64,000 bases of DNA, from IMG/VR virus record IMGVR_UViG_3300032291_003679, positions 1 to 64,000 of that record. One strand, 5' to 3'. The stretch comes from a virus. The position numbers and the translations under genes are program-made. Shown here piece by piece: positions 1 through 64,000 of the stretch (positions within the stretch are counted from its first letter, which is position 1; each line of letters starts with the position of its first letter). Under the pieces are notes generated by a model. The model was not told the DNA's origin. It saw only the letters and a program-made list of their open reading frames with translations, and ran no database searches.

Positions 1-1
1 C

Positions 2-259
2 CAAGCAACAGAAATCTTTGACGCTGTTGACATTGGCGCAGTAACGCCAGAAGAAGCAGCACAACTTGTTGAAGCAGTGCAGGAGGCACCAACCGAGGTC
101 AGAGAAGCAATGGAATCTGAAATCAACGTATTCCAAGGGGCAATTGATACTTATATCCCTCTTGGCTCAAGCGTACCTGTCGGAACAAGAAGAGTAATTA
201 TTGGCGCTAGTGCTCTTGCTATTTTTTGTGCGCCCGTACCCGTATCTAGGAGAAGCTAA
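2..259 (+). CDS. C-terminal part of a protein that begins before the window
   Basis: Frame is open from base 2 to TAA at 257-259; stop overlaps the next ATG. Confidence 0.7.
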   Translation, partial: QATEIFDAVDIGAVTPEEAAQLVEAVQEAPTEVREAMESEINVFQGAIDTYIPLGSSVPVGTRRVIIGASALAIFCAPVPVSRRS

Positions 260-429
260 TGTTCAAAAAACTTAAAGATGGATTGAGCGACCTGTCATGG
301 ACTCTTGCTGGAACAGCACTTGTCTTAATAACACTCAGTGGGCAAACAAGAACCTATGGACTGTGGATATCTGGAATTGCTTTAACTGTTTACCTTTTTG
401 GGATGTTTATCAGCAGTAATGATGATTAA
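259..429 (+). CDS. small 2-TM membrane protein (56 aa, MFKKLKDGLSDLSWTLAG...)
   Basis: Translated by hand; AGGAG RBS; two hydrophobic stretches; TAATG coupling. Confidence 0.65.
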   Translation: MFKKLKDGLSDLSWTLAGTALVLITLSGQTRTYGLWISGIALTVYLFGMFISSNDD

Positions 430-482
430 ACCCAATAGCTATAAGTGCTAAAATTGACTATCCGTTTTCGAAAAGGAATATC

Positions 483-1001
483 ATGCCAAGAAAATACACT
501 GGAAATACTGATGGAAATTCAGGCAAGGCTCTTCCTGGAACACAAAAACTCCTAGAGCTCTGCAAGAAGAGATGGGGCTTTACGAATCTGGGGATATGGG
601 CCAATCGGTCGATGAAAAATCCTAAGGCTATTCCTGGCGACCCAAAGTGGCTCTCCGTTCACGCAACCGGCCGTGCAATCGACATGGGCTACACAGACCG
701 CAAGAAAGCCGTGGAAGCATGGGATTGGTTTATGGCCAACACCGCAGCCCTCGGCATTGAGGAAGTTCACGACTACGCATTTGACTCAAACGTAAAGGAC
801 AAGGTTCTTGGCTGGGGTCGCGGTTATAGATGCTCTCGCGGCGAAGGCTCCGACCCCAAATCTGTCAAGATTTATGATTCAAAAGAGAATGCTGGCTCGC
901 AAGGCGGCCGGTGGTTACACGTAGAGCTTTCTCCAGAAATGGCAAAAGATGCTGAGAAGTTTGAAGCAGCATGGCGCGCACTTCCTAAGCCTGGTGCATG
1001 A
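483..1001 (+). CDS. endolysin-like Zn peptidase (M15/VanY-like fold)
   Basis: SVHATGRAID matches the SxHxxGxAxD motif; C-terminal WLHVE; AAGGA RBS; followed by holin-like genes. Confidence 0.75.
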   Translation: MPRKYTGNTDGNSGKALPGTQKLLELCKKRWGFTNLGIWANRSMKNPKAIPGDPKWLSVHATGRAIDMGYTDRKKAVEAWDWFMANTAALGIEEVHDYAFDSNVKDKVLGWGRGYRCSRGEGSDPKSVKIYDSKENAGSQGGRWLHVELSPEMAKDAEKFEAAWRALPKPGA

Positions 1002-1007
1002 TTCTGA

Positions 1008-1235
1008 ATGGAAGCAATCACAGTTGCTCTCATAACGATGGTCGGTGCCGTAGTTGTTGCTCTTGTTGAAAAGGGTAGACGTGAAAACAAGGCAGACCAC
1101 GGTGTTGTTTCGGAAAAGCTAGACATCATTGGTAAAAACCTAGGTCGCTCTATTGACCGTGTAGAAGCAACTGTTGTTCGCAATGAAACAAAACTAGACC
1201 AGCACATTCGTGACCATGCAAAGGGAGATGTCTGA
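1008..1235 (+). CDS. holin-like membrane protein (N-terminal TM plus coiled coil)
   Basis: Hydrophobic N-terminus; position directly after the endolysin. Confidence 0.55.
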   Translation: MEAITVALITMVGAVVVALVEKGRRENKADHGVVSEKLDIIGKNLGRSIDRVEATVVRNETKLDQHIRDHAKGDV

Positions 1236-1444
1236 TGGCCGGCAAGAAACCAGCAAAACCAATAGCCGGGCAATCTAAACAGATTATTCAAGACCCTGCG
1301 ATATATGGCTCCATGATTAAGTTCGTAGGCTCAAAAAACGCATCATGCTCTTGTGCTAAATGCGGAAAACTAACAGTTCGTGGAATGGTTCGCTTAAAGA
1401 ACGACAACTACTACTGCTCATTGAGGTGCGCATCAGAGTCCTAA
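1235..1444 (+). CDS. small Zn-finger protein
   Basis: CxxC...YCSxxC; translationally coupled. Confidence 0.55.
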   Translation: MAGKKPAKPIAGQSKQIIQDPAIYGSMIKFVGSKNASCSCAKCGKLTVRGMVRLKNDNYYCSLRCASES

Positions 1445-1484
1445 CTAAACATATTTAGACACACAAGGAGAGAGGTGTGGGAAC

Positions 1485-3002
1485 GTGGAAACACGAGCTA
1501 AAAAATTAATTGGTGCAGTCTGTTTAGTTTTGGCAGCAATTTTGCCATTCGCAGTTAGCGTTGAAAAAAGCAATGATGGGATAATATTTGGTTCCCAGGC
1601 AAGCGCAACAACCGGCGGTGGGCCAATCGTCCTCGACGGCATGGACCCAATCTGTCATGCTGCATACAATGAAAATACTGACCAGTACATCGCAAAAGTA
1701 GTCAAAAGCGTTTATGACCAGTCTTCAATGCCTGGCAATAACGGAAAAATTGCAATACTTGGTACCGGCGCAACACCTGGTGGATGTGGCGGAAACTGGA
1801 CAACGTTACTCACAACTAAATTTTTAACTCAATTTGGAACGCTTGCTTCAGGACTCCAGCCCGAGGTTCAGTTTATAAACAGCACTACGGACTTGAATGC
1901 GTTTTTTTCTTCCGGGATAACATCGACTCCACCAAAAATGCTATGGATTCCAGATGACTGGTCCAGAAGCGGTGCTGTCAACTCAATATTTACCGCTAAT
2001 GCTGAAAAGATTGCTGACTTTGTTAACTCTGGCGGCGGTTTGTTCTCCAGCTACAACCCCTATGGATGGCTAACAGCATTGCTTCCCACTGCTGTTTTTA
2101 ACGACGGTGGATGCAACGGTGGCCCAGATGCAACAGCTGACGGAATAGCCGACTTTGGATTAAGCAACTCAATAGTTGCTGCATGTTGGCATGGTTACTT
2201 CACTGGAAACGTTGGAACACTCAAGACACTTGTTGACTACCCGTACCCAAGCCCAACTAGTACCCGTAAGGCTGTTTCAATCGGTGGTGGTTCAGTATCT
2301 CTTCCTAGCTCTTTCACGTTAGCAATCAGCCCTACTTCTCCAAACGCTGGAGAAGACCTGACGATTACTGCAACGGCTCAAACAATTGCCGGAGTTCCGC
2401 AAGCAGGTGTTTCAGTCACTGTAACCGTAAGCGCCGGCCCTGATGCAGGACAGACATTTACCGCAACGACAAATGCCAGTGGAGTAGCAACAATCACTGT
2501 CCGAACAAACTCTACTGGTTCAGCGACATATACGGCTACTGCTGTCGTTGCTGGAGTATCTAAAACAGTATCTGCGACTGTTTCTTGGAACCCACCAACA
2601 ACCGTTCCAACTACGGTTCCACCAAGCACTACAACTCAGCCAAGTACAACTACTACAAGCACTACAACTCAGCCAAGTACAACTACTACAAGCACTACAA
2701 CTCAGCCAAGTACAACTACTACAAGCGCTGCTCCAACCGCTACAACCGCTGCTCCGACTACAAGTGCTGCCCCAACTACTACACAGGTTGAAACTACAAC
2801 AAGTGTTGTTGTAGCGGCTCCGGAAACAACAACCACCCAAGAGCCAGTAGTACCAACAACGGTGCATGACCATAGCTCTCACTCACATGGTCCGCTTCCT
2901 CAGACTGGTTTAAACGCAAAAATTATTTACTTATTAGCACTTGGACTATTCGTTGTTGGCGTTTTATTAATCGGATTCACAAGGAGACAAAATGAAGCGT
3001 GA
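1485..3002 (+). CDS. secreted LPxTG cell-wall-anchored protein with Ig-like (Big_1-type) domain and Thr/Pro stalk
   Basis: Signal peptide; TATTNASGVATIT Ig-like motif; Thr-rich stalk; LPQTG plus TM plus RRQ tail. Confidence 0.8.
   Translation: METRAKKLIGAVCLVLAAILPFAVSVEKSNDGIIFGSQASATTGGGPIVLDGMDPICHAAYNENTDQYIAKVVKSVYDQSSMPGNNGKIAILGTGATPGGCGGNWTTLLTTKFLTQFGTLASGLQPEVQFINSTTDLNAFFSSGITSTPPKMLWIPDDWSRSGAVNSIFTANAEKIADFVNSGGGLFSSYNPYGWLTALLPTAVFNDGGCNGGPDATADGIADFGLSNSIVAACWHGYFTGNVGTLKTLVDYPYPSPTSTRKAVSIGGGSVSLPSSFTLAISPTSPNAGEDLTITATAQTIAGVPQAGVSVTVTVSAGPDAGQTFTATTNASGVATITVRTNSTGSATYTATAVVAGVSKTVSATVSWNPPTTVPTTVPPSTTTQPSTTTTSTTTQPSTTTTSTTTQPSTTTTSAAPTATTAAPTTSAAPTTTQVETTTSVVVAAPETTTTQEPVVPTTVHDHSSHSHGPLPQTGLNAKIIYLLALGLFVVGVLLIGFTRRQNEA
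2623..2726 (+). repeat. 33-bp tandem repeat x3 encoding STTTQPSTTTT
   Basis: Unit CAAGCACTACAACTCAGCCAAGTACAACTACTA repeated exactly. Confidence 0.9.
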
Positions 3003-3324
3003 GTTATTCGCAAACATTCTTATGAGAATTGTGGCTACTTTTGCCGCATCCGGCCTTGGCGTTATTGGTGCTGGAACAATTGCTGGTGTTCCTGTTTGGA
3101 AATCCGTATTTATGGCTGGCATCGCCGGCGTCGCAACAGTAATAGAAGGTCTTTCCAGAGCCTTCCTTGATGACGGTAAGTTGACTACAAAAGAAATAAA
3201 TGCTGTCTTCTCCCGTTTTGACAAAAAAGGTGCCGCAGTGAGCGACGAAGAACTGACAAACCATGAAGAAACTGTGGCAAAAAAAGTTCGCTCTAGCAAA
3301 AATACTTCTGCCTCAGTGGAATGA
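2992..3324 (+). CDS. holin-like membrane protein
   Basis: 2-3 TM segments; AAGGAG RBS. Confidence 0.55.
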   Translation: MKRELFANILMRIVATFAASGLGVIGAGTIAGVPVWKSVFMAGIAGVATVIEGLSRAFLDDGKLTTKEINAVFSRFDKKGAAVSDEELTNHEETVAKKVRSSKNTSASVE

Positions 3325-3404
3325 TAAGTGGTAATTTGTGAGTAGGCATTGCTGTCTGTAAAGGGACGTAGTGATTTTTTCAAATTTATCCGAACTGACT
3401 AAAT

Positions 3405-3749
3405 ATGGCAAAGCATCAGGAAGCTGAGCAGATTTGGCACAATGATGGACACACTCTTCAGCTCCGAATAAACAAAGGAGAACTAGAGGTCCTCGAAGTC
3501 ATCTGTCCTCACGAAGAAAACTCCGCATGCAAGAACATTGCAGGAGACTGTGCGGTGACATGGTTTATTAACCGTTTTGGGATGGAATGCAACGGGGGGA
3601 TATGTCCACCGAGCGAGTTCCTTGAAGTCTCATGGACCCTGGTTGGAGACATCAATAATTTTGATTCTTGCCAAGTCTGGTTCATGCCGCTAACTGACGA
3701 AATATTCAGAGCATGGATTGTGGCCAATACTGAAGCAATTGAAAGCTAG
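3405..3749 (+). CDS. hypothetical Cys-rich protein
   Basis: ORF track; natural composition. Confidence 0.6.
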   Translation: MAKHQEAEQIWHNDGHTLQLRINKGELEVLEVICPHEENSACKNIAGDCAVTWFINRFGMECNGGICPPSEFLEVSWTLVGDINNFDSCQVWFMPLTDEIFRAWIVANTEAIES

Positions 3750-4219
3750 CTCTTAATACCACTCTTTTTTCTTTGACGTCTCTTTATCGTCTCTTCAATC
3801 TCTTCAAGTATCAAGTCTTCAGCGTCAAGTTTTTCCATAATCCCCATATTGGTGGAGTGGATTTGACGTATCCGTTCGGCAGCATCTTCCATGTATTTAA
3901 TACTTGTTGTGCGTATCCTGAATTCACGGTAATAGGCAGCTGCAGAAATCATGGCAGATACGCCGTTGCGTGTGATAACCCACGTATCGTCGTTCACGCG
4001 CTGTAGTAGTCCAGCTTTTACAAGTCGTCCAGCTGGCTCCAGAAAATCTGTATTTCTGGTTTTATGAGGAAACAAGCCTTGAAAGCATGCTTTTATTTCT
4101 GATGTCTTGAATTCACCCTTACGTGACACACCGTAATAAAGAATCGTATATGCCTTGCTTCCGTATGGAAAGACTGGCCTTGCAACACTAAGAGTCCTAG
4201 ATGAAACCATGCACCGCAA
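3746..4219 (-). CDS. hypothetical protein, possible winged helix
   Basis: RLVKAGLLQRV..TWVITRNG resembles a wHTH wing. Confidence 0.5.
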   Translation of the reverse strand: MRCMVSSRTLSVARPVFPYGSKAYTILYYGVSRKGEFKTSEIKACFQGLFPHKTRNTDFLEPAGRLVKAGLLQRVNDDTWVITRNGVSAMISAAAYYREFRIRTTSIKYMEDAAERIRQIHSTNMGIMEKLDAEDLILEEIEETIKRRQRKKSGIKS

Positions 4220-4226
4220 ATGTTAT

Positions 4227-4676
4227 CTAGAAAGGCGCAGAATCACTACTGTTTTCTACAACCTCGTCAGAATGATTATTGCTATTCAACATCTTGATAG
4301 CGACCAAAAAGTTCTGTATATCAGGTTGTTCTAGAATCAATTTATTGTTGTATCGATAGACATTTTGTCGATTGACTTTTGTCTTTGTAATTAGGCCTGC
4401 ATTTATAAGCTGTTTGACTGTTTTGTCAATCATCGTTTCGCTCAAATCAAGATAAACAGAGATTGCCCTAATAGTCATGTTTGGGTCTTCAATTAAAGCG
4501 ACAAGAACTCTTCCGGAAGTAGACAGAAGACTTACTTCATGTTCCTTGTGGTAGCGAAGTATCTTCTTGCTGTCGAGAGTCTGCATCACCTTCTCTAAGG
4601 TCAGGTCGTTTCCACCCTGTTCAGCTATTGCTTCTTCAAGCGCTTTTTTAATGTCGTCGACTTTTTGAGACCTCAA
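4227..4676 (-). CDS. MarR/AsnC-like winged-helix transcription regulator
   Basis: MTIRAISVYLDLSETMIDKTVKQLINAGLI HTH. Confidence 0.75.
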   Translation of the reverse strand: MRSQKVDDIKKALEEAIAEQGGNDLTLEKVMQTLDSKKILRYHKEHEVSLLSTSGRVLVALIEDPNMTIRAISVYLDLSETMIDKTVKQLINAGLITKTKVNRQNVYRYNNKLILEQPDIQNFLVAIKMLNSNNHSDEVVENSSDSAPF

Positions 4677-4795
4677 GAGATACCTACACCCATGTAGTTT
4701 GATGGTGTACTATGAGAGCAACGGTGTGACCATCACTGAGAACACCAAACGTAAGAATAATCACAACTGCGACAATAGCAGGAAAAGGGGTAAAC

Positions 4796-5077
4796 ATGCT
4801 GAGGGATTCACTTCAGAAGTTAATCGACAATCCAGTCCGAGACAGAGACTGCAAACTCGGAAACATTATAAAGTCGCTTGACGAAGAGACTTCAGTAATC
4901 CTGGTTGGCGCGCTTAAAAGCGATGCGTCAACAATGGGGCTAGTTCGGGTACTGAAGGACGAGGGCATTCACCTCAGCAGAGAGTATCTAGGTGAAAAAA
5001 GAAACACATGTTTTAAGGGTGGCTCACAAAATTGCTGCCTTGCCGCTGAAGTCGAATTAAAGGAAAAGAGAAAATAA
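4796..5077 (+). CDS. hypothetical protein
   Basis: RBS; coupled to the next gene. Confidence 0.6.
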   Translation: MLRDSLQKLIDNPVRDRDCKLGNIIKSLDEETSVILVGALKSDASTMGLVRVLKDEGIHLSREYLGEKRNTCFKGGSQNCCLAAEVELKEKRK

Positions 5078-6291
5078 TGGTTGCCAAAAAAGAAGGCCTC
5101 AAGTCGACACTGAAGACAATGGCAGAAGGTGCAAACCGTGACGCCAACAATAAGAAGGTGCTCAACGACATCGCAGTCATGCTTGAGCGAAAGGGTATCG
5201 ACCCCAGCGAAGTCGGTAGTGTCCAGAAAGTTTCTCTTTATCAGTCAGTAACAAAGAACCCTGACACTGGTGAAGCAATCATCCACGACCTCCAAGCAAT
5301 TCAATTTAGTCCCTCATGGGATAGTGGACCGCAGTGGCCCGTTATGGAACAAGGGCCCAAAATACAAATACAAAAGACAAAGACAAAATCAGGGGCCCCC
5401 AAGGCATGGGAAGTGGCAGTTATCGTACCTGATATACAAATAGGTTTTTACCGCAAATCCCTCGATTCGGTGGAGTTAGAGCCCATCCATGACGAGGCAG
5501 CTATTGCCGTAGCCCTTGCTGTTATTGAAGAAATGAACCCAGACCAGGTGGTTTTGGTTGGTGACAACCTTGACTTTGCCGAATTGGGCAAATATCTGAC
5601 CGCTGCACCCTTTAAGCAGATGCTTCAGGCCTCAATTGATAGAGCGACAATGCTTTGCGCACAGCTTCGTACCGCTGCTCCAAACGCAAAAATCACCTGG
5701 ATTGCTGGAAACCACGAAGCCAGAATGGCCAGATATATCCAGACCAACGCAGAAGCTGCTTTTGGAATCACCCGAGGCAAGGCAAACGACGAACTCCGAG
5801 ACGGATGGCCGGTCATGTCTGTGCCGTTTTTGTGCAGAATGGACGAATTTGGCGTTGATTATCTTCCCGGATACCCGGAATCTGCTCATTACATCAACTC
5901 CAATCTTGTCGTTGTACACGGTGACAAAGTTGTTTCAAACAACTCAACCACTAAAAAGTACCTAGACAACGAAAGAATCTCGGTGATATACGGACACATC
6001 CATCGAAACGAGATGGCTTACCGCACTTATCGCACAGACCAAGGACCACGTACCATCATGGCCGCAAGTCCTGGTTGTCTCTGCAGGGTGGACGGCGCTG
6101 TTCCTTCCACGAAATCTGGAATGGATGAATTTGGTAGACCACTTCTCCAAGGAGCAGAGAACTGGCAGCAAGGTCTAGGCATCGTTACCTACCAGCCATA
6201 TGGGCAGGGGAACGAATGGTTCAACTACGAGCCAATGTGGATATACAACGGTCGAGGCATTCTCAGAGGAAAAGAATACATTGCCGAATGA
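5077..6291 (+). CDS. calcineurin-like metallophosphoesterase
   Basis: PDIQ, GDNLD, GNHE, HG and GHIH motifs. Confidence 0.85.
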   Translation: MVAKKEGLKSTLKTMAEGANRDANNKKVLNDIAVMLERKGIDPSEVGSVQKVSLYQSVTKNPDTGEAIIHDLQAIQFSPSWDSGPQWPVMEQGPKIQIQKTKTKSGAPKAWEVAVIVPDIQIGFYRKSLDSVELEPIHDEAAIAVALAVIEEMNPDQVVLVGDNLDFAELGKYLTAAPFKQMLQASIDRATMLCAQLRTAAPNAKITWIAGNHEARMARYIQTNAEAAFGITRGKANDELRDGWPVMSVPFLCRMDEFGVDYLPGYPESAHYINSNLVVVHGDKVVSNNSTTKKYLDNERISVIYGHIHRNEMAYRTYRTDQGPRTIMAASPGCLCRVDGAVPSTKSGMDEFGRPLLQGAENWQQGLGIVTYQPYGQGNEWFNYEPMWIYNGRGILRGKEYIAE

Positions 6292-6527
6292 GCGAAGAAG
6301 ATTCTTACGACTATGAGCGGTACACCGAGCAAGACCTGTACAGGGACCTAGAAGTCCTAAGAAAAGCAGGAATTATCCAAATTGAGGGTATTTCTGACGA
6401 TGGGCAATGGCTTTACGGCATGACCCAAGAAGGCAGAGACTTGATGGCTGGCACTGTCGGCATGAACTACGATGCCCTTGCAAGAGTGTTTGAGAATATC
6501 GAAAGAATCGATAAAGAAGGCGAGTAG
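6288..6527 (+). CDS. small acidic protein (paralog of 53944-54165)
   Basis: ATGA overlap; LRKAGIIQIEGISDDGQWLY. Confidence 0.65.
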   Translation: MSEEDSYDYERYTEQDLYRDLEVLRKAGIIQIEGISDDGQWLYGMTQEGRDLMAGTVGMNYDALARVFENIERIDKEGE

Positions 6528-6532
6528 CCAAA

Positions 6533-7165
6533 ATGACAACAGTAATCGGCATACAGGGAGACGGGTACGCAGTCCTCGCGTCCGACACAAGAATATCCTC
6601 TTTTTCGGATGATGGCCCTGCATATCAGGTATCGACACTGGGTCCAGGAATATCAAAGATAGCCACAAACGGCAAATACCTTATTGGTACTGCAGGAGAC
6701 CTAAGAGCTATCAATCTCCTGACTCACGCATTCTCTCCACCTCCTGTGCCCGCCGATATAAAAGGCAAGAAGCTCGACCACTTCATTACAGTTAAATTTA
6801 TCCCAGCTTTAAGAGCTTGCTTCGACCTACATGGCTATTCGCCCCCAGAGAACAAAGAGAACAAGAACCATAATGCCGAGCAAGGCTCATCAATCCTATT
6901 GGCTGTGAACGCAACCATTTACTTGATTGACAACGACTACTCATGGCTTAGTGATGCTTCTGGGTATTACGCAATAGGTAGTGGCTCAGACTATTCCCTT
7001 GGGGCAGTAACTGCCCTCGCCGGCGGTAAAAAGCTTTCTGCTATACAGGCTAAGAGCATCTGCCTGAAGTCTCTGAGTATCTCAGCAAAGCTAGACCCAC
7101 ACACCGGCTCCCCGTACCACACCTACATTCAGACAGTGGAGCCGAAGACTCCATCCAAAAAGTAA
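6533..7165 (+). CDS. HslV / proteasome beta-subunit-like Ntn protease
   Basis: N-terminal MTT nucleophile; ASDTR, K and AIGSGS motifs. Confidence 0.85.
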   Translation: MTTVIGIQGDGYAVLASDTRISSFSDDGPAYQVSTLGPGISKIATNGKYLIGTAGDLRAINLLTHAFSPPPVPADIKGKKLDHFITVKFIPALRACFDLHGYSPPENKENKNHNAEQGSSILLAVNATIYLIDNDYSWLSDASGYYAIGSGSDYSLGAVTALAGGKKLSAIQAKSICLKSLSISAKLDPHTGSPYHTYIQTVEPKTPSKK

Positions 7166-7175
7166 GTAGATAAGT

Positions 7176-7433
7176 ATGAACGAATCAACATGGACCTGGC
7201 TTTTATTCCTTATGGAAGTAATAGGTGTATACGGGAGCTACACCATAGGGAACAAGCGCTGGCAGGGGCACATGATTGTTGCCCTCCACTCATTCCCATG
7301 GGCTATTTATTCAATCGTCTTTGATAAGCCAGGCTTCATGGCTATGTGGCTACTCTGGCAGTGGGTCCACTGGCGCAACATGTACAAGTGGTTCAAAGAT
7401 GGAAAAGAAGGCCCTGTCCCACACGGACATTAG
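7176..7433 (+). CDS. small multi-TM membrane protein
   Basis: Three hydrophobic Trp-rich segments. Confidence 0.55.
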   Translation: MNESTWTWLLFLMEVIGVYGSYTIGNKRWQGHMIVALHSFPWAIYSIVFDKPGFMAMWLLWQWVHWRNMYKWFKDGKEGPVPHGH

Positions 7434-7592
7434 ATAAATCTATCTGCGATGAGACTCTTTGGGATACTCATCGCCGGCCTCAAATAATGAGATAAACGAG
7501 CGCCCAATAATCCTTCCACGTTTGCGAATTCCGCATAAGGCTCAAACTCTCCCTAGAGAGAGAACACCTAGTAGTAGATAAACACCTACCTT

Positions 7593-7745
7593 TTATCTGT
7601 GCTTCTTCAGATAGGCAGCAAGTGCGTCTTTGATTACCTTTGAGCTAGATATTTCTTGCTTTTCTGCAATCTTTGTAATCTCGTCCAGTGTCTCTTGATT
7701 GAGTCTGAAGGTGATGCGTGGGTACTGTGATTCTGTTCTGGTCAT
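7593..7745 (-). CDS. ribbon-helix-helix (CopG-like) protein, 50 aa, leaderless
   Basis: Hand translation MTRTESQYPRITFRLNQETLDEITKIAEKQEISSSKVIKDALAAYL; TATACT lies 6 nt before the ATG. Confidence 0.7.
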   Translation of the reverse strand: MTRTESQYPRITFRLNQETLDEITKIAEKQEISSSKVIKDALAAYLKKHR

Positions 7746-7920
7746 ACCTGCAGTATAACTAGCTATTGCGACAGTTACTCATCTGTGTCTCGCCGGTGAT
7801 ACAGACAATATACCTAATTGTATATATCCCCAATAACTACTAGACAGGCACGGGGACACATGTATCGGCTATAAATATAAAAGGAGAGAGAAATAAAGTC
7901 ATATTTCTCAGGAGAATTAA

Positions 7921-8271
7921 TTGTCAGACGCAGACAAAAACCCCCAACAAAAATTACCCAAAAATAATGCCCAACCAGATAAATCTAACGATATACCTCC
8001 TAAGTCTTGGTTTGACCTTGCTAGTTGCAAAGGAAAAACGGAACTTATGTTTCCCAAACAACATAAGGACATCACCTATATTGCACAGGCGCGGGCAATC
8101 TGCAAAACCTGTCCAGTCAAAGCAGAGTGTTTAGAGTACGCACTGGAGTTTCCAGCGGCAGATATGCATGGGGTATGGGCAGGGCTGACTAGTAGGCAGT
8201 TAGCGGCAGAACAACGAAGACGCAAGATAAAACCAATACGACCAACGCTCGCACAGATGTGGGGAGACTAA
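7921..8271 (+). CDS. whiB: WhiB-family Fe-S transcription factor
   Basis: Four Cys (C..CxxCPVxxxC) and GVWAG motif. Confidence 0.9.
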   Translation: MSDADKNPQQKLPKNNAQPDKSNDIPPKSWFDLASCKGKTELMFPKQHKDITYIAQARAICKTCPVKAECLEYALEFPAADMHGVWAGLTSRQLAAEQRRRKIKPIRPTLAQMWGD

Positions 8272-8409
8272 TGCTTGAAGCAGTTATAACAATCGGACTC
8301 ATCATCGCCGGCCTTGTGCTGGGTGAGAAATACCTCTTTAGAGATAAAGACAAGTAGCGGCTGGCATAGGGCGACACCATTTAATCCCCGTCCGCCGACA
8401 GGAAACCAC

Positions 8410-8484
<75 letters not shown>

Positions 8485-8661
8485 AAATGCCGAGGGAGTA
8501 ACCAAAGGTTCGAACAATGCCACCACCTCGACAGGGGAAATAGTAGCGCATTGGACAAACACTTCAAAGCCCAAAAAAGGTCGAAAAGTTTCCGCGCGCC
8601 TGGGTTTTTCAAAAAATTTTTATTTTTGTAGTTACCAATTGCTGATTGTCAAGAGTTGTTG

Positions 8662-9006
8662 CTACTGAATTCTCAGGTTGCAGGTCTCACAAAATTGCAT
8701 GTCATTTAATTGGGTTATTTTTTTATCGCACTCTCTTTTGCCGCAGGGCTGGAGGATATGTTCTCCCCGGACATACGCCAGGACAGTTTCCTCTACAGTC
8801 GGTATAGAGAATTGTGCGGAGCCGGCGAGGGGGATTCCTTTGTCAGCTCGGATAAATTCCCAGACGGCGTACAGGATGACATCATTTACCGCTAAATCTT
8901 TTTTGCGGGCATAGTCGATTATCTCGTTTTTCTGACGGCCCTTCATCCGGACGTTCAGTATGACGTACTTATCTACAAAGCGCGTCTTTTCTGCGCGCCG
9001 GCCCAT
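8662..9006 (-). CDS. RHH-like protein with C-terminal Zn finger
   Basis: LNVRM beta strand plus helices; CxxxxC..CxxC. Confidence 0.6.
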   Translation of the reverse strand: MGRRAEKTRFVDKYVILNVRMKGRQKNEIIDYARKKDLAVNDVILYAVWEFIRADKGIPLAGSAQFSIPTVEETVLAYVRGEHILQPCGKRECDKKITQLNDMQFCETCNLRIQ

Positions 9007-9170
9007 CAGCTGTCGCGTTCGACTAGGGCTTTGATGTAGTCAGTGAGGGTGAGGTCTACCGCCTGAGACTGGGCGATGAGTTTTTCTTTGAACTCTTTAC
9101 TGACGCGCAGGGTAAGAGTTACGACTGGCTGTGTTGGTGTAGAGACTGGTCGGCCGGGATTGCGTTTCAT
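9006..9170 (-). CDS. small RHH-like DNA-binding protein with GRP hook (54 aa)
   Basis: Hand translation MKRNPGRP..TLTLRVSKEFKEKLIAQSQAVDLTLTDYIKALV; TGATG coupling. Confidence 0.65.
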   Translation of the reverse strand: MKRNPGRPVSTPTQPVVTLTLRVSKEFKEKLIAQSQAVDLTLTDYIKALVERDS

Positions 9171-9349
9171 CCCAGAGAATTTACTGCAATACGAACAATC
9201 TCATTGCAGTAACTATCATCAATATTGCCGCCACTCTAAAGGCTATGTCAAAAGGGGAGTATGCCAGTTTCCAAATTAAAGTTGTGGAACAAATTAGGGC
9301 AAGTATTTTTAGAAACAACATTTAGGCAACTCCAAATGGGTAATTATTA

Positions 9350-9838
9350 TTAGGCAATCTTTTTTGACGGGGGGTCTGGTACAGCGTACTTGTCGGCCTC
9401 TAGCTCTGCAAGTACCTTTTCGTACATCGAGCAGAAGACGCTTCTGTCTGAGTTGGTGTGGAGGTTGTAGGCAGACTGTCCCAGTGAGTGGATAGTTTTG
9501 GAGAGTGCCTCTGATACCTCTATCGATGGAGGCATACCAGAATTGACCTCCTGGGATAGGGTAATCCATTTACCCCAAGCAACAAGGGCGTCATCGAATG
9601 GGGGTATTTTTGTGAGGGCATCAATGGTGGCCCTTCTGAGTTCCCCTGGTCTGGGCATGAACTCTCTAGTGACGGCCAGGTTGCGGAACGTGCGCTTTGT
9701 GTCCTGTAGGTCTAGGTCATGTAGGAGCTCATACCATGCATTGAGGACGGCTTTGACTTCGTCGTCCTTTGTGGGCATCTCTAGGCGGTAGGTGGCATAG
9801 GCCTGGTCTACTAGCTCGACTAATTCTTCTTTGGTCAT
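9350..9838 (-). CDS. replicative helicase loader/inhibitor (G39P-like)
   Basis: AWYELLHDL..EFMPRPGELR pattern; follows the initiator-like gene. Confidence 0.65.
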   Translation of the reverse strand: MTKEELVELVDQAYATYRLEMPTKDDEVKAVLNAWYELLHDLDLQDTKRTFRNLAVTREFMPRPGELRRATIDALTKIPPFDDALVAWGKWITLSQEVNSGMPPSIEVSEALSKTIHSLGQSAYNLHTNSDRSVFCSMYEKVLAELEADKYAVPDPPSKKIA

Positions 9839-10209
9839 TCGCTTGCCCAGTTAGATTTAGCTGAAGTGTTACCAGCGTCGTACAGTTCCTGGAACTTCTC
9901 TATTTGTGAAGCGTCTCTAAATATGAGAGAGATGTCGTTGTAGGCGGTCTTCTGTTTGTTCTTGCCCATATGGAAGTCTGAGAGTGCGCAGCCGGCGATG
10001 GCGTCTTTGCATCCCTCAACGCTGTATACAGCTATTGCCCACCGTATGTCTCTCTCGCGCTTGATATCGAGCTGTGCGCGTTTCTTTCCCATAGTGAGCT
10101 TCCAGTATTCGAAGACTTCTAGGACTAATGGGAACGCGACCTTTCTGCCGAGTTCTGTTTTGTTCTTATTGTGGGAGTTAGGCCCACGTCCCCTTTTTTC
10201 AGTACTCAT
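9835..10209 (-). CDS. phage replication initiator C-terminal-like domain
   Basis: VFEYW..AIAGCALSDFHMGKN..YNDISLIFR..IEKF. Confidence 0.6.
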   Translation of the reverse strand: MSTEKRGRGPNSHNKNKTELGRKVAFPLVLEVFEYWKLTMGKKRAQLDIKRERDIRWAIAVYSVEGCKDAIAGCALSDFHMGKNKQKTAYNDISLIFRDASQIEKFQELYDAGNTSAKSNWASE

Positions 10210-10217
10210 AATTCCCT

Positions 10218-10246
10218 ATTCTAATTGAGTCTTCCGCCACCGTCAA
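10218..10246 (-). promoter_or_regulatory. sigma-A promoter TTGACG-N17-TAGAAT containing the 16-mer motif
   Basis: Near-consensus hexamers with a 17-bp spacer, 8 nt before the ATG at 10209. Confidence 0.75.
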
Positions 10247-10767
10247 ACATTTGGACGATTTGATTTTGAACAGACTTTACCTTAAGTCCGTATTCATACT
10301 TTCGTTAAAGCTTCAGCTCTAGCAGGTTACGTGAATGGAAGTATTTGCGGCTTCGCCGTAGAGGATACTTTGGAGGGGGGTTCGGGGGGAACCTTTACAA
10401 ATGTTTTGCAAAAAGGCAACCCGAAAAACACCTCCCCTCGAAGGTGTCAGAAAAATTCTGTAGGTGTGACACTGGCCTGTGTCTGGAAATTTCCATCTTT
10501 GCTCTATTGAGCTAAGTAGTTTGAGAAGCTATCAGCTTCTTCCACCACCGTCAACCACTACCAAGGAATTTTTTATTTTTCTTTGGTCGCGGCCGGCGAT
10601 GCAGTTACGTTTTCACGAAACTTGCGAGCGCGGAGAATTACAATGTGGTAAGTTAGCGGGGCTTCTTGCGGGTTCCCCTTTCGCCCAAGAGAAGCGCGCC
10701 CCCGGGTTGAGATTGTTGTTGGGTTGGTAGGTGGCCTTCAACGACTCCCCGGGGGCACCTTCGCTTT

Positions 10768-11142
10768 TCACTCGCTGCCCCAGTAATTCTTGTCGCTGCC
10801 GTTCTGCTGCGGGAAGATTTTTCCCTGCCGCTGCGGCTTGGTGATTTTCGCGAGAATTTCTCGGGTCTCGCCATCCAGGCCGCCACCCACAGTTTTTGAA
10901 TAATTTGCTGGGTGTTCCATCCGGTTTCTGGCTTTTTCCTTAATCTCTTCTTCGAGAAGAAATTGCTGCAGCTCCAGCTCGAGTAGGTCCTGTGTATTTT
11001 TTTCAATATTTTTAGGATTGCTAGCTCGACGGTATTTAGCTCGGTCGACTGCGTCGTACCAGGCGTCAATGAAATAATCGGCGAAAATTACAATTGCCGC
11101 CATAGCTGTCAGAATAATTCCGAACGTTGCGAGTTCACTCAT
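10768..11142 (-). CDS. membrane-anchored hypothetical protein
   Basis: N-terminal TM; AAGGA RBS. Confidence 0.6.
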   Translation of the reverse strand: MSELATFGIILTAMAAIVIFADYFIDAWYDAVDRAKYRRASNPKNIEKNTQDLLELELQQFLLEEEIKEKARNRMEHPANYSKTVGGGLDGETREILAKITKPQRQGKIFPQQNGSDKNYWGSE

Positions 11143-11466
11143 GATTTTTTGTTCCTTTTTTTGTTTATGTAGCGCTTAAGCATGACTCTTCTGTAGTTGA
11201 ACCCAATTTGTAGTTCATCAAAAATTTCTTCAATTCTTCCGTCGTTAACGCGCGGCCGCAGCCAGAAGAAAAACCAGAGAACTAATCCCATGTATAGAAA
11301 AAAGAAAAATTTCATTCGCCGGCCTCGAGCTCATCCAGGTAAGCATCGCGCATCCCATCCATATGGTCCTGATAAAGAGAATTTATTTCAGCTTCGCGCA
11401 GCAGGTGGTCTTCCCGCTGCCCGTCGAGAAAATTTAAATATTCTGGGTCAGATGTCAGTGGAGAGC

Positions 11467-11739
11467 TCATCGACCCTCCGCTAGGAATTCTTCGTGTTTT
11501 TGTGAAATTCCTAGGTACGTCTCGACAACTCGCATAAAAGCAGAAAGCAGCAGGACACGTGCTGGCATTGCCATCTCTTCCATGTCTTCAAACAATTTTC
11601 CCATCTCGACGAGTTTTAAACGAATAACGTCCAAGCATCCTGCCCGTTCTTCTGGCGGCTGCAGTTCTCCAGTTTTTTCGTCAAATAGAACAGCTTCGAG
11701 CAGCTGAACTTCAAGTTCCTGAGTTCTCAAATCTTCCAT
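11467..11739 (-). CDS. hypothetical protein
   Basis: AAGGA RBS. Confidence 0.6.
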   Translation of the reverse strand: MEDLRTQELEVQLLEAVLFDEKTGELQPPEERAGCLDVIRLKLVEMGKLFEDMEEMAMPARVLLLSAFMRVVETYLGISQKHEEFLAEGR

Positions 11740-11991
11740 TTCTAGTATCCTTATCTTTTTAAAAACTTACCTACACCACGTCGCGGCGGCGAGAGAATTT
11801 TTTCTTTTTTTTGATTTTGTAGCCGGCGATATGCAGCTCATCAATAATGTGCTGGGGGATTCCCGCCCAGATAACTACACCTTTATGGATAAGTGCACGC
11901 GCAATTGCTGCTTGCTTCGGTCCCATATCCTCGATGTGCTGCATGTTAATGACGTTTGAATGTTGGTCTTCCACCACCGTCAATCCTTTCC

Positions 11992-12675
11992 TTAGTTCTT
12001 GGTTAAATCTAGCAGAAACCAACCCCGTTCCCACATCATCCCGATGGCTGAATAACCGATGATGTCGGTGTAGGTATCCGTTAGAGACTCATTGGCTGCT
12101 TGACCGCTGCGCATTAGGTGAAGATTTTTCAATCTTGCGATTTTGTCATGAGTCCTGACAACCAGGCCTCGGCGACCAAAGCGTGCAATATTGTGGTGAC
12201 CGTAATCTGATTGCTTTCGAATTAAAGTTTCTGTTATTTCTTCGCGCAGCATCCAGCTATCGAAGACTCCGGTAGGAGAAGCAGAATTATTTAAAATTTC
12301 TGGATGGCCACTGGGCCCGCCGCGGGAGGGAAATAAATTTCCGTTTTTTATCCCCGCAGCCGCTGCGCTAGAACCAAGAATTCTCCATTCTTCAACCCAG
12401 TACATCTCGTCTGCCTGAAACCAATCCATTGTTTGGACCATCCCCTCAAAATGATTATCAATAATCGATAAACCTTCGAGAATTAAATTCAAAAAACTGT
12501 CAAACTCGTCTGGGCCGGCAGCGCTAATAATTCGTTTTTTTGAATTTTCTGCAACGTTCTGAAGATGCTCCAGGGGTTGGTCTATTCGGTTAAAAATCTC
12601 AGAAACACATATGGCCGCAGCTTCTTGCCAGCTCCTTGGTTGCTCTGGTTCCATCTCTTCCACCACCGTCAACAT
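11992..12675 (-). CDS. protein with C-terminal DUF1599/Nmad1-like (nucleotide-modification-associated) domain
   Basis: RKQSDYG..DKIARLKNL..ESLTDTYTDIIGYS. Confidence 0.75.
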   Translation of the reverse strand: MLTVVEEMEPEQPRSWQEAAAICVSEIFNRIDQPLEHLQNVAENSKKRIISAAGPDEFDSFLNLILEGLSIIDNHFEGMVQTMDWFQADEMYWVEEWRILGSSAAAAGIKNGNLFPSRGGPSGHPEILNNSASPTGVFDSWMLREEITETLIRKQSDYGHHNIARFGRRGLVVRTHDKIARLKNLHLMRSGQAANESLTDTYTDIIGYSAIGMMWERGWFLLDLTKN

Positions 12676-12678
12676 TAT

Positions 12679-13143
12679 TTACTGCTCCCCTGTTAATAGT
12701 TCATCCCAGCTTTCGGGGGGATTGTTCTTCATCTCAAGTCTAACCATCTCGGCAAGACTCTCCAATTCGCCGACCCATAAAATGTCGCTAGCTCCTGGGA
12801 GCCCCGTTTTTTCCTGTACAGAATCAACGTTTTCTAGGCGCTCAGCAATGAAGTCTCGCGAGAAAGCTGCGATTATTGATTTTTCATTTCCGCCGCGCAT
12901 GAGTACTGGGCCGTTTTCTCCATTAAGAGATTCTGCTGGGACATGGATGCCCGTTACGACCAGTTGGTTATCGTCGGTAAAAATGAAAATTACGTTGTTA
13001 TTTTCCTGGTCTACCAGGGATAACTGGTTGGCTACTTCATGAGCGATGTCTATATCCGCTCCAGAATTTGTGAGCATTTTGACAAGTTTTTCTTTTTCAA
13101 ACGGGCTTGAATCTTCTGAAGACTCCCAGTATTCTCTTTTCAT
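12679..13143 (-). CDS. hypothetical protein
   Basis: GAGG RBS; operon context. Confidence 0.6.
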   Translation of the reverse strand: MKREYWESSEDSSPFEKEKLVKMLTNSGADIDIAHEVANQLSLVDQENNNVIFIFTDDNQLVVTGIHVPAESLNGENGPVLMRGGNEKSIIAAFSRDFIAERLENVDSVQEKTGLPGASDILWVGELESLAEMVRLEMKNNPPESWDELLTGEQ

Positions 13144-13352
13144 TTTTCCTCTTTTTTTGTAGGTTCCGCGGCCGGCGCGGCCAGGGAAGATTCTTTGTTT
13201 TTTCTAATCTCGAGGCCACAGAGCTCACATTTTCCAGTAAAGAAAGATATTGAACCGCACTCGATGCATTCGTAGGCTGGCAACTTTTTAGTCCTCCCCG
13301 TATTCACATCTTTGGCCATCACAGCTCCCGTATTGTCTGCAGAAAATTGCAT
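13140..13352 (-). CDS. small Zn-ribbon protein
   Basis: CxxC..CxxC. Confidence 0.55.
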   Translation of the reverse strand: MQFSADNTGAVMAKDVNTGRTKKLPAYECIECGSISFFTGKCELCGLEIRKNKESSLAAPAAEPTKKEEK

Positions 13353-13573
13353 AATTTAGACAATCGGGGTCACGTGCATCTGGGGTGTCTGGGGCGTCAC
13401 GTTCGGCTCGGCGACGTCCACGTGATTTGCCCACTTTGTAGGCGACAACATGGCTGAGTAATCCCATGCACGCAGCTTATCCACCACCGCACGTTTTGTC
13501 AACTGCTTTTTAAATCTTCTTCGTAAATAAAAAATGTGATTTCTGCCAGCACCGAACATACGTTCGTACTAAT

Positions 13574-13957
13574 GTGTCATCCATGGACAACACCACAAAA
13601 TTCAATTTGTACACTGAAGCTCTCGAGCAGTACATTTCAAAAAACGGAAATTCTAAAATTCCGGCAGCGCATATTGAAATTCTGAATGAAAAAGAAATTT
13701 CTCTTGGAGCTTGGGCCGGATATATTCGTCAAAGATTTCGTAAAAATCAACTTCCCGCAGCACGGGTAACCAGGCTTGAACAAATAAACGGCTGGAATTG
13801 GGGTCCTTTCCAACCAGGGCCGGCGACGGATTCTGTAAGAAACGAATCAATTCGTGAACTTCGTGGGCAAGGCAAATCTCTTCGGGAAATCGCCGATGAG
13901 TTTGATTTGTCTCGGCAGCGGGTTCATCAAATAATTAGAAAACTAAAAATCTCGTAA
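13574..13957 (+). CDS. helicase-associated (HA) domain fused to a sigma-70 region-4-like HTH
   Basis: LGAW..RQRFRKNQL..R..RLE..GWNW (HA); SLREIADEFDLSRQRVHQI (region 4.2-like). Confidence 0.75.
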   Translation: MSSMDNTTKFNLYTEALEQYISKNGNSKIPAAHIEILNEKEISLGAWAGYIRQRFRKNQLPAARVTRLEQINGWNWGPFQPGPATDSVRNESIRELRGQGKSLREIADEFDLSRQRVHQIIRKLKIS

Positions 13958-14006
13958 GACCGAAGGGTCTTCCACCACCGTCAATTGGTTAGCACGAGGA
14001 GAAGTA

Positions 14007-14330
14007 ATGGTTTCTGAAAACTGGAAACACACCCATAAATCTGGCAGCAGCTTTCCGCGTGCTTTCCGAGATTCTCAAAATTTCCCCACGGTTTCGCGCG
14101 GGGCTCCAACCCGAAAGAAAGACCGACAGGGCAGAAATGCATTTCTCGGATTTCTCATGCTGGTCACTCTGTACTCGGTCTTGCTGTGGCTCGCCGTGCG
14201 TGTTGCTGAATCGGCAGGAGTCGTGTCGTGGAGCGTGGGCGTGTGGGATTCACTGAAACTCGCAACGCTGTATGTCCTGTGGCAGTCGCTCTCGCTTGTG
14301 TCGTGGGGCAGTGTCAAGAGGAAGCAGTAG
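14007..14330 (+). CDS. membrane protein
   Basis: GAGGAG RBS; two TM segments. Confidence 0.55.
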   Translation: MVSENWKHTHKSGSSFPRAFRDSQNFPTVSRGAPTRKKDRQGRNAFLGFLMLVTLYSVLLWLAVRVAESAGVVSWSVGVWDSLKLATLYVLWQSLSLVSWGSVKRKQ

Positions 14331-14427
14331 GACTTACCTACACCTACTAGGTGCATGCATTGCTCATGCAAAGAGCATGCCGTGAGCATGCCTGCGAGAA
14401 CGAGCAGAACAAGTGTAGGTAAGTGGG

Positions 14428-14688
14428 TCACGACTGGTACTGCGCTTGCTGTGTGTCCAGTGAGTCAATGAGGTTTGCGAGAATCGGCAGAACACTCATG
14501 CCCTCGTTGCCTATGAGAGTAGAGAAGTCTCTCTCTGCCATTCGCACCGTGTACTCCTGTGCAATGTCACGCTTCATGCCTTCGTAGTAGTGACAGAGCC
14601 GTGTGAGTGTGTCGTACAACTCGTCCAGCAGTTCTTCTGTTCGTTCGCTTGTTTCTTTCATCGTGTGTCTTTCTAGTAACGATTCCAA
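14428..14688 (-). CDS. hypothetical protein
   Basis: ORF track; natural composition. Confidence 0.5.
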   Translation of the reverse strand: MESLLERHTMKETSERTEELLDELYDTLTRLCHYYEGMKRDIAQEYTVRMAERDFSTLIGNEGMSVLPILANLIDSLDTQQAQYQS

Positions 14689-14859
14689 GTTATCTAACTT
14701 TCCCCCTTCCCACTACCCCTCACGGAGAACCAAAGGAGTAAAGATTCTCAACGCTCGGGGCAGTGGTGGTACAGGTGTAGGTAACTCCTGTACCAACGCC
14801 TTTGGAGTGGCAGTGAGTGTCCAAGCCCACTGCCACCCCTTAGGGCGACTTACCTACAC

Positions 14860-16422
14860 CTACTCACGCTCGGGGAGTGGTGTTCCCATGTGTTCGTACC
14901 ACACCTTACGGAACATGTGAGGGTACACGCTGTGCGCTTTGCCGTTCACTTTGAGGTTGTGCAACTGCGTAATGGCTTCCTCAATGTGAGGAACAACGAT
15001 GTAGCCGTGCTGTCGTGCGTAGGTCATGCACTGCATGGAAAGCAGTTCAGAGAATCCGTCATTTGCTCCACACACTCCACCGTCTGTTACCCATACGAGA
15101 GGTGTGTTCTTGTATTGACGATTCTTTACGCCCCACTCAATCGCAGGGAAGTCCACGCCGTTGCCGTGTCCGTAGTCAATGTATTCCACATTCTCAACCA
15201 TGCGTCCCTTGTCAGCAACTACCCAAGCGTTTGGGTGTTCTCCACCTGCTCGGTAACGGTCACTGTAAATCATCACGGTTGCGCCTTGTGCGTTCTCAAT
15301 GATTTCTGCAATCTGTTCAGTAGTGAATGACATAGAACCACTTGCGTCAATGATGACCATGCCACCACTGCCACGAACGGTCTTGTCAAAGACACGCTTC
15401 GCAGGGTCGGTCATGTAACGGTGCAATCGGCGTGGTCTGCGTCCCATGTTCGTAGCAATGCGCTTCTTGCCCATTGAGCCGTAGTGATAACGAGGCAGAG
15501 GCTCACGACTGACAACCAGTTCTGCCCACCCTGTCGCTCCACCGTGGTCGGCTGGAACTACTTTCCCATGTGGGTTTCCGTCCTTGTCGCCTTCGCTGTC
15601 TCCGTCCTGATACTCGGCAGAGTGTTCACCTGTCTTGTCACCGTCATCGGACTTACCTACACCTTCGCCTTCGCCATTTCCCTTCCCCTTCTTAGGGTCG
15701 TTCTTGCGAGCCTTCGGTGGTGGGAACGAGGCGAGCCTGTCCACCCATTCTGCTAAACGCTCGGTGTGAACGAATCCGTATGGAGCAATGCCGTCATGGG
15801 TGTCGGTGCTTGCGAGTGTGCGTGACTGGTGCGACTTGCGCATTTCCTTCATTGCTCGCTTGCCAATGTCCAGCAGTGCGTCACCCCATGCTCGGTTGTG
15901 CCTGCGTACTCCGTTCAGGAATGGCTTGTGTCCAGCCGTGCCGACTGTGGCGATACAGGTTGCAACTGCACCTGCCCAATCGTTTGACTTTGCTAGTTGT
16001 TCGCCTGCTGAAAGTTCGTTTCCGTCTGCGAGGTGATTCTTCACATCAAAGCCAGCCTGCTGACAGAGGTAGTTCACTCGTAGTTCCTCAACAACTGTCA
16101 TGGCAGTAGCAGAGGCAATAGAGCGACTAACAAACACTTCCATTTGCTCGGGCGAGGGTGACACTTTCGCATGCATCATTTCATGCGCACGAACTACACG
16201 CTCTAACTCACCGTCTGCTGACGGAGCGAACATGACACGGTTGGCAATGTCTGTACGAGGCTCGCCACGCACTGCACGACAGTCCTCAACGACCCAACGC
16301 TCATGGGCTAGGTCTTTGCGACCAAGCATGTTCGGTTCGGCACGGCTTGCGCCCCTCTCCACATCTGACAGTGGAGAGGGAAACGACTTACCTACACCTG
16401 ATTTGGTGGGGTTAGTGGACAT
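14860..16422 (-). CDS. HExxH metallopeptidase-like plus VWA domain protein (CobT/MoxR partner)
   Basis: HEMMH; DASGSM MIDAS motif; VTDG; adjacent AAA+ gene. Confidence 0.8.
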   Translation of the reverse strand: MSTNPTKSGVGKSFPSPLSDVERGASRAEPNMLGRKDLAHERWVVEDCRAVRGEPRTDIANRVMFAPSADGELERVVRAHEMMHAKVSPSPEQMEVFVSRSIASATAMTVVEELRVNYLCQQAGFDVKNHLADGNELSAGEQLAKSNDWAGAVATCIATVGTAGHKPFLNGVRRHNRAWGDALLDIGKRAMKEMRKSHQSRTLASTDTHDGIAPYGFVHTERLAEWVDRLASFPPPKARKNDPKKGKGNGEGEGVGKSDDGDKTGEHSAEYQDGDSEGDKDGNPHGKVVPADHGGATGWAELVVSREPLPRYHYGSMGKKRIATNMGRRPRRLHRYMTDPAKRVFDKTVRGSGGMVIIDASGSMSFTTEQIAEIIENAQGATVMIYSDRYRAGGEHPNAWVVADKGRMVENVEYIDYGHGNGVDFPAIEWGVKNRQYKNTPLVWVTDGGVCGANDGFSELLSMQCMTYARQHGYIVVPHIEEAITQLHNLKVNGKAHSVYPHMFRKVWYEHMGTPLPERE

Positions 16423-16424
16423 GG

Positions 16425-17147
16425 TTATTTCACTCCGTCCACTGCGAGAGCGTCAAGAATCTGCTTTGCACGATTTCCGAAAGTGAGTTGGCATGCTCGC
16501 TCCATTCCGACTGCCTTGCGCAACTTGTCCAACGCCATGAAAGCACGGAGAGAGATACGAGCCTCGCCACCGTCAGCCATGCGAACGGCGTATCCACGCA
16601 GGTCAGGAGAAAGACGGAGAAGTGCGTTTGGGTGTGGTTCGTTGATACGAACACGAATCGGGAAACGGTCAGCGAGTGCTGTTGGCAGTTCGCTCATGTT
16701 CTCAATGTTCGTGGTCATCACGGCAGAGAATCCGTCAAGTGGACGGACGATTTCACCAGTCTCGGGGTGTTGGAATGTTGCAGATTCAGGAGAATCCAAC
16801 ATGGCAAGAAGTGTTGCGAACACATCGCCACCAGCCTTGTCCACTTCATCAACAATAAGACGACCACCTGTTGTGCCGTTGCCTTTCCATGCTTTGAGAG
16901 CAGAGCCGTCAAGCCACTGGAAGCCACCGTCTTTGCTAGGCATGAAGCCACCAGTTACATCCATGTTGGTCATGTCCTCGGTGCAGACCAAGCGATGTGC
17001 GCCAGCCTCAATGTTTCCGAATGAAAGACCAGCGTAGGTCTTTCCTGTTCCAGCAGGTCCGAACAGAATGATTCTGTCAATACCCGAGTCAAGTGCGTCC
17101 TTGACATCTTGCCAGCACTGTGGCAATACCTCTTGTGTTGTGTCCAT
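16425..17147 (-). CDS. MoxR/CobS-type AAA+ ATPase
   Basis: GPAGTGKT, IVDEVD, ALADRF; start reassigned to MDTTQ after AAAGGAG. Confidence 0.88.
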   Translation of the reverse strand: MDTTQEVLPQCWQDVKDALDSGIDRIILFGPAGTGKTYAGLSFGNIEAGAHRLVCTEDMTNMDVTGGFMPSKDGGFQWLDGSALKAWKGNGTTGGRLIVDEVDKAGGDVFATLLAMLDSPESATFQHPETGEIVRPLDGFSAVMTTNIENMSELPTALADRFPIRVRINEPHPNALLRLSPDLRGYAVRMADGGEARISLRAFMALDKLRKAVGMERACQLTFGNRAKQILDALAVDGVK

Positions 17148-17484
17148 TGTTTGCTCCTTTGTAAGCGATTGGTTAGGGACAAGCAAACCATACCACTCGT
17201 GGGTCAGACTTCCCAACTTCACTTGACACCTTGCAACACAAGGGATTTGGACTTACCTACACCTATTGTTCTGACGATTCCGTGCCACTTACCTACACCT
17301 CTTATGTGTGGTCTGTGCGTTCCGAGCCACCTGCCGTGCGCCCCAACGCCGAGCCAGCCCTTACCTGCCCTGCCACCCCGAGTGCCTGCGCCTTCTTCGG
17401 GTGGAGCCCCGCGTTGTTCGGCGAGTCGGGCGGGGCTTAGGCCGACTTACCTACACCTAATGGGGACTTACCTACACCTAATGG

Positions 17485-17970
17485 TTACTCGTTGTCTTTG
17501 GGGTCTGAGATTCGCCACAGCCCCTTCTTGACCTTGATAAAAAGTGGAGATTCGCTCACATACTTCAGTGTTGTCTGGTACGAGAACCCAGCAACCTCAA
17601 CGAGCTGGTCGGTGGTGTATTCCTCACCTCGGTGTTCGTCTACCCACTTCTCAAAAGTTCCGTATTTATCTTTGCGTCTCTCGGTCTTGATGATTCCGTT
17701 ATTCGCAGTGCTGATGTGGGTAAGATACTTCTTGACGAACTCATTTATTACATCGTCACTGACGGAGTAAAAGCGAAGCATTGATACAGGGTTCCCATTG
17801 CACCCTTCCCTTTGCCACTTCTCCATGACATACAGCGCACGGACTGTCTCTGCAATGCGCCACATTTCCTGATGGTTGGCGTATTTCTGTTGTGGCTTCT
17901 TGTACTTCTTATCAAACTCGGCATACAACCGTGTGTTTTCTTCATGCACGAAATCAATAGTAAAGTTCAC
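17485..17970 (-). CDS. hypothetical protein with C-terminal HTH-like segment
   Basis: GTG start after AAGGA; YTTDQLVEVAGFSYQTTLKYV. Confidence 0.6.
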   Translation of the reverse strand: MNFTIDFVHEENTRLYAEFDKKYKKPQQKYANHQEMWRIAETVRALYVMEKWQREGCNGNPVSMLRFYSVSDDVINEFVKKYLTHISTANNGIIKTERRKDKYGTFEKWVDEHRGEEYTTDQLVEVAGFSYQTTLKYVSESPLFIKVKKGLWRISDPKDNE

Positions 17971-18321
17971 TTCTTTTTCCTTATTTAGATGTACCTGCAG
18001 CGCAACCCGTATGGACTCTAGCACTCGTCATCCAGACTTCCCCAAGTTGCAAATAAAAAATGAAAAACTGTGTTGCCAGTAAGCCCTATGGCTCGACTTC
18101 CACCACCGTCAAAGGGAAACCAACTAGAAAATCCTGCCGCCGGCTCGAGAACTGTTTTTCAAAAAATCAAAAAATCTGACACCCCTTAGTTGCTACGTAG
18201 CATTTTGACCGTTTCGTGCGGGGCTCCATCCCCCAAATGGCGAGGAAAAGAAAGAGGAGTGTCACTGCCAACTGAACAGCGACACCCCTCTTGGTGTAGG
18301 TAACTGAAAGGGGGGACTTAC

Positions 18322-18531
18322 CTACACCTGACCTATAACTACGAACTGGTCTCCTGCTTCCTCAACAAGACCGAGGTTGCTTCCGTTGTCCCATTTGACA
18401 AACACCGTTCCGATGTCGTCCACAAAGTCCACCGTCCCCTCTTCTCCTGATTTGAGTTTCGTGTAGGGGTCTGTGCATGTGATTAGCCTGACCCTCTTGC
18501 CGACTAGGTGTTCGTTTCTTGCTCGCCTCAT
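18322..18531 (-). CDS. DUF4314-like protein
   Basis: GKRVRLI..DPY..GTVDFVDDIGTVFVKWDNGSNLGLV. Confidence 0.8.
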   Translation of the reverse strand: MRRARNEHLVGKRVRLITCTDPYTKLKSGEEGTVDFVDDIGTVFVKWDNGSNLGLVEEAGDQFVVIGQV

Positions 18532-18674
18532 GCTGGAACCTCGCTTTCTGTATTGGTGCTGATTAGTAGGCGAATGTCTAAGAGCAGGTCGGTCATCTCT
18601 ACTGATGACACAATGTCCCTGCCCGAGCAGTGCGCTATTGCTTTATCCACTAGGGCGACAAGTTCAGTATCCAT
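18528..18674 (-). CDS. small hypothetical protein (48 aa, MDTELVALVDKAIAHC...)
   Basis: ATG directly after a 14-mer copy; ATGA coupling to the next gene. Confidence 0.55.
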   Translation of the reverse strand: MDTELVALVDKAIAHCSGRDIVSSVEMTDLLLDIRLLISTNTESEVPA

Positions 18675-18681
18675 GACTTAC

Positions 18682-19377
18682 CTACACCCCCTTGTCTTTC
18701 TTTTTCGGAGCCTTGTCAAGCATGTCTTTGTAAGCAAGCGTCTTGGTGGCAAGGTGCATGTAGCCAACCGTGGCAAGTAAAGCGTCAGGAATACGACCAT
18801 TTGTTTCATGCTCTTTGTCCACTGTGAATGTGTTGCACATTGGTTCTTCGTCAAACTCGGGAACTCCGTGGTCGTCATAGCGATAGAGGCTCGCAATGCT
18901 CCACACATTCGTAGCGTTCCAATCCACGGCAGTCATTATGATTCCTTCACGAACATCAGAAAATGGATTTTCTTTGTAGTCCTTCTCAAAGTCGCCTCTG
19001 TCGTGGTTATGTGCCTCTTCTTCGGTCATCTCTGACTTTGCGTATCCCTCAACGAGTAGAACAATAAAGTCAAACGGACGAATCGGGAGTGACTTCACAA
19101 CATCTTCGTAAGCGTCAAAAATGTCCTCTTTGTGAATGAGAGGAATCATCGCCAAGTGGTATGGCTTTGAGAGTGAGAACTCATGTTGGTAGTCCACGCA
19201 TGCTTCGTGGTCGGGATTACTGTCATTGCTCTCAACGGCAACAAGGAACAGTGGTGGACTGTCTTGCATTGGCTCGTCTTTGCACATTTCTGTCTTTGCA
19301 AAGACGGCTCGGTTGAGCAAATCTTCCATTATTGCTCTGATGTCGTTGTCAATAACTTCATTCTCTTGTGGTGTCAT
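18682..19377 (-). CDS. hypothetical protein
   Basis: GAAAGGGG RBS; own promoter; stop codon lies inside a 14-mer. Confidence 0.75.
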   Translation of the reverse strand: MTPQENEVIDNDIRAIMEDLLNRAVFAKTEMCKDEPMQDSPPLFLVAVESNDSNPDHEACVDYQHEFSLSKPYHLAMIPLIHKEDIFDAYEDVVKSLPIRPFDFIVLLVEGYAKSEMTEEEAHNHDRGDFEKDYKENPFSDVREGIIMTAVDWNATNVWSIASLYRYDDHGVPEFDEEPMCNTFTVDKEHETNGRIPDALLATVGYMHLATKTLAYKDMLDKAPKKKDKGV

Positions 19378-19499
19378 TGGTTGCCCCTTTCAGGCGTTTT
19401 GTGTTCATTGGAAGCATACCACTTGTGGGACAGACTTCCAATAGTTACCTACACTGGATAGTGGGAGTCGGTACAAGCCCCCACATGCCAGCCATTTTT

Positions 19500-19724
19500 C
19501 TACTTCTCTCCGAGCAGTGTGTTCACCGATACTCCAAGAGCATTACTTACAGCGAGCAGTGTTTCCACACTCGGCGTGAACTGCCCATTCTCAATACGGT
19601 TCACCGTTTTTCGGTCAAGACCTGCACGGTTGGCAAGTTCCAACTGTGACCAGCCGTTCTCGCTTCTGTGAACTCGTACGATTTCTGAGATTTGCTCAAT
19701 GGATTTAGTTGATGATGTTCCCAT
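19500..19724 (-). CDS. XRE/Cro-C1 HTH transcription regulator
   Basis: WSQLELANRAGLDRKTVNRIENGQFTPSVETLLAVSNAL. Confidence 0.9.
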   Translation of the reverse strand: MGTSSTKSIEQISEIVRVHRSENGWSQLELANRAGLDRKTVNRIENGQFTPSVETLLAVSNALGVSVNTLLGEK

Positions 19725-19787
19725 GTTGGGATTCCTTCTTTCTTTATTGGGGGATTATTTGTGTGTGTGTAGTTACCTACACCTATT

Positions 19788-20528
19788 TCAGACAGACGAA
19801 ATGAATGTGCGTGGCGTTCTCCCTTCTTTATCGCAACGGCGAACATAGGCGAGGTGCTTCTTGTATTCGTTCATGCACAAAGACATGTCGGTATCGCATT
19901 GGTCTAAAAGGTGGTGGTTCCACTCGGAGTGTGCTTCCCACCATTCTTCCATTGCGTCATCGGGGGCGTCCTCTGCCTCTGCTTTTTCACAGAGTTTGCT
20001 CAACTCGGGGGTGAGATGTTGGGGGTCACGCTCGCCAGCCTCAATGATGATTCCATTATGAAACACTGACCAACAGATGAACGCCATTGACTCTTCATCA
20101 GAGCAGGTTCCAAAAATAAGATTTGGATAAAGAGTAGAAATCTTTTGGATTAGTCCGTCGGCAGGCGACCATGCAGATTCGTAACGCACAGAAATCGTGT
20201 TTTTTACAGGGGTTGTGTCGTCAATCTCGGGTCGGCATGCACCCCACTTACTTCCCCAAGTTTCGCAAGCGTCTAAGTACCCATCAAATCCATCACTTGC
20301 GCTAGTGAACGCAGTGAATGTAGTTTCTACTCCATCAGCGTTAGTCGTCTTGATTTCCTTTGACCCTCGTGGGTCTAGTGGTACGAGTTTATTCAGGTCG
20401 TACTCAACGGTAACTCGTGATTTATCTCCCTCAACTTTGACATCGGCAACTGTAATGTCTTTGACGAACTTGGCGAGTTCTCGCTTATTCCCCATGACGG
20501 TCATGTATGTGTAACACCAGTTAGGCAT
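19788..20528 (-). CDS. DUF1281/YubB-like protein
   Basis: MPNWC..WGSKW..ESAWSP motifs; GAAAGG RBS. Confidence 0.75.
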   Translation of the reverse strand: MPNWCYTYMTVMGNKRELAKFVKDITVADVKVEGDKSRVTVEYDLNKLVPLDPRGSKEIKTTNADGVETTFTAFTSASDGFDGYLDACETWGSKWGACRPEIDDTTPVKNTISVRYESAWSPADGLIQKISTLYPNLIFGTCSDEESMAFICWSVFHNGIIIEAGERDPQHLTPELSKLCEKAEAEDAPDDAMEEWWEAHSEWNHHLLDQCDTDMSLCMNEYKKHLAYVRRCDKEGRTPRTFISSV

Positions 20529-20811
20529 TTGATTTTCCTTTCGGTTTGGTAGATACACAGAGCGTACCACCCTCGGGACAAACTTCCCCGAGTTACCTAC
20601 ACCTCTCTTCCACCACCGTCAAAGGGTTTAGTGGGGTGGGCTACCTGCTGCGCCCCCCGTCACGCGAGACCTCTTGCCCCCGACCCCGACTTGCCTGCCG
20701 AGCACCCCCAACTGCCTGCTCGTGCTGGAGCCCCGGCCGACTCGGAGCATGCGGGGCTTCTTGTCAAAGTATCCAATCGGATACTTTTTGTGCTGGAAAA
20801 GTTACCTACAC

Positions 20812-21114
20812 CTAATCGGCTGGGTCGGCAGAGAGCAGGGAAACAGCCCTGACCCTGTGACCGACTCTCTTGGAGTCGTGAATGAATGTCAGTAGGTTGC
20901 GTAGGCTGGGAATGTAGGTAAATGTCTCGTCCACAGACCAGCCGTAGTCGTCAAATAGGGCTTCACTCTCTGGCTCGGGAGCGAAGGAAATGGTAAAAGT
21001 GTCATCACTGGTGTTGCCCGACCAGCGCACAACTATTGACGCCCCAACCAGCAACTCATGTCCTAAACGGACACGGCGAAAGTATGAGATAAGGAGAGAG
21101 ATGTACAGGAACAC
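20812..21114 (-). CDS. hypothetical protein
   Basis: Start and stop both overlap 14-mer copies. Confidence 0.5.
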   Translation of the reverse strand: MFLYISLLISYFRRVRLGHELLVGASIVVRWSGNTSDDTFTISFAPEPESEALFDDYGWSVDETFTYIPSLRNLLTFIHDSKRVGHRVRAVSLLSADPAD

Positions 21115-21124
21115 TTACCTACAC

Positions 21125-21631
21125 CTATCTTTCCCACTCCTTGTAGACCTGCATTGCTGGCTTGTGTCTGTCCTCGGCAGAGAGTGACCCAACGAACTTG
21201 GTCAGTTCGCCAAGAATGATGAGATAGTCCACTTCCGTCAGACCATGCTCGTCCACTATCCATTTCACGATGTTGTCGTAATCGTCCCAAAGAATCTCCA
21301 TAGCCTGAACTGCTGTTGTCGCCAGCGTGTAGTGGTTCTCCCACAGTAAGTCTCGCACTTCTTCTCTCATGTCTGGACTGGTCATAGACTTACCTACACC
21401 TTCTTTGTTGCATTTACACATGTCGGCAACATCACACTGACACCAGTCTGCTGTCATGTCGCAGTAGAAACAATAGCGAGTATTCTCGTCTTTCTCGGGA
21501 ATCAGTCCACAAGTTGGACAGAGTGGGCGATACATGTCGTCAAGAATCTCGGAAAGTCGTTTCATTTCTCCCATTTCAGTCCTCACATTCACAGTCGTAC
21601 AAATCTTCTCCACATTCATCGCAGAGGTCAA
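21125..21631 (-). CDS. hypothetical protein (Cys-rich N half joined through GVGKS to a second domain); true start probably near 21574
   Basis: ORF track; internal 14-mer followed by ATG at 21385. Confidence 0.55.
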   Translation of the reverse strand: MTSAMNVEKICTTVNVRTEMGEMKRLSEILDDMYRPLCPTCGLIPEKDENTRYCFYCDMTADWCQCDVADMCKCNKEGVGKSMTSPDMREEVRDLLWENHYTLATTAVQAMEILWDDYDNIVKWIVDEHGLTEVDYLIILGELTKFVGSLSAEDRHKPAMQVYKEWER

Positions 21632-21881
21632 GTTCGTCTAGTTCTACATCGTCAATGTCCAAACCTTTATCATGGGCAAACCATGTCATAACGGTCAGAA
21701 GTAGTTTGTCGTAGTCGCCAGAAGTTGCTTCCTTGTGGAACTCGTCCCACTCGTGATGAATCTTGTTCTGCTTCATGATTCGGCTCACTCGTCCGAGAAT
21801 GGCAAACGCATTGCCGTCCTCTCCAACAAGTGGAATGTTGATGTTTGGATACTTCGGGTTGATTATGGTGTAGGTGCTCAT
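21576..21881 (-). CDS. conserved phage hypothetical protein
   Basis: LVGEDGNAFAILGRV..EATSGDYDKLL motif. Confidence 0.75.
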   Translation of the reverse strand: MSTYTIINPKYPNINIPLVGEDGNAFAILGRVSRIMKQNKIHHEWDEFHKEATSGDYDKLLLTVMTWFAHDKGLDIDDVELDELDLCDECGEDLYDCECED

Positions 21882-22093
21882 TGTGACTGTTCTCCTGTTT
21901 CGTCGTTGATAGCAAATGCGTCATGAATCTTTGCCCCAGCAAGTTCTGCTTCCTGACGGGCAAACTCCCATGCGAGTTTCTTTGCTTCTGCCATGCTCTT
22001 GGCTTCCACTGTTGTGGATTCGTGCCATTCAGCAAGCCCTTGTGGTTCCTGCTTGGTCAAGAAGACCATCAGTTCGTATGTTTGTGTTGCCAT
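21878..22093 (-). CDS. hypothetical protein
   Basis: GAAAGGG RBS; own promoter. Confidence 0.7.
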   Translation of the reverse strand: MATQTYELMVFLTKQEPQGLAEWHESTTVEAKSMAEAKKLAWEFARQEAELAGAKIHDAFAINDETGEQSQ

Positions 22094-22460
22094 GATTTCC
22101 CTTTCGCATTGGCTTCGCCATCACAGTACCACACAGGGGACAGACTTCCCAAAGCACAGAGTTACCTACACCCACACGGTCTTCCACCACCGTCATTGTG
22201 TTGAGAGATACCTGCTGCGCCCACCCGTTGTTTTTTCATTTTTTTGTTTTTTCAGTTTTTTCGGGTTACCTGCTGCGCACCCCCACGCGTTCCAGCGACT
22301 GCTTCCCGAGGAAGCCCCGGCCCGATTCGTGGTCCGATTCGTAGCGGGGCTCCTACTCCAAAGCCCGACTCGGGAGTCACTTATCTAGCCGTGACCCGAG
22401 AGTTACCTACACCTATCCCCCCTCGCCCAACCGAGACGAGAGAGAACAGGTGTAGGTAAG

Positions 22461-22802
22461 TCAGAGCGTGAACTGACCACCTCGTTGCTCGTAACGCTGA
22501 ACGGCTGTTCCGACATGCTCGCAGTAGTCGCCGTCTGCCAGCGACCAGCCCTCGGGACGGTCATACGCAGTCCACACGGCGAAAGGGTGGAGAGAGTTGT
22601 GGGGCAGGTGGCACAGAACGAGCCACCAAGCGTAAGCGTCCACATCGCTGGAACGAACCAGCCAGCAAGCGAGAACGGTCACGGCATGCTCCATGCTCGT
22701 GGGCGTGATGACTTCGCCAGCACGGAGCATGCGCATGGGGTATGTGTCTGTCGGGGACTTACCTACACCTTCCACGGTCACTTCCCCTCTCCGTTGAGCC
22801 AT
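22461..22802 (-). CDS. hypothetical protein (true start probably near 22781)
   Basis: ORF track; contains GVGKS. Confidence 0.5.
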   Translation of the reverse strand: MAQRRGEVTVEGVGKSPTDTYPMRMLRAGEVITPTSMEHAVTVLACWLVRSSDVDAYAWWLVLCHLPHNSLHPFAVWTAYDRPEGWSLADGDYCEHVGTAVQRYEQRGGQFTL

Positions 22803-23227
22803 GCGTCAAACTGCTCGTCTGTCAAGGTTGTGACCTTTGGAGAGAGGTCAATGTCTGCGATAGTCGCTTTGACTAGTTCGCTTACTTCCTCATTAGCGAG
22901 GAACGCATGAGCCACTTCTACGAAACGGTCAGAGATGTACTGCTCGGGAACATCGTGGTTCTCTCCGTCGTACTCGCCTTCTTGGCTTAGTGCGCCAAGA
23001 ACGACCACATCGCCAACGAGAGGACGACCAAACAGAACGCTTGCGATGATGTTGGGAGCAAGTCCGATGAGCAGACCTTCGTCGTTCACATAGCCAACGA
23101 TGTCATCGTTGCGAACGCAGTCAATCCAGCCACCACATAGTTCATTGAGAACAAGATGACCTTCCTCGCTCGGAATGTCTGTTTGGTAGAGGTCGCCCTC
23201 TGCCGTGATTACTAGTGCATTTGCCAT
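22778..23227 (-). CDS. DUF3846-like protein
   Basis: GGWIDCV..YVNDEGLL..PN..LVGDVVVLG. Confidence 0.8.
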   Translation of the reverse strand: MANALVITAEGDLYQTDIPSEEGHLVLNELCGGWIDCVRNDDIVGYVNDEGLLIGLAPNIIASVLFGRPLVGDVVVLGALSQEGEYDGENHDVPEQYISDRFVEVAHAFLANEEVSELVKATIADIDLSPKVTTLTDEQFDAWLNGEGK

Positions 23228-23558
23228 TGCTAACCCCTTTCAGGTTGTGTATTGGTGGCGACCACAGCGTACCACTAGTGGTTCAGACTTCCACCCGAGA
23301 CTTACCTACACCTGTTGCGCAGGCTTGCGAAACCTACCTGCCGAGCACACCCGTGTTCTCTCCTCCCCCCTGCTGGGGGTGGGAGCCCCGTCTGTGGTCG
23401 GGCATCGGGCGGGGCTTCTGCCCCCAACCCTCGCCCCTCGGTGGAGTTACCTACACCTAACCCAACGCCTGAACCCCCTTGCGCCTCTCGGACACTCGGG
23501 GGCTGATAGGTGTAGGTAAGTGGGGGAGACTTACCTACACCCTTTCAGGCTCGGTTGG

Positions 23559-23960
23559 TCAGACTGCTTCTGACTTGGCAGTGGGCTTGACTGCGCCCTT
23601 CGCAGGGCGTACCAGCACTCGTACTGACGAGGTGACGGACACGACTGCTTTGATGACTTTCGCAGACACTTTGCCTTCCTTCACAGCCCTGTCCCACGCA
23701 GAGGTGTCCACAGAGGGCTTGGTGACGGTACGGAACAGAGGTGCGCTGATGAGGTCACGCAACTTGTCGGTGTCAAATGAACGACGGTCACTTGGGCTGA
23801 CCTTGATGTTGAGTTCTGCGTAATCCAGCGTTTCTACGCCGTGCTTCGCATAGACATTCAGCAAGAGTTCACGAGCCTCGTCGTGAGCCTGCTCTGCTTG
23901 TTCTCGGGCAGTGAGAGCGTTTAGAAACGCCTCGGTTGCTTCCAATACTTCCTTGTTCAT
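23559..23960 (-). CDS. hypothetical protein (coiled-coil N-terminus)
   Basis: GAAAGGG RBS; own promoter. Confidence 0.7.
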   Translation of the reverse strand: MNKEVLEATEAFLNALTAREQAEQAHDEARELLLNVYAKHGVETLDYAELNIKVSPSDRRSFDTDKLRDLISAPLFRTVTKPSVDTSAWDRAVKEGKVSAKVIKAVVSVTSSVRVLVRPAKGAVKPTAKSEAV

Positions 23961-24524
23961 TTGGACACCCTTTCAGTGGTAGATGAACGCCACACGCCGT
24001 GTTGCTTGTGGCTTGCCACAAGCATACACCCCCTCGGTCAGACTTTCCAACTTCGCTTGACGGACTTACCTACACCTAATCCGAGTTCCCCTTCCAGCCA
24101 GCACCTCTCGGATAGATTTACCTGCTATGCCCACCCGTGTTGCGCCCCCTTCCCTTTGGTCGGGTGGAGCCCCGCAGGTTTGTGGTCTAGGCCGGGGCTC
24201 CTGCCCCACAAGTGGTTCGGCAACACAGTCGGGGAAGCACGGCAGGTAATGGAGATTTATGTGTGGGATTACACGGGTCGGCTTGCTCGGATACGGCAAC
24301 TGACTGATGAGGCAAACAGGCTGACTGCTCTTGTTCGTGAAGCGAACGACAACACTCGTGCGAGCCTTCGCAGGGGGGAGTTCAGAGTTACCTACACCAC
24401 CTCTGCCGACCCTCTGCCTGAATAGGTGTAGGTAAGTCCAAGGACAAGAGAAAGGGGCTGACTCGCCTTCTTGGCAAGCCAGCCCCTCTCGGGTGAAGTC
24501 CCCTGTTGAGGTAGGGAAAGGGGA

Positions 24525-24968
24525 TTAGAGGTACTTCACCACGCTGTGATAAGTGCTTGTGGACACAACCTCTTGGTCGCTCATCTCCAACACTCGGATA
24601 GCGTTCTCCAACGCTTCCTTGTCGTTCTTGTATTCCCATTCACGGTATGTCTCAGGGCTTTCAGGCTGTTGTGCGAGCAGAGCCTTCGGAAGGGACACGG
24701 TGAGTTCTACGACTTCGTGAGTGTCGGGAACGGTGTTTCGGTGATAACCGACAATGGTGACATTGACAGGCTTCGCTTTGCCGTTCTTGACAGAAGCGAT
24801 TACTGCCTTCTCAAAGTCTGCTTTCCACTTGTCGTAAGCCTTCTTGTGGTCGGCTTCTTTCTTGTCGTTGTTGGCGAAGCGTTCCTCACGCTCTGCCAAT
24901 GCTTTACGCAAGGCTGTAAGCAGAACGCTCACTTTCACCTTGACGCTGATGTTGCTGTTTCGTGCCAT
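24525..24968 (-). CDS. hypothetical protein
   Basis: Start MARNSN after GAAAGGG; own promoter. Confidence 0.7.
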   Translation of the reverse strand: MARNSNISVKVKVSVLLTALRKALAEREERFANNDKKEADHKKAYDKWKADFEKAVIASVKNGKAKPVNVTIVGYHRNTVPDTHEVVELTVSLPKALLAQQPESPETYREWEYKNDKEALENAIRVLEMSDQEVVSTSTYHSVVKYL

Positions 24969-25056
24969 TGGTTTCCCTTTCGGTTGGAGTTGTAGGCACA
25001 CGAACAGTACCACTCGTGGTTCAGACTTCCGAGAGTTACCTACACCTAGATAGTAA

Positions 25057-25090
25057 GAAGCCCCCGTCAGGGGGGACTGACAGGGGCTTC
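25057..25090 (-). terminator. hairpin downstream of 25117-25587
   Basis: GAAGCCCC(C)GTCAG..CTGAC(A)GGGGCTTC stem. Confidence 0.5.
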
Positions 25091-25116
25091 CGACTTGGGG
25101 GAACTAGGACTGTGCG

Positions 25117-25587
25117 CTAGTTGCTCTTGGTTGCGCCTGACTGTACGAACTGCTGGATTGCGTTAGCGAGTGAACCACTTGCGCTACCTTCGTCAGTAAT
25201 CACATTATTTGGCTCGTCAGCGAAACGCAAGACGCTGGCAACGCTTTGACGGTTGGCGATACAGGCAAGACGAACACGCCTGCGCTGTGGGTGCTGTGAA
25301 GGTGCGCCTTCCACTTCGCCATTCTCACCAAGTGGGGAAGCCCAACCTGTCGTGACGATAAGTGTCCAAGCGTATGCGCTTGCTACCAATGCGTTGTAGT
25401 CATTGTCAAGCAGGTCATACACATCAGTATGAGACTCAATGAACACAAGTTTCGGTGCGCCTTCGGGGGTGTAATCCACGCCGTAAAGGTATGCGCCTTC
25501 TAAGGCGAACGGATTAGACTCGTCACCCTTTGAGAGTAGAGAATGTATCTCTGCCTCTATCTGTTCTGCTATTGCTACTGTGTCCAT
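25117..25587 (-). CDS. hypothetical protein
   Basis: GAAAGGG RBS; own promoter. Confidence 0.7.
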   Translation of the reverse strand: MDTVAIAEQIEAEIHSLLSKGDESNPFALEGAYLYGVDYTPEGAPKLVFIESHTDVYDLLDNDYNALVASAYAWTLIVTTGWASPLGENGEVEGAPSQHPQRRRVRLACIANRQSVASVLRFADEPNNVITDEGSASGSLANAIQQFVQSGATKSN

Positions 25588-25953
25588 TGGATACCCTTTC
25601 GGTTGGTTGTTAGTGGAACACCGTCAGCGTACCACGCTTAGTACAAACTTCCCGACTTACCTACACCTGTCAGGTCGCTTTCCACCACCGTCATTCATTT
25701 GAGGGGGTGTGCTGTTCCTCTCAAACGCCCTGACCTGCCTGCCGTACCCACCCGTGTTCCCACCCCGATAGTTGCGCTCGCAACCATCTTGGGCGTGGGA
25801 GCCCCGGCCTTTCCGAGCGTAGCGGGGCTCCTGCCCCGAAACCAGCCGAGTAGTGAATAGGTCGGGGACTTACCTACACCTCACATGAAAGGGGGGTGTG
25901 AGGTGTAGGTATCCCGAACGCCTAGCCCTGTGGGGTGGTGGGGCTAGGCGAGG

Positions 25954-26244
25954 CTAGGGGCGAGGCGAGGCTACGGGCAGGTGAATGGTCTGCCATGTGT
26001 CTAGGGTCGTGCCGTACATGTCCACGAGCGTGTCAATAACGGCAGACACCTCACCCGAACAATGACGGTGAGCAATGTCCCAGAACGTGTCTCCACTTTC
26101 CACATTCACGGTGAGGGTGTCGCACGAGAATGTCGGGGGCTTGACCGTCTGACGCAGACCCCACAGACCGACCCACAGTAGAGCGATGATGAGAGGCGTG
26201 AACACCACGAAACGGCGCACGGTGTACTTACCTACACCTCTCAT
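25954..26244 (-). CDS. membrane-anchored LysM-domain protein
   Basis: TM followed by VESGDTFWDIAHRH..TIHLP. Confidence 0.75.
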   Translation of the reverse strand: MRGVGKYTVRRFVVFTPLIIALLWVGLWGLRQTVKPPTFSCDTLTVNVESGDTFWDIAHRHCSGEVSAVIDTLVDMYGTTLDTWQTIHLPVASPRP

Positions 26245-26690
26245 GCCGTTACCTCTTTGAGTGCGATGCTCTCCCATGGGAAAGCGTTGTGATAGACCGT
26301 GACATCGTGACCATTCTCGGCTCGGTCAATGCGCCGAACTTCCAGCATTGTGTCGTGAATAATGTAAAGCCATTCAGCCCACGCTAGGTCTGTGTCGTTC
26401 TGGGTGAACAGGTCGCTGTCCTCTAATGTCACATCGGTGTGGGCGTATCCGTAGCCCTCTACTAATGCGTGTTGTTCATAGAGGTTAGGAACTCCACTCT
26501 TTGTGAGTGGCTCAATCTGTGACCATGACGGCGTATCGGTGATGAGGGTCTGAACGACCTTACCTACACCATCTCGGGCTACTAGTTCTCCCAAGACATA
26601 AACCATGCGCTCGGGATAGTTGTCCCAATGGGTGTAGCGACCTTCCCACCCTTCGTTAGTTGCTCTCGCAACTATTCCTCGTGTTGCCAT
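26241..26690 (-). CDS. conserved phage hypothetical protein
   Basis: MATRGIV..YTHWDNYPE motif; own promoter. Confidence 0.75.
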   Translation of the reverse strand: MATRGIVARATNEGWEGRYTHWDNYPERMVYVLGELVARDGVGKVVQTLITDTPSWSQIEPLTKSGVPNLYEQHALVEGYGYAHTDVTLEDSDLFTQNDTDLAWAEWLYIIHDTMLEVRRIDRAENGHDVTVYHNAFPWESIALKEVTA

Positions 26691-27102
26691 TGTTGTCCCC
26701 TTTCGGTTGGTGATGTAGTGGACACCTGAACTGTACCACCACACGGACAGACTTCCGACCCGACCTACCTGCCGAACCCACCCGTGTTGAGCCCCTGCCC
26801 TGCTTGTCCGTAGGGAGCCCCGTTGCTTTGCCGATTCGTAGCGGGGCTCCCACCCCCAAGCCGACCCCTCGGTGAACGGGTTGGCTCGGCAGGTAGCTCA
26901 AACATTCTGCTATTCCCTTTGTTCCTGTTTGTGAGGAGAGAATAACGGAGTTGTCTGTGTCGCCTCTCGCCTCATTCTGTGTCGCCTCTCGCCTCATTAG
27001 GTGTAGGTAAGTCTCGGGGGCAGTCTGCTGACAACAACATACCTACACCCAATAGGTCATCCCATTAGGTGTAGGTAAGTCTCGGGGCAGGGGCAGAGAG
27101 GG

Positions 27103-27366
27103 TTAGTCTAGGCAGATACAGGTCGGGAACTCGGATGTATGACCGTTCAGGTAGCGCACATGGAGAATGGCACAGTTGCGAGTCTTTGCTAACCACAGTT
27201 GAGTGGTGTCATCCTCTGCACGAATGAACTCCGAGGTGGACTCGCTAAAGATACCCCAACCGTTGATAACGCCTTCGGGCGAGATAACGGTGACTTCGCC
27301 TACGCAATACCAAGGAGTAGGCGTAGCAGGAGTAGGGGCTGTAAGTGGTGTAAGTAACTCTGTCAT
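27103..27366 (-). CDS. hypothetical protein, leaderless
   Basis: ATG 6 nt after the -10 hexamer of the promoter at 27373. Confidence 0.6.
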   Translation of the reverse strand: MTELLTPLTAPTPATPTPWYCVGEVTVISPEGVINGWGIFSESTSEFIRAEDDTTQLWLAKTRNCAILHVRYLNGHTSEFPTCICLD

Positions 27367-27446
27367 GTCATTACCGTACCACGCTAGGTACAGACTTCCA
27401 AACAGAGTTACCTACACCCAATCGGACTTACCTACACCCAATCGGG

Positions 27447-27860
27447 CTAGCCGTAGATGAGCGTTCCGAATACGGCGAACTGAATAATCACATCGCCTGC
27501 CTCTGCGTCAATGTCAAGGTCGCAATCGCCATCGCTGTAGTAATCAAAGCCGATGTCCTGTTTCTGCGCAGAACACGCCGAGATGTATCCGTTGTAGATG
27601 TCCTGCACCGTGAGAACACGATGAACAAGGTCAGAGTCATCATCGCCATCAGGGTCAATGACTGCAACTTTCAGGAAAGGCTGGTCATCGCTGTCGGGAA
27701 TGTTGTTGTAATCCACGCCGACCCACCAATCGTATGACTCCCACACGGAGTCAATGATTGCCGAGATGAACTCCGTGCGCTCAATGAGCGTTTCAGGCTT
27801 CACGGTTGGATAGTTGCGCTCAACCAATGTGGTTGAGTCAAGTGGGGTGAGTTCGGACAT
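27447..27860 (-). CDS. conserved phage hypothetical protein
   Basis: DAEAGDVIIQFAVFGTLIYG C-terminus; GAAAGG RBS. Confidence 0.7.
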   Translation of the reverse strand: MSELTPLDSTTLVERNYPTVKPETLIERTEFISAIIDSVWESYDWWVGVDYNNIPDSDDQPFLKVAVIDPDGDDDSDLVHRVLTVQDIYNGYISACSAQKQDIGFDYYSDGDCDLDIDAEAGDVIIQFAVFGTLIYG

Positions 27861-28247
27861 TGTGTGCCTGCCTTTCGGTTGGTGGTTGCTGGCGACACCA
27901 ATGTACCACGACAGGGTCAGACTTCCCACTCGGACTTACCTACACCTGTTGGGGACAACCGAGCGAAGCGAGAGCGTCAGACACCCCCGACCTACCTGCC
28001 GAACTCCCCCGTGTTACGCCCACGAGGGGTTGGGCGTGGGAGCCCCGGTTGATTTGCGAAGTGCAACGGGGCTCCTCCCCCACGCAGGCTTTGCGCTGTG
28101 AACGGGTTGGCTCGGCAGGTAGCGCACAAGTTTATTATTTTGTTCGTTCCTTTTTGTGGGGGGCAATACGACTCGCCTACACCCAACAGGTCTCCCCGTT
28201 AGGTGTAGGTAAGTCAGAGCGCAAGTTGTCGGGAGAGTTACCTACAC

Positions 28248-28649
28248 CTATTCGTCATCGGACTCAATGACTGGAACAACAACGCTTGCACTGCCCGTAG
28301 GTGCGTCATGGTGCGACAGAGAGAACTCAATGCGTTCCGTGCCGAACACTTGGTAACGGAGAGTCCATGCTGAGTTCACGGTGATTCCCTGAACGAAGTC
28401 ACGGACATTGTTGGCAGTGAACACGCCACCAACCTCACGATTCCACAGACGGATTCCTGAAACTCGGAAAGTATCGGACTCAGCGAGAAAGTACTGAATG
28501 GAGTTCTCAAAGAATCCCAAGTCCGTTTCGTAACAGTCTCCGAAACACTCAGGCGATTCCACGAACTCATGCGTTTCCTCATCGGCAATAAGACAGGTGC
28601 AGGTGTTGGTGAGTTCACCCCATGCAGTTGGAGTTTCGGTAATGGTCAT
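28248..28649 (-). CDS. hypothetical protein
   Basis: Start MTITET after GAAAGGA; SHHDAPTG motif. Confidence 0.7.
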   Translation of the reverse strand: MTITETPTAWGELTNTCTCLIADEETHEFVESPECFGDCYETDLGFFENSIQYFLAESDTFRVSGIRLWNREVGGVFTANNVRDFVQGITVNSAWTLRYQVFGTERIEFSLSHHDAPTGSASVVVPVIESDDE

Positions 28650-28903
28650 GTCCGTTCCTTTCGGTTGGTGGTAAGGGACAGCCACAGAGTACCACGCACG
28701 GGACAGCCTTCCCGACTTACCTGCCGTGTTCCCCCGTGTTGCGCCCCCCTCTCTTGCGAGTGGGAGCCCCGTTGCTTGCCCGAGCATGGCCGGGGCTCCT
28801 GCCCCCAAGACGACCCTCGGCAAACGGGTGAGCGCAGCAGGTAGGTGAGAAACTTTCTTTTTTTTGTTTGACATTCTCACACGCAACGACACTTCTACTA
28901 AGT

Positions 28904-29209
28904 ATGACTACCTATGGTTCACACACACCCCTTCCATACACGACCAAGCCACGCCACGAGTGGACACAGCGAGACTTCTTTGATTACGAGGTGGACTCGT
29001 ATTGCCGTTGCGCTACTCGTATTCGTTATCGCTCTCGTGAGTGGCACGAGTTCACGGAACGCTTCCTGCCGTATTGCGAGGATTGGAACGGTTGTTGGGT
29101 TGCAGAGGAAGCGTGGCACGAGTTCACGCTCTATCTCACTCTCCCTGAGGGCGAGTATGTGCCTGAGGAATACCCTAAGGGCTGGCACTTCCGTAGGGGT
29201 TACGACTAA
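28904..29209 (+). CDS. hypothetical aromatic-rich protein
   Basis: ORF ends next to a reverse-orientation 14-mer. Confidence 0.55.
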   Translation: MTTYGSHTPLPYTTKPRHEWTQRDFFDYEVDSYCRCATRIRYRSREWHEFTERFLPYCEDWNGCWVAEEAWHEFTLYLTLPEGEYVPEEYPKGWHFRRGYD

Positions 29210-29285
29210 CAGGTGTAGGTAACATTCGCAATACGCCACTTACCTACACCCATTCGCAACGGAATAGGTGTAGGTAAGTCGGGGG

Positions 29286-29594
29286 TTATTCGGACTCGCA
29301 ACGCCCACACAAGTAGTCAGCACCCCAAGCGTCACCAATGTAAGTGCCGTGCTTGCAGTAGAGACTCGCTTGGTATTCAGCCTCTCGTGCTTCACGAGCC
29401 TCGTAACGCTCGTAGTAAGCGTCATAGTGCTTCTCACAGCGTGGGAACACAACGAACGCACCTGAACGGCGATAACGCACAGGCAGAGTCATGTGATACT
29501 CCACAACGCCCTCACAAGGGCTGTCCTCGTGGTGGTGGTCTAAGCAGTCCTCGTGCGTGAGTTCTACTGTTTCTTCTTCGTGGTCAATGCTCAT
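29286..29594 (-). CDS. Cys/His-rich hypothetical protein
   Basis: ATGA coupling; 14-mer before the ATG. Confidence 0.65.
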   Translation of the reverse strand: MSIDHEEETVELTHEDCLDHHHEDSPCEGVVEYHMTLPVRYRRSGAFVVFPRCEKHYDAYYERYEAREAREAEYQASLYCKHGTYIGDAWGADYLCGRCESE

Positions 29595-29791
29595 GAGTTA
29601 CCTACACTCTTTCTTAGTTGTTCAGCGTTGTATTTACGGTCACGCTCAATGCCATTCAGCACGGCGAGTATTTGCTTCTCGGATAGAACGCCTTTGCGCT
29701 CAAACTGAAACAGCAGGTTGGCGTAGAACTTGTTGCGAGTGCGATTAGCGCACAAGTAGTCATACGCTCTGTCAAGGTCAGTCAGTCTCAT
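29591..29791 (-). CDS. small hypothetical protein
   Basis: FYANLL..KGVLSEKQ motif shared with 40912-41418. Confidence 0.65.
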   Translation of the reverse strand: MRLTDLDRAYDYLCANRTRNKFYANLLFQFERKGVLSEKQILAVLNGIERDRKYNAEQLRKSVGNS

Positions 29792-29982
29792 TGTCCTGCC
29801 TCATTGGCAAGTTTTTCGGCGTATCTAATCGCCTTGTCACGGTAAAAGAATGCAACTGTGCTTTGTTGTATGTACGGTTTTTTCTCTTGCATAAGAAACT
29901 TGCCGTTGTGCTGTATGTGGTAAGTCAGTCTCATTGGACAATACAAGACTGAATAGTTACCTGCTGTGTGGATTGTTTCCAT
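29788..29982 (-). CDS. small hypothetical protein
   Basis: GAAAGGGG RBS; own promoter. Confidence 0.65.
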   Translation of the reverse strand: METIHTAGNYSVLYCPMRLTYHIQHNGKFLMQEKKPYIQQSTVAFFYRDKAIRYAEKLANEAGQ

Positions 29983-30337
29983 GTGTTTCCCCTTTCAGTT
30001 GGAACGCCCTAACTGTACCACGCACGGTTCAGGCTTCCGATAGTTACCTACACCTCTTGGGGACAAACGAGCAAAGCGAGTGCGTCAGTCTCACAGGACT
30101 GAGTCACCTGCCGACCCGACCCGTCACGCCCCCCTCTTGGGGCTACCTGCCGAACCCACCCGTGTTGCTCTCTTGGGGGTTGGGGGTGGAGCCCCGGCGT
30201 GAGCGCACAGCGCGGGGCTCTTGCCCCAAAGTCGCAGAGCCGAGAACGGGGCAGAACGGCAGGTAGGTCGGAATGTCCGATTACCCGACTTAGGCAACCT
30301 CTATACAGATGAGAGCGAAAGAGCGAAAGAAACACAG

Positions 30338-30580
30338 ATGACAAACTCGGACAGATACGACAACTCACTAAGCGTTTCCAGAGTCCTTTACGACGAACTC
30401 CGTGACGGTTTCGTGTGCGCCTTCTGCCTAGACGACTTCACCTTCTCGCAACTCCACGCGACCTTCGGTGGAGACATTCTCCCAATGCCAATACAACTCA
30501 CCAGCAAGACAGCGAGAGCGTTGGCAAGCGAGCCGTGCCTTATTTGCGACTTGTCGTGTTCACGGTTCTTAGACGACTAG
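30338..30580 (+). CDS. small Cys-containing hypothetical protein
   Basis: CxxC..CxxC; ends at a 14-mer doublet. Confidence 0.45.
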   Translation: MTNSDRYDNSLSVSRVLYDELRDGFVCAFCLDDFTFSQLHATFGGDILPMPIQLTSKTARALASEPCLICDLSCSRFLDD

Positions 30581-30659
30581 GGACAGACTTACCTACACTC
30601 ATTAGGTGTAGGTAAGTCCGAGAGTCCTAGCGTTCGCGCTAACAGGAACGCTCGCGAGC

Positions 30660-31826
30660 CTACGAAACCAGTATGCGCGCCTTGCTTGGGCGTTTGTAGA
30701 ACCCAAAGCACTCATCACGGTCTGAACGCTCAACGCTCGCCGTGAACTCGATACGGTCACCCACGCTTGGGTCAAGCGCGCTAGGTTGCGAACCCCACAC
30801 GGTAAAGCCAGAGTCGTCACGCACGGTCATGACATAGCGCGTACCAAAGTCAGTATCTTTACTGTCCACCGATACAACCTTGCCGACTATCGTCACGCGA
30901 CCCACAGGGCAGGGTACGCGAACCTCATTAGCGCGTTCTTGCTCGCGTTCAGCCTTGCGCTCGGCAGATTCGAGGTGCTTGTCATAGGCACGAGCAAGGG
31001 ACACCAGCAAGCCCATGCGCTTGCTATCGGTCACGCCAGCAAGCACCACAGAACGCAGGTTCGCGAGATAGCCACTTTCATCAGTAGTTGCGCTAATCCA
31101 CTCGATAGCCAGCACAGCGCGCTCGTAATGCTCGCTAGTGGTCTCGACTTTCTCATCGCGACCTCTTGGGCGTAGAGCGTTATCTACTCGCATACGCGTA
31201 GTAATACCTTCGACACGATTACCGTCAGCGTCAGTAGAACTACGCCAGCCATGCGCCTCGATACACGCGAACGACAGCGCGACAATGCGTGTCAGGGACT
31301 CGCTCGAACCACCACCCGATGAACGGTAGTCATCACTCCACTCGCTCAAATCGTCATCGAAAGTTTCCCACACAGCAGGCAAATCATGACCAGTAAAGTC
31401 ACGCAAGCATGACTTACCTACACGATGACTAACGCCAGCCTCATCGCGAATAACTATCGTGAACTTGCGCGCACGATTATGCCCACAATGGTCACAGGTA
31501 GCAGGTGCGTTCAGCAGGTCAGTAGGTGCGTGTTCGCGAGCGTATGGTGCAACGCTCACGATGTTGCCCGTATCGAAATGCTCAACGCTTGCTACTACTT
31601 GCCAGCCACCAGCCAACACAGGGCGTTCACCGTGAACCACATACGCGATGAACGGCTCGACACACTCGCGACCCGACTCATCAGTACGCTTCTCGATAAA
31701 TCGACGCGTAATCTCGACTACGGGTGCAGATACACCCATGCGCTGGCAACGCTTCGCTAGAACGCGCTCGCGCTCGACTAACTCGGCTTCATAGTACGCA
31801 GGAACGATAATCTCGCTAGTGGTCAT
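30660..31826 (-). CDS. conserved phage protein with Zn-binding motif and C-terminal OB-fold
   Basis: CDHC..VGKSCL; GRVTIVGKVVS..GDRIEFTASV. Confidence 0.75.
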   Translation of the reverse strand: MTTSEIIVPAYYEAELVERERVLAKRCQRMGVSAPVVEITRRFIEKRTDESGRECVEPFIAYVVHGERPVLAGGWQVVASVEHFDTGNIVSVAPYAREHAPTDLLNAPATCDHCGHNRARKFTIVIRDEAGVSHRVGKSCLRDFTGHDLPAVWETFDDDLSEWSDDYRSSGGGSSESLTRIVALSFACIEAHGWRSSTDADGNRVEGITTRMRVDNALRPRGRDEKVETTSEHYERAVLAIEWISATTDESGYLANLRSVVLAGVTDSKRMGLLVSLARAYDKHLESAERKAEREQERANEVRVPCPVGRVTIVGKVVSVDSKDTDFGTRYVMTVRDDSGFTVWGSQPSALDPSVGDRIEFTASVERSDRDECFGFYKRPSKARILVS

Positions 31827-32120
31827 GACTTCCCCTTTCAGTAGGAACACCCAAACAATACCAGCACAGGTACAGGCTTCCCGATAGAGACTTACCTACA
31901 CCTGATGCGACTTACCTACACCTCTCGGACTTACCTACACCTAATCCGTCAGCAGGCGAACGAACAACAGCGTCAGCGTCAGCACGACCTACCTGCCGAC
32001 CCCACCCGTGTCGCGCCCCCTTCTGGGGGTTTGGGGGTGGGAGCCCCGAGGAAATCGGCGAAGTGCAACGGGGCTCCTCTTTCCAGCGCTGTCCCCACCC
32101 TCGCATGGTCGGGGACTTAC

Positions 32121-32288
32121 CTACACCTTCCTCTCTCGGAGTTCTCGGTATTGCTCTGCGAGGTCTTCCATAACAACTCGGGCACATGCGCCACAGAGTT
32201 GCTGGGAGACGCCCTCACAGGTGCAGTCGGGGGGAATCGGGAACTCGCCCGAATCGTCAGGAATCGGGGTGTTGTGAATCGCTCGCAT
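32121..32288 (-). CDS. small Cys-rich protein
   Basis: AAGGAG RBS; TAATG coupling; stop lies inside a 14-mer. Confidence 0.5.
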   Translation of the reverse strand: MRAIHNTPIPDDSGEFPIPPDCTCEGVSQQLCGACARVVMEDLAEQYRELRERKV

Positions 32289-32788
32289 TAGAACGCTCCT
32301 TCCTTGTCGGCGAGGAACTCCTCGTAACGCTCTGCGTCTGTCTTGTGCTCCTCGGAGACCCACTCGTGACCGTTGGAGCAACGCCAACCAACATCAACGC
32401 CGTTACGAAGAATGGGCTCAACTTCTCCGTGACAAGGAACAATGCTCCACAAGTCGGAAGGCTGGTCGGGCTCGGGATTGCCCGAAGGGACTTCCACTTG
32501 CCAGTCGCACAGTGGAGTCCAACCAACTGAATCGCAACGGAATGTCGTTCCGTCTACTTCCACTTCATCACGAACCGAAAGCGCCGTGTGTGTTCGGTTG
32601 TCCCACAGGAGAGGCTCAATGATGTCCCACAGCGAACCGTTGTATGTGTTCGTGTCGTGGAACACTCGCTCGCAAATGGCAAGCGCTGAATCTTCCGTGT
32701 CTAGGTCAAACTCAACCGATGTGATGTATTCGTTATGAATCACTGATTCTCCGAATGCCTTCCATGTGACTTTGATGTGCTTCTTCAT
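32288..32788 (-). CDS. hypothetical protein
   Basis: Start MKKHIK after AAAGGGG; RTHTALSVRDEV. Confidence 0.7.
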   Translation of the reverse strand: MKKHIKVTWKAFGESVIHNEYITSVEFDLDTEDSALAICERVFHDTNTYNGSLWDIIEPLLWDNRTHTALSVRDEVEVDGTTFRCDSVGWTPLCDWQVEVPSGNPEPDQPSDLWSIVPCHGEVEPILRNGVDVGWRCSNGHEWVSEEHKTDAERYEEFLADKEGAF

Positions 32789-33059
32789 TGGTGTGTCCCC
32801 TTTGTTGTTGGTGGGCTGCTGCCCACAAGCAATGTACCACGCACGGTTCAGACTTCCGAGGGTTACCTGCCGTTCTCCCCCGTTTCCGTGCCGTGTGCCG
32901 AGCAGGGGAGCCCCGTCGGTTGTCGCCGACTTTCGCGGGGCTCCTGCCCCCAGCGAGAACCTCTGGCACGGGTGGGTTCGGCAGGTAAGTGTGGAAGCCT
33001 GCCCCACGAGTGGTATCGTTTGGCAGGCCAACAAGGGCCGTACCTGAAAGGGGTATCCA

Positions 33060-33680
33060 ATGAAAGTAATAGAAGTAAGCGCACGAAAGGGTGGGGTCGG
33101 CACAAGCACTGTGGCCGTATCGCTCGCCGTTGCTCTCTCGCAGGCCAAGCCCAAGAGCGTTCTGTTGGTGGACACTTCACCAAACTCGGACACATGGGCT
33201 ATCGCAGGAGCCTCTACTCCTGTCGGCCCAAAGAAGTCCAGCACCACGCTCGGAGAGCATGAACTCTTGCTCATCAAGACAGGTGGCAACACTCTCGCCA
33301 CCTTGGAACACGATGACCTGTTCTCATTTGACTTCGTCGTTATTGACGCAGGCCTTTCACCAGCCTCTCACTACTTCGGCGAGACACCATTCCGTGTGTC
33401 CGTCGTGAACAACTCGTATCTCTCGCTTCGTGCGCAGGCGTTCACAGGTGGCCTCTACGCCGATGGGATTGTGTGCGTTCATAACGACGGCTTCGTTCTG
33501 AATGAGAAAGATGTCAAGAGTGTTCTCGGTGGTCGTTTCGTTCACTACTTCGGAGTGGACAACGCTGTTGCTCGTGCGATTGACGCAGGCCTCTACGCCA
33601 CATCACGCACCAACCTGTTCGCAGATTGGACAGGCTCGTTCATACAGTTTCACGAACTCGTAGAGCCTTCCAAAGTCTGA
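33060..33680 (+). CDS. ParA/MinD/CpaE-like ATPase with degenerate Walker A
   Basis: KGGVGTST, VLLVD, DFVVIDAG. Confidence 0.8.
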   Translation: MKVIEVSARKGGVGTSTVAVSLAVALSQAKPKSVLLVDTSPNSDTWAIAGASTPVGPKKSSTTLGEHELLLIKTGGNTLATLEHDDLFSFDFVVIDAGLSPASHYFGETPFRVSVVNNSYLSLRAQAFTGGLYADGIVCVHNDGFVLNEKDVKSVLGGRFVHYFGVDNAVARAIDAGLYATSRTNLFADWTGSFIQFHELVEPSKV

Positions 33681-33777
33681 CCAACTAGGTGTAGGTAAGT
33701 CTCACGGGAAGTCTGAACCGTTGGTGGTACATTCCTTCTGTCGGCAGGACCGTCTTGCCGACAGAAAGGGGCCACCA

Positions 33778-33969
33778 GTGGCACAGTTCATAATCACCGA
33801 GTTTCCGAGAGGCTCACGCAAGGCAAACGCCCAGTGGGAGTTCGCAACTCGTGCCGAGGCCGAGGCCTTCCGAGACGCAAAGGTAGCCGAGGGCAACGAG
33901 AGCGTGTCCTACCAACTCGCTCACCGTGACCGACCAGCAGGCCTAGCAAACCTGCTTCGCCGTCAATAG
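33778..33969 (+). CDS. small hypothetical protein
   Basis: GTG after GAAAGGGG; own promoter. Confidence 0.6.
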   Translation: MAQFIITEFPRGSRKANAQWEFATRAEAEAFRDAKVAEGNESVSYQLAHRDRPAGLANLLRRQ

Positions 33970-34189
33970 CCGACAGGCCGACAGACTTACCTACACCCTC
34001 ACGGCAATGGGTGTAGGTAAGTGGCTGACGGGGCACGGCTTGGGGGTGGGAGCCCCGGTGGGGGCGCTGGGCGTAGCGGGGCTTCTCCCCTCAAAAGCGT
34101 TCGTGAACACGGGTGGCACGGCAGGTGAGTCGGGAAGTCTGACCCATGGGTGGTACATTGTGTGTATCACCAACAAGAAAGGGATACCG

Positions 34190-34375
34190 ATGAACGAGCC
34201 AATCAATCACACAGAAACAGACTGGGACGCCATTCTCGCAGAAGAGGCTCTCGCCGAACAGGCGTTTGAGGAACTTGCTGCTTTCGGAGAAGGCGCGACA
34301 ATCGTGAATGTTCTGACTGGCGAGCGCTGGACAGCAGGGAAGCGTCAGCGTCCAACAACAAGAAAGAAGGCATGA
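34190..34375 (+). CDS. small hypothetical protein
   Basis: GAAAGGG RBS; own promoter. Confidence 0.65.
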   Translation: MNEPINHTETDWDAILAEEALAEQAFEELAAFGEGATIVNVLTGERWTAGKRQRPTTRKKA

Positions 34376-34728
34376 GAGAAATGAGCGAAGCACTCACTAA
34401 CTACTGGAACGACGTAGAGGAGGCAGTCAAGGGCTCACGCCTCATCGCGTGGGACACCTGCCACAAAATCTACATCGCGATGGACGAAGAGCAGGTTGAC
34501 TGGTTCAGCGAACACTACGCCCCCAACACGTTCACGGGGACAGCGAACGAAATGCTCGCAACGCTTCGTCAGTGGTACAGCGACTCGTGCCCACTGAAGT
34601 TCATCTCAGCCGTGACCACGAACCACGAAGACCCGAACGCAGGATTTGAGAGCCTCATTCCTCAGGGTGCTGAATGGGAAGATGAAGAAGACGAAGACGA
34701 AGACGACTACGAAGACGAAGAGGTGTAG
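34372..34728 (+). CDS. hypothetical protein with acidic tail
   Basis: WDTCHKIY; stop lies inside a 14-mer. Confidence 0.7.
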   Translation: MREMSEALTNYWNDVEEAVKGSRLIAWDTCHKIYIAMDEEQVDWFSEHYAPNTFTGTANEMLATLRQWYSDSCPLKFISAVTTNHEDPNAGFESLIPQGAEWEDEEDEDEDDYEDEEV

Positions 34729-34735
34729 GTAACTC

Positions 34736-35074
34736 ATGGCGACCGAAACAACACCCGATGAGTTCGCCCTCATGGACTCACGCAATGCGTTCGCGTGGAA
34801 CCTGCTGACCGAACTGCGCGAGCGTTCCACGAACCCCGAGGTCGTGGAGGCTTCCGAGATTCTGCTCGCGAACATCACCGACCCGACCGACTACGCCGTC
34901 ATCGTGTGGGCGAATGAGGACGACCTCTGTTCGTTTGACGAGACCGAGTGGGGAACGGACGAGAACGGTTATTGGAGCGACTGCTACGAGACCCCTCTCG
35001 TGTGGTGCGACCGACAGGACGAGCACTCGCTCATCGTCTGGTACTCAGCGAAGTACGGAGAGACAGAGGTGTAG
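34736..35074 (+). CDS. highly acidic hypothetical protein
   Basis: Start and stop both in or next to 14-mers. Confidence 0.65.
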   Translation: MATETTPDEFALMDSRNAFAWNLLTELRERSTNPEVVEASEILLANITDPTDYAVIVWANEDDLCSFDETEWGTDENGYWSDCYETPLVWCDRQDEHSLIVWYSAKYGETEV

Positions 35075-35270
35075 GTAAGTCCCCCACTTACCTACGCCCT
35101 CACGGCAATAGGTGTAGGTAAGTCGGCTGACGGGGTGGGAGCCCCGGCTGACGCCCTCACTTTGTTCGGTTGTCCTCGGCAGCAATGAAGGGAAGCAGGC
35201 GGGGCTCTTTGATGAAGTAAACCCCCTGACCTCTTTCGAGGGGGGGGTTACCTACACCTATCGGACTTAT

Positions 35271-35555
35271 CTACTTTCTTTCTAGTTCTCGCTCGGCCTC
35301 TTCGAGGTTGTCTGCGTGGAAGATGTCAGAGCATCCGTCTGGCAGCGTTGTGACAACGATGTACTCGGTGATGTTGAGAAGTTCTGTCCGATGCTCTCCG
35401 ACGGCCTCAACCTCGGCAACTCGCTTCCACAATGCCTTGCTGCCGTTCGTTATCAGGATGCTCTCATCACCCGTGTAAGTCCCAATGAACTCTAAGGATA
35501 CATCGGCTGCCTTAGCCCATTCCTCTGCCTCGAACCATTCGCTGAACTGTTTCAT
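35271..35555 (-). CDS. hypothetical protein
   Basis: GAAAGGGG RBS; own promoter. Confidence 0.7.
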   Translation of the reverse strand: MKQFSEWFEAEEWAKAADVSLEFIGTYTGDESILITNGSKALWKRVAEVEAVGEHRTELLNITEYIVVTTLPDGCSDIFHADNLEEAERELERK

Positions 35556-35802
35556 TTGCTGCCCCTTTCACTTGGCTGCCATAACAGTACCACAGCAGGT
35601 ACAGACTTCCCAAGACTTACCTACACCTACTAGCAGGCGTGACCTGCACGGCTTTGACTTACCTGCTGCCCTTCCCGTGTTGTTCTCTGCGACCTCGCTC
35701 TTCTCCCCTTCGGGGAGCCCCGTTTATTTTGGTTGCTTGCAAACGGGTCAGTACGGCAGGTAGCATTTCGTCATCAAGCCACATCACCTCAAGGAGAGAA
35801 CA

Positions 35803-36126
35803 ATGGCAACACCAAAGAAGAAACCAGTCGTAAAGAAAGCTCCGGCCAAGAAAAAGCCTGCAGCCAAGAAAGCCGTAGCGAAGAAGACCCCAGCGAAGAA
35901 GACCCCAGCAAAGAAAGCTCCTGCCAAGAAGACTGCAGCCAAGAAGGCATCGCCGGCAAAGAAGGGCACGCTCCCTCGTAAGAGCGCAAAGACAACCACA
36001 AGTGCTGCAACTGCTACTTCCACGACTTCTGTCACTTCACGTGTGAAGATTATCCCCATCACCAAGACCAGCGTTACCTCCACTGTTTCGGGTGCGAAGG
36101 TTACCTACAAGGTTAAGAAAAAGTGA
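35803..36126 (+). CDS. histone H1-like / HupB-tail-like Lys-Ala-Pro DNA-binding protein
   Basis: PAKK repeats; AAGGAG RBS. Confidence 0.75.
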   Translation: MATPKKKPVVKKAPAKKKPAAKKAVAKKTPAKKTPAKKAPAKKTAAKKASPAKKGTLPRKSAKTTTSAATATSTTSVTSRVKIIPITKTSVTSTVSGAKVTYKVKKK

Positions 36127-36398
36127 AAGAAATAACTCGGCAAGAAATCTCCGACATGTTTGAGGACATGGGGGAATCTGCGCTATTGATGGATGGATTC
36201 GAAAGTGCGTTCATCGGGCACAGCCAAAGAATCAACGAGCCGGTTCTCGCCGTCTACTCGAGGGCCAAGATGGTGGAAGTCCTTATGTCCCGTGACGGGA
36301 TGACAGACGACGAAGCAGAAGAGTTTATCGAATACAACTGCGTTGGTGCGTGGGTAGGGGAACAGACGCCAATCATTGTCAACGACTTCTTGGTTTAG
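36123..36398 (+). CDS. conserved phage hypothetical protein
   Basis: DGFESAFIG..EAEEFIEYNCVGAWVGEQTP. Confidence 0.75.
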   Translation: MKEITRQEISDMFEDMGESALLMDGFESAFIGHSQRINEPVLAVYSRAKMVEVLMSRDGMTDDEAEEFIEYNCVGAWVGEQTPIIVNDFLV

Positions 36399-36602
36399 TC
36401 GACTTTTCGACTAAGGGCAACAAGACCGGCGAGGGCCCTTGCGCAAACGCCGTGAGCTCGCTGCTTCAGAAACAGGGACAGCACGCGTCCGAAAAGATTT
36501 CTTCTCTTTGCCTTGTTCTTCTGGCTTCTTCTTTTCGTCCATAGACCCATTTTCCCACATTTTGCCAAACTAGACGGGGAGGTGTAGGTAAGTCGAAAGG
36601 TG

Positions 36603-36803
36603 CTAAAAAAGTGGAATGTCTGCGCTTGGAGCCTTAGAGGCGCAGAACTCATGCTTGTATTCATGAAGCTCCTCAACAACACGATTGACTGTCTTGCCGT
36701 TCGACTTCAGCCATACGATGGTTTTACGTTCTACCGTATTGTCTCCAGGGCGAAGCGAAAGTCCACAGATAGAGCAGGTGAATAGTGGTGGCAATCCAGC
36801 CAT
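36603..36803 (-). CDS. small Zn-binding protein
   Basis: GAGGGAGG RBS; CxxC..HxxC. Confidence 0.55.
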   Translation of the reverse strand: MAGLPPLFTCSICGLSLRPGDNTVERKTIVWLKSNGKTVNRVVEELHEYKHEFCASKAPSADIPLF

Positions 36804-36884
36804 GTCAGTCCCTCCCTCGTGGGGATTTCTTTAGAAGTAGATAAGTAAGCAAGAGCACTGCCAGTCCAAGGAAAGCGCTGCAAC

Positions 36885-37070
36885 TCACTTTCGCCAGTCC
36901 CTTACGAAACCGTCCATGTAGTTCTCCATGGCTTCGTCTGTGCCACACTCAGAGCAGATTTCCGTCTTGTTATCAAGGCGCGAAATAGCCCCCGGGTATG
37001 CCCCCGGCATTTCGTTGTTGGGAATAAATCCCTCACAACGGGGACAAATGTGCTTTGTCGCTGTGTGCAT
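36885..37070 (-). CDS. small Zn-finger protein
   Basis: CPRC..AISRLDNKTEICSECG; AGGAG RBS. Confidence 0.7.
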   Translation of the reverse strand: MHTATKHICPRCEGFIPNNEMPGAYPGAISRLDNKTEICSECGTDEAMENYMDGFVRDWRK

Positions 37071-37254
37071 TGTTTCTCTCCTGTGTCTAGGTACATGAGG
37101 AATAATAGCCCCACTTATGGAATCTTGCAACAGTTTGCTGCAGCAGGTCATTATGTGACTAGTATGTGCCTAGGACCGGTGGGGCTCGCGCAACCTCTCT
37201 CCTTTCGGTACATCCCCAGTGCGAGCCTCGCCGGTTTCTACTATTCTAGAAACA

Positions 37255-39171
37255 ATGAGGTTGTACCTAGATAAGAATGAGATAGTGCTGGACTTTCCCT
37301 ACGACCAGCATCAGGTTTCCGAACTGAAGCAGATTCGTGGAGCACGGTGGGATAAGCAGACGAAGTTGTGGCGTGTACCTATTACGTCTCTTGCAGAGGC
37401 ACGTGAGTTTGCTATCAAACATGAGTTCGACGTAACAATCGACGTACTTACATTCAGTGCCCCCAAGCCACGCACCGGCACAGCGAAGGTGTACCTCGAT
37501 GAAGACATGATTGCTGTTCGTGTTCCGTACGAACGCGTCATAGTAAAAGCAGTGAAACAGATTCCGGCAGTGTCGTGGAATGCGAAGAAACATTATTGGC
37601 AGGCACCAGCGTCATCTGTTCTCAATGTAATGGAGTGGGCAGAGAAGTTCGAAGTACCCGTAGAGCCCGAAGTATCTGCGATGTCGAGCGAAGTTACTGC
37701 ACGCATGAATCAGTTCATTGAGGCATCACGCTCAACAGAGGCAGAGATAGAGATACCTACACTCCAAGGAGAACTGCTGCCATACCAGCGCGCAGGTGTT
37801 GCCTACGCATCGAGTGCCAAGCGCACATTCATTGCTGACGACATGGGATTAGGCAAGACGCTGCAATCAATAGCAACGCTCGAATACGTGTGGGATTCGT
37901 ATCCTGCTGTTGTCGTGTGTCCTCCAAGTCTTGTACTCAACTGGGTAGCAGAATGGAATCGATGGCTTCCGAACAGAAGAATCGCTCACGTGACGAACCG
38001 AAAGGATTTCCCTGAACGTGGTTCGTATGACGTCGTCATTGTTGGATACAGCAACATTGCTCATTGGGAGAAGAGACTCGCCGGCCATCGTGCTTACATC
38101 TTCGACGAGAGCCACTATGCGAAGACTCCAACTGCACAGCGCACAAAGGCAGCAGTGAAGATGGCAAAGTCTGCGCACAAAGATGGAATAGTTTTGTGCC
38201 TCACTGGAACACCCGTGACTAACCGACCAAACGAATACGCATCACAGTTAGAGATTCTCGGTCGTCTCAAAGACTTCGGAGGACTATGGGGTTTTTATCG
38301 TCGTTATTGTGCTGCGTATCAAGACAACTTTGGACAATGGAACATCAGTGGCAACTCACATCTCGATGAACTAAACGAAAGACTGCGTGGCACGTGTTAC
38401 ATACGTCGAACAAAAGACCAAGTTCTATCAGAGTTGCCACCCGTAATACATAGTCGTGTTCTTGTCGAAGGAAGCTCGACAACGATGAAAGAATACGTCA
38501 AAGCAGAGAAGGACATTCTTCTTTACATCGCAGAGAGAGCACGTCAACTCGCTCTCGAACAAGGAAAGCCATCGTATGGAGCAGCGATTGCAGCGATGAT
38601 TCGTGCAGAAGCAAATGAGCATCTTGTACGACTATCAGTACTGCGCAAAATTGCAGCAAAAGCAAAAATGGAAGTAGCAGAGGAATGGATAAATGCGCGT
38701 ATCGAGAATGGTAAGAAAGTCGTTGTCGCTGCTCACCACCGTGACATCGTTGATGAACTCGCTCGTAAATACGGCAATCTTCGAATTCAGGGTGGCATGT
38801 CGGTCGAAGAGGTGGAAGAGAATAAGCGTCGCTTTCAGACCGAGAGCGTGGAAAGCGCACCTGTCATTGTTCTTTCGATTCAGGCTGCAAAAACGGGACA
38901 CACACTAACAGCAGCAGAGGAATGTCTATTCTTGGAACTTCCGTGGACGCCTGCTGATGTTGACCAAACTTATAGTCGGCTCCATCGTCTTGGACAAAAA
39001 GGCAGCGTAACGGCGACTTACATGTTGACGTCAGGAACGATTGATGAGGAAATCTATGAAATCATCGAAGCAAAGCGTTCTGTTGTAGACGCAGCAGTCG
39101 AAGGTGGAAGTGTAGGTAACTCTGACTTGTCTACAAAGATGATTATGAGTCTGCTCGACAAACTTGCTTAG
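37255..39171 (+). CDS. SNF2-family helicase with N-terminal HARP-like repeats (SMARCAL1-like)
   Basis: DDMGLGKT, DESH, LTGTP, QTYSRLHRLGQ; two W..W HARP-like repeats; leaderless. Confidence 0.9.
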   Translation: MRLYLDKNEIVLDFPYDQHQVSELKQIRGARWDKQTKLWRVPITSLAEAREFAIKHEFDVTIDVLTFSAPKPRTGTAKVYLDEDMIAVRVPYERVIVKAVKQIPAVSWNAKKHYWQAPASSVLNVMEWAEKFEVPVEPEVSAMSSEVTARMNQFIEASRSTEAEIEIPTLQGELLPYQRAGVAYASSAKRTFIADDMGLGKTLQSIATLEYVWDSYPAVVVCPPSLVLNWVAEWNRWLPNRRIAHVTNRKDFPERGSYDVVIVGYSNIAHWEKRLAGHRAYIFDESHYAKTPTAQRTKAAVKMAKSAHKDGIVLCLTGTPVTNRPNEYASQLEILGRLKDFGGLWGFYRRYCAAYQDNFGQWNISGNSHLDELNERLRGTCYIRRTKDQVLSELPPVIHSRVLVEGSSTTMKEYVKAEKDILLYIAERARQLALEQGKPSYGAAIAAMIRAEANEHLVRLSVLRKIAAKAKMEVAEEWINARIENGKKVVVAAHHRDIVDELARKYGNLRIQGGMSVEEVEENKRRFQTESVESAPVIVLSIQAAKTGHTLTAAEECLFLELPWTPADVDQTYSRLHRLGQKGSVTATYMLTSGTIDEEIYEIIEAKRSVVDAAVEGGSVGNSDLSTKMIMSLLDKLA

Positions 39172-39620
39172 TCGTTGTTCGGCTTTGACTCAGTCGTGTC
39201 GACACCCGAGATTATTTCCTGAGCAATCAACTTCGCATACTTTCTGCGAAGACGCCAAATCTTTCGATTCATCTCAATCAGTTCTTTGCTCATGCGAGCC
39301 TTGATGATTGCGTCGTCATCGAATACGCCATGAATAGTAAACAGCGCATCGTGCAGTTCTGTGTCTTCGATGAGAATGTCTGAAATCCACCCAGCACGAT
39401 TGTCGATTGCCATCATCAATTCACACATTCCCTCGACACCAAACTCGTCGAAAAGTCTGTTTACGACAATGTTGCAGAAGTGTCTTCTGTACAACCTTTG
39501 GGCCTTCTGTGATTGAGACATGAACTCTGACAGCCATACTGCAAGTTCTGCGCTCGAACGTTCATCTCCACTTTCATAGGCAGAGTCGATGAAGTCGTCA
39601 TCATCTTCGTCATCATGCAT
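39168..39620 (-). CDS. hypothetical protein
   Basis: GGGAGAGG RBS. Confidence 0.65.
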   Translation of the reverse strand: MHDDEDDDDFIDSAYESGDERSSAELAVWLSEFMSQSQKAQRLYRRHFCNIVVNRLFDEFGVEGMCELMMAIDNRAGWISDILIEDTELHDALFTIHGVFDDDAIIKARMSKELIEMNRKIWRLRRKYAKLIAQEIISGVDTTESKPNND

Positions 39621-39673
39621 GACGCCTCTCCCTTATGTCCGGAACTCTACCCAAATGATAACAGCAGTAGACA

Positions 39674-40699
39674 TTACACTGCTGACAAGAGATGGTCTTG
39701 CGCTTTTACCTTTGCTCGTGACACCCATGAATTCGCACTCATCGAAGCAAGCGCACGTTCTGTCAATGTTGCGTCACGATAGTGGTCAAGGTATTCACCA
39801 ATCGCATTGACAAGCGACCAGCCGTTATACCCATAGTTCTTTGCGTTGTTGTCATTCGCATACACGGCACGAACTAGCGCAACTACCTCTTCACGGTTCT
39901 TTTGCTGACGTTCGGTTGCATCTTTTGCTAATGGAAACACGGCGTCAAGAGTCTTGTCGAGAATAGGTGACGATGCAGGGACATTGATTGATAACAGTTG
40001 TTCTGCTGTGCGAGAGAACTCACGAGCCCATGCGCTAGAAATGTTGAGAACTTCGTTTGCCTGTTCCATTGCTCTATCTGCATTGCGTGTATGTCTTGCA
40101 GTGAATACTCGCTTCGCTGACGAAACGCCAGCAATCACTGTGTTTTTACACACGGCACGAATGCTTGTGTTTGCGAACGTGATTGCCGTCTTGCCGTCGT
40201 GACCGTTATGCACTAGCAGGTAACGCTCGATTGAGTCGTTGATACCCATGGGGTCGATGATGAGGGAACCCATGTCAATAGATGCAAAGAACTCTCGACC
40301 ATCATGCAGGACTCCACACGTATCTACAACGGCGTCTCCCCCCGATGCGCCAACGATGTCGAGCGCATAGTCAAGACATTCACGATTTTGCTGAACGACA
40401 TAGCGTGTACCAACGGTGGCGAGACCGTCGAACGAACCGTCTGCGTTCACCCGTACGGTTGCACGGGAATCGGGAACAAGAATCGTAGTGCCATCAGGCT
40501 GACGAATCGGCTCACCGGTATCGTCACATACGGCAACCCGTGTTGTCACTACGTCGAAATCTGCCTGCGCTGCTTGGAGCATTGCCTCTGCTGTTTGCAG
40601 ACCTTTCATGGCTGTACCCATTCGGTGCCACGGGATTTCTCGGTCTACATACGCCATGCGTACTGTGCCGTCTTCGTTGATTTCTAACTGATGAGCCAT
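39674..40699 (-). CDS. DUF932/DUF945-family phage/plasmid protein
   Basis: PWH.G, YVVQQN, NGHDG, IRAVCKNT, RHT, NAIGEYLDH. Confidence 0.85.
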   Translation of the reverse strand: MAHQLEINEDGTVRMAYVDREIPWHRMGTAMKGLQTAEAMLQAAQADFDVVTTRVAVCDDTGEPIRQPDGTTILVPDSRATVRVNADGSFDGLATVGTRYVVQQNRECLDYALDIVGASGGDAVVDTCGVLHDGREFFASIDMGSLIIDPMGINDSIERYLLVHNGHDGKTAITFANTSIRAVCKNTVIAGVSSAKRVFTARHTRNADRAMEQANEVLNISSAWAREFSRTAEQLLSINVPASSPILDKTLDAVFPLAKDATERQQKNREEVVALVRAVYANDNNAKNYGYNGWSLVNAIGEYLDHYRDATLTERALASMSANSWVSRAKVKAQDHLLSAV

Positions 40700-40911
40700 A
40701 GTGTCTCCGTCTCTCTATCGTGTAGATAAATCTATCTGAAAGATGTGTCGTGTAGGGGAAGTGTAGGTAAGTAGTGCGGGGCTCCCGAAGGGAGGAGGCT
40801 CACCTGTGCGCTGTGAGACGGGTGAGCACGGCAGGTGACTCGGGAAGCCTGACCCACCCGTGGTACTCTGTGGGTGTCGGGGGGAAAGTCTCCCCGACAA
40901 AGGAGTTCATC

Positions 40912-41418
40912 ATGTTCCCAGCATCTATCCACCAAGCACTCACAGGCGAGGCGACCACCGACCTCGGTAACGGGGCATACTCTGTGGGGCAGGTTCCCAC
41001 AGAGGCAGAGGCGTTCGTCAAGTCGTACGAGCCATGCGAAAACTCACCCGTCCATACCGTCCCCACCGACCCAACTGTCGTCACGCTCGCCGAGGTGACC
41101 ACCTACCTGCGCCTCGTTGCCGAAGGTACAAGCAAGGACGCAGGATTTGCAGGGAGCCTCGTGGCATACGCCGAGCGCACGGGAACGCTCACCGAGAAGC
41201 AGGCGAAACACGCTCGCCGACTCTACGCTAAATGGCACCGTGCCTGCGAGTGGCTCGCTCGCCACAAGAACGGACAGCACGCGTGGAAGTACGCAGGGAC
41301 AAAGTGTCACAACAGCAACTACGACCTCGGCACCTACGCCGAAACCTCGTACTACCAGTGCGAGCAGTGTGGGAAGTGGAAGTCGCAGTACACGAACAAG
41401 AACTACTCGGGGGACTGA
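40912..41418 (+). CDS. hypothetical protein
   Basis: AAGGAG RBS; own promoter; C-terminal CxxC. Confidence 0.7.
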   Translation: MFPASIHQALTGEATTDLGNGAYSVGQVPTEAEAFVKSYEPCENSPVHTVPTDPTVVTLAEVTTYLRLVAEGTSKDAGFAGSLVAYAERTGTLTEKQAKHARRLYAKWHRACEWLARHKNGQHAWKYAGTKCHNSNYDLGTYAETSYYQCEQCGKWKSQYTNKNYSGD

Positions 41419-41450
41419 CCCGAAGAGGTGTAGGTAACCCAAGACGGACA

Positions 41451-41512
41451 GCCCCCACCCCACGCCCCCACCCCACGCCCCCACCCCACGCCCGAACACC
41501 CACGCCCCCACC
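41451..41512. repeat. 13-bp C-rich tandem repeat (GCCCCCACCCCAC) x3 plus degenerate copies
   Basis: Seen directly in sequence. Confidence 0.8.
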
Positions 41513-41672
41513 TGCCTCCGAGAGCAGAGGGCAAGCCGAGCGAAGCGAGACGGGAGAAAGCGAGGAACCAAGCGGGGCTCCTACCCCAATGACGGTGCAT
41601 GGGTGCATACACGGGTGGGCACGGCAGGTAGTCCGATTTGGAAGTCTGAACCGTTAGTGGTACATTTATGGC

Positions 41673-42881
41673 ATGACCGAAGTTTCATCTGCCTCAATCG
41701 CCTTTGACCTGCACACGCGATACTTGGAATATCGCAAGAGCCACCCAACGATGGACAGGCTCTTACATCTCGGATACTTTCGCGCCATGTGGGCAGACGA
41801 CGATACGCCTATTCTGACCCGTGAGGCATTAGAGAGCGAAGCAAAAATGGGCGCAGTTCATCACGAAGTACATCGCGCACTAGACGACACAATCATCGCA
41901 CTCGGTGACACCGTGTTTCTCACTGACGACTTGCGTGAGTTGGTCAAGACGGCAGAAGTAACAATGCCTGATGAGGTGTTATTTGAGACGGACATTTTCA
42001 CCCCGTGTGGATTCATCGTGATGGAGACTCCACTGCCACAAACGGTGAAGTCGCTTATCAAGGCCGAAGATTTTGACGAAGTGCTAACACTCTCAAAAAA
42101 GTACGGCGCAATCATCACTGGAACGCGCAACGACACTGAACCTGACGAAGATGGAAACTATGTAGGCGTAGAGAACTGGGAAGTGCAGGCGTTTGCATGG
42201 GCTGACGCGAGCGCAATAACACCCGAAGCACTTTCGGAAATAGAGAGACGGTTTGGGAAAGACAGCAACGAGTACGCCTTCGCTCAAAACATTTCTAAGA
42301 ACTCAGGAAATGACAGTGCCATTCAGGTGCGTGTTTTCGGAACTCTTATCTCTACCACTGTCAATGGGCTAACGATAGAAGTTCCACAACTACACCTTGC
42401 CCCTTTACGACTAATGGATATGTACGCGTTCTTCTACGGCGAAGATGGAATGGAAATAGAACGCGAAGTAAGTGGTGTAGGTAACTTTTCAGAGGCCGAC
42501 CTGAACGAGTCCTCATGGGAACGAAGCAGAGAAGTGCGCCGATTTCTTGTTGCTCTGTTCCGTCTCATGGACGAGTATGTGGACATTGACAGGCACGGCC
42601 TGCATCGCGCTTTCGGAAAGCGAGCAACCCGTGGTGGCCGAACAGGTGACACGAAGAATGTCACGATTCTCTCACTGCGTCGTGCGCTCGGTGATGATGA
42701 AGAAGGAATCGGTGCAGGAGCGAAGGTGACGCTCGCGCATCTCGTCCGTGGCCACTGGCGCAATCAGTGGTATCCATCACAGAAGATGCACCGTGCGAAA
42801 TGGATACGCGCACACCGTCGTGGTGGCAGTGCTGGTGATGAAGTGACTGCACGGCCTCGCATCATCAAGGTGGACAGATAG
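41673..42881 (+). CDS. conserved phage protein with C-terminal VRGHWR motif, leaderless
   Basis: HLVRGHWRNQWYPS..WIRAHRRG; ATG 6 nt after TACATT. Confidence 0.8.
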   Translation: MTEVSSASIAFDLHTRYLEYRKSHPTMDRLLHLGYFRAMWADDDTPILTREALESEAKMGAVHHEVHRALDDTIIALGDTVFLTDDLRELVKTAEVTMPDEVLFETDIFTPCGFIVMETPLPQTVKSLIKAEDFDEVLTLSKKYGAIITGTRNDTEPDEDGNYVGVENWEVQAFAWADASAITPEALSEIERRFGKDSNEYAFAQNISKNSGNDSAIQVRVFGTLISTTVNGLTIEVPQLHLAPLRLMDMYAFFYGEDGMEIEREVSGVGNFSEADLNESSWERSREVRRFLVALFRLMDEYVDIDRHGLHRAFGKRATRGGRTGDTKNVTILSLRRALGDDEEGIGAGAKVTLAHLVRGHWRNQWYPSQKMHRAKWIRAHRRGGSAGDEVTARPRIIKVDR

Positions 42882-42947
42882 AACCTGTGGACTTACCTAC
42901 ACCCGTAGCAGGCTCGCTATCAGGTGTAGGTAAGTCCGTTGGCCGTA

Positions 42948-43139
42948 TTAGTCTCGCGTTGGCGTGATTGCGAAACTGACTGAACGCTCGTCGTTGCGAG
43001 TCTCTGGAAAGTAGAACGCAAGACCGAGCCACGCTTGCGCTTCTCGCTTGCTGGCGAAGCCCGTGGCCTCAACCGTTGAGCGAGAGCGTCCGTTCGCGAG
43101 AACGGCAACGCGTGTGATGGTGAATGTGGAATGTGCCAT
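42948..43139 (-). CDS. small hypothetical protein
   Basis: GAAAGGGG RBS; own promoter. Confidence 0.6.
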   Translation of the reverse strand: MAHSTFTITRVAVLANGRSRSTVEATGFASKREAQAWLGLAFYFPETRNDERSVSFAITPTRD

Positions 43140-43378
43140 GATGAACCCCTTTCGTTCGGCAACACACACAGAGTACCACCGATGGAACAGACTTTCCAAA
43201 AGTGCATGATTACCTACACCTATTCGGCGCAACACTCGCACTCTATGCGAGGACAACCGAACGAAGTGAGGGCGTCAGCACCGGGGCTCCCACTCTCCAA
43301 CCATGCATAAGCACCGTGCCGAGACTTACCTACACCTAGTAGATGAGTGCCGACACGGTGAATACGCCGTGTACCGAA

Positions 43379-44083
43379 TCAGTATGCGTGTGGCGCGTCT
43401 ACTTCCATAGGTGCACGACACACATGACAGAGTGGGGACTCTGAACCGTCCTCACCGAATAGAGGTGTTTCGTCATCAGCGAGCGAGTACCCATGAGACT
43501 GCGAAAGCATTTCACCGTAGTTGCATTCCACTGAATGTTCTTCATCGTTCGGGCAAGTGAGCGAGTAGTTTGCGTTGTCGTATGGGAACGACTCTGCCAT
43601 GTCTACCGTGACACGGAATGCACGAGGACGCGTGTAGCCACCACGAACATCGCAACCCCCGTGAATCTGCAAGAGCACGAACACTTCACCACCGTCCGAG
43701 AATGTCACGCCCTGCAATGTCTGCGCGAGTGAGTCCTCTCCGTTGTATGTGTTCCATGTGTGTGCACTGTCGTCCTTTTCTGTTGCGAACTCTTGTGCGA
43801 GACCGAGCCACCCGTCATCAGGGTTCTCTTCACAGAACGCACGGAACTGCTTGTCCAAGAGTGGTGCATACTCCAATCGTTCTGAAAGGTAGTGATAGAC
43901 CGAGAGCGTCACGCCCCACTTGTCTGCCCATGCGCGAGGTTGCGCGTCCCACTCTGCGAGTGTGCGACCTGCGTTCTGTTCCCAGTGTCTCCCGTAGGCT
44001 CCACCACTGTCCAAGATGTGTCGTCCCGTAGGCTCCGTGAGCATTTCTGCGATTACTTCGCGTGTGCGTGTTGTTGTCTTCAT
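43379..44083 (-). CDS. conserved phage hypothetical protein
   Basis: HILDSGGAYGRHW; HGGCDVRGGYT. Confidence 0.75.
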   Translation of the reverse strand: MKTTTRTREVIAEMLTEPTGRHILDSGGAYGRHWEQNAGRTLAEWDAQPRAWADKWGVTLSVYHYLSERLEYAPLLDKQFRAFCEENPDDGWLGLAQEFATEKDDSAHTWNTYNGEDSLAQTLQGVTFSDGGEVFVLLQIHGGCDVRGGYTRPRAFRVTVDMAESFPYDNANYSLTCPNDEEHSVECNYGEMLSQSHGYSLADDETPLFGEDGSESPLCHVCRAPMEVDAPHAY

Positions 44084-44397
44084 GACTTACCTACACCCTT
44101 GTAAGGGTATGACGGGTGTGCCCGTCGCCCCTTGTGGCGAAGTGTGGCGATTTCGTTGCGTGACCACAGCGTGAGAAGTGTGCTGACAATCGTGCCAACA
44201 ATGGTGACGAACAATCCTGCGAAAGTATCGTACGCAGTGTGACTCCAATAAGAGAGAACAACAAGGTACGCACCAAGCGTGGTCACGAGATACGAAGCCC
44301 CCGTGATGAATCGGTAGATGAATGTTGGATAGTTGTCGTCCAACCAGTTAGTAGCCCGTGCGTCTGCTCGGTCTAGTTTGTCAATAATGTTTGCCAT
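44080..44397 (-). CDS. 2-TM membrane protein
   Basis: Start MANIID after GAAAGGG; ends GVGKS. Confidence 0.65.
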   Translation of the reverse strand: MANIIDKLDRADARATNWLDDNYPTFIYRFITGASYLVTTLGAYLVVLSYWSHTAYDTFAGLFVTIVGTIVSTLLTLWSRNEIATLRHKGRRAHPSYPYKGVGKS

Positions 44398-44568
44398 GTG
44401 GATTCCCTTTCCGTTTGAGTTGGCAAGATGAGCGTACCACAGTGGGGACAGACTTTCCGACCTACCTGCCGTGCCTCCCCGATGTGGCGAGGGGTGGGAT
44501 ACTTCCCCTGCTGGGAGCCCCGTTGTTTTTGACTCTTCTGTCATAACAGACACGAGTCGGTGACTTAC

Positions 44569-44826
44569 CTACACCTCGTCATCACCACGCAGGTAGTTGG
44601 CACGCATCACTTCCGTGCTGGCCTCACCTGTTTGGTCAAGCGTCGTGATGTCGTACACAGCACCACAGCGATAACACAGGTACGAAAAACCGTCCCATGC
44701 ACCCGTGGCGTCGGGGGCGATTATCTCTCCTGTTGGGAGACACGAGTAGAAGCCGTCGATGTCAGGTTCATTACCACATTCACAGACGAGCCAGTCTGCT
44801 GTAGTGCGTTCGAGATTGAGTGTCAT
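44569..44826 (-). CDS. small Zn-binding protein
   Basis: CECGN..CYRCG; stop lies inside a 14-mer. Confidence 0.7.
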   Translation of the reverse strand: MTLNLERTTADWLVCECGNEPDIDGFYSCLPTGEIIAPDATGAWDGFSYLCYRCGAVYDITTLDQTGEASTEVMRANYLRGDDEV

Positions 44827-45302
44827 GATGGTTCCTCTTGATGGGTGATGGAAGATACATCATAGGGGTTTTCTTCAGGGTCGTCATGCCACACGCCATC
44901 AGGCCATGCAGTACGTGTGTGTACTCCATGAACGTTCTTGCCGAAGATGTCAGTGGCCTGCCATGCATGTGTGCAACACGGCACTGGGGTGTCTCGTGAG
45001 TCAGGGTGACAGTTCTGTCCAATGTCTTGAGCGAGTAGAGGGAACGTAGCGAGGAACTTGGCAACACAGTCATGACAAAGAATCCATTCACGTGTACGCA
45101 GGCTTCCTGTCAGTACACGAACGTTGTCATCGAATCCACCGTAGTAGCCGAATGTGTCAAAGGGTAAGACCCAACCATTGTCAGGGTATGACTCCTGTTG
45201 TGTACACGGCACTGATGCACAGCATGCTGAACATCGTGCGTGCTTGACGACTGGTGTAGATGGTGTGATGAATGGTGACTGTGTGTCAGGCGTATCGCTC
45301 AT
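44823..45302 (-). CDS. Cys-rich hypothetical protein, leaderless
   Basis: ATG 7 nt after TACTCT. Confidence 0.65.
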   Translation of the reverse strand: MSDTPDTQSPFITPSTPVVKHARCSACCASVPCTQQESYPDNGWVLPFDTFGYYGGFDDNVRVLTGSLRTREWILCHDCVAKFLATFPLLAQDIGQNCHPDSRDTPVPCCTHAWQATDIFGKNVHGVHTRTAWPDGVWHDDPEENPYDVSSITHQEEPS

Positions 45303-45396
45303 GCGAGAAAGAGTACCAGTATGGGGACAGACTTACAACGTACCTGCAGTGCAACCCATGAGACGCCCGTGGCACTTGCGTCGTTCATGCTGATGG

Positions 45397-45762
45397 TCAG
45401 GTGACGATGTGTCCTGATGTCATGCGATACAGCACTGCGTAGCAGAAGCGTCTGCGCTGTGTGATGCTCCACTCCACCTGATAACGATGGTGTCTGTTGA
45501 GCATGTCGATGTCTGCCTGCGAACGGTGTATGCCTAGTTCCATCTCTGTCTCTATCATGATGGACATGATGTTCACCTCACTACCCGTGGCACTGCGAGG
45601 CGTCACACCTGCCTCTCGGCACGCCTGAAACACCTTGGTCATGAACATCGAGCATGCGAGCATGTGCTCAAGCTCTTCATCGTCAGTGAGGTAGTCATTG
45701 GTCAAGCGTGATACACGAATGGCCTGATGTACCTTGCGCTTAGGTATGTAGATGCCTGACAT
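45397..45762 (-). CDS. hypothetical protein
   Basis: ORF track. Confidence 0.55.
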   Translation of the reverse strand: MSGIYIPKRKVHQAIRVSRLTNDYLTDDEELEHMLACSMFMTKVFQACREAGVTPRSATGSEVNIMSIMIETEMELGIHRSQADIDMLNRHHRYQVEWSITQRRRFCYAVLYRMTSGHIVT

Positions 45763-45974
45763 GAGGCAAGGGTATCACTCACTAGGTGAGCGTGTCCCCT
45801 ATCCCCATTTGATTTCTTTCGTCTGTTTCTCTTGGGGCTCTACTGCTACTACATCAAGCATGCTCCCCTGATTGAGTAGAGAGTGAACCATTGAGATTGC
45901 TTCGTCAATGTTCATTGGGGCGTCAAGGTCACTGCGCTTACGCACTGCGACGGTGATTCTGTATGTATCCATGC

Positions 45975-46193
45975 TTAGCACCATACAGCCTTCCATAGTC
46001 GCGCAACGCTTTGTGCTTGCTGAGGTGATTGACAAGGGATACGTCTGATGGTGTGTTGCGTCCCCTCTGATGAGGGTAGGGACAACCACACCTCCACGTC
46101 ATCACCAATGGCATTGACGTGAGTGACTGTCCCCTCTGATGAAAGGTCAGTGATGTGAGAGGTGAGTAGGTCTAGTGATGTCATGAGGGACAC
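45975..46193 (-). CDS. small hypothetical protein
   Basis: ORF track; followed by a second small gene at about 45799-45972. Confidence 0.45.
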   Translation of the reverse strand: MSLMTSLDLLTSHITDLSSEGTVTHVNAIGDDVEVWLSLPSSEGTQHTIRRIPCQSPQQAQSVARLWKAVWC

Positions 46194-47243
46194 AGTACAT
46201 CAGGGGTGGTACATAGTCAATGGGGTGACGATGATGTGGGGTAGCGATGTTCAGGGGGGTATGGTGTTACTCGTATGACACCCGTGACACCTCGCAAACA
46301 TTCACGCTCTCACTCACCTATGGCACGCCTATGGCAAGGGTGGTGCGACCTCTATGACAAGTGGTGGTCACGATGGTCACGATGGAGCAATGGCATAGGG
46401 CTTGACCCCTTTCCTCTCGCAATCGCAATCGGGTGTGTGGTGATGGCACTGCTCACACTGCTGTCTATTGGTCGTGTGTAGTACACCCGTGGCCCCCTGC
46501 GATTGACCTTACCTACACCTCAGGCGAACAGGTACGGCTTGACCTACTGGCCTTGCGCTTGTGGCATAGACGACACGCTTGCTTGCCTCATACATTGCGA
46601 GCATCACGCTATGCGCTTGCCTCACTAAGACATACGTCATTGGTAAACGATTGACGCTTGTCTGTTGTCTGCTTTGATTGGGCTATGTGCTTTCGCATAG
46701 CGTCAAGCACAACTCGGACAGTGCTCTCGCATAAGTCGTATGACCCACAGAACCCGAGAACCCGAAGGACCCGAAAACCCGAAAGGCATTGCGCTGACCT
46801 TGCTTGTATGAAAGGCAACGACGAACGACCAACGCACTTCGTGTGCGTGCGTCATTGAGTGGTGAGAGCAGGGGTATGTGTGTGTTTCTCTGTGTAGACA
46901 AGACACTGCTAGGGGCGAGACGAAGGGTGGCGTTTGGTTGTGACGTTCGCCTTCGCTGTGCTCCTCTATTGACGAGATACCTGCTGTGCTTCCCCACTCT
47001 TGGCTCTGCTCTGCTTGCTTCGTTCTGTCCACAGTGGTCGACGATTGACACGGTCACGCCTCTGTCCACAGAACTGACCATCGACGCCACCAGAGAGAAG
47101 GCACCCCCTTGGAGCCCCGCCGGCTTTCAGTCGAACCCCCAGCGCCGGGGGGAGCTAAAAATCAAATTTTTATGGCCACCTTTTTTTATCTTAATTTATC
47201 CAAACCGCTTGTGTTCGTCCCCAGGGCTGTGTACTATGTGCTC

Positions 47244-47501
47244 ATGAGTACTATTTACAGCTATGACGAATTCCTGGTTTTTGTTGCTCAAGAGCATCAT
47301 CAGCTCAAGGCCGGCGACCCCACTGTTCGCCTCGGTCAGACGTATTTCAACTGTTTGTGGGAGTTTCGTCCCAGCATTGCCAATGCAATCCGAGCTACCA
47401 AGTATGACCCTTTTCACAAGGAAGAGGTCCATCCTGACATCCACGTCCATGTGAATGACCTGTGGGATGAGATGAACACTAAGGTGTTGTCAGAGGAATA
47501 A
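47244..47501 (+). CDS. conserved phage hypothetical protein, leaderless
   Basis: RLGQTYFN.L..DPF motif; TACTAT 6 nt before the ATG. Confidence 0.7.
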   Translation: MSTIYSYDEFLVFVAQEHHQLKAGDPTVRLGQTYFNCLWEFRPSIANAIRATKYDPFHKEEVHPDIHVHVNDLWDEMNTKVLSEE

Positions 47502-47511
47502 GTGTAGGGTT

Positions 47512-47724
47512 ATGGATTACCTGCTTCTTGTGTTTCTCGGTTTAGGGGCTCTGTGGGGTGTGGGAGCCCTTCTAGGGACCATGTTCACCGAGGAGCCCTG
47601 TGAGGCCTGTGGGAACTGGGATGCAGCTAATCGCATGGTAGTAGGCACAAACGGCAAGCTCTACCATCCTTCTTGTTACCAGCTCAGCGATAGCGTTGAG
47701 TCCCCCCATTCTCCCAGCGAATAA
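47512..47724 (+). CDS. small membrane-anchored Zn-finger protein
   Basis: TM plus CxxC..HxxC. Confidence 0.5.
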   Translation: MDYLLLVFLGLGALWGVGALLGTMFTEEPCEACGNWDAANRMVVGTNGKLYHPSCYQLSDSVESPHSPSE

Positions 47725-48062
47725 CTAACTAACTCTCCAGTTGGATGTCCATCTAGCTGTTCTCAGCCCCCTCGTGGAGGGAAATAAGGCCGCCCGTTAA
47801 TTTTCCTAGGCTGGATATTGCCTACCCCCTATATATTTTGAGGTCCTGCAGCATGCTGGGATAAATTTATCCAAAAGAGGGTGTGCGAAAAAAAAATCGC
47901 GTTGGGTTGTCTCTTTTCTGTTTATTGGAGTCCCCGGCGGGGTGGGGTTGTGGGGGGCGCGTTTGGAGGCTAGGGTGTCTAGATGGTAGAATTAATTACT
48001 GCCAAATATGAACCCGCTGTTAACAGGGTTGTCCGTATCCGCCGAGTACAGGAGCACGTATA

Positions 48063-49277
48063 GTGAAACCACACCGACTGATTGCCACTGCATTGTCCTT
48101 TTTAGTCTTAAGCCCTGCTGTGCAGGCTCAGGCTACCCCTGATGGGGAGACAGTAAAGGAGGTAGTTAGTCGGTCGGCGTTTACAGTGCAGACAGCAGGT
48201 TCACCTGTTGCTCACTCAGCTCTTGGCCTTCGACAATCGTCCGTACCGCGCGCTCATGCTTATGCCACTGAAGAATTTTGGGACAAGCTAGCGCAGTGTG
48301 AAACGGCCAACAATTGGCAGGACAAGGGCACCTGGGCAGGTGGTCTTGGTATTTACACCAAGAGCAAATTCCCGAAGGCCGCAATGGGGACGTGGGAGCG
48401 TTATGGTGGCGAGCAGTTCGCTTCCTCTCCAGATAAAGCGACTCGCGAAGAGCAGATAATTGTGGCTAACCGTATTTCGGTTGAGGGCTACAAGCAGATG
48501 GTTCATCGCGACCCAGATTGGGCTCGTCGACAGGGTGTTCCAGCTACGTATTTGTGGGACCAGAAACCAGTGGGGCTTGGTGGCTGGGGATGCTATAAGT
48601 CCAAGTCCACGGGTAAGTACAGAATGTCTAAGCCAAAGATGTACTACTACGAAAACTACAAAGATGTTGTTTTGTTCTCGTTTAAATTTAACGAAAGAAG
48701 CAAGGCTGTTCATGACTTGCAGATGTTCCTTGGAATAAAAGTAGATAACCACTACGGTAAGAAAACCAAGACTGCTCACATTAAGTACTTGAAGAAAAAG
48801 AAACTTCCTCTTGATGGCATTCCCGGAATGGCACCGAAAATTGAAAGCACGGGAACGGTCAGTGCTCAAAGTGTTGGGTCTGGCGATTCAACCGAGAAGA
48901 GTTGCCCTAAGTGGGAAAAACTTCTGAAGAAGTACAAACTTCCAGTTAAAGAATTCTCTTACATTATGTGGAGAGAAAGCAGATGCCAGACGATGGCTAT
49001 TGGATGGAACTATAAAAAAGGTTATGGACCTTCTAATTGTCGACTTGACGTGGCAAAGGTCTACAAGAACTGTCATGCTGTGCGTTCTTACGACATTGGC
49101 TTGTTGCAAGTCAACTCAAGTTGGAAGACCGTTACCGCGAAGGTGTGTAATCGACCTATCCGTCAGATAATAAAATCTCTAACGAATCCTGAGTGCAATG
49201 TAAAGGTCGCCCGCTATCTCTACGACAACGGCGGCATGCATCACTGGAAGGCAACGTCAGGCCGAGGTTCAAGATAG
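48063..49277 (+). CDS. secreted muralytic protein: Rpf-like domain, PG-binding-like segment and SLT transglycosylase
   Basis: Signal peptide; WDKLAQCE..W; ATREEQI.VA; LQ..LGI.VD..YG; RESRC..GLLQVN..N..A..LY..W. Confidence 0.8.
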   Translation: MKPHRLIATALSFLVLSPAVQAQATPDGETVKEVVSRSAFTVQTAGSPVAHSALGLRQSSVPRAHAYATEEFWDKLAQCETANNWQDKGTWAGGLGIYTKSKFPKAAMGTWERYGGEQFASSPDKATREEQIIVANRISVEGYKQMVHRDPDWARRQGVPATYLWDQKPVGLGGWGCYKSKSTGKYRMSKPKMYYYENYKDVVLFSFKFNERSKAVHDLQMFLGIKVDNHYGKKTKTAHIKYLKKKKLPLDGIPGMAPKIESTGTVSAQSVGSGDSTEKSCPKWEKLLKKYKLPVKEFSYIMWRESRCQTMAIGWNYKKGYGPSNCRLDVAKVYKNCHAVRSYDIGLLQVNSSWKTVTAKVCNRPIRQIIKSLTNPECNVKVARYLYDNGGMHHWKATSGRGSR

Positions 49278-50114
49278 CAGTTTGGCTATAAGTCTTTCCA
49301 TCGGCACTAGATGATTGTCTAGCAGTGTCATTCCCTCGTCTTCCATTCTCTTGTTAGCGAGAACGGAGTTGAGTGGGCGTAGTGCTGGTCTCTGCGTGCG
49401 GATGGTTACATTTTTTATAGGTTTTACTGGTATGTCGATGCCGGCGAAATCTATAACATTCTTGGCGAATTCGTACCAAGATGTAGAGCCTTGATTTGTG
49501 ACGTGCCAAATACCTGATGCGCTATTTGTTGCGAGCTCAAGTATTCGAAGAGATGCATCATCTGCGAACGTTGGGTTACTGAACTGGTCATCAACAAATG
49601 AAAGCTCGGATGATTCTTTTGCAATTTTTAAAATTGTTTTAAGAATGTTCTTGCCGTTTTTTCCGCAAACAGAAGAAACGCGAATTACTGCGTCAGTTGG
49701 ACGCATGCATGTTTCTCCTTGAAGTTTGGTAAGTCCATAAGCAGAGATTGGAGAAGGAGAGTCATACTCTTCGTATGGAGAATCTTTTTTTCCATCAAAA
49801 ACGTAATCAGTAGAAATATAGGTGACGTGTGCCCCTACTTCTGATGCAGCCCGAACGATGTGTATTGCTCCGTCAGCGTTTACTCGCTCTGCCTTTATTT
49901 GATTGCGCTCGCAACCATCTACATCTGTCCATGCTGCACAGTGAATAATGTGCGTTGGTTCGTGTGTATGGATAGCTTCCGTAACTGCCGATTGGTTTGA
50001 CACATCAAGGCTTTTGTGGTCCATGGCAACAATTTCGTAGGCATGCTCATCGGCTCTTTCTACAATCTCTGAACCAAGTTGGCCGGTTGCGCCGGTAACA
50101 AGAATCTTAGGCAT
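49269..50114 (-). CDS. rmlD: dTDP-4-dehydrorhamnose reductase
   Basis: GATGQLG, STDYVFDG, YGLTK. Confidence 0.93.
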   Translation of the reverse strand: MPKILVTGATGQLGSEIVERADEHAYEIVAMDHKSLDVSNQSAVTEAIHTHEPTHIIHCAAWTDVDGCERNQIKAERVNADGAIHIVRAASEVGAHVTYISTDYVFDGKKDSPYEEYDSPSPISAYGLTKLQGETCMRPTDAVIRVSSVCGKNGKNILKTILKIAKESSELSFVDDQFSNPTFADDASLRILELATNSASGIWHVTNQGSTSWYEFAKNVIDFAGIDIPVKPIKNVTIRTQRPALRPLNSVLANKRMEDEGMTLLDNHLVPMERLIAKLLS

Positions 50115-51072
50115 TTTTAAGCGGTTCCCACCACCAACGGTTTGACCTGTACCAAGAAATTACGTACCAAAGTTCATCTACGAGAATGTGCTTTTTTACC
50201 CAGCCAAGCTTCTGAACTTTATCCGTATTAACAGAATAGCGACGGTCATGTCCTTTTCTGTCTGCAACATATTCAATAGAGTCTTCTGGAAGCATGTCCA
50301 TGTATTCGAGAATCATGTTAACTATGTCAATATTTGGAGTTTCGTTACCGGCACCAATATTGTAAATCTCTCCATCAGCTCCGCTTGTTAGAACTTTATA
50401 AACCGCAGAGCAATGGTCCTCGACGTGAATCCAGTCTCTCTCATTCAGGCCGTCTCCATAGAGAGGTATTTTCTTCCCTTGAAACAAGTTTGTTATAAAG
50501 AGCGGAATTGCTTTTTCTGGAAACTGAAATGGGCCAAAGTTGTTTGTGCAGCGCGTTACAGAAACTGGAAGTCCGTGGGTGTGGAAGTGTGAAAGCGCGA
50601 GAAGGTCTGAACCAGCCTTAGAAGCAGAATATGGCGACCTAGGCTCCAATGGGTCGGTCTCCAGAGAGGAGCCAACTTCTACAGAGCCGTACACTTCATC
50701 TGTTCCTATGTGTACTATGCGCTCAGCTTCAATAAAGCGAGCAACATCCATCACGGTGTCCGTCCCTAGGCAGTTTGTGCGAACGAATGTGTCCGATAAT
50801 GAAATTGAGCGGTCGACATGGCTTTCTGCAGCAAAGTGAACTACGTAATCAGAACCTTTCATTGACTCAACAAGCTTGTCTTTATCGCAGATATCTCCGT
50901 GAACAAAGGAAACACGCTGAGAATCTATAAAATCTTGCATTGTTGACATGCGTCCGGCGTACGTGAGAGCGTCGTAGACAACCACATTGTCGTCTGTGTT
51001 TTGCAAAACATAACGAACGTAGTTTGAGCCAATAAATCCAGCTCCACCAGTGACAAATTGTTTTTTTATCAT
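50107..51072 (-). CDS. rmlB: dTDP-glucose 4,6-dehydratase
   Basis: GGAGFIG, AAESHVDRS, TDEVYG, YSASK. Confidence 0.95.
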   Translation of the reverse strand: MIKKQFVTGGAGFIGSNYVRYVLQNTDDNVVVYDALTYAGRMSTMQDFIDSQRVSFVHGDICDKDKLVESMKGSDYVVHFAAESHVDRSISLSDTFVRTNCLGTDTVMDVARFIEAERIVHIGTDEVYGSVEVGSSLETDPLEPRSPYSASKAGSDLLALSHFHTHGLPVSVTRCTNNFGPFQFPEKAIPLFITNLFQGKKIPLYGDGLNERDWIHVEDHCSAVYKVLTSGADGEIYNIGAGNETPNIDIVNMILEYMDMLPEDSIEYVADRKGHDRRYSVNTDKVQKLGWVKKHILVDELWYVISWYRSNRWWWEPLKNA

Positions 51073-51638
51073 GTTCTAGAACCGTACTGCGGCTTCAGGT
51101 GTGGCGGTATGTCTTTTATCAGCGGATTCTGCATATCTCGTGCTGATAGGTTTGGCTTGCGATACATCCAGTCGGCTTTTATCTCTGGGTCGGACCACAA
51201 GATTCCAAGCTCATCATTCGAGTTGTAGTAATTATCCACCATGTATGTAATCGTCATGTCTGTTAGGGCAACAAAGCCGTGAGCGACTCCAGGGGGTATA
51301 AATACGCCCAGATGAATAAATTCTGGCTCCGTGATTACCGCACCGACATCAATTGTGAGTGTGTTTCCGTATGTTGGTGAACCCTTACGAATGTCGTGAA
51401 GAACTATTCGGCATGCTCCGAATGGGATATACCAGTAGTCGGCCTGATGAAGATGGTAGTGAAGACCAACTACCGAGCCAGCGATGCGGTCAGCCCTGTT
51501 CCCTTGAACCATCTCTCGCCCGAGAGGCAGCCACTGTCTACGATATGTCTCAAGAAACATTCCACGGTTGTCTTTGTGTGCATCTAAATGAACAAGAACT
51601 ACGTCTTTAATTTCTTCAGACTCGGTAATTAATGGCAT
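51069..51638 (-). CDS. rmlC: dTDP-4-dehydrorhamnose 3,5-epimerase
   Basis: DNRG.F.E, GLHYH, IPPGVAHGF, LSARD. Confidence 0.92.
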   Translation of the reverse strand: MPLITESEEIKDVVLVHLDAHKDNRGMFLETYRRQWLPLGREMVQGNRADRIAGSVVGLHYHLHQADYWYIPFGACRIVLHDIRKGSPTYGNTLTIDVGAVITEPEFIHLGVFIPPGVAHGFVALTDMTITYMVDNYYNSNDELGILWSDPEIKADWMYRKPNLSARDMQNPLIKDIPPHLKPQYGSRT

Positions 51639-52711
51639 TACTCAACCTCAACTATGCTTTGGTCACTTATCATCAGTTTTAAGGCTGACGGTTTTTCTTC
51701 TGAACGATGCACGACAGCGCCTTTTCCAATTAGTGAATCACTAATGCGGCTAATATCGCGAATCACATTATTTCCTAGGAGAACAGAATTCTGTATCTCA
51801 GAGTTTTCGATGACACATCCATGTCCAACGGATGTATAGGGGCCGATATACGCATCACGAATTACGCATCCATCAGCAATACTTGCTGGACCAACGATTC
51901 GCGAGTTGTATATAAGGGAGTCTCCTATGACGACTCTTCCGTCAGCCGTAAACGAGTTATTGTCGTTTTCGTATATTTTTCGCTCGATAGTGTTAAGAAC
52001 CAAACGGTTGCACTCTAATAGAGGGTCTTTTTTTCCTGTGTCAATCCACCAGCCATGAAGCTTATGACACGTAACAGTTTCTCCTGAATCAAGAAGGTGC
52101 TGGATGGCGTCCGTTATTTCCAACTCCCCTCTATGTGATGCCTTAATAGAATTAACCGCTTCATGTATGGCCGAAGTAAAGAAGTAAACACCAACCATTG
52201 CGAGGTTTGATTTTGGTTCTTTTGGTTTTTCCTCAAGACGAACTAGACGTCCCTTTTCGTCTATTTCTGCGACTCCAAAATGCTCTGGGTTATCGACGGG
52301 GGTGACAAGTATTGAAGCTGCAGGTTTATCTACTGAGTAATGAATTGGCTCATAGAAATCACGAATGCTTTTTTGGAGCATATTGTCTCCAAGGTACATT
52401 ATGAAGTCGTCGTCGCCCAAAAAAAGACGAGATACTGCTACGCAGTGAGCAAGGCCGAGTGGTTGAGTTTGCTCGATGTATGTAACTTTTGCACCAAACT
52501 TAGAACCATCTCCAACGGCGCTTCTAATCTCTTCGCCTGTTTGTCCGATTACAATGCCAATCTCTGTTATCCCAGCATCTACCATTGACTCTATTCCGTA
52601 AAAGAGAATTGGCTTGTTCGCAATTGGAACTAACTGTTTTGCTCCAGTGTAGGTAATAGGCCTGAGCCGAGTTCCGTTTCCACCGGAGAGAATAAGTCCT
52701 TTTAGGCTCAT
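51638..52711 (-). CDS. rmlA: glucose-1-phosphate thymidylyltransferase (long form)
   Basis: GG.GTRLRP.T, KQL.P, EKP, RGELEITD, W.DTG; C-terminal hexapeptide region. Confidence 0.95.
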   Translation of the reverse strand: MSLKGLILSGGNGTRLRPITYTGAKQLVPIANKPILFYGIESMVDAGITEIGIVIGQTGEEIRSAVGDGSKFGAKVTYIEQTQPLGLAHCVAVSRLFLGDDDFIMYLGDNMLQKSIRDFYEPIHYSVDKPAASILVTPVDNPEHFGVAEIDEKGRLVRLEEKPKEPKSNLAMVGVYFFTSAIHEAVNSIKASHRGELEITDAIQHLLDSGETVTCHKLHGWWIDTGKKDPLLECNRLVLNTIERKIYENDNNSFTADGRVVIGDSLIYNSRIVGPASIADGCVIRDAYIGPYTSVGHGCVIENSEIQNSVLLGNNVIRDISRISDSLIGKGAVVHRSEEKPSALKLMISDQSIVEVE

Positions 52712-53415
52712 GGTGCTACCTTTCCATTATCAATCCATGCTTGGTAAGTTACAGGCATCACGTCTTTGAATAATTGCTCGACAGCATCAGCGTATTCACG
52801 AATCTCAAGCTGAGCATTTTTATCAGTGCGCAGTGATAGGAAGTTCATTAATGAACGCGCATTGACTGTCCAGTAAAACTGAGTGAACATGGAAACTGGC
52901 AGCACCATTCGCGCTACTTCTTTAGCAATCCCAGCCTCAACCATCTCTTTATAAATTTTGTAAGAAGCAATGTTATTTGAATTGATTGCCGTCATCGCCA
53001 TACTAACCCGTGGGTCAGATGTGTCTAGCTGCTCAAAATCATAAGCACCAGGTTTTCCTGTCTGCGTGCGTATGTGTTCTGGAAGAGGAACATGAAACTC
53101 GTTTGGGACTTCAGAATATCTAGCAGAGAACTCGTTGAACGACCCCACTCTGTGGCGAAACCATTCGCGAGCAACAAACATCGGGCACTTAACGTGAAAC
53201 CTAAAAGAGTTGTGCTCAAAAGGTGTTCCATGCCGTTCTCTCATCAGAAATCCGATTAGCCCCTTGTCTTTGCCGGACAAATCACTATGCAATTCTGAAG
53301 AGTGCTGAGCAAAAGAAACTCTTGCTGAGTTAACGACAGACATGTCGTCGGCCATATAACCGTCAAGCCTTACGAATCCACCGCTGCCAGGCATTACTTC
53401 AATGAGGTTCCCCAC
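52708..53415 (-). CDS. thyX: FAD-dependent thymidylate synthase
   Basis: HGTPFEH; RHRVGSFNEFSARY; NARSLMNFLSLR..AQLEIR. Confidence 0.95.
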   Translation of the reverse strand: MGNLIEVMPGSGGFVRLDGYMADDMSVVNSARVSFAQHSSELHSDLSGKDKGLIGFLMRERHGTPFEHNSFRFHVKCPMFVAREWFRHRVGSFNEFSARYSEVPNEFHVPLPEHIRTQTGKPGAYDFEQLDTSDPRVSMAMTAINSNNIASYKIYKEMVEAGIAKEVARMVLPVSMFTQFYWTVNARSLMNFLSLRTDKNAQLEIREYADAVEQLFKDVMPVTYQAWIDNGKVAP

Positions 53416-53461
53416 ACTCGCTCCTATTTGTATCTTTTTGCCAATCCTAAAACTAGCAGGG

Positions 53462-53537
<76 letters not shown>

Positions 53538-53943
53538 TCATGGAGGGTTCGGCTTCTTTCGCAACGCTTCCCGCTGGCTTCAAAACAACGCTCAAACAAG
53601 GTGTTGGCTAAAACTCCAACTTTCGGTACACGACCTTAATATGCCTCTAACGTTAATCTCCACCTTGAGTACTAACATTCTTACTTGCCTCATTTAACTA
53701 ACAGCTGTACATGCTGCAAGCCCTCTGGCGAAATTTACTTATATTGATGTTTCTTCATTGCTTGCTGCGTTTATTGCGTTCAAGTGTCTTGTCGGCAAGT
53801 AGTTTAACGCCGTAACAATTAGTTGCACAAAACGCCTATCAACGGTTCCTATCTCTTCCCAGCCATCCACCTCTTGGGTTGAGCAGAGAAGCGTACACTC
53901 CGAAGGATTATCGGCTTTGATGGAATAAGCGTAAGTGGGTTTA

Positions 53944-54165
53944 TCAGTCAACTTGGTCTTCCCCCATCAAGCGAAGAAGCTCCTCCTGGGTCATGGTTTT
54001 ACTTTTTTCGGTCGCCGCCCACAGCCATTGCCCGTCCGGGTTTACGCCGATTACTTCAATTAGGCCAGCTTTGCGGAGGAATTCCATGTCGTCGTGGAGG
54101 TCCTCGGGTGTGTATTCATCTTCCATGCCAGAAGAGTAGCCGCTGGTTACATCTCTGTCAAGCAT
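53944..54165 (-). CDS. small acidic protein (paralog of 6288-6527)
   Basis: LRKAGLIEVIGVNPDGQWLW. Confidence 0.6.
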   Translation of the reverse strand: MLDRDVTSGYSSGMEDEYTPEDLHDDMEFLRKAGLIEVIGVNPDGQWLWAATEKSKTMTQEELLRLMGEDQVD

Positions 54166-54389
54166 TTAAACATTTTCTAACAAAAGTTTTTCGATAAGAA
54201 CAACGGCATCACTCGCATTTGGGTGGTCTTTGTGTTTCGTGAGGAAGTCTCGTTTTTTACGCCGAAGCATTCGGGTCTGCATCGCTGGATGCACGGGTAC
54301 GACTGTTTCTATTGTTGAAAGTATTGCATTTAACTGAATCAAGAGTGTGCGCTGCTCTATTGATGTCATTGTTTTCTTTCTTTATTTAG

Positions 54390-54468
54390 TGGGCTTGGAG
54401 GGACTCGAACCCTCACTCCGAAGAACTGGTACCTAAAACCAGCGCGTCTGCCATTCCGCCACAAACCC
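54390..54468 (-). tRNA. tRNA-Leu(UAG)
   Basis: GGCGGAATGGCAGACGCG D-arm; loop TTTAGGT; variable arm; CCA not encoded. Confidence 0.88.
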
Positions 54469-54672
54469 GGGTTTTGAGCCCATCTAGCGCTTGGATGCTT
54501 CTTCTATCGCCATACAGTAGGAGCACCGAACACCGTACTCGCAGTTATCGTCATGATACGGCAGCGTGAGGCGATAAGCAATGTCGCGCCACTTATTCAG
54601 CTCTTGTTGCATTTTTGCTATGCGCTCGGTGAGTACTTCGTGCGTTTCCATGGTACGCAAGATAATACACTA

Positions 54673-54749
<77 letters not shown>

Positions 54750-54958
54750 GTGAATGTTTTATTTCTTGACCTTAAGAACACACCCTTGATGAGTATGTAC
54801 GGATTTCCCTTTTTCATCAACATGGTGGTTCATGTATTCTTCAGGTCCAAGATTTTTACAGACAGCACACTTTTTTGAATCAGTAGAGAATCCGATAAGC
54901 ATAAGAATGCCAGCAGCTCCCATAATAAAAGACGAGACTATGGCGAGATTATCAATCA

Positions 54959-55123
54959 TTACTTTGAACCCTTTTTCTCTGAGTTTTCTAAATAGTCCCC
55001 GATTGCTTTTCTTATTACAGAAGCAACAGAGAGTTTGTTTCTTTCAGCAGCAGCTAGAAGCTTATCGTGCAGTTCTCTTGAAATATGCATAACAAGTTTT
55101 TCAAAGTCTTTATCTTTTGACAT
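54959..55123 (-). CDS. ribbon-helix-helix protein (54 aa)
   Basis: Hand translation ..LVMHISRELHDKLLAAAERNKLSVASVIRKAIGDYL; AAGGAG RBS. Confidence 0.7.
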   Translation of the reverse strand: MSKDKDFEKLVMHISRELHDKLLAAAERNKLSVASVIRKAIGDYLENSEKKGSK

Positions 55124-55135
55124 TTTTCTCCTTAG

Positions 55136-55210
55136 TGCTGGAGGCGGGATTTGAACCCGCGTGCACCCCTACGGTTTCCACACTTTATAAGAGTGAGCCG
55201 ATACTCCAGC
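55136..55210 (-). tRNA. atypical D-armless tRNA-like gene, anticodon UAU (Ile)
   Basis: Perfect acceptor GCTGGAG/CTCCAGC; T-arm GCGGG-TTCAAAT-CCCGC; anticodon arm CACT-CTTATAA-AGTG; no D stem. Confidence 0.6.
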
Positions 55211-55229
55211 CATCGCGTATTAGATATGC

Positions 55230-55559
55230 CTAATCGGCGATGGCTATTCGTATGTTCTCAATAATTCGACTCTTGTTGAAACCGCCCGCCAAGGCTACGC
55301 GGCCAATTGGCGAGCCGTCCTTCAAAGCAACTAAAGCAGGTATTGATTTGATGTCGTATCGGATTCCGAATTCAGGAAACTCCTCGATATTGAGTTTGGC
55401 AAATTTTACTTCACTCTCCATCTCGGTTGACAGCTCATCAATGAGCGGCGCAATAATTTTGCATGGCCCGCACCACGGAGCCCAGAAATCTACAATTACA
55501 GGAATGTCGGAGCTGTTGACAAACTCGTCGTATGTATCTGCTGTTAGTTCTACTGTCAT
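55230..55559 (-). CDS. trxA: thioredoxin
   Basis: DFWAPWCGPC; SIP. Confidence 0.93.
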   Translation of the reverse strand: MTVELTADTYDEFVNSSDIPVIVDFWAPWCGPCKIIAPLIDELSTEMESEVKFAKLNIEEFPEFGIRYDIKSIPALVALKDGSPIGRVALAGGFNKSRIIENIRIAIAD

Positions 55560-55595
55560 GGTGAAATACTACCTTCCTTTGAGATGAATGCTACA

Positions 55596-56045
55596 TTAAT
55601 CATAAAGTTCGTTGATGAGCAAATCCTTGACATCGTCAGCCATAAGCAAAAAACCTCTGGCTGGGTTGTCTGCTCCACCAAGGGATATTTTCGTTGACTC
55701 GTTAAATTTGTCTTTGTTTGCTCTTAGGTATCTCTTTAGACGGCCTACGTCAATTACCACAAAACCTTGACCTGGGGAAAAAACGTAAACCCACCATTTG
55801 GCGGTTGTTACATTGATTCCGCTCTTGTGCCAAATTGGTTCGCCGTCTTGGTTGCGTACGCCACGTGGATTTTGGTCTGTTTCCACAACCATCCGACCGT
55901 TTCTATAGCGGTCTGTTTTTACTTCGAATGCTCCGTCAGACAGGTCATCAAGGAAACTTGATATTTCCTTCTCGCTCTGTTGGCCAAACTCTAAGTCAGC
56001 TTTGAAATCGAACTTGCGTCCGGGAATATCAAATGCTGAACTCAT
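55596..56045 (-). CDS. PD-(D/E)xK nuclease-like phage protein
   Basis: FEVKTD..GRMVVE..SGINVTTAKWW. Confidence 0.6.
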   Translation of the reverse strand: MSSAFDIPGRKFDFKADLEFGQQSEKEISSFLDDLSDGAFEVKTDRYRNGRMVVETDQNPRGVRNQDGEPIWHKSGINVTTAKWWVYVFSPGQGFVVIDVGRLKRYLRANKDKFNESTKISLGGADNPARGFLLMADDVKDLLINELYD

Positions 56046-56274
56046 CAGGAACAGCCTTAGTAAGTGTGGCTTCTATCTCGCCTTTTTCGTTCGGTCCATC
56101 GTTGACCGTAAGTCCGATAATTCCAAGAATACTTTCGGCCGCATCTTCTGTTGTAAGACGATTTTCTCTGTCTTCTTCAGGGCTCACATCTTCGTTATCT
56201 AGAAACTCATAAATTGTGTTTGCTATTAAATCATTGAGTGAAAGTCTTAGTTCAGCAGAACTTCTATTTGTCAT
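56029..56274 (-). CDS. hypothetical protein
   Basis: ORF track. Confidence 0.55.
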   Translation of the reverse strand: MTNRSSAELRLSLNDLIANTIYEFLDNEDVSPEEDRENRLTTEDAAESILGIIGLTVNDGPNEKGEIEATLTKAVPDEFSI

Positions 56275-56346
56275 GGTTGACAGGCTACCACTATGGGTGT
56301 AGTCTGAACATGCCTTAGGGCGAACTTATAGAAAAGAGACAAACCA

Positions 56347-56823
56347 ATGAATTTGGCACCAGTGACAATCATCGGGAATCTGACAGCAGACCCCGAACTC
56401 ACCTTCACAACAACAGGACAGGCGAAGCTCAGCTTCTCTGTTGCAAACACCCATATCTGGTACGATGCAGCCGGTGAAAAGCAGGAGAAGACCAGCTACT
56501 TCAACGTAACAGCATGGCGTTACCTTGCAGAGAACTCAGCACGCACCCTTGAAAAGGGAATCGGAGTTGTTGTTTATGGACGCCTTGAGCAGCGCAGCTA
56601 CGAAGACAAGGAAGGCAACAAGCGTTCAATTGTTGAGCTCGTAGCAGAGGAAGTTGCAATTTCGACAAAGTCCCTTGAGACAATCGAGCGCCGTCAGCGC
56701 AGCGAAGGTGGCGAAGGTGGAGCACCTCGTGGAGGTTCAGCACAGCCACGTCGCTCACGTCCAAGCACAGCCAAGGTCCCAGCAGGCGGACTCCTTGAGG
56801 ACGCAGACTCAGAACCGTTCTGA
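56347..56823 (+). CDS. ssb: single-stranded DNA-binding protein
   Basis: GNLTADPEL, VTAWRYLAEN, GRLEQRSY; acidic PF tail. Confidence 0.95.
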   Translation: MNLAPVTIIGNLTADPELTFTTTGQAKLSFSVANTHIWYDAAGEKQEKTSYFNVTAWRYLAENSARTLEKGIGVVVYGRLEQRSYEDKEGNKRSIVELVAEEVAISTKSLETIERRQRSEGGEGGAPRGGSAQPRRSRPSTAKVPAGGLLEDADSEPF

Positions 56824-56871
56824 GCATTAATTAGCCGTTAAGAGAGCCCGAGAGGCTCAACGGACAGCAAG

Positions 56872-56907
56872 CCCGGCCCTAGGGAAACCTAGAAAGGCCG
56901 GGTTTTT
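56872..56907 (+). terminator. intrinsic terminator after ssb
   Basis: CCCGGCC..GGCCGGG stem followed by TTTTT. Confidence 0.75.
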
Positions 56908-56965
56908 GCATTTATATGGCAGTTATGGATAGAAAAACATTTCAAAAAAAAATCTGAGAAAAGTG

Positions 56966-56994
56966 TTGTCAAAGTAAAACCAGCGCCTTATGAT
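56966..56994 (+). promoter_or_regulatory. sigma-A promoter TTGTCA-N17-TATGAT
   Basis: Near-consensus hexamers with A-rich UP region. Confidence 0.6.
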
Positions 56995-57023
56995 TTCCTT
57001 ATCCCATTCACCTACTTATAAAC

Positions 57024-57284
57024 ATGGAGATACAAATGTCGGAATATAACAAGCTTCGCGAAAAAGGAATCAACCGAGGTCGGCCTCGTCATAGCCCTGA
57101 GCAAAAGGCTGAATCACAGCTTCGCAACTCGCTTCGCCAAGAGGCTCGTCGTCGCGCTCATCTTGTCCTCAAGGCTCGTCACACAGACGAGTTCAATGAG
57201 ATTTACGAGACAGAGATGAAAGACCTCATTAAGCAGGCAACAGCAGCAGAAACTGCTAAACCAAAGAAGACACGTAAGTCTTAG
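57024..57284 (+). CDS. basic hypothetical protein with GRPR AT-hook-like motif
   Basis: RGRPR; true start probably 57036. Confidence 0.65.
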   Translation: MEIQMSEYNKLREKGINRGRPRHSPEQKAESQLRNSLRQEARRRAHLVLKARHTDEFNEIYETEMKDLIKQATAAETAKPKKTRKS

Positions 57285-57811
57285 TCTTTTTCTTCTTGTT
57301 CTTCTTTGGACTCACCAGGACGAACAAATTCCTTAAGAAAACTTTTGGCCCATTCCCGGCGCTCTTCATCGTTCTGATTGAAGATGTCGTCGGGAATTGG
57401 TCTTACTCGGGGCAGTCTGCTATTCGACATCGTTTTCTACCGCTTCATCTTCTGGGAATACTTTTTCGCCCGTCTTAAAGGCCATTTTTCTACGAATATG
57501 TTCGTATGAAGCAATAAGGTCTAGCGCCCGCTCTTCACCTTGTGTGTTTCTTTTTGCATCGATTGCAGCAATATCTGCGAGGAGCTTAATGTCTCCGTCA
57601 AAACCAGGGAATGTCATCTTAAAAGTCCTTATCTCTACCCTTGCGCACGTTACGCTTAAGTGCTTTGCGGCGTGAACTACCATATTCTATCTCAAGCCAT
57701 TCGTCAAAATCCTCATACGTCCCAGGACTCGCTTGTATGTATCTTTCATACTGCGCTAAAAGCTTGAGGTAATCTTCATCATCCGCGTCAAACTGTGATG
57801 GCATAACAATT

Positions 57812-58309
57812 CTATCCTTTTCTAACTTTCCTACCTGCTGCCGCGGCAGATTCTGTATTGGAAACAAATTGTCTCCCTTTCCTGCTACCAAGAATTTTTT
57901 TTCTATTGGTGGCTGCTCTTTGTGACGGCGTCAATTTTGACCAAGCCTTTGCTGGAAGGTACCTACGCGTGCCGCCTTTTCTTATGGCTGGCTTGCCGTC
58001 TGAAGTAGTCCACTTCTCACGAGTCCACTTCTTAAGCGAGCGCTGTGATTTTTTAGGAGCGCCTCTATATCCACCACCAGCTTTGCGGTACTCCATCGCA
58101 AGAAGCTGAGCTTTTCTTGCACTCCACTGACCAGGTTTTCCTCCACGTGAACCAGCCATAATGCGATTCTTAATTCGTTCACGGACTTCAGGCTTCGTGT
58201 AAGACATTTTGGCTGTCTTTTCAAGCATTGTGGGGGCGTCTTCAACAAACTTGGAGATAGAGTCTTCAACCCATGCCGGGCACTCTGGGGAATTTTTGTT
58301 TTCTCTCAT
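57812..58309 (-). CDS. basic conserved phage protein
   Basis: PGQWSARKAQLL..YRKAGGGY..RYLP.KAW. Confidence 0.7.
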   Translation of the reverse strand: MRENKNSPECPAWVEDSISKFVEDAPTMLEKTAKMSYTKPEVRERIKNRIMAGSRGGKPGQWSARKAQLLAMEYRKAGGGYRGAPKKSQRSLKKWTREKWTTSDGKPAIRKGGTRRYLPAKAWSKLTPSQRAATNRKKILGSRKGRQFVSNTESAAAAGRKVRKG

Positions 58310-58548
58310 TGCTTGTCTTCTGCTTCTTTTTTGGCCTGATTAATTATCCATGTTGTTTCTGCGTTCATATTGTCAAGCCACGGGTGTGATTTAGCGAAAT
58401 CCGCCACTTGTTTAGCGCCGTCTTCTGCAGAATAGTCAATGCCAATCTGTCTAAACAGGTCGTAGATGTCTTCACATTCAGGAATGTCAAGTGTTCTGAA
58501 TTTTATAAAGTCTGCATTTTCTTGCGAATTGTCTATATTCATTGTCAT
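58306..58548 (-). CDS. hypothetical protein
   Basis: ATGA coupling at both ends. Confidence 0.6.
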   Translation of the reverse strand: MTMNIDNSQENADFIKFRTLDIPECEDIYDLFRQIGIDYSAEDGAKQVADFAKSHPWLDNMNAETTWIINQAKKEAEDKQ

Positions 58549-61500
58549 ATCATTACCGCCACTGTTTTATCGCCCATCTGAATTCCGACTCTTGATAGGT
58601 CATTTGAAAATCCGTATAGATTTGCCATACCCGAGGTGAGGCCTCTATTTTTGTGTTCTTTAGAGACTTTTGCTTTACCAACATTGCGTCCACCAGCAAA
58701 CGACATAGACGCAACTGGCTTGGTGTTCTTCGCTTCAAACATGCTTGCCAGAATGTCTGACTGTGTTGACATCTTGTCAAAAAGCCCTTGTATTTTTCTG
58801 TCGCGAACCTTGAGGTATTGTTCGTGGGTAAAGACTTTGACCATGCCGTTTGTTCCAGCAACCATCCAGTAATCTTGCTTTTCTCCAGTTGCAAAATCAG
58901 TATTGCGAACTCTACGAGCTCCAGACACTGGTCCTTTTGTGAACTTCTTCGTGTTGCCTATCCTCTTTAGCTGCATTGAGCCGGTGTTGAACTTGTTCGA
59001 ATTAAGGTCACTCAGGGCTGCGCTAACTCGCTTTACGGATTCTTCATCAAGCGTAAAACCACCAGTTCCACCAGAATCTATAAACGCTGGACTGACATCT
59101 TCTCCACTCTCAAGAAGTTCCCAAAGTTTATTAAGGTTAGTTACTGCAATCTGGTCCTCTCCTAGTCCCATATCTGCAGCTTTGGTAAGGTTTTCTTCAG
59201 TATTTGGATAAACATCTACTACGTCAAGATAAACGGTTCCATCAGATACCCATCCACCGATTGTGGTTTTTTCAGCACCAGACTTAGGTTCCATAAAGGT
59301 CTTTGGTCCGTGGAAGTCCATCCAAGCCAAGAACGTGTCAACCAGTTCGTCTGATGGGTTTCCCTCGGCATCAAAGTCAGCCACTGCATCTACCTTCATG
59401 CCGTGCTTATTACGAGCAATCGCTATGCCTTCTTTGATGTCGTCCATTCGGTCGACCTCTACAGTGAAGCCACCCATAAACCCCTTTGTCAGAGTCGACT
59501 TAACCGCTGCAACGCGTTCTGGGTCTCTATTAAACGTGACTTTTATGTCGGCAGCTCGCATGCGCGCTTCAACAAAGTTGTACTTGATTACTTTTCCTGA
59601 AGAAAGACGATTTGAATTCTTCGAGGGAACAGGTCCAATGTTGTCTATTGCGTTGTCGTAAGTGTCTATTGTCGAACGGTAGGTTTTATTTTTTTGTATT
59701 TTAAGAATTTCTTCGTCGCTCATGTTGTCCAACAAAAGCATCTCGTTGCTTATGAAGTCTAGGAATCTAGAAAAATGCTCGCCTAAGTAGTCGCCACCCC
59801 TGCCGTCAATATGTCTGGACTCGTATAGTTCATTTGCATCATAAGTTCTGTTTTTTAGATACTGACGAACAACACCTGCATCTGACATTTCTGATTCTCT
59901 ATAGGCTCTCCCTACTTCTTTCCTAATTTCAGATATCGGCGGAATGCTTCTCTTGGCTCTAGCCCCAGAAGAAAGTTTTGCCGTTTGGCCCGTCATGGAG
60001 TCAAATTCTGTTTTAAATTCGTCAATATCGAGTGCTGCAAGCCTGTGATATGGCGGGTTTGTTTGTTTGTCTCGGTCGCTAAAGCTTGCGTTGATTAGTT
60101 TTACAAATTCTTTATCTTCATCGCTTTCAACACGCTTAAGCACCTCGGCGGGGAAAAATACAGATGGTGGCGTCATCATCATTGCTTCGGTCGGGCGACC
60201 AAGCAGAACTACTTCATCTTCGCCCAGACATCCAAAGCCGGTTAATGGATTTGAGAATATATTCTCGATAGGGACATACGCTTTAATAAGAATATTGTCG
60301 TCAAATAAATCTGGGTTGTCTACTTTTCCTGTCAACGATGTAGCGAAAGCCTGTGCCATGGAGCTGTTTGTTGTCCATGAAGAAAGAGGACGCATAGAAA
60401 CAGTATCTGCTTTTAGCTCTCCTCTAGGTACGCGCATTTCTGGAGTACCCTTCATGCCTCTCCATACCGCAACATGGGTAACGCCTTTTGTTTTGTAGTA
60501 ATGCTGTGTTGCTTCGTATATTGCAGACACCACAGAACGAACGGCTGCGCGTTGTTTTTCACTCAAAGACGGCGCGTCGTCGAATTCTAGGGCTGTCAAC
60601 TCTCCTCTTTCTTCAGGGTCAACTGCATCACCAAACCCGCTACCGGAACGAGGCAAGCCGCGAATGCCGCCATTCCATCCAACTGCTTCATCAAGTCCAA
60701 ACATTTCTCTTGCTTCGTGCTGTATAGCCAAAGCAACCGGGTTTGAGTTGTTCGCAGAAATAGCCCATGTATGAATGATGTCTGAAACTATCGCTGCCGC
60801 TGCTTCTCTTTCCCCCTCAGGGGTGTCGATATCAAAAAACGAAATACCTGAAGTGTATTCATATCTGTTCTTAAAATCTTCAGCAAAACCAGCAGAAGCT
60901 CGCAGCCTATTTATTAGAAAACCTTTAAATAGCTCTTTTGTTTCTTCGGAATCGATATTGGATTTATCAACAGTGATTATTCCCGCTTCAGCGATTTTTC
61001 GAAGGTATTCGTCAGTAAACCCGAGTTCCGACACAACCTTGACATAAGCTTTTCGCTGTTCCGGCGTTTGTTCGCTATCTGGAATTATTTTTCCATCTTT
61101 AATTACTGATTTTAGTAATTCAATCGGCTCACGCGGAGATAAGCCTAGTTTTGAAATTATGGCGTAACCATTTTTTCCAGTGGTAGGGTCAACCTCTCCT
61201 ATGGGGGAAAAAGCTACGACTAAGTCACTGCTTCCTCGTAGCTCTTCTCCACTCCGTATTCCTTTTGAGAATTCTTGAAGCATGTCACGTATGCGTAGGC
61301 CGAGCTCCATTTGTTTTTTAATGTCGTCTCCACCAACTTTAGTAAGGAGGTATGGAGTAAATATCGACTTCTCATCACCTATGTATATGTTGGTTAAGGC
61401 GTCCCACTCTGGACCAAAAAGTTCATCAAAAGAACGAGCTTCTAGTTGGTCAATCATTTCGTCAAAATAAAAACGACGTTGAATTATTTTGTCATGCTCT

Positions 61501-63929
61501 GTAACGGACACTAGCGACCCTGTAACTCTATCTACAGCAAATCTTCTAGCCTTTTTGCGTTCTTCATCTGTTTGAGCTTTATCTACTGCTTCAAAAACAG
61601 ACATTAACGCTTTAAAATTGCGAGCCGCCGAAAAAAACCGTCGCTGCAGTTGAGCGTCAGATATTCCAGAGCCTGTTATCTCGGCTTCAGAAAAAGCTTG
61701 TATAAATTCTCTTGGTTTAATTTTTGCTGTTTGAGAAAGGTTTAGGGAAATCATTCGTTTTGCAGCAGAACTTGCCTTGCGGTCCTCCATTGGGGCAAAC
61801 ATACTGACGCCAAAACCATGAATTTTATTTGAAGATTTTGCCCCTAGCTCTTTAAGTATTGGGTCTTCAGGAATTTGGGCAACGTCATTTTTTAGTTCAT
61901 CGCTAAGGTTGTATTCTCCCGGAACAGGGAGGGACTCACGTAATTGCTCTGATGGTTCTGAAGCGAAGGAGACCAAGGACTCTGGGCGCTCTGGGGCCTC
62001 GAAGGTGTAGTCGGGTTTGCGTTTCGACGGCTCTTCCTGTTCTGAAGATTCGTCCCCAGCCCCAACCAATTGACGAAGCGCTCTAGAAATACGACCGCGG
62101 CGCTTTTCTCTTCCTGGCTTTGCCTCCGCGCCAGAGGACAACGACATGCTGATTGATGGGCGGCCATCGGGACGCGCTTCCCACGGAAGGTTGTCTGGGT
62201 TAACCCCAGCTAGTGCGTAAATATCACGGCGAAGCTTGGGGCTCAGTATGTTTTTTGCCAAGTCCTTGTTTGGGTGCATGATTGCAACAAAAGCTTCAGC
62301 GATTGCTTCACGCTTGTTTACATTTCCATAAGATGTTGCAAGGAGAGCTTTGTCTGGGTGCGTCTTAAACATCTCGCCAGCATCACGGCCGGTTAGGTCA
62401 ATGAACTGAGAGTAAATTTCAATTGCTTCGTTATCAGTATCGGGATTTGCGTACTCTTCAGCTACGTCTAGGGCTGCACGGTACATAGGGTCGTCGAGCT
62501 TGCCACTTCCATAATACGTTTTTGACCCCCCAGAACTATTCGTTTCCAGGTCACGTATTGCTCTGTAGTGAAGCCAGTGGCCGTACTCGTGAATCAACGT
62601 CCCATGGAGCGAGCGGTCGATATGCGCCTCTCTGAGTCCTGGTTTCCGATTTGGGTCAAGCTCTAGTGGATACTTGGCCCCTACGTTGTCGTACGATTCT
62701 CTGTCGATAAGTGCGCGTGGCGTTAGGCCGACAAAACCAAACTCGCGAGATGCGAGTCCACTAACAAATGGAGTTTTTTCCATGCCACGCTGCTGGCGAA
62801 GAAGCTCCATTCTTTCCTTTACGTCAGGACGCCCCTCGTACTCGTTCATTGCATCTCTTGTAAATACACCAACAAGTGGTGCGCCAAAATTTTCAAACAT
62901 CCACTTCATTTGTGGAGAAGAATCAAGCATGCTGCGAACCAGTTCTCGAGACGCCTCTAGCCCTTCTGGAGAGTAATCAATTCTCAAGGCATTTTCATGT
63001 CCATCGAGCTGGTCGTAGTACTGCTTTAGATATTTTCTGTACTTTCTGTCTTTGTTCCAGCCAGTTCCAGCCAGGTCATCAGCCCACATCTCAAAATGCT
63101 CTTCTTTACTGGAAGGTACAAGAGCAAGAGACATTTCCTCGGATGTCATTCCTGCTAGCCATTTTGTTGAAGACCTACGTACTTCTTTGCCCGAGGCGTC
63201 TGCTTGCCCGTAGCCCTTAACTCCACGCTTGCCTGGCTCTACTGGTGTGCGTTCTGACACTCTTCTCATTGGAATAAGCGGGCGTTGTCTTCCGGAGCTT
63301 AGGCTTTGATTGTCGTCATCTGAGATGCGGCCAGAAGAAAGACGGTCGCTTTTTCCTAATGCGTCATGCGCAAGGGCAAGCTCAACATCTTTGGCGTCGG
63401 CTTCATAGATTGACTTGCGTCCAGAAGATAATTTCCCGCTAGTAGATACTGCATCAAATTTCTTAACAACCGAATCAAAATCACCGGCATAGACGCGTAC
63501 CGCAACGCCCGTATCAGGGCTTGTCATATCAGTAATATCAAATACGCTTCTTGGTCTATTACGAAACGACTCTGATTCTCTTTGGTTTTGCTCCTGCTCG
63601 TCAAGCCTGCCTGTATGCAGCATCCGCTGAGCCGAGTACATCATATAGGTGAGATGCTTTACGGCTAGTTTTTCTTGCGGCGTCAATGGTGAGTCCGGAT
63701 GGTCAACGATAGAAAACATCGCTAAGTCATTGGCCCATTCTCCATGACGGTCAAAAGCTCTTCCGGTTCCGAGGTGTCCAAATAAGTCATGGGAAGCCTG
63801 AAGTGCTTTACCATCAAGCCCCATATTGAATTTAGACGGGTCGGTTATGCCACCGATGTACCCACGAAGATAAGTACTCGTGCTGGTGCTAATTCTGGAA
63901 CCTGGAACAAAAAGCTCCTCGTCGCCCAT
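58545..63929 (-). CDS. 1794-aa multidomain protein with zincin metallopeptidase and R-S-E ADP-ribosyltransferase-like domains
   Basis: HEYGH..SYG..REAIAEAF; VWRG..LSSWT..EDEVV; six LSSG linkers. Confidence 0.75.
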   Translation of the reverse strand: MGDEELFVPGSRISTSTSTYLRGYIGGITDPSKFNMGLDGKALQASHDLFGHLGTGRAFDRHGEWANDLAMFSIVDHPDSPLTPQEKLAVKHLTYMMYSAQRMLHTGRLDEQEQNQRESESFRNRPRSVFDITDMTSPDTGVAVRVYAGDFDSVVKKFDAVSTSGKLSSGRKSIYEADAKDVELALAHDALGKSDRLSSGRISDDDNQSLSSGRQRPLIPMRRVSERTPVEPGKRGVKGYGQADASGKEVRRSSTKWLAGMTSEEMSLALVPSSKEEHFEMWADDLAGTGWNKDRKYRKYLKQYYDQLDGHENALRIDYSPEGLEASRELVRSMLDSSPQMKWMFENFGAPLVGVFTRDAMNEYEGRPDVKERMELLRQQRGMEKTPFVSGLASREFGFVGLTPRALIDRESYDNVGAKYPLELDPNRKPGLREAHIDRSLHGTLIHEYGHWLHYRAIRDLETNSSGGSKTYYGSGKLDDPMYRAALDVAEEYANPDTDNEAIEIYSQFIDLTGRDAGEMFKTHPDKALLATSYGNVNKREAIAEAFVAIMHPNKDLAKNILSPKLRRDIYALAGVNPDNLPWEARPDGRPSISMSLSSGAEAKPGREKRRGRISRALRQLVGAGDESSEQEEPSKRKPDYTFEAPERPESLVSFASEPSEQLRESLPVPGEYNLSDELKNDVAQIPEDPILKELGAKSSNKIHGFGVSMFAPMEDRKASSAAKRMISLNLSQTAKIKPREFIQAFSEAEITGSGISDAQLQRRFFSAARNFKALMSVFEAVDKAQTDEERKKARRFAVDRVTGSLVSVTEHDKIIQRRFYFDEMIDQLEARSFDELFGPEWDALTNIYIGDEKSIFTPYLLTKVGGDDIKKQMELGLRIRDMLQEFSKGIRSGEELRGSSDLVVAFSPIGEVDPTTGKNGYAIISKLGLSPREPIELLKSVIKDGKIIPDSEQTPEQRKAYVKVVSELGFTDEYLRKIAEAGIITVDKSNIDSEETKELFKGFLINRLRASAGFAEDFKNRYEYTSGISFFDIDTPEGEREAAAAIVSDIIHTWAISANNSNPVALAIQHEAREMFGLDEAVGWNGGIRGLPRSGSGFGDAVDPEERGELTALEFDDAPSLSEKQRAAVRSVVSAIYEATQHYYKTKGVTHVAVWRGMKGTPEMRVPRGELKADTVSMRPLSSWTTNSSMAQAFATSLTGKVDNPDLFDDNILIKAYVPIENIFSNPLTGFGCLGEDEVVLLGRPTEAMMMTPPSVFFPAEVLKRVESDEDKEFVKLINASFSDRDKQTNPPYHRLAALDIDEFKTEFDSMTGQTAKLSSGARAKRSIPPISEIRKEVGRAYRESEMSDAGVVRQYLKNRTYDANELYESRHIDGRGGDYLGEHFSRFLDFISNEMLLLDNMSDEEILKIQKNKTYRSTIDTYDNAIDNIGPVPSKNSNRLSSGKVIKYNFVEARMRAADIKVTFNRDPERVAAVKSTLTKGFMGGFTVEVDRMDDIKEGIAIARNKHGMKVDAVADFDAEGNPSDELVDTFLAWMDFHGPKTFMEPKSGAEKTTIGGWVSDGTVYLDVVDVYPNTEENLTKAADMGLGEDQIAVTNLNKLWELLESGEDVSPAFIDSGGTGGFTLDEESVKRVSAALSDLNSNKFNTGSMQLKRIGNTKKFTKGPVSGARRVRNTDFATGEKQDYWMVAGTNGMVKVFTHEQYLKVRDRKIQGLFDKMSTQSDILASMFEAKNTKPVASMSFAGGRNVGKAKVSKEHKNRGLTSGMANLYGFSNDLSRVGIQMGDKTVAVMI

Positions 63930-64000
63930 CAGTTCTCCAGCGCGACGTGAAAGCTCTCTAAGAAACTGGCTGTGTTTTTTCCATGCCTCAAGATATGGTG

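Follow-up and report, generated by a model that had tools for sequence, protein, structure and literature searches.

The window analyzed in this study, the first 64,000 nucleotides of the complete 158,021-bp genome of an uncultured phage, contains a 32-kb block of small accessory genes (11764..46519) with about 77 copies of an asymmetric 14-mer, GACTTACCTACACC on the plus strand and GGTGTAGGTAAGTC in the coding-strand form. With at most two mismatches allowed, 77 copies were found in the window versus 0.28 expected from shuffled sequences, and the density in the block is one copy per 430 bp. All genuine copies in the genome lie within 11,764-46,519. A total of 125 kb of the genome lacks the word, and the sole matches outside the block in the whole genome, again with at most two mismatches, are two-mismatch Walker-A codons of ATPases. 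The block has a GC content of 52-57%, compared with approximately 45% in the rest of the genome. The 14-mer varies most often by a G/C transversion at position 12 (67% G, 28% C), and its 3' end, AAGTC, appears again in the promoter box GGAAGTCTG described below. The phage, which has a WhiB gene, probably infects an actinobacterial host.

Read along the coding strand, the 14-mer has a sole open frame, GGT GTA GGT AAG TC, encoding GVGKS; the two others are closed by TAG (G GTG TAG) and TAA (GG TGT AGG TAA), and the antisense strand has no stops in any of its three frames. Given these two sense-strand stops, the word serves as a stop, abuts starts, and in coding DNA reads only as G-V-G-K-S. Genes end with a TAG in or adjoining a copy at 11771, 14860, 18322, 18682, 20812, 21125, 28248, 32121, 34728, 35074, and 44569, and additionally at 30048, which the earlier note had not included. 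The ATG follows base 14 immediately at 18674, 29594, 34736, 44083, and probably 21385; only 4-6 of 76 copies abut a start codon. The share of TAG among stops is 43% in the block and 23% outside (P = 0.011). For instance, the copy at 14847..14860 (minus strand) abuts the TAG of the 520-aa gene 14860-16422, with a copy at the same junction in the relatives L124, L132, and L140. The TAG of the copy at 18675..18688 (minus strand) closes 18682-19377 and the ATG of 18528-18674 follows its base 14, a junction with a copy also in L124 and L140; likewise, the TAG at 34722..34735 (plus strand) closes 34372-34728 and is followed by the ATG of 34736-35074. Other copies form protein tails at such junctions: SVGNS of 29591-29791 (29595..29608, minus strand) abuts the ATG of 29286-29594, and the C-terminal GVGKS of 44080-44553 (44084..44097, minus strand) is directly followed by the ATG of 43379-44083. 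In-frame sense copies are located at 16385 and 15650 (both in the 520-aa protein), 21387, 22756, 26225, 26557, 31411 (RVGKSC), 39109 (SVGNS), 42474 (GVGNF), 44084, 14331, and 29595. The GVGKS-like peptides, the two closed frames, and the positions of stops, starts, and in-frame copies had been reported in the earlier note, and all proved correct, the start at 21385 probably so. As regards its protein names, the VWA label of the 520-aa protein has no Pfam support at E ≤ 0.01, and LysM is a weak match (E = 0.04).

The orientation of the copies is that of the local gene in 58 of 76 cases (P = 5e-6), also in the minority-strand genes at 35.2-35.6 kb and 43-46 kb, and it changes gene by gene, not by replichore. 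Among the 18 opposite-oriented copies, 13 are partners in inverted pairs, and only three antisense copies, degenerate or at the edge, were found inside genes; thus sense copies prevail inside genes despite the antisense strand being open in all three frames. Just 16 of 75 copies lie wholly inside coding sequences, compared with 59 expected (P = 6e-26), and in genes of at least 230 codons there is one inner copy per 2.3 kb versus one per 0.43 kb in the block, an approximately five-fold depletion. Some copies are grouped. Four co-oriented copies (17250, 17286, 17444, and 17465; 17250..17478, minus strand) lie upstream of the AAA_5 / 520-aa operon's promoter, a place taken by two to four copies in lineages C, D, and E, and three tandem copies 19-20 bp apart (31889..31941, minus strand) precede the promoter at 31881. 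Inverted pairs occur at 18293..18328, forming a potential hairpin (-16.7 kcal/mol as RNA) that is followed by an ordinary terminator-like hairpin at 18292-18252, at 23509..23541 (14-bp stem, -21.9 kcal/mol), and between convergent genes at 42890..42936 (-33.7 kcal/mol). The earlier suggestion that the copies are regularly spaced, with the internal copies of long genes as a sign of this, is contradicted both by the depletion of long genes and by the gaps, which match random placement with very short gaps in excess (coefficient of variation 1.09 versus 0.98 at random, largest gap 2528 bp versus about 2130 bp expected); after merging of clusters, the coefficient of 0.73 equals that of a hard-core random null (P = 0.51).

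In related phages, the same junctions carry lineage versions of the word, GAGTAGATAAGTC, AGAGTAGATAACT, AGGTAGATAAGTC, and CTAATAGATAACT. The complete relatives each contain 40-98 copies of their own variant, concentrated almost entirely in a single block of 30-40 kb. Across lineages, the genes keep their order and the sites their positions while the word differs; its TAG-R-TAA core is invariant in all five lineages, closing two frames. The peptide tracks the local word (GVGKS / GVDKS / IDNS) at nine in-frame sites, distributed over eight genes, and word-less orthologues have unrelated residues at the tested in-frame sites. In the 520-aa protein, GVGKS at codons 9-13 (16385..16398, minus strand) has its counterpart in lineages B-E in their own word eight codons downstream (VDKS / VDNS / IDNS), and the copy at codon 254, in an acidic inter-domain linker (15650..15663, minus strand), is aligned with IDNS in lineage E and with GVDKS in both B and C, and is missing from distant orthologues. 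The C-terminal tail of the SNF2 helicase 37219-39171 includes SVGNS (39109..39122, plus strand), which corresponds to EVDNS (GAA GTA GAT AAC TC) in the relative G002 and to EMVAD, without the word, in G003. Similarly, GVGKV of gene 26241-26744 (26557..26570, minus strand) is GVDKV in G002 and GRVNV without the word in G003; the MRGVGKY with which the weak-LysM protein 25954-26277 starts (26225..26238, minus strand) is MRVDKF and MRVDKY, respectively; GVGKS at codon 12 of gene 22461-22802 (22756..22769, minus strand) is GVDKS and SVDKS; and GVGKSY of gene 14075-14431 (14331..14344, minus strand) is GVDKSL in G002. The PTDTYPM following the word in gene 22461-22802 differs at synonymous sites only, indicating that this region is translated. 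Orthologues of the 402-aa protein 41673-42881, which has GVGNF at codon 268 (42474..42487, plus strand), carry their own word elsewhere, near codon 303/316 (VGKS in G001, VDKS in G002), and the 396-aa gene 30660-31850, with RVGKSC at codon 143 (31411..31424, minus strand), has no homologue in five complete relatives. Phages with another word version thus carry matching amino-acid changes in at least seven unrelated proteins. Since the orthologues from five lineages carry their own word in frame at the same sites, this comparison supports the view that selection keeps the DNA word and not the peptide. An alignment with homologs had been proposed in the earlier note, and a peptide kept without the word was seen at none of the nine tested sites; its idea of selection on DNA at the expense of the protein holds in that the word is kept and the peptide follows, but not with respect to regular spacing.

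The promoters of the block are of an unusual GGAAGTCTG / extended -10 type, GGAAGTCTG-N9-TGGTAYNNT, with 23 instances between 17.2 and 45.3 kb, and canonical sigma-70 promoters are depleted (4 versus 9.2). The motif or a near-motif is located 1-36 nt upstream of 22 of the 23 boxes, and within 10 nt in 13 cases. In a standard module (25008..25046, minus strand), the 14-mer at 25033-25046 is followed after 2 nt by the box, starting at 25030, and further downstream by a GAAAGG ribosome-binding site and an ATG. In G002, the elements upstream of boxes include the full lineage word; the word overlaps the box in G003 (GGTAGATAAGTCTG-N9-TGGTA) and the -35-like box in lineage D. As terminator hairpins of the ordinary kind and canonical ribosome-binding sites are present separately from the 14-mer, its role as either of these was rejected. 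In the divergent promoter pair at 32835..33015, with a minus-strand box starting at 32857 and a plus-strand box at 32993, the near-motif CGGCAGGTAA(G/C)nn precedes each box in DNA transcribed by neither promoter, and such copies (32.86-32.99 kb) favor a reading at the DNA level.

We suggest, with about an even chance of being right, that the 14-mer serves as an asymmetric docking site for a sequence-specific DNA-binding regulator, encoded by the phage, that controls the 32-kb block, whose self-promoted accessory genes probably have early or anti-defence roles. The reader, we infer, is a protein that represses or road-blocks rather than activates. The copy or near-copy just upstream of the -35-like box of essentially every promoter, or overlapping it in lineage D, would be in an operator position. 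About 50 other copies, co-oriented with transcription, would mark gene ends, starts, and a few permissive intragenic spots, where the bound protein could act as a one-way block or attenuator of elongating RNA polymerase, like the "stoperators" of mycobacteriophage L5; inverted partners could block it from the opposite direction, and a site would be required at junctions even between abutting genes. The concerted change of the word across lineages points to a phage-specific reader and operator-like behavior: a shift in reader specificity (TAGATAA to TAGGTAA plus the 5' flank) would have shifted all sites too, forcing parallel D-to-G replacements in unrelated proteins. Several observations count against an operator: the copy density, tandem arrays, and hairpin-forming pairs go beyond described stoperators, the variable distance of 1-10 nt to the box poorly fits a classical operator or activator site, and the recognition helices of three Pfam-scored helix-turn-helix proteins are invariant between lineages. 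The invariant TAG-R-TAA core may reflect selection on the stop codons themselves, something that a pure DNA-docking model would not call for.

Operators and stoperators of Cluster A mycobacteriophages (L5 gp71, Bxb1, the TipsytheTRex repressor) are likewise asymmetric words of 13-14 bp in dozens of copies, occupying promoters and short intergenic positions in a single orientation to transcription, with a consensus that varies between related phages together with the reader, and in an actinobacterial phage setting. Specifically, the L5 sites are asymmetric 13-bp sequences at promoters and in short intergenic spaces, with orientation tied to transcription, and the motif co-varies with the repressor between phages (PMC9283540, PMC6550527). 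In contrast, our phage has approximately three times more copies, all in one block of a 158-kb genome, with tandem arrays and hairpin-forming inverted pairs; the core closes two frames, many copies are stop codons or are read in frame, and the promoter type is unusual. Moreover, neither a homologue of the L5 repressor gp71 (phmmer E > 0.6) nor a tyrosine integrase (PF00589 search) was found. SPBRE, a 15-bp word bound by MrpR, the Bacillus prophage SPbeta's master repressor, is also a promoter and intergenic repeat, recognized by a single phage repressor, in a large phage (about 130 kb), but it has only about ten sites, all at promoters, and its reader has the tyrosine-recombinase fold, a domain that was not found here; the available part of that source makes no mention of in-frame or stop-codon copies (PMC10516654). 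The 13-bp SAS/ESAS of Cluster K mycobacteriophages are asymmetric, have one orientation, are restricted to the non-structural genome half, and in some copies are accompanied by inverted repeats; however, they lie 3-7 bp before start codons and include the ribosome-binding core AGGAG (PMC3203893), whereas here few copies abut a start and the GAAAGG site is separate.

The presence of the word at essentially every promoter would also be expected if it made up the upstream half of a promoter specific to the phage and were read by an activator or by a modified RNA polymerase, the modifier being the sigma-4-like HA-HTH protein described below, with orphan copies as weak, cryptic, or decayed promoters or factor sinks. 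In line with this possible but unlikely explanation, the lineage D core TAGATA is exactly at the place of a -35 hexamer, 18 nt from TAYNNT, the repeated word of the distant relative L159 is itself a canonical promoter (TTGAGA-N17-TAnnnT), AAGTC is shared with the box, and canonical promoters are depleted. However, about 50 of the 77 copies have neither a box nor a -10 element downstream, several are directly before an ATG or deep in genes, and the spacing to the box in lineage A is 1 to 10 nt or more; inverted partners and arrays of three or four copies are unexpected for an activator site, and the phage encodes neither a sigma-70 region-2 domain nor a T7-type polymerase.

Slightly less probable is punctuation at the RNA level, where the word in the transcript would be the target of a sequence-specific RNA-binding protein, an endoribonuclease, or an antisense RNA that processes, destabilizes, or translationally uncouples the cistrons of the block, by analogy with RegB/RegA of T4 or with RNase III sites in the early mRNA of T7. 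Strict co-orientation with transcription, location at cistron boundaries, on stops and before starts, the core shutting two frames in five lineages, and the stable RNA hairpins of the inverted pairs (-17 to -34 kcal/mol) all agree with it. Nevertheless, the promoter-upstream copies or near-copies in divergent untranscribed DNA (32.86-32.99 kb and 35.61 kb) have no RNA form, the transversion at position 12 would break RNA-RNA pairing, no complementary copy that might act in trans was found outside the block in the whole genome, and Rfam yields tRNAs only.

Improbable, too, is that the word and promoter module form short homologies or recombinase sites for the swap, inversion, or loss of accessory genes, resembling integron attC sites or the PeSLs of T4-type phages. 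PeSLs are longer composite promoter and stem-loop modules read by host sigma-70. They are repeated regulatory modules, with which mosaic junctions tend to coincide, on either side of small accessory genes in hyperplastic regions, and this provides a precedent; the accessible parts of these sources describe neither in-frame copies nor a concerted, lineage-specific change of a short word (PMC2839356, PMC4122927). The block is hypervariable, as exemplified by the 396-aa gene, and in G002 one promoter-gene cassette (27376-27943) has moved and been inverted, with copies 3-22 bp away from each of its ends. Homology breakpoints between G000 and G002 are at most 25 bp from a copy in 29% of cases versus 10% of random positions, but the association is confounded, as breakpoints and copies both occur at gene boundaries, and it is absent with G001 (13%) and G003 (6%). 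Furthermore, exchange driven by homology needs no conserved orientation to transcription, same-codon in-frame copies over more than 40% protein divergence, or concerted word change, and no tyrosine recombinase was found by the PF00589 search. Finally, the view of the earlier note, a guide for DNA translocation or uptake, or a KOPS-like one, at regular intervals rather than operators, agrees with the high copy number, the strand-polar word, and the tolerance of copies in coding DNA, but is highly improbable given the random to clustered spacing, depleted long genes, polarity set by each gene and not by a replication or packaging axis, restriction to one block with 125 kb free of the word, association with 22 of 23 promoters, and concerted change between lineages.

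For a DNA-docking regulator, circumstantial evidence suggests a candidate reader, the winged-helix protein of about 155 aa encoded by 17485..17952 (minus strand), which is conserved and syntenic and has an N-terminal helical domain and a C-terminal winged helix (AF2 pLDDT 87.8). The box of its promoter (18012..18041, minus strand; GGGAAGTCTG-N9-TGCTAGAGT) is the only one in the block with an upstream AT-rich tract in place of the 14-mer; the 5' UTR contains one degenerate copy, and in the orthologues of lineages C, D, and E the word stands between promoter and ATG. Against this candidate, its helix does not vary among lineages A-D, which have words with different 5' halves. The protein with an HA domain and a sigma-70 region-4-like HTH at the left edge of the block (13574..13957, plus strand) was rejected as the variable reader, as its recognition helix is invariant across all lineages, and may read the invariant boxes. 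The recognition helix of the Cro/C1-type HTH_3 protein (19500..19724, minus strand) is also invariant. In the center of the block, a ParA-like ATPase (33060..33680, plus strand) is 46% and 34% identical to its orthologues in G002 and G003, compared with approximately 60-95% and 45-85% for the majority of conserved genes, and its gene is the only hint of a lysogenic state.

All genuine copies of the repeated 14-base word, which reads GACTTACCTACACC on the plus strand and GGTGTAGGTAAGTC on the coding strand, lie at 11.7-46.5 kb, and a whole-genome scan found none in the other 125 kb. The source record, a complete IMG/VR virus genome, is 158,021 bp long and has direct terminal repeats; the window is its first 64 kb and contains 77 copies with at most two mismatches, compared with 0.28 in shuffled sequences. 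The 32-kb block that holds the copies has a GC content of 52-57%, against about 45% in the rest of the genome. Outside the block, the sole two-mismatch matches in the whole genome are Walker-A codons of two ATPases beyond the window (GVGKT at 70644-70657 and GGGKS at 105660-105673), and the Walker A of the ParA-like ATPase of the block (GGVGTS) uses codons other than those of the word. The extended consensus is a-GGTGTAGGTAA-g/c-T-c, position 12 being G in 67% and C in 28% of copies. Read in the sense direction, the word gives GVGKS in one frame, and the remaining frames meet a TAG or a TAA; no frame is closed by its reverse complement. Inverted pairs of the word can form hairpins of 13-16 bp (-17 to -34 kcal/mol).

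Near-identical relatives were sought in phage and plasmid collections and none was found, and a scan of IMG/VR with the bare 14-mer returned isolated chance matches only. Related loci were obtained from IMG/VR by protein-guided retrieval. More than 80 relatives of the 520-aa protein (14860-16422), with identities from 87% down to 32%, were found there, and their loci bear variants of the word. Five lineages are distinguished by these variants: GGTGTAGGTAAGTC in lineage A (the window, L121, and L131), GAGTAGATAAGTC in B (L122 and L123), AGAGTAGATAACT in C (L124-L130 and L135), AGGTAGATAAGTC in D (L132-L134), and CTAATAGATAACT in E (L136-L140). Retrieval of more loci guided by the ParA-like ATPase yielded lineage C only. 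The pattern TAG-R-TAA-S-T is constant in all five lineages, and therefore two frames are closed in each of them. Three complete related genomes, G001, G002 (lineage B), and G003 (lineage D), each carry 40-98 copies of their own variant, nearly all in one block of 30-40 kb. Gene order is kept between lineages and the copies occupy the same junctions despite the differing word; for instance, the lineages share an array before the AAA_5 operon (two to four copies) and a copy at the point where the 520-aa gene stops.

The position of the word relative to genes was analyzed with a gene set built from coding potential, conservation of orthologues, and positions of promoters and ribosome-binding sites, against which the stops, starts, and in-frame copies listed in the earlier note were all borne out. 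A TAG within or abutting the word is the stop of 12-14 genes, an ATG follows base 14 immediately in four to six genes, and about 11 in-frame copies are read as GVGKS-like peptides. Only three copies are antisense within genes, all degenerate or at an edge. The word is co-oriented with the local gene in 58 of 76 cases (P=5e-6), and most of the oppositely oriented copies are partners in inverted pairs. Though the block is 79% coding, only 16 of 75 copies lie wholly within a coding sequence (P=6e-26), leaving 59 that do not. TAG stops are used by 43% of the block genes and by 23% of genes elsewhere (P=0.011).

The 520-aa protein, to which the name VWA had been given although it has no Pfam match at E<=0.01, contains two in-frame copies of the lineage's own word in every lineage, the first within its N-terminal tail and the second within an acidic linker. 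They are read as GVGKS in lineage A, as GVDKS, VDKS, or VDNS in lineages B-D, and as IDNS in lineage E, and the more distant orthologues have neither the tail nor the peptide. The peptide tracks the word of the lineage in the same way in other proteins: the tail of the SNF2 helicase (37219-39171) has SVGNS in the window and EVDNS in a relative with another word, gene 26241 has GVGKV and GVDKV, gene 22461 GVGKS and GVDKS or SVDKS, and gene 14075 GVGKSY and GVDKSL; the tail of gene 44080 behaves likewise. In the protein called LysM in the earlier note, a name that its weak match (E=0.04) does not confirm, MRGVGKY corresponds to MRVDKF/Y. The 402-aa protein (41673-42881) has VGKS in G001 and VDKS in G002, and has lost the peptide in the window, where a copy was gained elsewhere. 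Alignment with homologs, as proposed earlier, thus confirmed that the peptide is lineage-specific and follows the DNA word. At no site do homologs without the word keep the same peptide in varied codons, since orthologues lacking it have unrelated residues (for instance, EMVAD and GRVNV in G003). Judging from these alignments, the unit under selection is the DNA word.

In-frame copies mostly occupy linkers, tails, or first codons, which limits what they cost the protein. At least seven unrelated proteins underwent the same G/D replacement in parallel as a result of the change in the underlying regulatory word; few natural examples show so cleanly how a non-coding DNA signal can override protein sequence. 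Annotators of such blocks should regard TAG stops and GVGKS-like peptides as signal-driven, and should not interpret them as conserved motifs or P-loops.

The block also contains, at 23 sites between 17213 and 45336 (e.g., 25008-25030), a second element that is conserved, GGAAGTCTG-N9-TGGTAYNNT. It has the form of an extended -10 promoter of the TGnTANNNT type with an unusual non-canonical box in the -35 region, contains an ACC-N6-GGT dyad, and is followed after 20-40 nt by the ribosome-binding site GAAAGG and an ATG. The block has fewer canonical sigma-70 promoters than expected (4 vs 9.2). A copy or near-copy of the word lies upstream of 22 of the 23 boxes: the 14-mer itself is found 1-10 nt upstream of 13 boxes and 36 nt upstream of a 14th, and the near-copy CGGCAGGTAAGTC precedes eight or nine others. 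The corresponding upstream elements of G002 hold the full lineage-B word, and in G003 the word overlaps the promoter box (GGTAGATAAGTCTG-N9-TGGTA). The box is constant in lineages A-C and lineage D retains its AAGTCTG core; only the word varies.

One rival reading of the word, of low probability, is a positive promoter element, with which the regular association with promoters would be compatible. A second unlikely rival is an RNA-level signal, with which co-orientation with the genes and potential hairpins would be compatible; at 32.86-32.99 kb, the divergent control region, the copies lie in DNA transcribed from neither promoter, which argues for reading at the DNA level. A third rival, with limited support, is that the copies are sites of cassette exchange. 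Between the genome under study and G002, 29% of breakpoints fall within 25 bp of a copy, compared with 10% at random, and a promoter-plus-gene cassette (27376-27943), both ends of which are 3-22 bp from motif copies, is relocated and inverted at 118042-118624 of G002. However, gene boundaries confound the breakpoint signal, and comparisons with G001 and G003 do not show it.

The earlier note had suggested a regular spacing maintained along the DNA, akin to KOPS or uptake sequences. Placement proved instead to be random to clustered. The coefficient of variation (CV) of gaps between copies is 1.09, compared with 0.98 under random placement, the largest gap (2.5 kb) equals the chance expectation, and gaps of up to 80 bp are in excess (22 vs 12.4, P=0.0016); once clusters are merged, the CV of 0.73 is that of a hard-core random null (P=0.51). 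In genes of at least 230 codons, inner copies occur once every 2.3 kb, compared with once every 0.43 kb across the block. KOPS and uptake words are genome-wide and even, with polarity set by the axis of replication, translocation, or uptake, whereas the word of the window is absent from 125 kb, is unevenly distributed, and flips its polarity gene by gene, also at 35.3-35.6 kb and 43-46 kb, where the genes are on the minority strand. The word is neither an intrinsic terminator, because ordinary terminator hairpins adjoin some of its copies, nor a ribosome-binding site, because GAAAGG fills that role.

Among published systems, the operator/stoperator network of Cluster A mycobacteriophages comes closest (PMC9283540, PMC6550527). 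There, the bound repressor halts both the initiation and the elongation of transcription, depending on site orientation, and the motif variants of related phages change together with the repressor. The word resembles this network in being an asymmetric sequence of 13-14 bp in more than 20 copies (here 77, but confined to one block), in its sites having mainly one orientation relative to transcription (58 of 76), in its location at promoters (22 of 23 boxes) and in intergenic spaces, and in its lineage-specific variants. This anatomy points to a putative stoperator-like mode of working rather than to established membership of the network. The word differs from the Cluster A sites in its density and restriction to one block, in its arrays, inverted pairs, and two-frame-stop core, and in how extensively it is written into genes. 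The defining monomeric repressor of the gp71 type, with an HTH and a "stoperator" domain, was not found by sequence search in the four complete genomes. The start-associated sequences of Cluster K lie 3-7 bp upstream of the start codon and contain the ribosome-binding core, whereas here only four to six of 76 copies abut a start and the ribosome-binding site is separate.

We advance, as a doubtful proposal, that the word is a gene-junction code of the accessory-gene block, combining an operator, a directional transcription insulator, a two-frame translational stop, and a cassette boundary, and read by a fast-evolving specificity factor. If so, each phage lineage would keep a private regulatory "dialect", a change of which would rewrite about 80 sites and the overlapping proteins in concert, and phages would possess an integron-like, self-insulating cassette system. 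How the specificities of a regulator and about 80 target sites change together is an open question in the evolution of phage immunity, and the family offers a ready-made system for studying it, as it comprises five motif lineages that share their gene order and are represented by near-complete genomes.

Though the word varies across five lineages at syntenic sites, no examined protein has DNA-reading residues that co-vary with it. Among all ORFs of the four complete genomes, no match to L5 gp71 was better than E=0.6 (phmmer) or 0.5 (tblastn). Family searches of the genome gave no match for Sigma70_r2, tyrosine integrase (PF00589), or DnaA domain IV; the PF00589 result also bears, at the sequence level only, on a reader with the tyrosine recombinase fold of the SPBRE/MrpR type. 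A T7-type RNA polymerase was not matched in the genome, but the same search found none in control genomes either and is therefore uninformative. Three Pfam-scored helix-turn-helix proteins, HTH_3 (19500-19724), HA plus sigma-4-like (13574-13957), and TrmB/MarR-like winged-helix (4227-4676), are not the variable reader, because their recognition helices are the same between motif lineages. The motif-like site 4677-4690, before the start of the last of these, is outside the system, since it is identical in G002 despite the other word. An 87-aa winged-helix protein of G002 has no counterpart in the other genomes, and no conserved ParB-like gene follows the ParA-like ATPase. When genes were ranked by identity to G001 (same word) versus G002 (different word), mosaicism dominated and no candidate stood out, and a PDB sequence search with four other conserved block proteins found no match.

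The remaining candidate, a lead rather than a result, is a protein of about 155 aa (17485-17952), which nearly all relatives conserve in the same gene order. It is modeled (pLDDT 87.8) with a helical domain at the N-terminus and a winged helix at the C-terminus, and a structure search with the model returned generic winged-helix folds only (Z 5-7). Its promoter is unique in the block in having an AT-rich tract upstream instead of the word; the orthologues of lineages C-E have the word after their promoter and ahead of their ATG. The helix is identical in lineages A-D, and at best the modeled N-terminal domain would read the variable half of the site.

The block comprises about 60 genes, most of them unknown, that have promoters of their own and are putatively under common control, the recognizable members including the SNF2 helicase, DUF932, the AAA_5 ATPase, and the ParA-like ATPase. 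It is likely a reservoir of early or anti-defense functions in large phages, probably of actinobacteria. The ParA-like ATPase (206 aa, 33060-33680, plus strand), at the divergent center of the block, has 46% and 34% identity to its orthologues in G002 and G003, compared with about 60-95% and 45-85% for the majority of conserved genes, and may hint at a plasmid-like state. A Lys/Ala-rich basic protein similar to histone H1/HC2 (35803-36126, plus strand), present in the block of G003 as well (53801-54193), may be a general DNA-coating protein. The genome encodes a WhiB-family transcription factor (7921-8271, plus strand, Pfam E=8e-15), an LPXTG/Big_1 protein (1485-3002), and an Rpf-like transglycosylase (48063-49277), which indicate a Gram-positive, probably actinobacterial host; the latter is likely because WhiB is encoded and distant relatives of the 520-aa protein were located in freshwater Actinomycetota MAGs.

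Many cassettes end, shortly before the motif-promoter module, in a GC-rich terminator-like hairpin of conventional type (24450-24490 and 18252-18292, minus strand, as well as the GGGGCTCC-type hairpins upstream of the near-motif promoters), and the element CGGGGCTCC recurs in the genome under study and in G001, G002, and G003. A third box, GACGGTGG(T/C)GGAA, is located about 20-70 nt upstream of some promoters (e.g., 20620-20632, 22189-22201, 25684-25696, and 18100-18113). It is the repeat most widely common to the relatives, distant ones included, and may be the target of the invariant HA/sigma-4-like HTH protein. In the distant relative L181 (685-3825), clusters of two to five true DnaA-box sequences TGTGGA(T/C)AA, in both orientations, precede each promoter in the place held by the 14-mer in the window. 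Each lineage word from A to E differs from a DnaA box by two mismatches, a resemblance estimated to be within chance, and the link to DnaA is a lead only. An Rfam search returned tRNAs only, five genes on the minus strand (8413-8484, 53465-53537, 54390-54468, 54676-54749, and 55136-55210), and one tRNA gene explains the short plasmid-database matches to Legionella and Acinetobacter.

Follow-up and report, generated by a model that had tools for sequence, protein, structure and literature searches.

Near-identical putative promoters with a T4-middle-like geometry head small-gene cassettes in an uncultured actinobacterial phage

Background

The middle promoters of T4 combine a TAnnnT hexamer, often preceded by TGn, with a 9-10-bp phage-specific box near -30, the MotA box, located 12 +/- 1 bp from the -10 element (PMC2988021). 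In PeSL (promoter-early stem-loop) cassettes, many near-identical early promoters with an adjacent G/C-rich stem-loop precede ORFans in a hyperplastic region (PMC2839356, PMC4122927). The SAS/ESAS of Cluster K phages and the stoperators of Cluster A phages are short asymmetric motifs found in tens of copies, in one orientation, adjoining gene starts and only in the non-structural part of the genome; the SAS have been contrasted with the L5 stoperators (PMC3203893). Among host promoters, TANNNT without a -35 is the norm in M. tuberculosis, where TGN-TANNNT is the strongest class (PMC3898074), and leaderless mRNAs are common in Actinobacteria (PMC3890552).

In the uncultured 158-kb actinobacterial phage considered here, 25 near-identical sequences that read as promoters appear to head small-gene cassettes in one 28-kb block, with a geometry like that of T4 middle promoters. 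The window is the whole stretch analysed (64,000 nt), and positions refer to it. The host is considered actinobacterial because the phage carries a pair of WhiB genes and its proteins match those of actinophages best, in agreement with the sequence-only reading, an earlier inspection of the same DNA.

A promoter family with invariant spacing

The motif GGAAGTCTG-N9-TGGTAnnnT is present in 24-25 copies in the phage genome, confined to 17.2-45.3 kb. With up to three mismatches, the 27-bp pattern has 26 matches in the window versus 1.5 expected from shuffles (largest shuffle, 5). With at most one mismatch, it has 24 matches in the whole 158,021-bp genome, all within 17187-45336, whereas the reversed control pattern has none. 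From their sequence, 25 of the 26 window matches are taken as real promoter copies. The copy at 24021 has three mismatches, yet is kept in orthologous regions; the match at 36937, which carries CACAGA instead of TAnnnT inside an ORF, is probably no promoter.

A spacer of exactly N9 parts the box from the -10 in each of the 23 pairs of this genome (23/23) and in each of the 68 collected from four related genomes (68/68); no pair was found at any other spacing from 5 to 14. The sequence-only count of 25 copies at a fixed N9 is thus upheld, and scanning the rest of the genome, which that reading had proposed, does not extend the family beyond the block. Its description of the spacer holds for length but not for content: only four positions vary, because the first four read W-M-C-C (C in 23/24 and 21/24) and the last is G (22/24). 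Box and -10 positions carry about 2 bits of information, against about 0.05-0.36 at positions 14-17. Likewise, the box was correctly placed near -33 to -25 but is longer, since the true box is the 13-bp GGAAGTCTGWMCC, from -33 to -21, whose end lies 12 bp from the -10. Just 5' of it there is a weak T-T-G preference (TTG in 4/24 copies of this genome and in 16/53 of those in relatives). The 9-mer has five further exact copies elsewhere in the genome, all without a -10. Within the block, each of the 23 TGGTAYnnT sites has the box; outside the block no such site is boxed.

Predicted promoters (positions, strand, gene headed):
17187-17213, -, promoter of the AAA_5 ATPase gene 16425-17147
18015-18041, -, promoter, TGCTAGAGT variant with A/T-rich upstream and no 14-mer; gene 17485-17970
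19413-19439, -, promoter of gene 18682-19377
20561-20587, -, promoter of gene 19788-20528, then the Cro-like HTH gene 19500-19724
22123-22149, -, promoter of gene 21878-22093
23266-23292, -, promoter of the DUF3846 gene 22778-23227
24021-24047, -, variant promoter (GAAAGTCTG..GTGTATGCT), kept in orthologues; gene 23559-23960
25004-25030, -, promoter of gene 24525-24968
25626-25652, -, promoter of gene 25117-25587
26730-26756, -, promoter of gene 26241-26690
27373-27399, -, promoter of leaderless gene 27103-27366; A of the ATG 7 nt past the hexamer T
27900-27926, -, promoter of gene 27447-27860; entire cassette relocated and inverted in relative G002
28686-28712, -, promoter of gene 28248-28649
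30012-30038, -, promoter of gene 29788-29982; relatives lack this cassette
31855-31881, -, promoter of gene 30660-31826; cassette in relative G003, absent from G002
32831-32857, -, promoter of gene 32288-32788; divergent from promoter 32993
32993-33019, +, promoter of the ParA-like gene 33060-33680
33707-33733, +, promoter of gene 33778-33969
34133-34159, +, promoter of gene 34190-34375 and the genes after it
35584-35610, -, promoter of gene 35271-35555
40843-40869, +, promoter of gene 40912-41418
41640-41666, +, promoter of leaderless 402-aa gene 41673-42881; ATG exactly 7 nt past the hexamer T
43170-43196, -, promoter of gene 42948-43139
44431-44457, -, promoter of gene 44080-44397
45310-45336, -, promoter of near-leaderless gene 44823-45302; ATG 8 nt past the hexamer T

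Gene starts and predicted transcription starts

As the sequence-only reading had claimed, every copy points into a gene start: all 25 lie on the same strand as a start codon and 6-60 nt upstream of it. In 22/25 copies, a GAAAGG-type Shine-Dalgarno sequence lies 6-10 nt before the start, while the other three lead directly into leaderless or near-leaderless starts (genes starting at 27366, 41673 and 45302), whose ATG is about 6-8 nt past the hexamer, the same three genes that the sequence-only reading had named.

The downstream half of the motif is TGn plus TAnnnT, and TGG plus TAYnnT, spanning -15 to -7, reads as an extended -10. The predicted transcription start is the purine found 7 nt after the hexamer; a pyrimidine-purine step falls exactly there, with a pyrimidine at position 6 in 22/24 copies and a purine at position 7 in 23/24. 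From such starts, mRNAs would be either leaderless or led by 22-54 nt that include a GAAAGG ribosome site. The leaderless ATG of gene 41673 is at +1 in four genomes, though the intervening 6 nt differ.

The early-gene block and its cassettes

All copies of the promoter and of a second repeat, the 14-mer, lie in one region:
14300-46600, no strand, hyperplastic early-gene block

Its GC content is 52-57% versus about 45% elsewhere, and it consists of small ORFs, mostly of unknown function, with long structured intergenic regions. The genes look early (ORFans, an AAA_5 ATPase, a ParA-like protein, DUF932), and none is structural. Each promoter heads a cassette made of promoter, leader, ORF and hairpin. 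Between related phages, cassettes have been acquired, dropped or relocated, and the breakpoints fall at promoters; homology blocks stop 0-34 nt from the boxes. Such a PeSL-like organisation, which the sequence-only reading had missed, would account for part of the promoter uniformity.

Upstream of the promoters are GC-rich hairpins and nested inverted repeats (intergenic fold z = -7.6), in intergenic regions of 300-600 nt that hold further repeat families, the 14-mer and an ACACGGG..CGGCAGGTAAG element. The 14-mer has about 80 oriented copies in the block. In 22/24 copies, the box is preceded at 3-13 nt by an AGGTAA-type site, which confirms the AGGT(A/G) site reported there by the sequence-only reading. 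The 14-mer family may be a separate, phage-specific upstream site that would add a second control layer.

Conservation and descent

In orthologous upstream regions, the core is kept in 39/40 cases, with proteins 44-96% identical, while the spacer and flanks diverge. In distant relatives, the corresponding promoters read TTGnnn-N18-TAnnnT, the geometry of the family as a whole, with clade-specific conserved spacers, and the box region corresponds to the 3' half of the TTGnnn -35 plus the upstream part of the 18-bp spacer. The earlier statement that a TTGACA-like -35 is missing is therefore right for this genome but not for these relatives, whose geometry shows that the promoters descend from ordinary sigma-A promoters. 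Across clades, the position of a common TCTG core varies by 0-2 bp against the -10, that of TTG does not, a pattern that fits a -35/spacer remnant as well as a factor site.

Proposed mechanism and candidate factors

The 25 sites very probably constitute one phage promoter regulon. The block-wide regulon proposed by the sequence-only reading gains from the extended -10, the pyrimidine-purine step at +1, the conserved leaderless starts, the selected spacing and orthologue footprinting. The sites would form one promoter family used by the primary-sigma (sigma-A type) RNA polymerase of the actinobacterial host, and GGAAGTCTGWMCC, at its fixed 12 bp from the -10, is a further determinant that selection maintains. 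TTG has decayed here, yet the box and its spacing are strictly selected; it is therefore tentatively proposed that the box is a positive promoter element read by a factor. The reader would be a phage-supplied protein at or beside sigma region 4, acting alongside the polymerase on the extended -10; the logic would then be that of T4 middle promoters, with no MotA or AsiA homology. The whole account, a sigma-A-read promoter regulon with a positive, factor-read box, is given a probability of about 0.45.

Four proteins are candidate box readers:
13583-13957, +, candidate regulator, 124-aa protein with an HA domain and a sigma-region-4/LuxR-type HTH
19500-19724, -, candidate regulator, 74-aa Cro/C1-type HTH protein encoded inside the block
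7921-8271, +, WhiB-like protein, candidate partner of sigma region 4
71836-72177 of the genome (outside the window), -, second WhiB-like copy

The HA+HTH gene is present in 78/80 related loci, and its helix LSRQRVHQI is invariant in 40 aligned homologues. The DNA-reading helices of this candidate and of the Cro-like one are invariant or nearly so across clades with differing boxes; therefore, the clade-specific part of the box is explained by neither. Searches of the phage for MotA, AsiA or other known appropriators turned up no homologue; the T4-like appropriation initially suggested keeps its geometry (a box 12 bp from the -10, like the MotA box) but not its known actors.

Alternative explanations

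As an extended -10 may suffice for an actinobacterial polymerase, the box could also be a direct polymerase contact or a negative operator. In the former case, immediate-early promoters would be served by the unmodified host sigma-A polymerase without any phage factor, as with the 'uber' early promoters and PeSLs of T4-type phages; the box would tune strength by direct contact or DNA shape, and cassette recombination would partly keep the copies uniform. The TTGnnn-N18-TAnnnT descent, the early-looking genes and the shuffling of cassettes at promoters favour this, as do the extra consensus regions of T4 early promoters (PMC2988021) and the strength of TGN-TANNNT in M. tuberculosis (PMC3898074). 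It nevertheless seems rather unlikely, as TTG, which sigma region 4 reads best, is found in only 4/24 copies whereas the adjoining 13 bp are nearly invariant, and recombinational homogenisation would not leave four free positions between two invariant blocks. No contact known for sigma-70 holoenzymes reads -30 to -21 base-specifically. Moreover, 596 Gb of prokaryotic genomes contain the composite motif in 4 singleton hits only, which argues that hosts do not use it. As an operator, the box would bind a phage repressor at -33 to -21 of all 25 promoters, shutting early transcription off after a few minutes or silencing the block in a non-integrating (plasmid-like) prophage, by analogy with repressor/stoperator control in Cluster A mycobacteriophages. 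Extended -10 promoters can act without upstream contacts, the regulon includes a Cro/C1-type HTH gene, the 14-mer copies recall stoperators, and a ParA-like gene, with no integrase gene found in the phage, leaves room for a plasmid-prophage lifestyle. Occlusion, however, needs no exact phasing, yet the spacing is invariant (68/68) while the mid-spacer varies freely; no block gene has a box-less extended -10 promoter, the Cro-like recognition helix barely changes between clades with different boxes, and about 186,000 species genomes hold no prophage copy of the motif. An operator is unlikely.

Promoters of the sigmaB/F type have the form GTTT-N12-15-GGGTAT, which GGAAGT-N12-TGGTAC loosely resembles, and the phage encodes large unannotated proteins, such as one of 2391 aa without Pfam or PHROG match. 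That GGAAGT and TGGTAC serve as the -35 and -10 of a dedicated reader, be it a sigma factor (phage-encoded or alternative host) or a phage RNA polymerase, is nonetheless very improbable. The search for sigma-like and AsiA-like genes suggested by the sequence-only reading gave no sigma, MotA, AsiA or RNA polymerase gene: six-frame searches found no match to Sigma70_r2, T7-type polymerase (a search whose control was silent) or Rpb1 domain, and the Sigma70_r4 matches, being small HTH proteins, were rejected as sigma factors, so that the phage sigma-like factor of that reading is not borne out. Furthermore, the invariant T at -7, A at -11 and TG at -15/-14, with a predicted start exactly 7 nt downstream, are a group 1/2 sigma signature, and the distance from TTG to the hexamer is constant across clades. 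Finally, nested inverted repeats, strong intergenic folding and synteny breakpoints that coincide with repeats might indicate ends of mobile or recombination elements (MITE-like), or an RNA-level signal between genes, rather than promoters. This is hardly credible given the strict orientation towards the downstream gene (25/25) at a bounded distance from the start codon, the -10 and +1 signatures and the leaderless ATG at +1, all kept in four genomes, and a pattern of invariant and free positions that fits protein-DNA reading, not copy identity.

Comparison with known systems

Under the preferred reading, a sigma-A-read regulon with a factor-read box, the family shares with T4 middle promoters the phage-specific box near -30, the 12 bp to TAnnnT with TGn, and dozens of copies in one temporal regulon (here read from sequence) that keeps the host polymerase. 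Unlike in T4, the host is actinobacterial, MotA and AsiA homologues are lacking and the box sequence is unrelated; moreover, the 13-bp box derives from the -35 hexamer and spacer, and relatives still have the TTG; the MotA box, by contrast, takes the place of the -35. The PeSL cassettes also consist of promoter and ORF units, by whose insertion, deletion or relocation close relatives differ and whose junctions fall within the conserved element, but they belong to an unrelated phage lineage, their promoters have an E. coli -35/-10 consensus and an AT-rich UP region instead of an extended -10 and a lineage-specific box, and their intergenic regions are much shorter, with fewer repeat families. 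Actinobacterial sigma-A promoters (M. tuberculosis, PMC3898074; C. glutamicum, PMC3890552) resemble the family in having TGnTAnnnT, a -35 that is weak or missing, a purine about 7 nt downstream as the start and leaderless ATGs at +1; nothing at -33 to -21 is conserved in these host promoters. Like SAS/ESAS and stoperators, the motif is short and asymmetric, occurs in tens of copies of one orientation by gene starts, only in the non-structural part of the genome, and is conserved across related phages before unrelated genes; however, SAS are found 3-7 bp away from the start codon, at the ribosome-binding site, and stoperators are repressor sites of temperate phages, while this motif occupies -33 to -7 of a putative promoter, 28-60 nt from the start codon or at leaderless distance, in a phage without integrase. 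The promoter regulon is very probably real and is a variant within a known kind of system.

Promoter motif and gene starts

The motif GGAAGTCTG-N9-TGGTAnnnT, which associates a box with an extended -10 element, is found 26 times with up to three mismatches, versus 1.5 expected. The match at 36937, which is devoid of TAnnnT and lies inside an ORF, was left out, leaving 25 accepted copies, as many as the sequence-only reading had counted. A scan of the remaining genome, which that reading had proposed, confines the motif to 17187-45336: all 24 matches carrying at most one mismatch in the whole genome lie within this interval, and the reversed control pattern gives 0 matches at the same threshold. 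The spacing announced as invariant is indeed 9 nt for each of the 68 pairs found in four genomes, and the end of the box is located exactly 12 bp from the hexamer in every one. The pattern itself stands as described but is only part of a longer motif, ttg-GGAAGTCTG-WMCC-NNNN-G-TGG-TAY-NN-T followed by a weak GGTGTC around +1, in which WMCC, the G and the weak ttg and GGTGTC are new. At sites with at most two mismatches, the TG at -15/-14 and the T, A and final T of the hexamer are each found in 24/24; the 25th copy (24021) reads GTG-TATGCT.

All 25 copies point at a gene start, as claimed. A GAAAGG-type ribosome site lies 6-10 nt before the start codon for 22 promoters, whose predicted leaders are 22-54 nt long, and three genes display a leaderless ATG about 6-8 nt after the hexamer. 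In the block of small ORFs that extends from about 14.3 to 46.6 kb, the box is present at 23 of 23 TGGTAYnnT sites, and no boxed site is found outside it. A decayed copy, GGAAATCTG..TGGCACAGA, lies inside an ORF at 36937-36963 (minus strand) and may be a dead promoter.

When an 18-base form of the motif is searched in prokaryotic genomes (596 Gb), just four singleton matches are obtained, in unrelated MAGs. The composite motif is therefore neither a host promoter class nor a feature of integrated prophages. A full-text literature search for the 9-mer and for the 14-mer described below retrieved unrelated primers only, and a topical search found the motif nowhere described.

The phage and its host

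The 158,021-bp IMG/VR record has a 121-bp overlap between its ends, which indicates a circular assembly, and its CheckV completeness is 100%. The genome carries tail sheath, portal and terminase genes and is that of a myovirus. Its best protein matches (about 30-44% identity) are with Arthrobacter, Gordonia and Mycobacterium phages; the terminase, helicase and DUF932 proteins share only 28-44% identity with those of cultured phages, and the 17-37 kb segment, compared by megablast with 50,697 phage records, has no match and no close cultured relative. As the phage has two WhiB-family genes and its best matches are phages of actinobacterial hosts, its host is likely actinobacterial. The GC content of the block is 52-57%, versus about 45% in the remaining genome. 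Four tRNA genes are found in the window:

8410-8484, minus strand, tRNA Thr-TGT
53462-53537, minus strand, tRNA Lys-TTT
54389-54468, minus strand, tRNA Leu-TAG
54673-54749, minus strand, tRNA Met-CAT

Evidence for promoter function

TGG followed by TAYnnT is the extended -10 element of sigma-70-family holoenzymes. Downstream of the hexamer, a pyrimidine occupies position 6 in 22/24 copies and a purine position 7 in 23/24, a pair that corresponds to the canonical -1/+1 step. The three leaderless genes have the A of their ATG at the predicted +1; for the 402-aa gene at 41673, the placement of the ATG is constant in four genomes and all six intervening bases differ. Furthermore, the core is in place in 39 of 40 orthologous upstream regions of three related phages (proteins 44-96% identical), in which the flanks and the four bases at the centre of the spacer are randomized. 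In Mycobacterium tuberculosis, 73% of primary start sites follow a TANNNT devoid of any -35, and TGN-TANNNT is rare, yet forms the strongest class (PMC3898074). In Corynebacterium glutamicum, TAnnnT is accompanied by just a weak ttgnca, and 33% of mRNAs are leaderless (PMC3890552).

A scan of 17-36 kb for canonical Escherichia coli-type sigma-70 promoters gives 3 sites versus 9.8 +/- 3.1 in shuffled sequences, and none of the 3 coincides with a motif site; the 25 motif sites would therefore be the promoters of the block. Outside the block, no shared upstream motif is evident among genes and canonical sigma-70-type sites are not enriched. A reading as ECF-type or sigmaB-type promoters was rejected from the spacing and the invariant T at -7. 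The claim that these sites are promoters and form one regulon, which now relies on the extended -10, the pyrimidine-purine step, the leaderless ATGs and the orthologous regions, is very likely right (probability about 0.85-0.9).

A 'late promoter' GGCGCAACAGG, enriched outside the block, was rejected, its source being the collagen-like Gly-X-Y repeats of a tail-fibre gene. These repeats are long and belong to a tail-fibre-like gene of 1245 aa located outside the window (genome 144738-148475, minus strand).

Descent of the box

The first promoter precedes a gene encoding an AAA_5 ATPase, homologues of which (69-96% identity) are found in at least 123 IMG/VR contigs. The same architecture is found upstream of these homologues, where the 5' half of the box is modified (CTAAGTCTG, GTAGGTCTG, GCTAGTCTG, AACAGTCTG, GGAAATCTG, GTAAATCTG). 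Globally, the box differs between at least eight clades (GGAAGTCTG, CTAAGTCTG, GTAGGTCTG, GCTAGTCTG, AAATCTG.., TTGGTATCTG.., TTGTCGGTCAGGGGTGGGT). The repeated promoters of three distant clades read TTGTAA/ATCTGATATC.., TTGGTA/TCTGTCCTG.. and TTGTCG/GTCAGGGGTGGGT..; in each of them, TTGnnn is strongly conserved and TAnnnT follows after an 18-bp spacer. The same reading applied here gives (ttg)GGA/AGTCTGWMCC....TGG/TAYnnT. As distant clades read TTGnnn-N18-TAnnnT, the box descends from the 3' half of a -35 hexamer together with the upstream portion of the spacer. The lack of a -35 that had been proposed would hold for this genome only, since TTGnnn is conserved in the distant clades. Here, the 13 bp adjoining the TTG position are almost invariant, though TTG is kept at the 18-bp spacing in just 4/24 copies (16/53 in close relatives).

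Candidate readers

The sequence-only reading had suggested that sigma-like or AsiA-like genes be sought. Six-frame searches did not find any: no match was obtained for sigma region 2 (PF04542; controls gave a signal in 11 of 14 genomes), nor, at E <= 1, for AsiA (PF09010) or for MotCF, the DNA-binding domain of MotA (PF09158). Sigma70_r4 matches correspond to small HTH proteins. Multisubunit RNA polymerase (PF00623) gave no match with working controls, and T7-type RNA polymerase (PF00940) none in a search whose control was silent; the phage also encodes large proteins without annotation. Four genes encode candidates for a protein recognizing the box or the 14-mer (a reader):

13583-13957, plus strand, HA-domain and sigma-region-4-like HTH protein (HA+HTH), 124 aa, beside the block
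19500-19724, Cro/C1-type HTH protein, inside the block
7921-8271 of the window, plus strand, WhiB-like protein 1
71836-72177 of the genome, minus strand, WhiB-like protein 2

The HA+HTH protein is encoded in 78 of 80 related loci. Its 25 invariant residues comprise the whole recognition helix (LSRQRVHQI), which is unchanged among 40 aligned homologues. Its model has a pLDDT of 87, and both a profile search of PDB sequences and Foldseek give generic tri-helical HTH matches only. Between clades whose boxes differ, the recognition helices of this protein and of the Cro-like one change little or not at all, and these two proteins could therefore read just a constant feature. Both WhiB-like proteins are conserved in relatives and have basic C-terminal tails. 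Recognition of the -35 is weak in Actinobacteria, in which WhiB-type proteins dock on sigma region 4. As cellular WhiB-like proteins bind region 4 of sigma-A, the two phage proteins are, conjecturally, attractive candidate readers.

Upstream elements

The AGGT-type site reported upstream of the box is confirmed: 22/24 copies are preceded, at a distance of 3-13 nt, by a (G/C)AGGTAA core, which is part of the 14-mer AGGTGTAGGTAAGT or of ACACGGGTGGG..CGGCAGGTAAG. The 14-mer is found in about 80 oriented copies, all in the block (14332-46520), often in inverted pairs that would form 14-bp stems, and it puts stop codons in two frames (TAG-n-TAA). In the related phages G002 (loci L069/L070) and G003 (L073/L074), both forms of the upstream site carry TAGATAA instead of TAGGTAA and the box is unchanged; the core of the 14-mer is TAGATAAGT or TAGATAACT in related phages and TAGGTAAGT here. 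Since the upstream site differs in G002 and G003 and the box is constant, these sites probably have different readers. The upstream site evolves faster than the box, and the reader of the 14-mer would differ between phages that share the same promoter box. This reader was not found by comparing orthologue identities, the Cro-like helix being the same with TAGGTAAGT and TAGATAAGT. A scan of IMG/VR for the 14-mer gave, among the matches listed, mostly chance singletons.

Another repeat is the 17-mer (T/A)TGACGGTGGTGGAAGA, with about 10 copies that lie in the block or to its left, all of them on the transcribed strand:

10244, minus strand
10552, minus strand
11981, minus strand
12670, minus strand
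13982, minus strand
18110, minus strand
20620, minus strand
22194, minus strand
25692, minus strand

Even distant clades (L250, L259, L268) carry the 17-mer almost unchanged, and it and the HA+HTH recognition helix are equally invariant across the phage family. It provides the -35 of a canonical TTGACG-N17-TAGAAT site at 10246-10218; elsewhere, no -10 lies behind it.

Cassette organization of the block

In the block, intergenic regions measure 300-600 nt, fold far better than shuffled sequences (z = -7.6; 27930-28250 on the minus strand and others) and contain nested inverted repeats of the 14-mer and of the other upstream element. The 28 copies of CGGGGCTCC form GGGAGCCCCG/CGGGGCTCCC hairpins, devoid of U tails, directly upstream of promoters. 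Units made of a promoter and an ORF were gained, lost or moved as single units between relatives, for example:

21878-22093, variable unit
29788-29982, variable unit
30660-31826, variable unit
33778-33969, variable unit
34190-34375, variable unit
35271-35555, variable unit

Among the nucleotide homology blocks shared with G002, 7 of 20 right ends lie 0-34 nt from a box, and the unit 27376-27943, which extends from promoter to promoter, is inverted and relocated in that phage. Recombination may help to keep the promoters uniform, but it cannot account for invariant positions that alternate with free ones.

Possible mechanisms

The spacing is constant even though the centre of the spacer varies freely, which argues for a box that functions in register with the polymerase. 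An 'uber' early promoter used by the host machinery only appears unlikely; acting alone, sigma region 4 would not impose a decayed TTG beside 13 almost invariant bp. A dedicated sigma factor or polymerase that would read the motif is far less probable still, given that no sigma region 2 was matched in the phage. The box could also be an operator involved in shut-off or immunity. This improbable reading would fit a temperate system, towards which the Cro/C1-type HTH gene and a ParA-like gene may point, but no tyrosine or serine integrase gene was found. The ParA-like gene and the next one each have their own copy of the promoter:

33060-33680, plus strand, small ParA-like ATPase, 206 aa
33778-33969, plus strand, 63-aa protein

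The two genes are reminiscent of a type Ib partition pair and, since no integrase gene was found, a plasmid-prophage lifestyle is conceivable.

The reading that we favour, tentatively and at somewhat less than even odds, is that the box is a positive -30 element, read by a factor, with the sigma-A polymerase at the extended -10. A more precise version, in which actinophages of this family would have evolved, independently, a functional counterpart of T4 sigma appropriation, is doubtful. A small protein of the phage would dock on, or take the place of, region 4 of the host sigma-A and would itself read the 13-bp box (-33 to -21), carved out of an ancestral -35 plus spacer, thereby redirecting the polymerase to about 25 extended -10 promoters. 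The candidate appropriator would be one of the two WhiB-like proteins or the family-wide HA+HTH protein. If a phage factor does read the box, this would be the first switch of this kind outside the T4 group, and in Actinobacteria. The clades with different boxes at the same geometry constitute a natural experiment to find the reader by co-variation. The comparison also offers what appears to be a clean definition of a strong actinobacterial promoter, with an exact +1, leaderless variants and leaders carrying a ribosome site.

Comparison with known systems

With its end 12 bp from the -10, the box occupies the place that the MotA box has in T4 middle promoters (12 +/- 1 bp; PMC2988021). The block also resembles the PeSL cassettes of T4-type phages, which associate an early promoter with a stem-loop in hyperplastic ORFan regions subject to modular shuffling (PMC2839356, PMC4122927). 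Indeed, 25 repeated promoters with adjoining hairpins are found here in an ORFan-rich block, and indels and rearrangements among relatives are bounded by promoter elements. However, unlike those of PeSL cassettes, these promoters do not fit the host -35/-10 consensus (3 sites versus 9.8 +/- 3.1 in the E. coli-type scan). The shuffling of promoter-terminator cassettes known from T4-type phages also operates in an unrelated and widespread family of uncultured phages (more than 120 contigs). Globally, this is a phage-specific promoter class with the geometry of T4 middle promoters, carried by PeSL-like cassettes in a family of uncultured, likely actinobacterial, phages.

Follow-up and report, generated by a model that had tools for sequence, protein, structure and literature searches.

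In the promoter-early stem-loop (PeSL) cassettes of T4-type myoviruses, a host-type promoter and a GC-rich stem-loop are joined within about 100 bp of intergenic sequence, and the module described here is built alike (PMC2839356, PMC4122927). Both are repeated many times in the genome of a large myovirus, in a region that changes fast and is rich in ORFans, and both mark the borders of insertions, deletions and replacements between relatives. A recurring extended -10 promoter accompanied by a hairpin (H) was found here in a plastic, ORFan-rich region with repeats at its borders. The PeSL stem-loop, which has been shown to terminate, lies within or next to the promoter, whereas H lies 60-110 bp upstream, has no U-tract and has only a putative role. 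PeSLs also have neither a lineage-specific bipartite box nor a two-armed mirror form, both of which the module has, and neither the host clades nor the sequences are related.

The operators and stoperators of Cluster A mycobacteriophages (L5 type) are short, asymmetric, transcription-oriented sites present in dozens of copies, and S, a 14-mer of our phage, resembles them (PMC9283540, PMC6550527). Both are found in actinophages at promoters and in short intergenic gaps, and in both, related phages have different site sequences, with which an inferred specificity factor changes. The module goes beyond these sites: it has a G-rich B box at fixed spacing and always a hairpin, and it comes with one arm or two, none of which is reported for Cluster A phages. 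No repressor homologue was found here, and the genome has no integrase.

In the case of SAS/ESAS, known from Cluster K mycobacteriophages and Cluster EF Microbacterium phages, a start-codon 13-mer is combined with an upstream imperfect inverted pair with a variable spacer. As departures in the two repeats did not support RNA pairing, DNA-binding proteins were favoured by the authors (PMC3203893, PMC7302621, PMC12699233). The ESAS repeat consensus is subcluster-specific, which recalls the module. ESAS has 17-bp repeats with a 4-13-bp spacer directly upstream of SAS, whereas the module has arms of 8-10 bp plus a B box, about 115 bp apart (112-120 bp), placed upstream of promoters and with a conserved hairpin between them; there is no sequence relationship, and the likeness is confined to the general logic. 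Integron attC sites likewise place two inverted-box pairs around a variable centre (57-141 bp) at cassette borders. Unlike them, the module is accompanied by no integrase, its cassettes have their own promoters and stand in both orientations, half sites are common, and its arms belong to a 75-copy motif family. The module is most likely a new form of the repeat cassettes that other phages are known to carry, and it does not look like a new class of element.

Copies of the module and their anatomy

The window, a stretch of 64,000 nucleotides, belongs to a 158,021-bp record. The source is an uncultured phage of 158 kb, probably with an actinobacterial host; the closest cultured matches of its helicase are actinophages, at approximately 32% identity, and a phage collection searched for cultured relatives gave no DNA match to the region or to a module. 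The exact central inverted pairs were confined to 14-47 kb of the record. The small-gene cassettes form an ORFan-rich region, and 29 of 30 small ORFs matched no Pfam family above the curated cut-off. The two-armed, mirror-image unit of 120-128 bases is placed at the borders of small-gene cassettes read in opposite directions.

Six complete copies had been proposed in an earlier note on this DNA, and all six were recovered at the coordinates below, with a chance expectation of zero. The central inverted pair (N18-22) gave 7 exact copies in the window and 0 in 100 shuffles, and a pattern of arm, CCCG box and half hairpin gave 18 matches (0 expected), on both strands at the six complete copies and on one strand only at 17363, 23336, 31991, 40777, 41573 and 44464. 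The search for the bipartite B-A site, whose internal spacing is fixed, gave 20 matches (0 expected) and added 20643, 22210, 30106, 34109 and both arms at 35661/35743. The partial copies of the earlier note were borne out as well, and beyond the six complete copies the window holds a seventh, defective one and approximately ten with one arm. A first scan of the collection with the arm pattern was unspecific and returned single chance matches only. Since the hairpin pattern alone occurred singly in many unrelated contigs, only multi-copy contigs were informative. The copies are as follows, with orthologs in relatives given by record (L144, L145) and position.

24120-24247, no strand, two-armed; left arm toward a minus-strand unit (S 24066-24076, promoter box 24039-24047), right arm adjoining the ATG of the conserved 59-aa ORF 24249-24427 (+); ortholog L144:13368-13506
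26767-26894, no strand, two-armed; left arm 10 nt from promoter box 26748-26756 (-), right arm toward a T-rich tract and two plus-oriented S (27000, 27068); ortholog L144:16218-16366
27994-28120, no strand, two-armed; conserved box, S 27936-27946 and promoter 27903-27926 (-) on the left, T-rich tract and plus-oriented S 28202 on the right
28719-28842, no strand, two-armed; left arm 5 nt from promoter box 28704-28712 (-), right arm toward a T-tract and a TTGACA-type promoter-like element (kept in the relative), then ORF 28914-29222 (+); ortholog L144:17394-17527
30145-30264, no strand, two-armed; extra B-A 30106-30124, S 30044 and promoter 30015-30038 (-) on the left, conserved plus-strand ORF ~30337-30580 on the right; ortholog L144:19017-19159
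32865-32986, no strand, two-armed; between promoters 32834-32857 (-) and 32993-33016 (+), the latter leading to the ParA-like gene 33060-33680; ortholog L145:1088-1227
35661-35762, no strand, two-armed and defective; left half of hairpin only, between promoter 35587-35610 (-) and gene 35803-36126 (+)
17329-17437, minus, one-armed; hairpin and A-type boxes at a same-direction junction; ortholog L144:6519-6655
20643-20760, minus, one-armed; B-A pattern match
22210-22353, minus, one-armed; two tandem A boxes with a T-rich tract between
23336-23418, minus, one-armed; distal element is the direct-orientation S 23447-23457; ortholog L144:12559-12752, also one-armed
25737-25831, minus, one-armed; ortholog L144:15184-15328, also one-armed
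31991-32077, minus, one-armed; next come three S sites, then promoter box 31873-31881 (-)
34049-34127, plus, one-armed; feeds promoter 34133-34156 (+); ortholog L145:2935-3091
40777-40837, plus, one-armed with half hairpin; feeds promoter 40843-40866 (+); sole one-armed copy at a divergent junction, DUF932 gene on the left
41573-41630, plus, one-armed with half hairpin; feeds promoter 41640-41663 (+)
44464-44522, minus, one-armed with half hairpin; adjoins promoter 44434-44457 (-)

The module is a composite of the GC-rich hairpin H and a bipartite B-A site on one or both sides. H has an invariant 9-bp stem and a free loop of 16-24 nt; it is longer than the 8-mer quoted earlier because the central stem is extended by the complementary G-run and C-run immediately next to it. 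The bipartite site consists, in order, of the G-rich B box, a fixed 6-nt spacer and the A box, a variant of S, which has approximately 75 copies in the phage oriented with transcription. The B-to-H distance is kept at 25-34 nt, while the sequence between is free. The arms are 112, 114, 116, 119, 120 and 120 bp apart (94 bp in the defective copy), and helical phasing of the two arms was ruled out because this spacing varies.

The linkers (26-31 nt) are diverged and no more complementary than shuffled sequences (duplex energy z = -1.96 to +1.06), as had been claimed. Approximately ten one-armed copies retain the B-A block without a complementary partner because their distal element is an S in direct orientation; therefore, the sequence itself is conserved, not a pairing. 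Within one genome, arm changes are one-sided. As judged from these sequence comparisons, the arms behave as recognition sites rather than stems, because partnerless B-A sites are retained and the linkers show no added complementarity. The central pair invariably has its partner at a variable distance and therefore fits a hairpin better than protein half-sites, so that the earlier proposal of an array of half-sites is supported in part, for the outer blocks. ORFs cross some copies without a consistent frame or consistent starts, and a coding reading was rejected; neither the motif nor the orientation of the loop gave a signal strong enough to mark a strand.

Position relative to promoters and S sites

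All seven two-armed copies are located at points of diverging transcription or S orientation, five toward plus-strand genes and two toward plus-oriented S sites only, while 9 of 10 one-armed copies lie between same-direction units. Four other divergent junctions have no module, and a relative's complete module (L144:14294-14428) faces no obvious second unit; both observations count against the operator/insulator reading proposed below.

The local promoters have the layout GGAAG(T/C)CTG ... GTGGTAY, which fits the extended -10 form TGnTAnnnT. The B-A site points toward the transcription unit, at approximately -38 to -70 of such a host-type promoter or directly before a start codon. The divergent promoters described at both ends of 32865-32986 were confirmed at 32834-32857 (-) and 32993-33016 (+). 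The wider claim that the module feeds adjacent promoters is limited by the finding that an arm directly adjoins only approximately 8 of approximately 25 promoters, an S site taking that place at the remainder. Most S sites and A arms are sense-oriented at promoters or intergenic gaps, as in an operator array; S often lies 0-5 nt before start codons, and antisense S copies are paired with a sense copy at convergent gene ends.

Two positions count against an operator or insulator. The arm at 24240-24249 abuts an ATG, implying transcription of part of that module; an insulator at 32865 seems unnecessary because no incoming transcription is predicted there. Reading of S or A as promoters by a phage polymerase or sigma factor was rejected, as neither a T7-type RNA polymerase nor sigma-70 region 2 was found in the phage; the search for the polymerase is a weak negative because its control matched nowhere. 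A PafBC / RecA-NDp promoter has the motif tTGTCRgtg followed after 8 nt by TAnnnT (PMC5656591). The local box shares only GTCnG, 10 nt rather than 8 nt from the -10, and this candidate was also rejected.

Conservation and specificity among relatives

The mirror-image module is real and conserved in related phages. The relatives retain the G-rich B box and H, the stem of which does not change in sequence from lineage to lineage, while the A box and S are replaced together by a sequence of their own. One S sequence is common to the window and G002, another is found in G001, and the L127/L129 lineage has a separate S class and a B-linked A class, with the B box at a fixed distance in 13-14 of 15-16 A cores. 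In these three lineages the hairpin is the same and the arm sequence differs from one to the next. The switch extends to orthologous S sites, three of which lie inside coding sequence, and the complete or one-armed state is identical in 7 orthologous pairs at approximately 75% nucleotide identity. Covariation, which had been named as a sign of an ncRNA, was absent within genomes; paired arm changes occur only between phage lineages, and unpaired S sites change likewise.

In a Pfam search for candidate binding proteins, nearly all local ORFs had no match. The one clear HTH protein, of Xre type (19500-19724, minus), is an unlikely reader of S because its HTH motif is identical in phages with different S. 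No repressor homologue was found, while the S and A sites switch together between lineages and this HTH stays unchanged.

Proposed role and alternative explanations

The module is most likely a promoter-upstream and insulator element bound by protein; both the binding to B-A and its effect are what we infer from the patterns above. In particular, it may well be, at slightly less than an even chance, a DNA-level operator/insulator unit bound by a lineage-specific factor. The working part would be the B-A site, with the A box as a special version of S, and it would be recognised by a phage-encoded factor of lineage-specific specificity, possibly the same one that reads the S sites or its relative. 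Each B-A site would be coupled to the hairpin-forming palindrome H; in diverging units two B-A sites would share one H to give the 120-128-bp mirror-image module, and successive same-direction units would have a single B-A and H. Its likely job would be to set or insulate the transcription of each cassette, with the bound factor controlling initiation. The factor may also stall outside polymerases just after H is transcribed, so that hairpin and roadblock end read-through either way; the constant B-to-H distance would be in keeping with a hairpin immediately behind a polymerase that has halted at B-A.

It is possible, with a rather low probability, that the module is a factor-dependent two-way transcription insulator with a protein roadblock instead of a U-tract. 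An entering polymerase would pass the near arm in its non-blocking orientation, transcribe the hairpin and stop at the factor on the far, correctly oriented B-A, 25-34 nt past the stem, where the nascent hairpin just behind the stalled enzyme would release it. Lineages would re-tune such a device by changing one reader and all sites together.

An RNA-level element appears unlikely. Here, read-through or antisense transcription would produce a long three-stem hairpin acting as a processing site (RNase III-like), 3'-end stabiliser or terminator, with S and A read in RNA. All copies fold into the same three-stem hairpin (z -2.4 to -7.6), but 3 copies fold more favourably as the minus strand and 3 as the plus strand, with no consistent preference. 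The sense orientation of S before start codons and the arm abutting the ATG at 24240 suit this explanation, whereas the module at 32865, with divergent promoters on its two sides, is not covered by any predicted transcript. H stem flanks show a one-strand excess of G-T wobble-compatible pairs, but for most local genes the strand in which these wobbles can form is the antisense one. Three modules have a T-rich tract after them on the plus strand; no stem is bordered by a U-tract, the 3' flanks of H are rich in C on either strand, and its loops measure 16-24 nt. H does not have the build of an intrinsic terminator and was not flagged by the terminator scan, and canonical terminator-like hairpins exist separately, which also weakens the part given to H in the operator/insulator reading. 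Arms without partners, non-complementary linkers and covariation limited to lineage switches common to unpaired S sites also speak against a conserved structured RNA, and no Rfam family matched at gathering or E<=1, except a chance miRNA match (E 0.18). The view of the earlier note that this is not a conserved RNA agrees with the partnerless arms, the one-sided changes, the fold energies, the Rfam search and the position of 32865.

A recombination joint, in which the repeats persist mainly for cassette swap, inversion, insertion and deletion by homologous recombination, as in PeSLs, with regulation secondary, is improbable. Two-armed copies would then stem from inversions crossing over in the palindromic H. 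When the window is compared with G001, 11 of 29 homology-block ends map no more than 10 nt from an S or A site (2.8 expected; p<0.0002). In G001, cassette 27376-27943 is found inverted at another place, and one module corresponds to a lone S in the window, as would result from a deletion between direct S-like repeats; ORF 28914-29222 is replaced, but the promoter ahead of it is conserved. However, module positions and arm state are stable between orthologs, the shared blocks are only 8-16 bp, and the concerted specificity switch at all sites requires selection by a reader, not just homology. Recombination is thus compatible with the operator/insulator reading and no replacement for it.

The plus-strand stem flanks of H have 23 G-T and 7 A-C, and this excess stays on the plus strand whichever way transcription runs; the plus-strand copies 34049 and L145:3008 show it as well. 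Such asymmetry is not predicted by a purely double-stranded role and counts against the operator/insulator reading; it comprises approximately 8 independent events, for which composition bias could account.

A strand-specific ssDNA hairpin or cruciform, with H or the whole unit folding in one strand, for example in replication, as a priming site or hairpin promoter, is very unlikely. The asymmetry, the invariant stem and the stability of H as DNA (-12 to -19 kcal/mol) would fit it, but large loops and open linkers disfavour extrusion from duplex DNA, and H has loops of 16-24 nt. A cruciform of the whole module, as raised earlier, is unlikely because the two non-complementary 26-31-nt linkers would have to stay open. 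The few events behind the asymmetry weaken the case further, and evidence of a primase-type or N4-type polymerase was not found.

A selfish miniature inverted-repeat element or integron-type attC site, suggested by intergenic terminal inverted repeats of 120-128 bp and the attC-like layout of two boxes, variable centre and two boxes, is scarcely credible and already largely refuted, as the copies have no target-site duplications, diverge strongly outside the blocks, keep orthologous positions at approximately 75% nucleotide identity and include conserved, functional-looking half copies, and no tyrosine (PF00589) or serine (PF00239) recombinase matched in the genome although the search controls did.

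For the question of how large uncultured actinophages switch stretches of tiny genes without mutual interference, the module, read as an operator/insulator unit, gives a compact, testable grammar composed of the S site, the bipartite B-A site, the hairpin and the extended -10 promoter. Three lineages with three arm sequences and the same hairpin represent a natural specificity-swap experiment and, therefore, a good system for finding the reader protein. Moreover, the module could show how repeat-bounded cassettes get shuffled and whether orientation-dependent roadblocks like the Cluster A stoperators exist outside mycobacteriophages.

Module anatomy and probable pairing of H

The module, in which a hairpin is flanked by one arm or, in the mirror-image form of 120–128 bp, by two, was described together with its neighboring sites using five elements:

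S: the 14-mer GGTGTAGGTAAGTC
A: the arm core CGGCAGGTA
B: ACACGGG, or AACGGG in some arms
H: the hairpin, formed by the paired elements GGAGCCCCG ... CGGGGCTCC
P: the promoter, GGAAGTCTG, 8 nt, GTGGTAYNNT

Each arm consists of B, a fixed 6-nt spacer, and A, and is directed away from H. The bipartite B-A site was matched 20 times, an arm with CCCG and half of H 18 times, and H with an 18–22-nt spacer seven times exactly, while 0 matches were expected by chance in each case. The arm-CCCG-half-H pattern matched both strands at exactly the six copies that the earlier note had called complete (starting at 24120, 26767, 27994, 28719, 30145, and 32865), and the partial copies listed there were found to be real. 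Moreover, a covariance model made from the copies recovered all of them and many in relatives.

The stem of H has 9 bp, is invariant, and usually continues into a G-run on one flank and a C-run on the opposite flank; the loop of H, 16–24 nt long, is unconstrained in sequence even among orthologs. The gap between B and H is 25–34 nt, with no conserved sequence. The long linkers had been described as non-complementary, and this held, their complementarity not being above that of shuffled versions (z −1.96 to +1.06). Either strand of the entire module can be folded into a three-stem hairpin (z −2.4 to −7.6), the minus-strand fold being more stable in three copies and the plus-strand fold in three. 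The two halves of H are nearly always both present at a variable distance, which speaks more for base pairing than for a rigid protein dimer.

Placement of the modules and the role of H

From about 33 kb, genes are directed leftward as far as 17 kb and rightward as far as 42 kb, with short rightward units interspersed. All two-armed modules, which carry B-A on both sides of H, were located where transcription or S orientation diverges. Their left arms are directed toward a minus-strand unit, and their right arms as follows, the copy at 35661 being two-armed but defective:

24120: toward the conserved plus-strand ORF 24249–24427, which starts at the last base of the arm
26767: toward S sites, plus-oriented
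27994: toward one S site, plus-oriented
28719: toward a promoter-like element conserved in a relative, then ORF 28914–29222
30145: toward a conserved ORF, about 30337–30580
32865: toward a P promoter that leads to a ParA-like gene
35661: toward gene 35803

In the case of the one-armed copies, nine of ten lie between same-direction units, and the distal element there is a direct-orientation S, which is unable to pair with the arm. Opposite-orientation S sites pair only at convergent gene ends, and the convergent pair at 27040–27077 scores as a terminator-like hairpin.

No U-tract was found beside H on either strand, and the loop is large. The terminator scan did not flag H, yet it flagged separate terminator-like hairpins at 24450–24490 and 25061–75. 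In G001, a complete related genome of 156 kb, a complete module adjoins a simple terminator-like hairpin, and the equivalent position of the window holds only such a hairpin and one S. Since the window keeps this hairpin without the module, H is, on this comparison, evidently more than the terminator of the upstream gene.

Promoters, S sites, and genomic setting

Every copy of P ends in TGnTAYNNT, an extended −10 form. The 9-mer upstream is centered near −29, the place expected of a −35 element, and its sequence differs from that element. An S site or A arm lies 3–12 nt directly upstream of the 9-mer. As neither a phage RNA polymerase nor a phage sigma factor was detected, P is likely read by the host polymerase.

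Within 14331–46520, the S 14-mer often lies 0–5 nt upstream of the ATG of operon-internal genes, an arrangement similar to that of start-associated sequences in Cluster K phages, and it frequently includes the stop codon of the preceding gene. Another conserved box, about 30 nt long (GACGC..CTC.CTT.G.TCGGTTGTCC), separates a module or half hairpin from the S-plus-promoter that follows, and occurs in the related loci L123 and L127 too.

S near ATG, examples: 18678–18688, 29598–29608, 34722–34732, 44087–44097
S within long genes, conserved and switched in a relative: 15653–15663, 26560–26570, 39109–39119
T-rich tracts after right arms, plus strand: 26895–26935, 28121–28160, 28843–28870, 22230–22266
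Box of about 30 nt, near: 27950–27990 (−), 30058–30098 (−), 35147–35180 (+), 43247–43282 (−)

The T-rich tract at 28865 continues into a TTGACA-type element, conserved with G001 (L144:17540–17580), which looks like a second promoter class. A separate palindrome-like site with GTAGATAAATCTATC at 40716–40745, upstream of a DUF932 gene (39674–40699, minus strand), is conserved in L123, L127, and L129 and includes the S core of other lineages. A tandem 22-nt repeat of two copies (26947–26996) lies within a 19-codon plus-strand mini-ORF whose end is an S site, and a similar 18-codon mini-ORF was found at 28157–28214.

The virus record comprises 158,021 bp with direct terminal repeats, the window being its first 64 kb. 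Two WhiB-type genes (window 8008–8199, plus strand; genome 71920–72138, minus strand) and an SNF2 helicase whose nearest cultured relatives are from Arthrobacter, Gordonia, and Mycobacterium phages (~32% identity) are two lines of evidence that point to an actinobacterial host. The region of about 14–47 kb is a stretch of small genes, and four kinds of short repeat are nearly restricted to it; a Pfam family above the curated cut-off was absent in 29 of the 30 small ORFs tested there. The only clear HTH protein nearby, a 74-aa Xre-type product inside the repeat region (19500–19724, minus strand; HTH_3 E 1.5e-15), was considered as the reader of S and is probably not, because relatives with different S have an identical HTH motif in this protein.

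The first gene of the rightward unit that module 32865 feeds encodes a 206-aa ParA/ParF-like P-loop ATPase (33060–33680, plus strand). As an integrase is absent from the genome, plasmid-like carriage is conceivable. The Lys/Ala/Pro-rich repeat protein at 35803–36126 (plus strand), encoded by tandem 15–33-nt repeats and weakly matching histone H1-like HC2, may be a DNA-coating protein.

Lineage switch and interpretation

With the SNF2 helicase, 21 related contigs were retrieved. G001 is syntenic with the window at about 75–78% nucleotide identity and has the same module architecture and H stem; the G-rich B box is kept, and S (GGAGTAGATAAGTC) and the arm core (GTAGATAA) both differ from those of the window. 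The complete or one-armed state was kept in seven orthologous module pairs. S sites at orthologous positions were kept but switched, three of them within coding sequence (near 15658, 26565, and 39114). The two site classes are most clearly separated in a third lineage (L127/L129), with ~40 S sites and 15–16 arm cores (GAGATAA) per locus, 13–14 of the latter having a B box at a fixed distance. Given this switch and these two classes, the paired changes of the outer 'helix' all follow lineage; they are common to unpaired sites. Arm variants within one genome are one-sided (24120, 28719, and 35661). Such lineage-tracking shared changes and one-sided variants are the mark of sites that evolve together with their reader and not that of a stem.

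The sites also coincide with rearrangements. Among the ends of window–G001 homology blocks, 11 of 29 lie ≤10 nt from an S or A site, compared with 2.8 expected (p < 0.0002). The cassette 27376–27943 (gene, promoter, and S) is relocated and inverted in G001 (its 118043–118625), one ORF is substituted behind a conserved promoter, and a module flanked by direct S-like repeats in one genome is missing from the other. Neither an integrase nor a resolvase is encoded in the genome. This recombination-joint behavior is real, yet it is compatible with an operator/insulator reading.

That the module acts as RNA is unlikely, though three points still speak for it: S adjoins start codons, the arm at 24240 is directly beside an ATG, and plus-strand non-Watson-Crick positions in the H stem flanks of the window and L144/L145 show G-T over A-C (23 versus 7 in the three pairs closest to the invariant stem). 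This asymmetry derives from ~8 independent events and is not aligned with transcription direction.

The best-supported reading, offered tentatively at slightly below even confidence, is that the module would be a DNA-level operator/insulator unit. A lineage-specific factor would read its B-A sites, which would be coupled to the hairpin-forming palindrome H; where units diverge, such sites stand back to back. In overall design the module matches T4-type PeSL cassettes (PMC2839356, PMC4122927), the logic of S matches Cluster A stoperators (PMC9283540), and the inverted repeats, for which the test of RNA pairing was negative, are reminiscent of Cluster K ESAS (PMC3203893). Unlike all three, the module has a bipartite B-A site, an obligatory distant hairpin, and one- and two-armed forms tied to transcription geometry.
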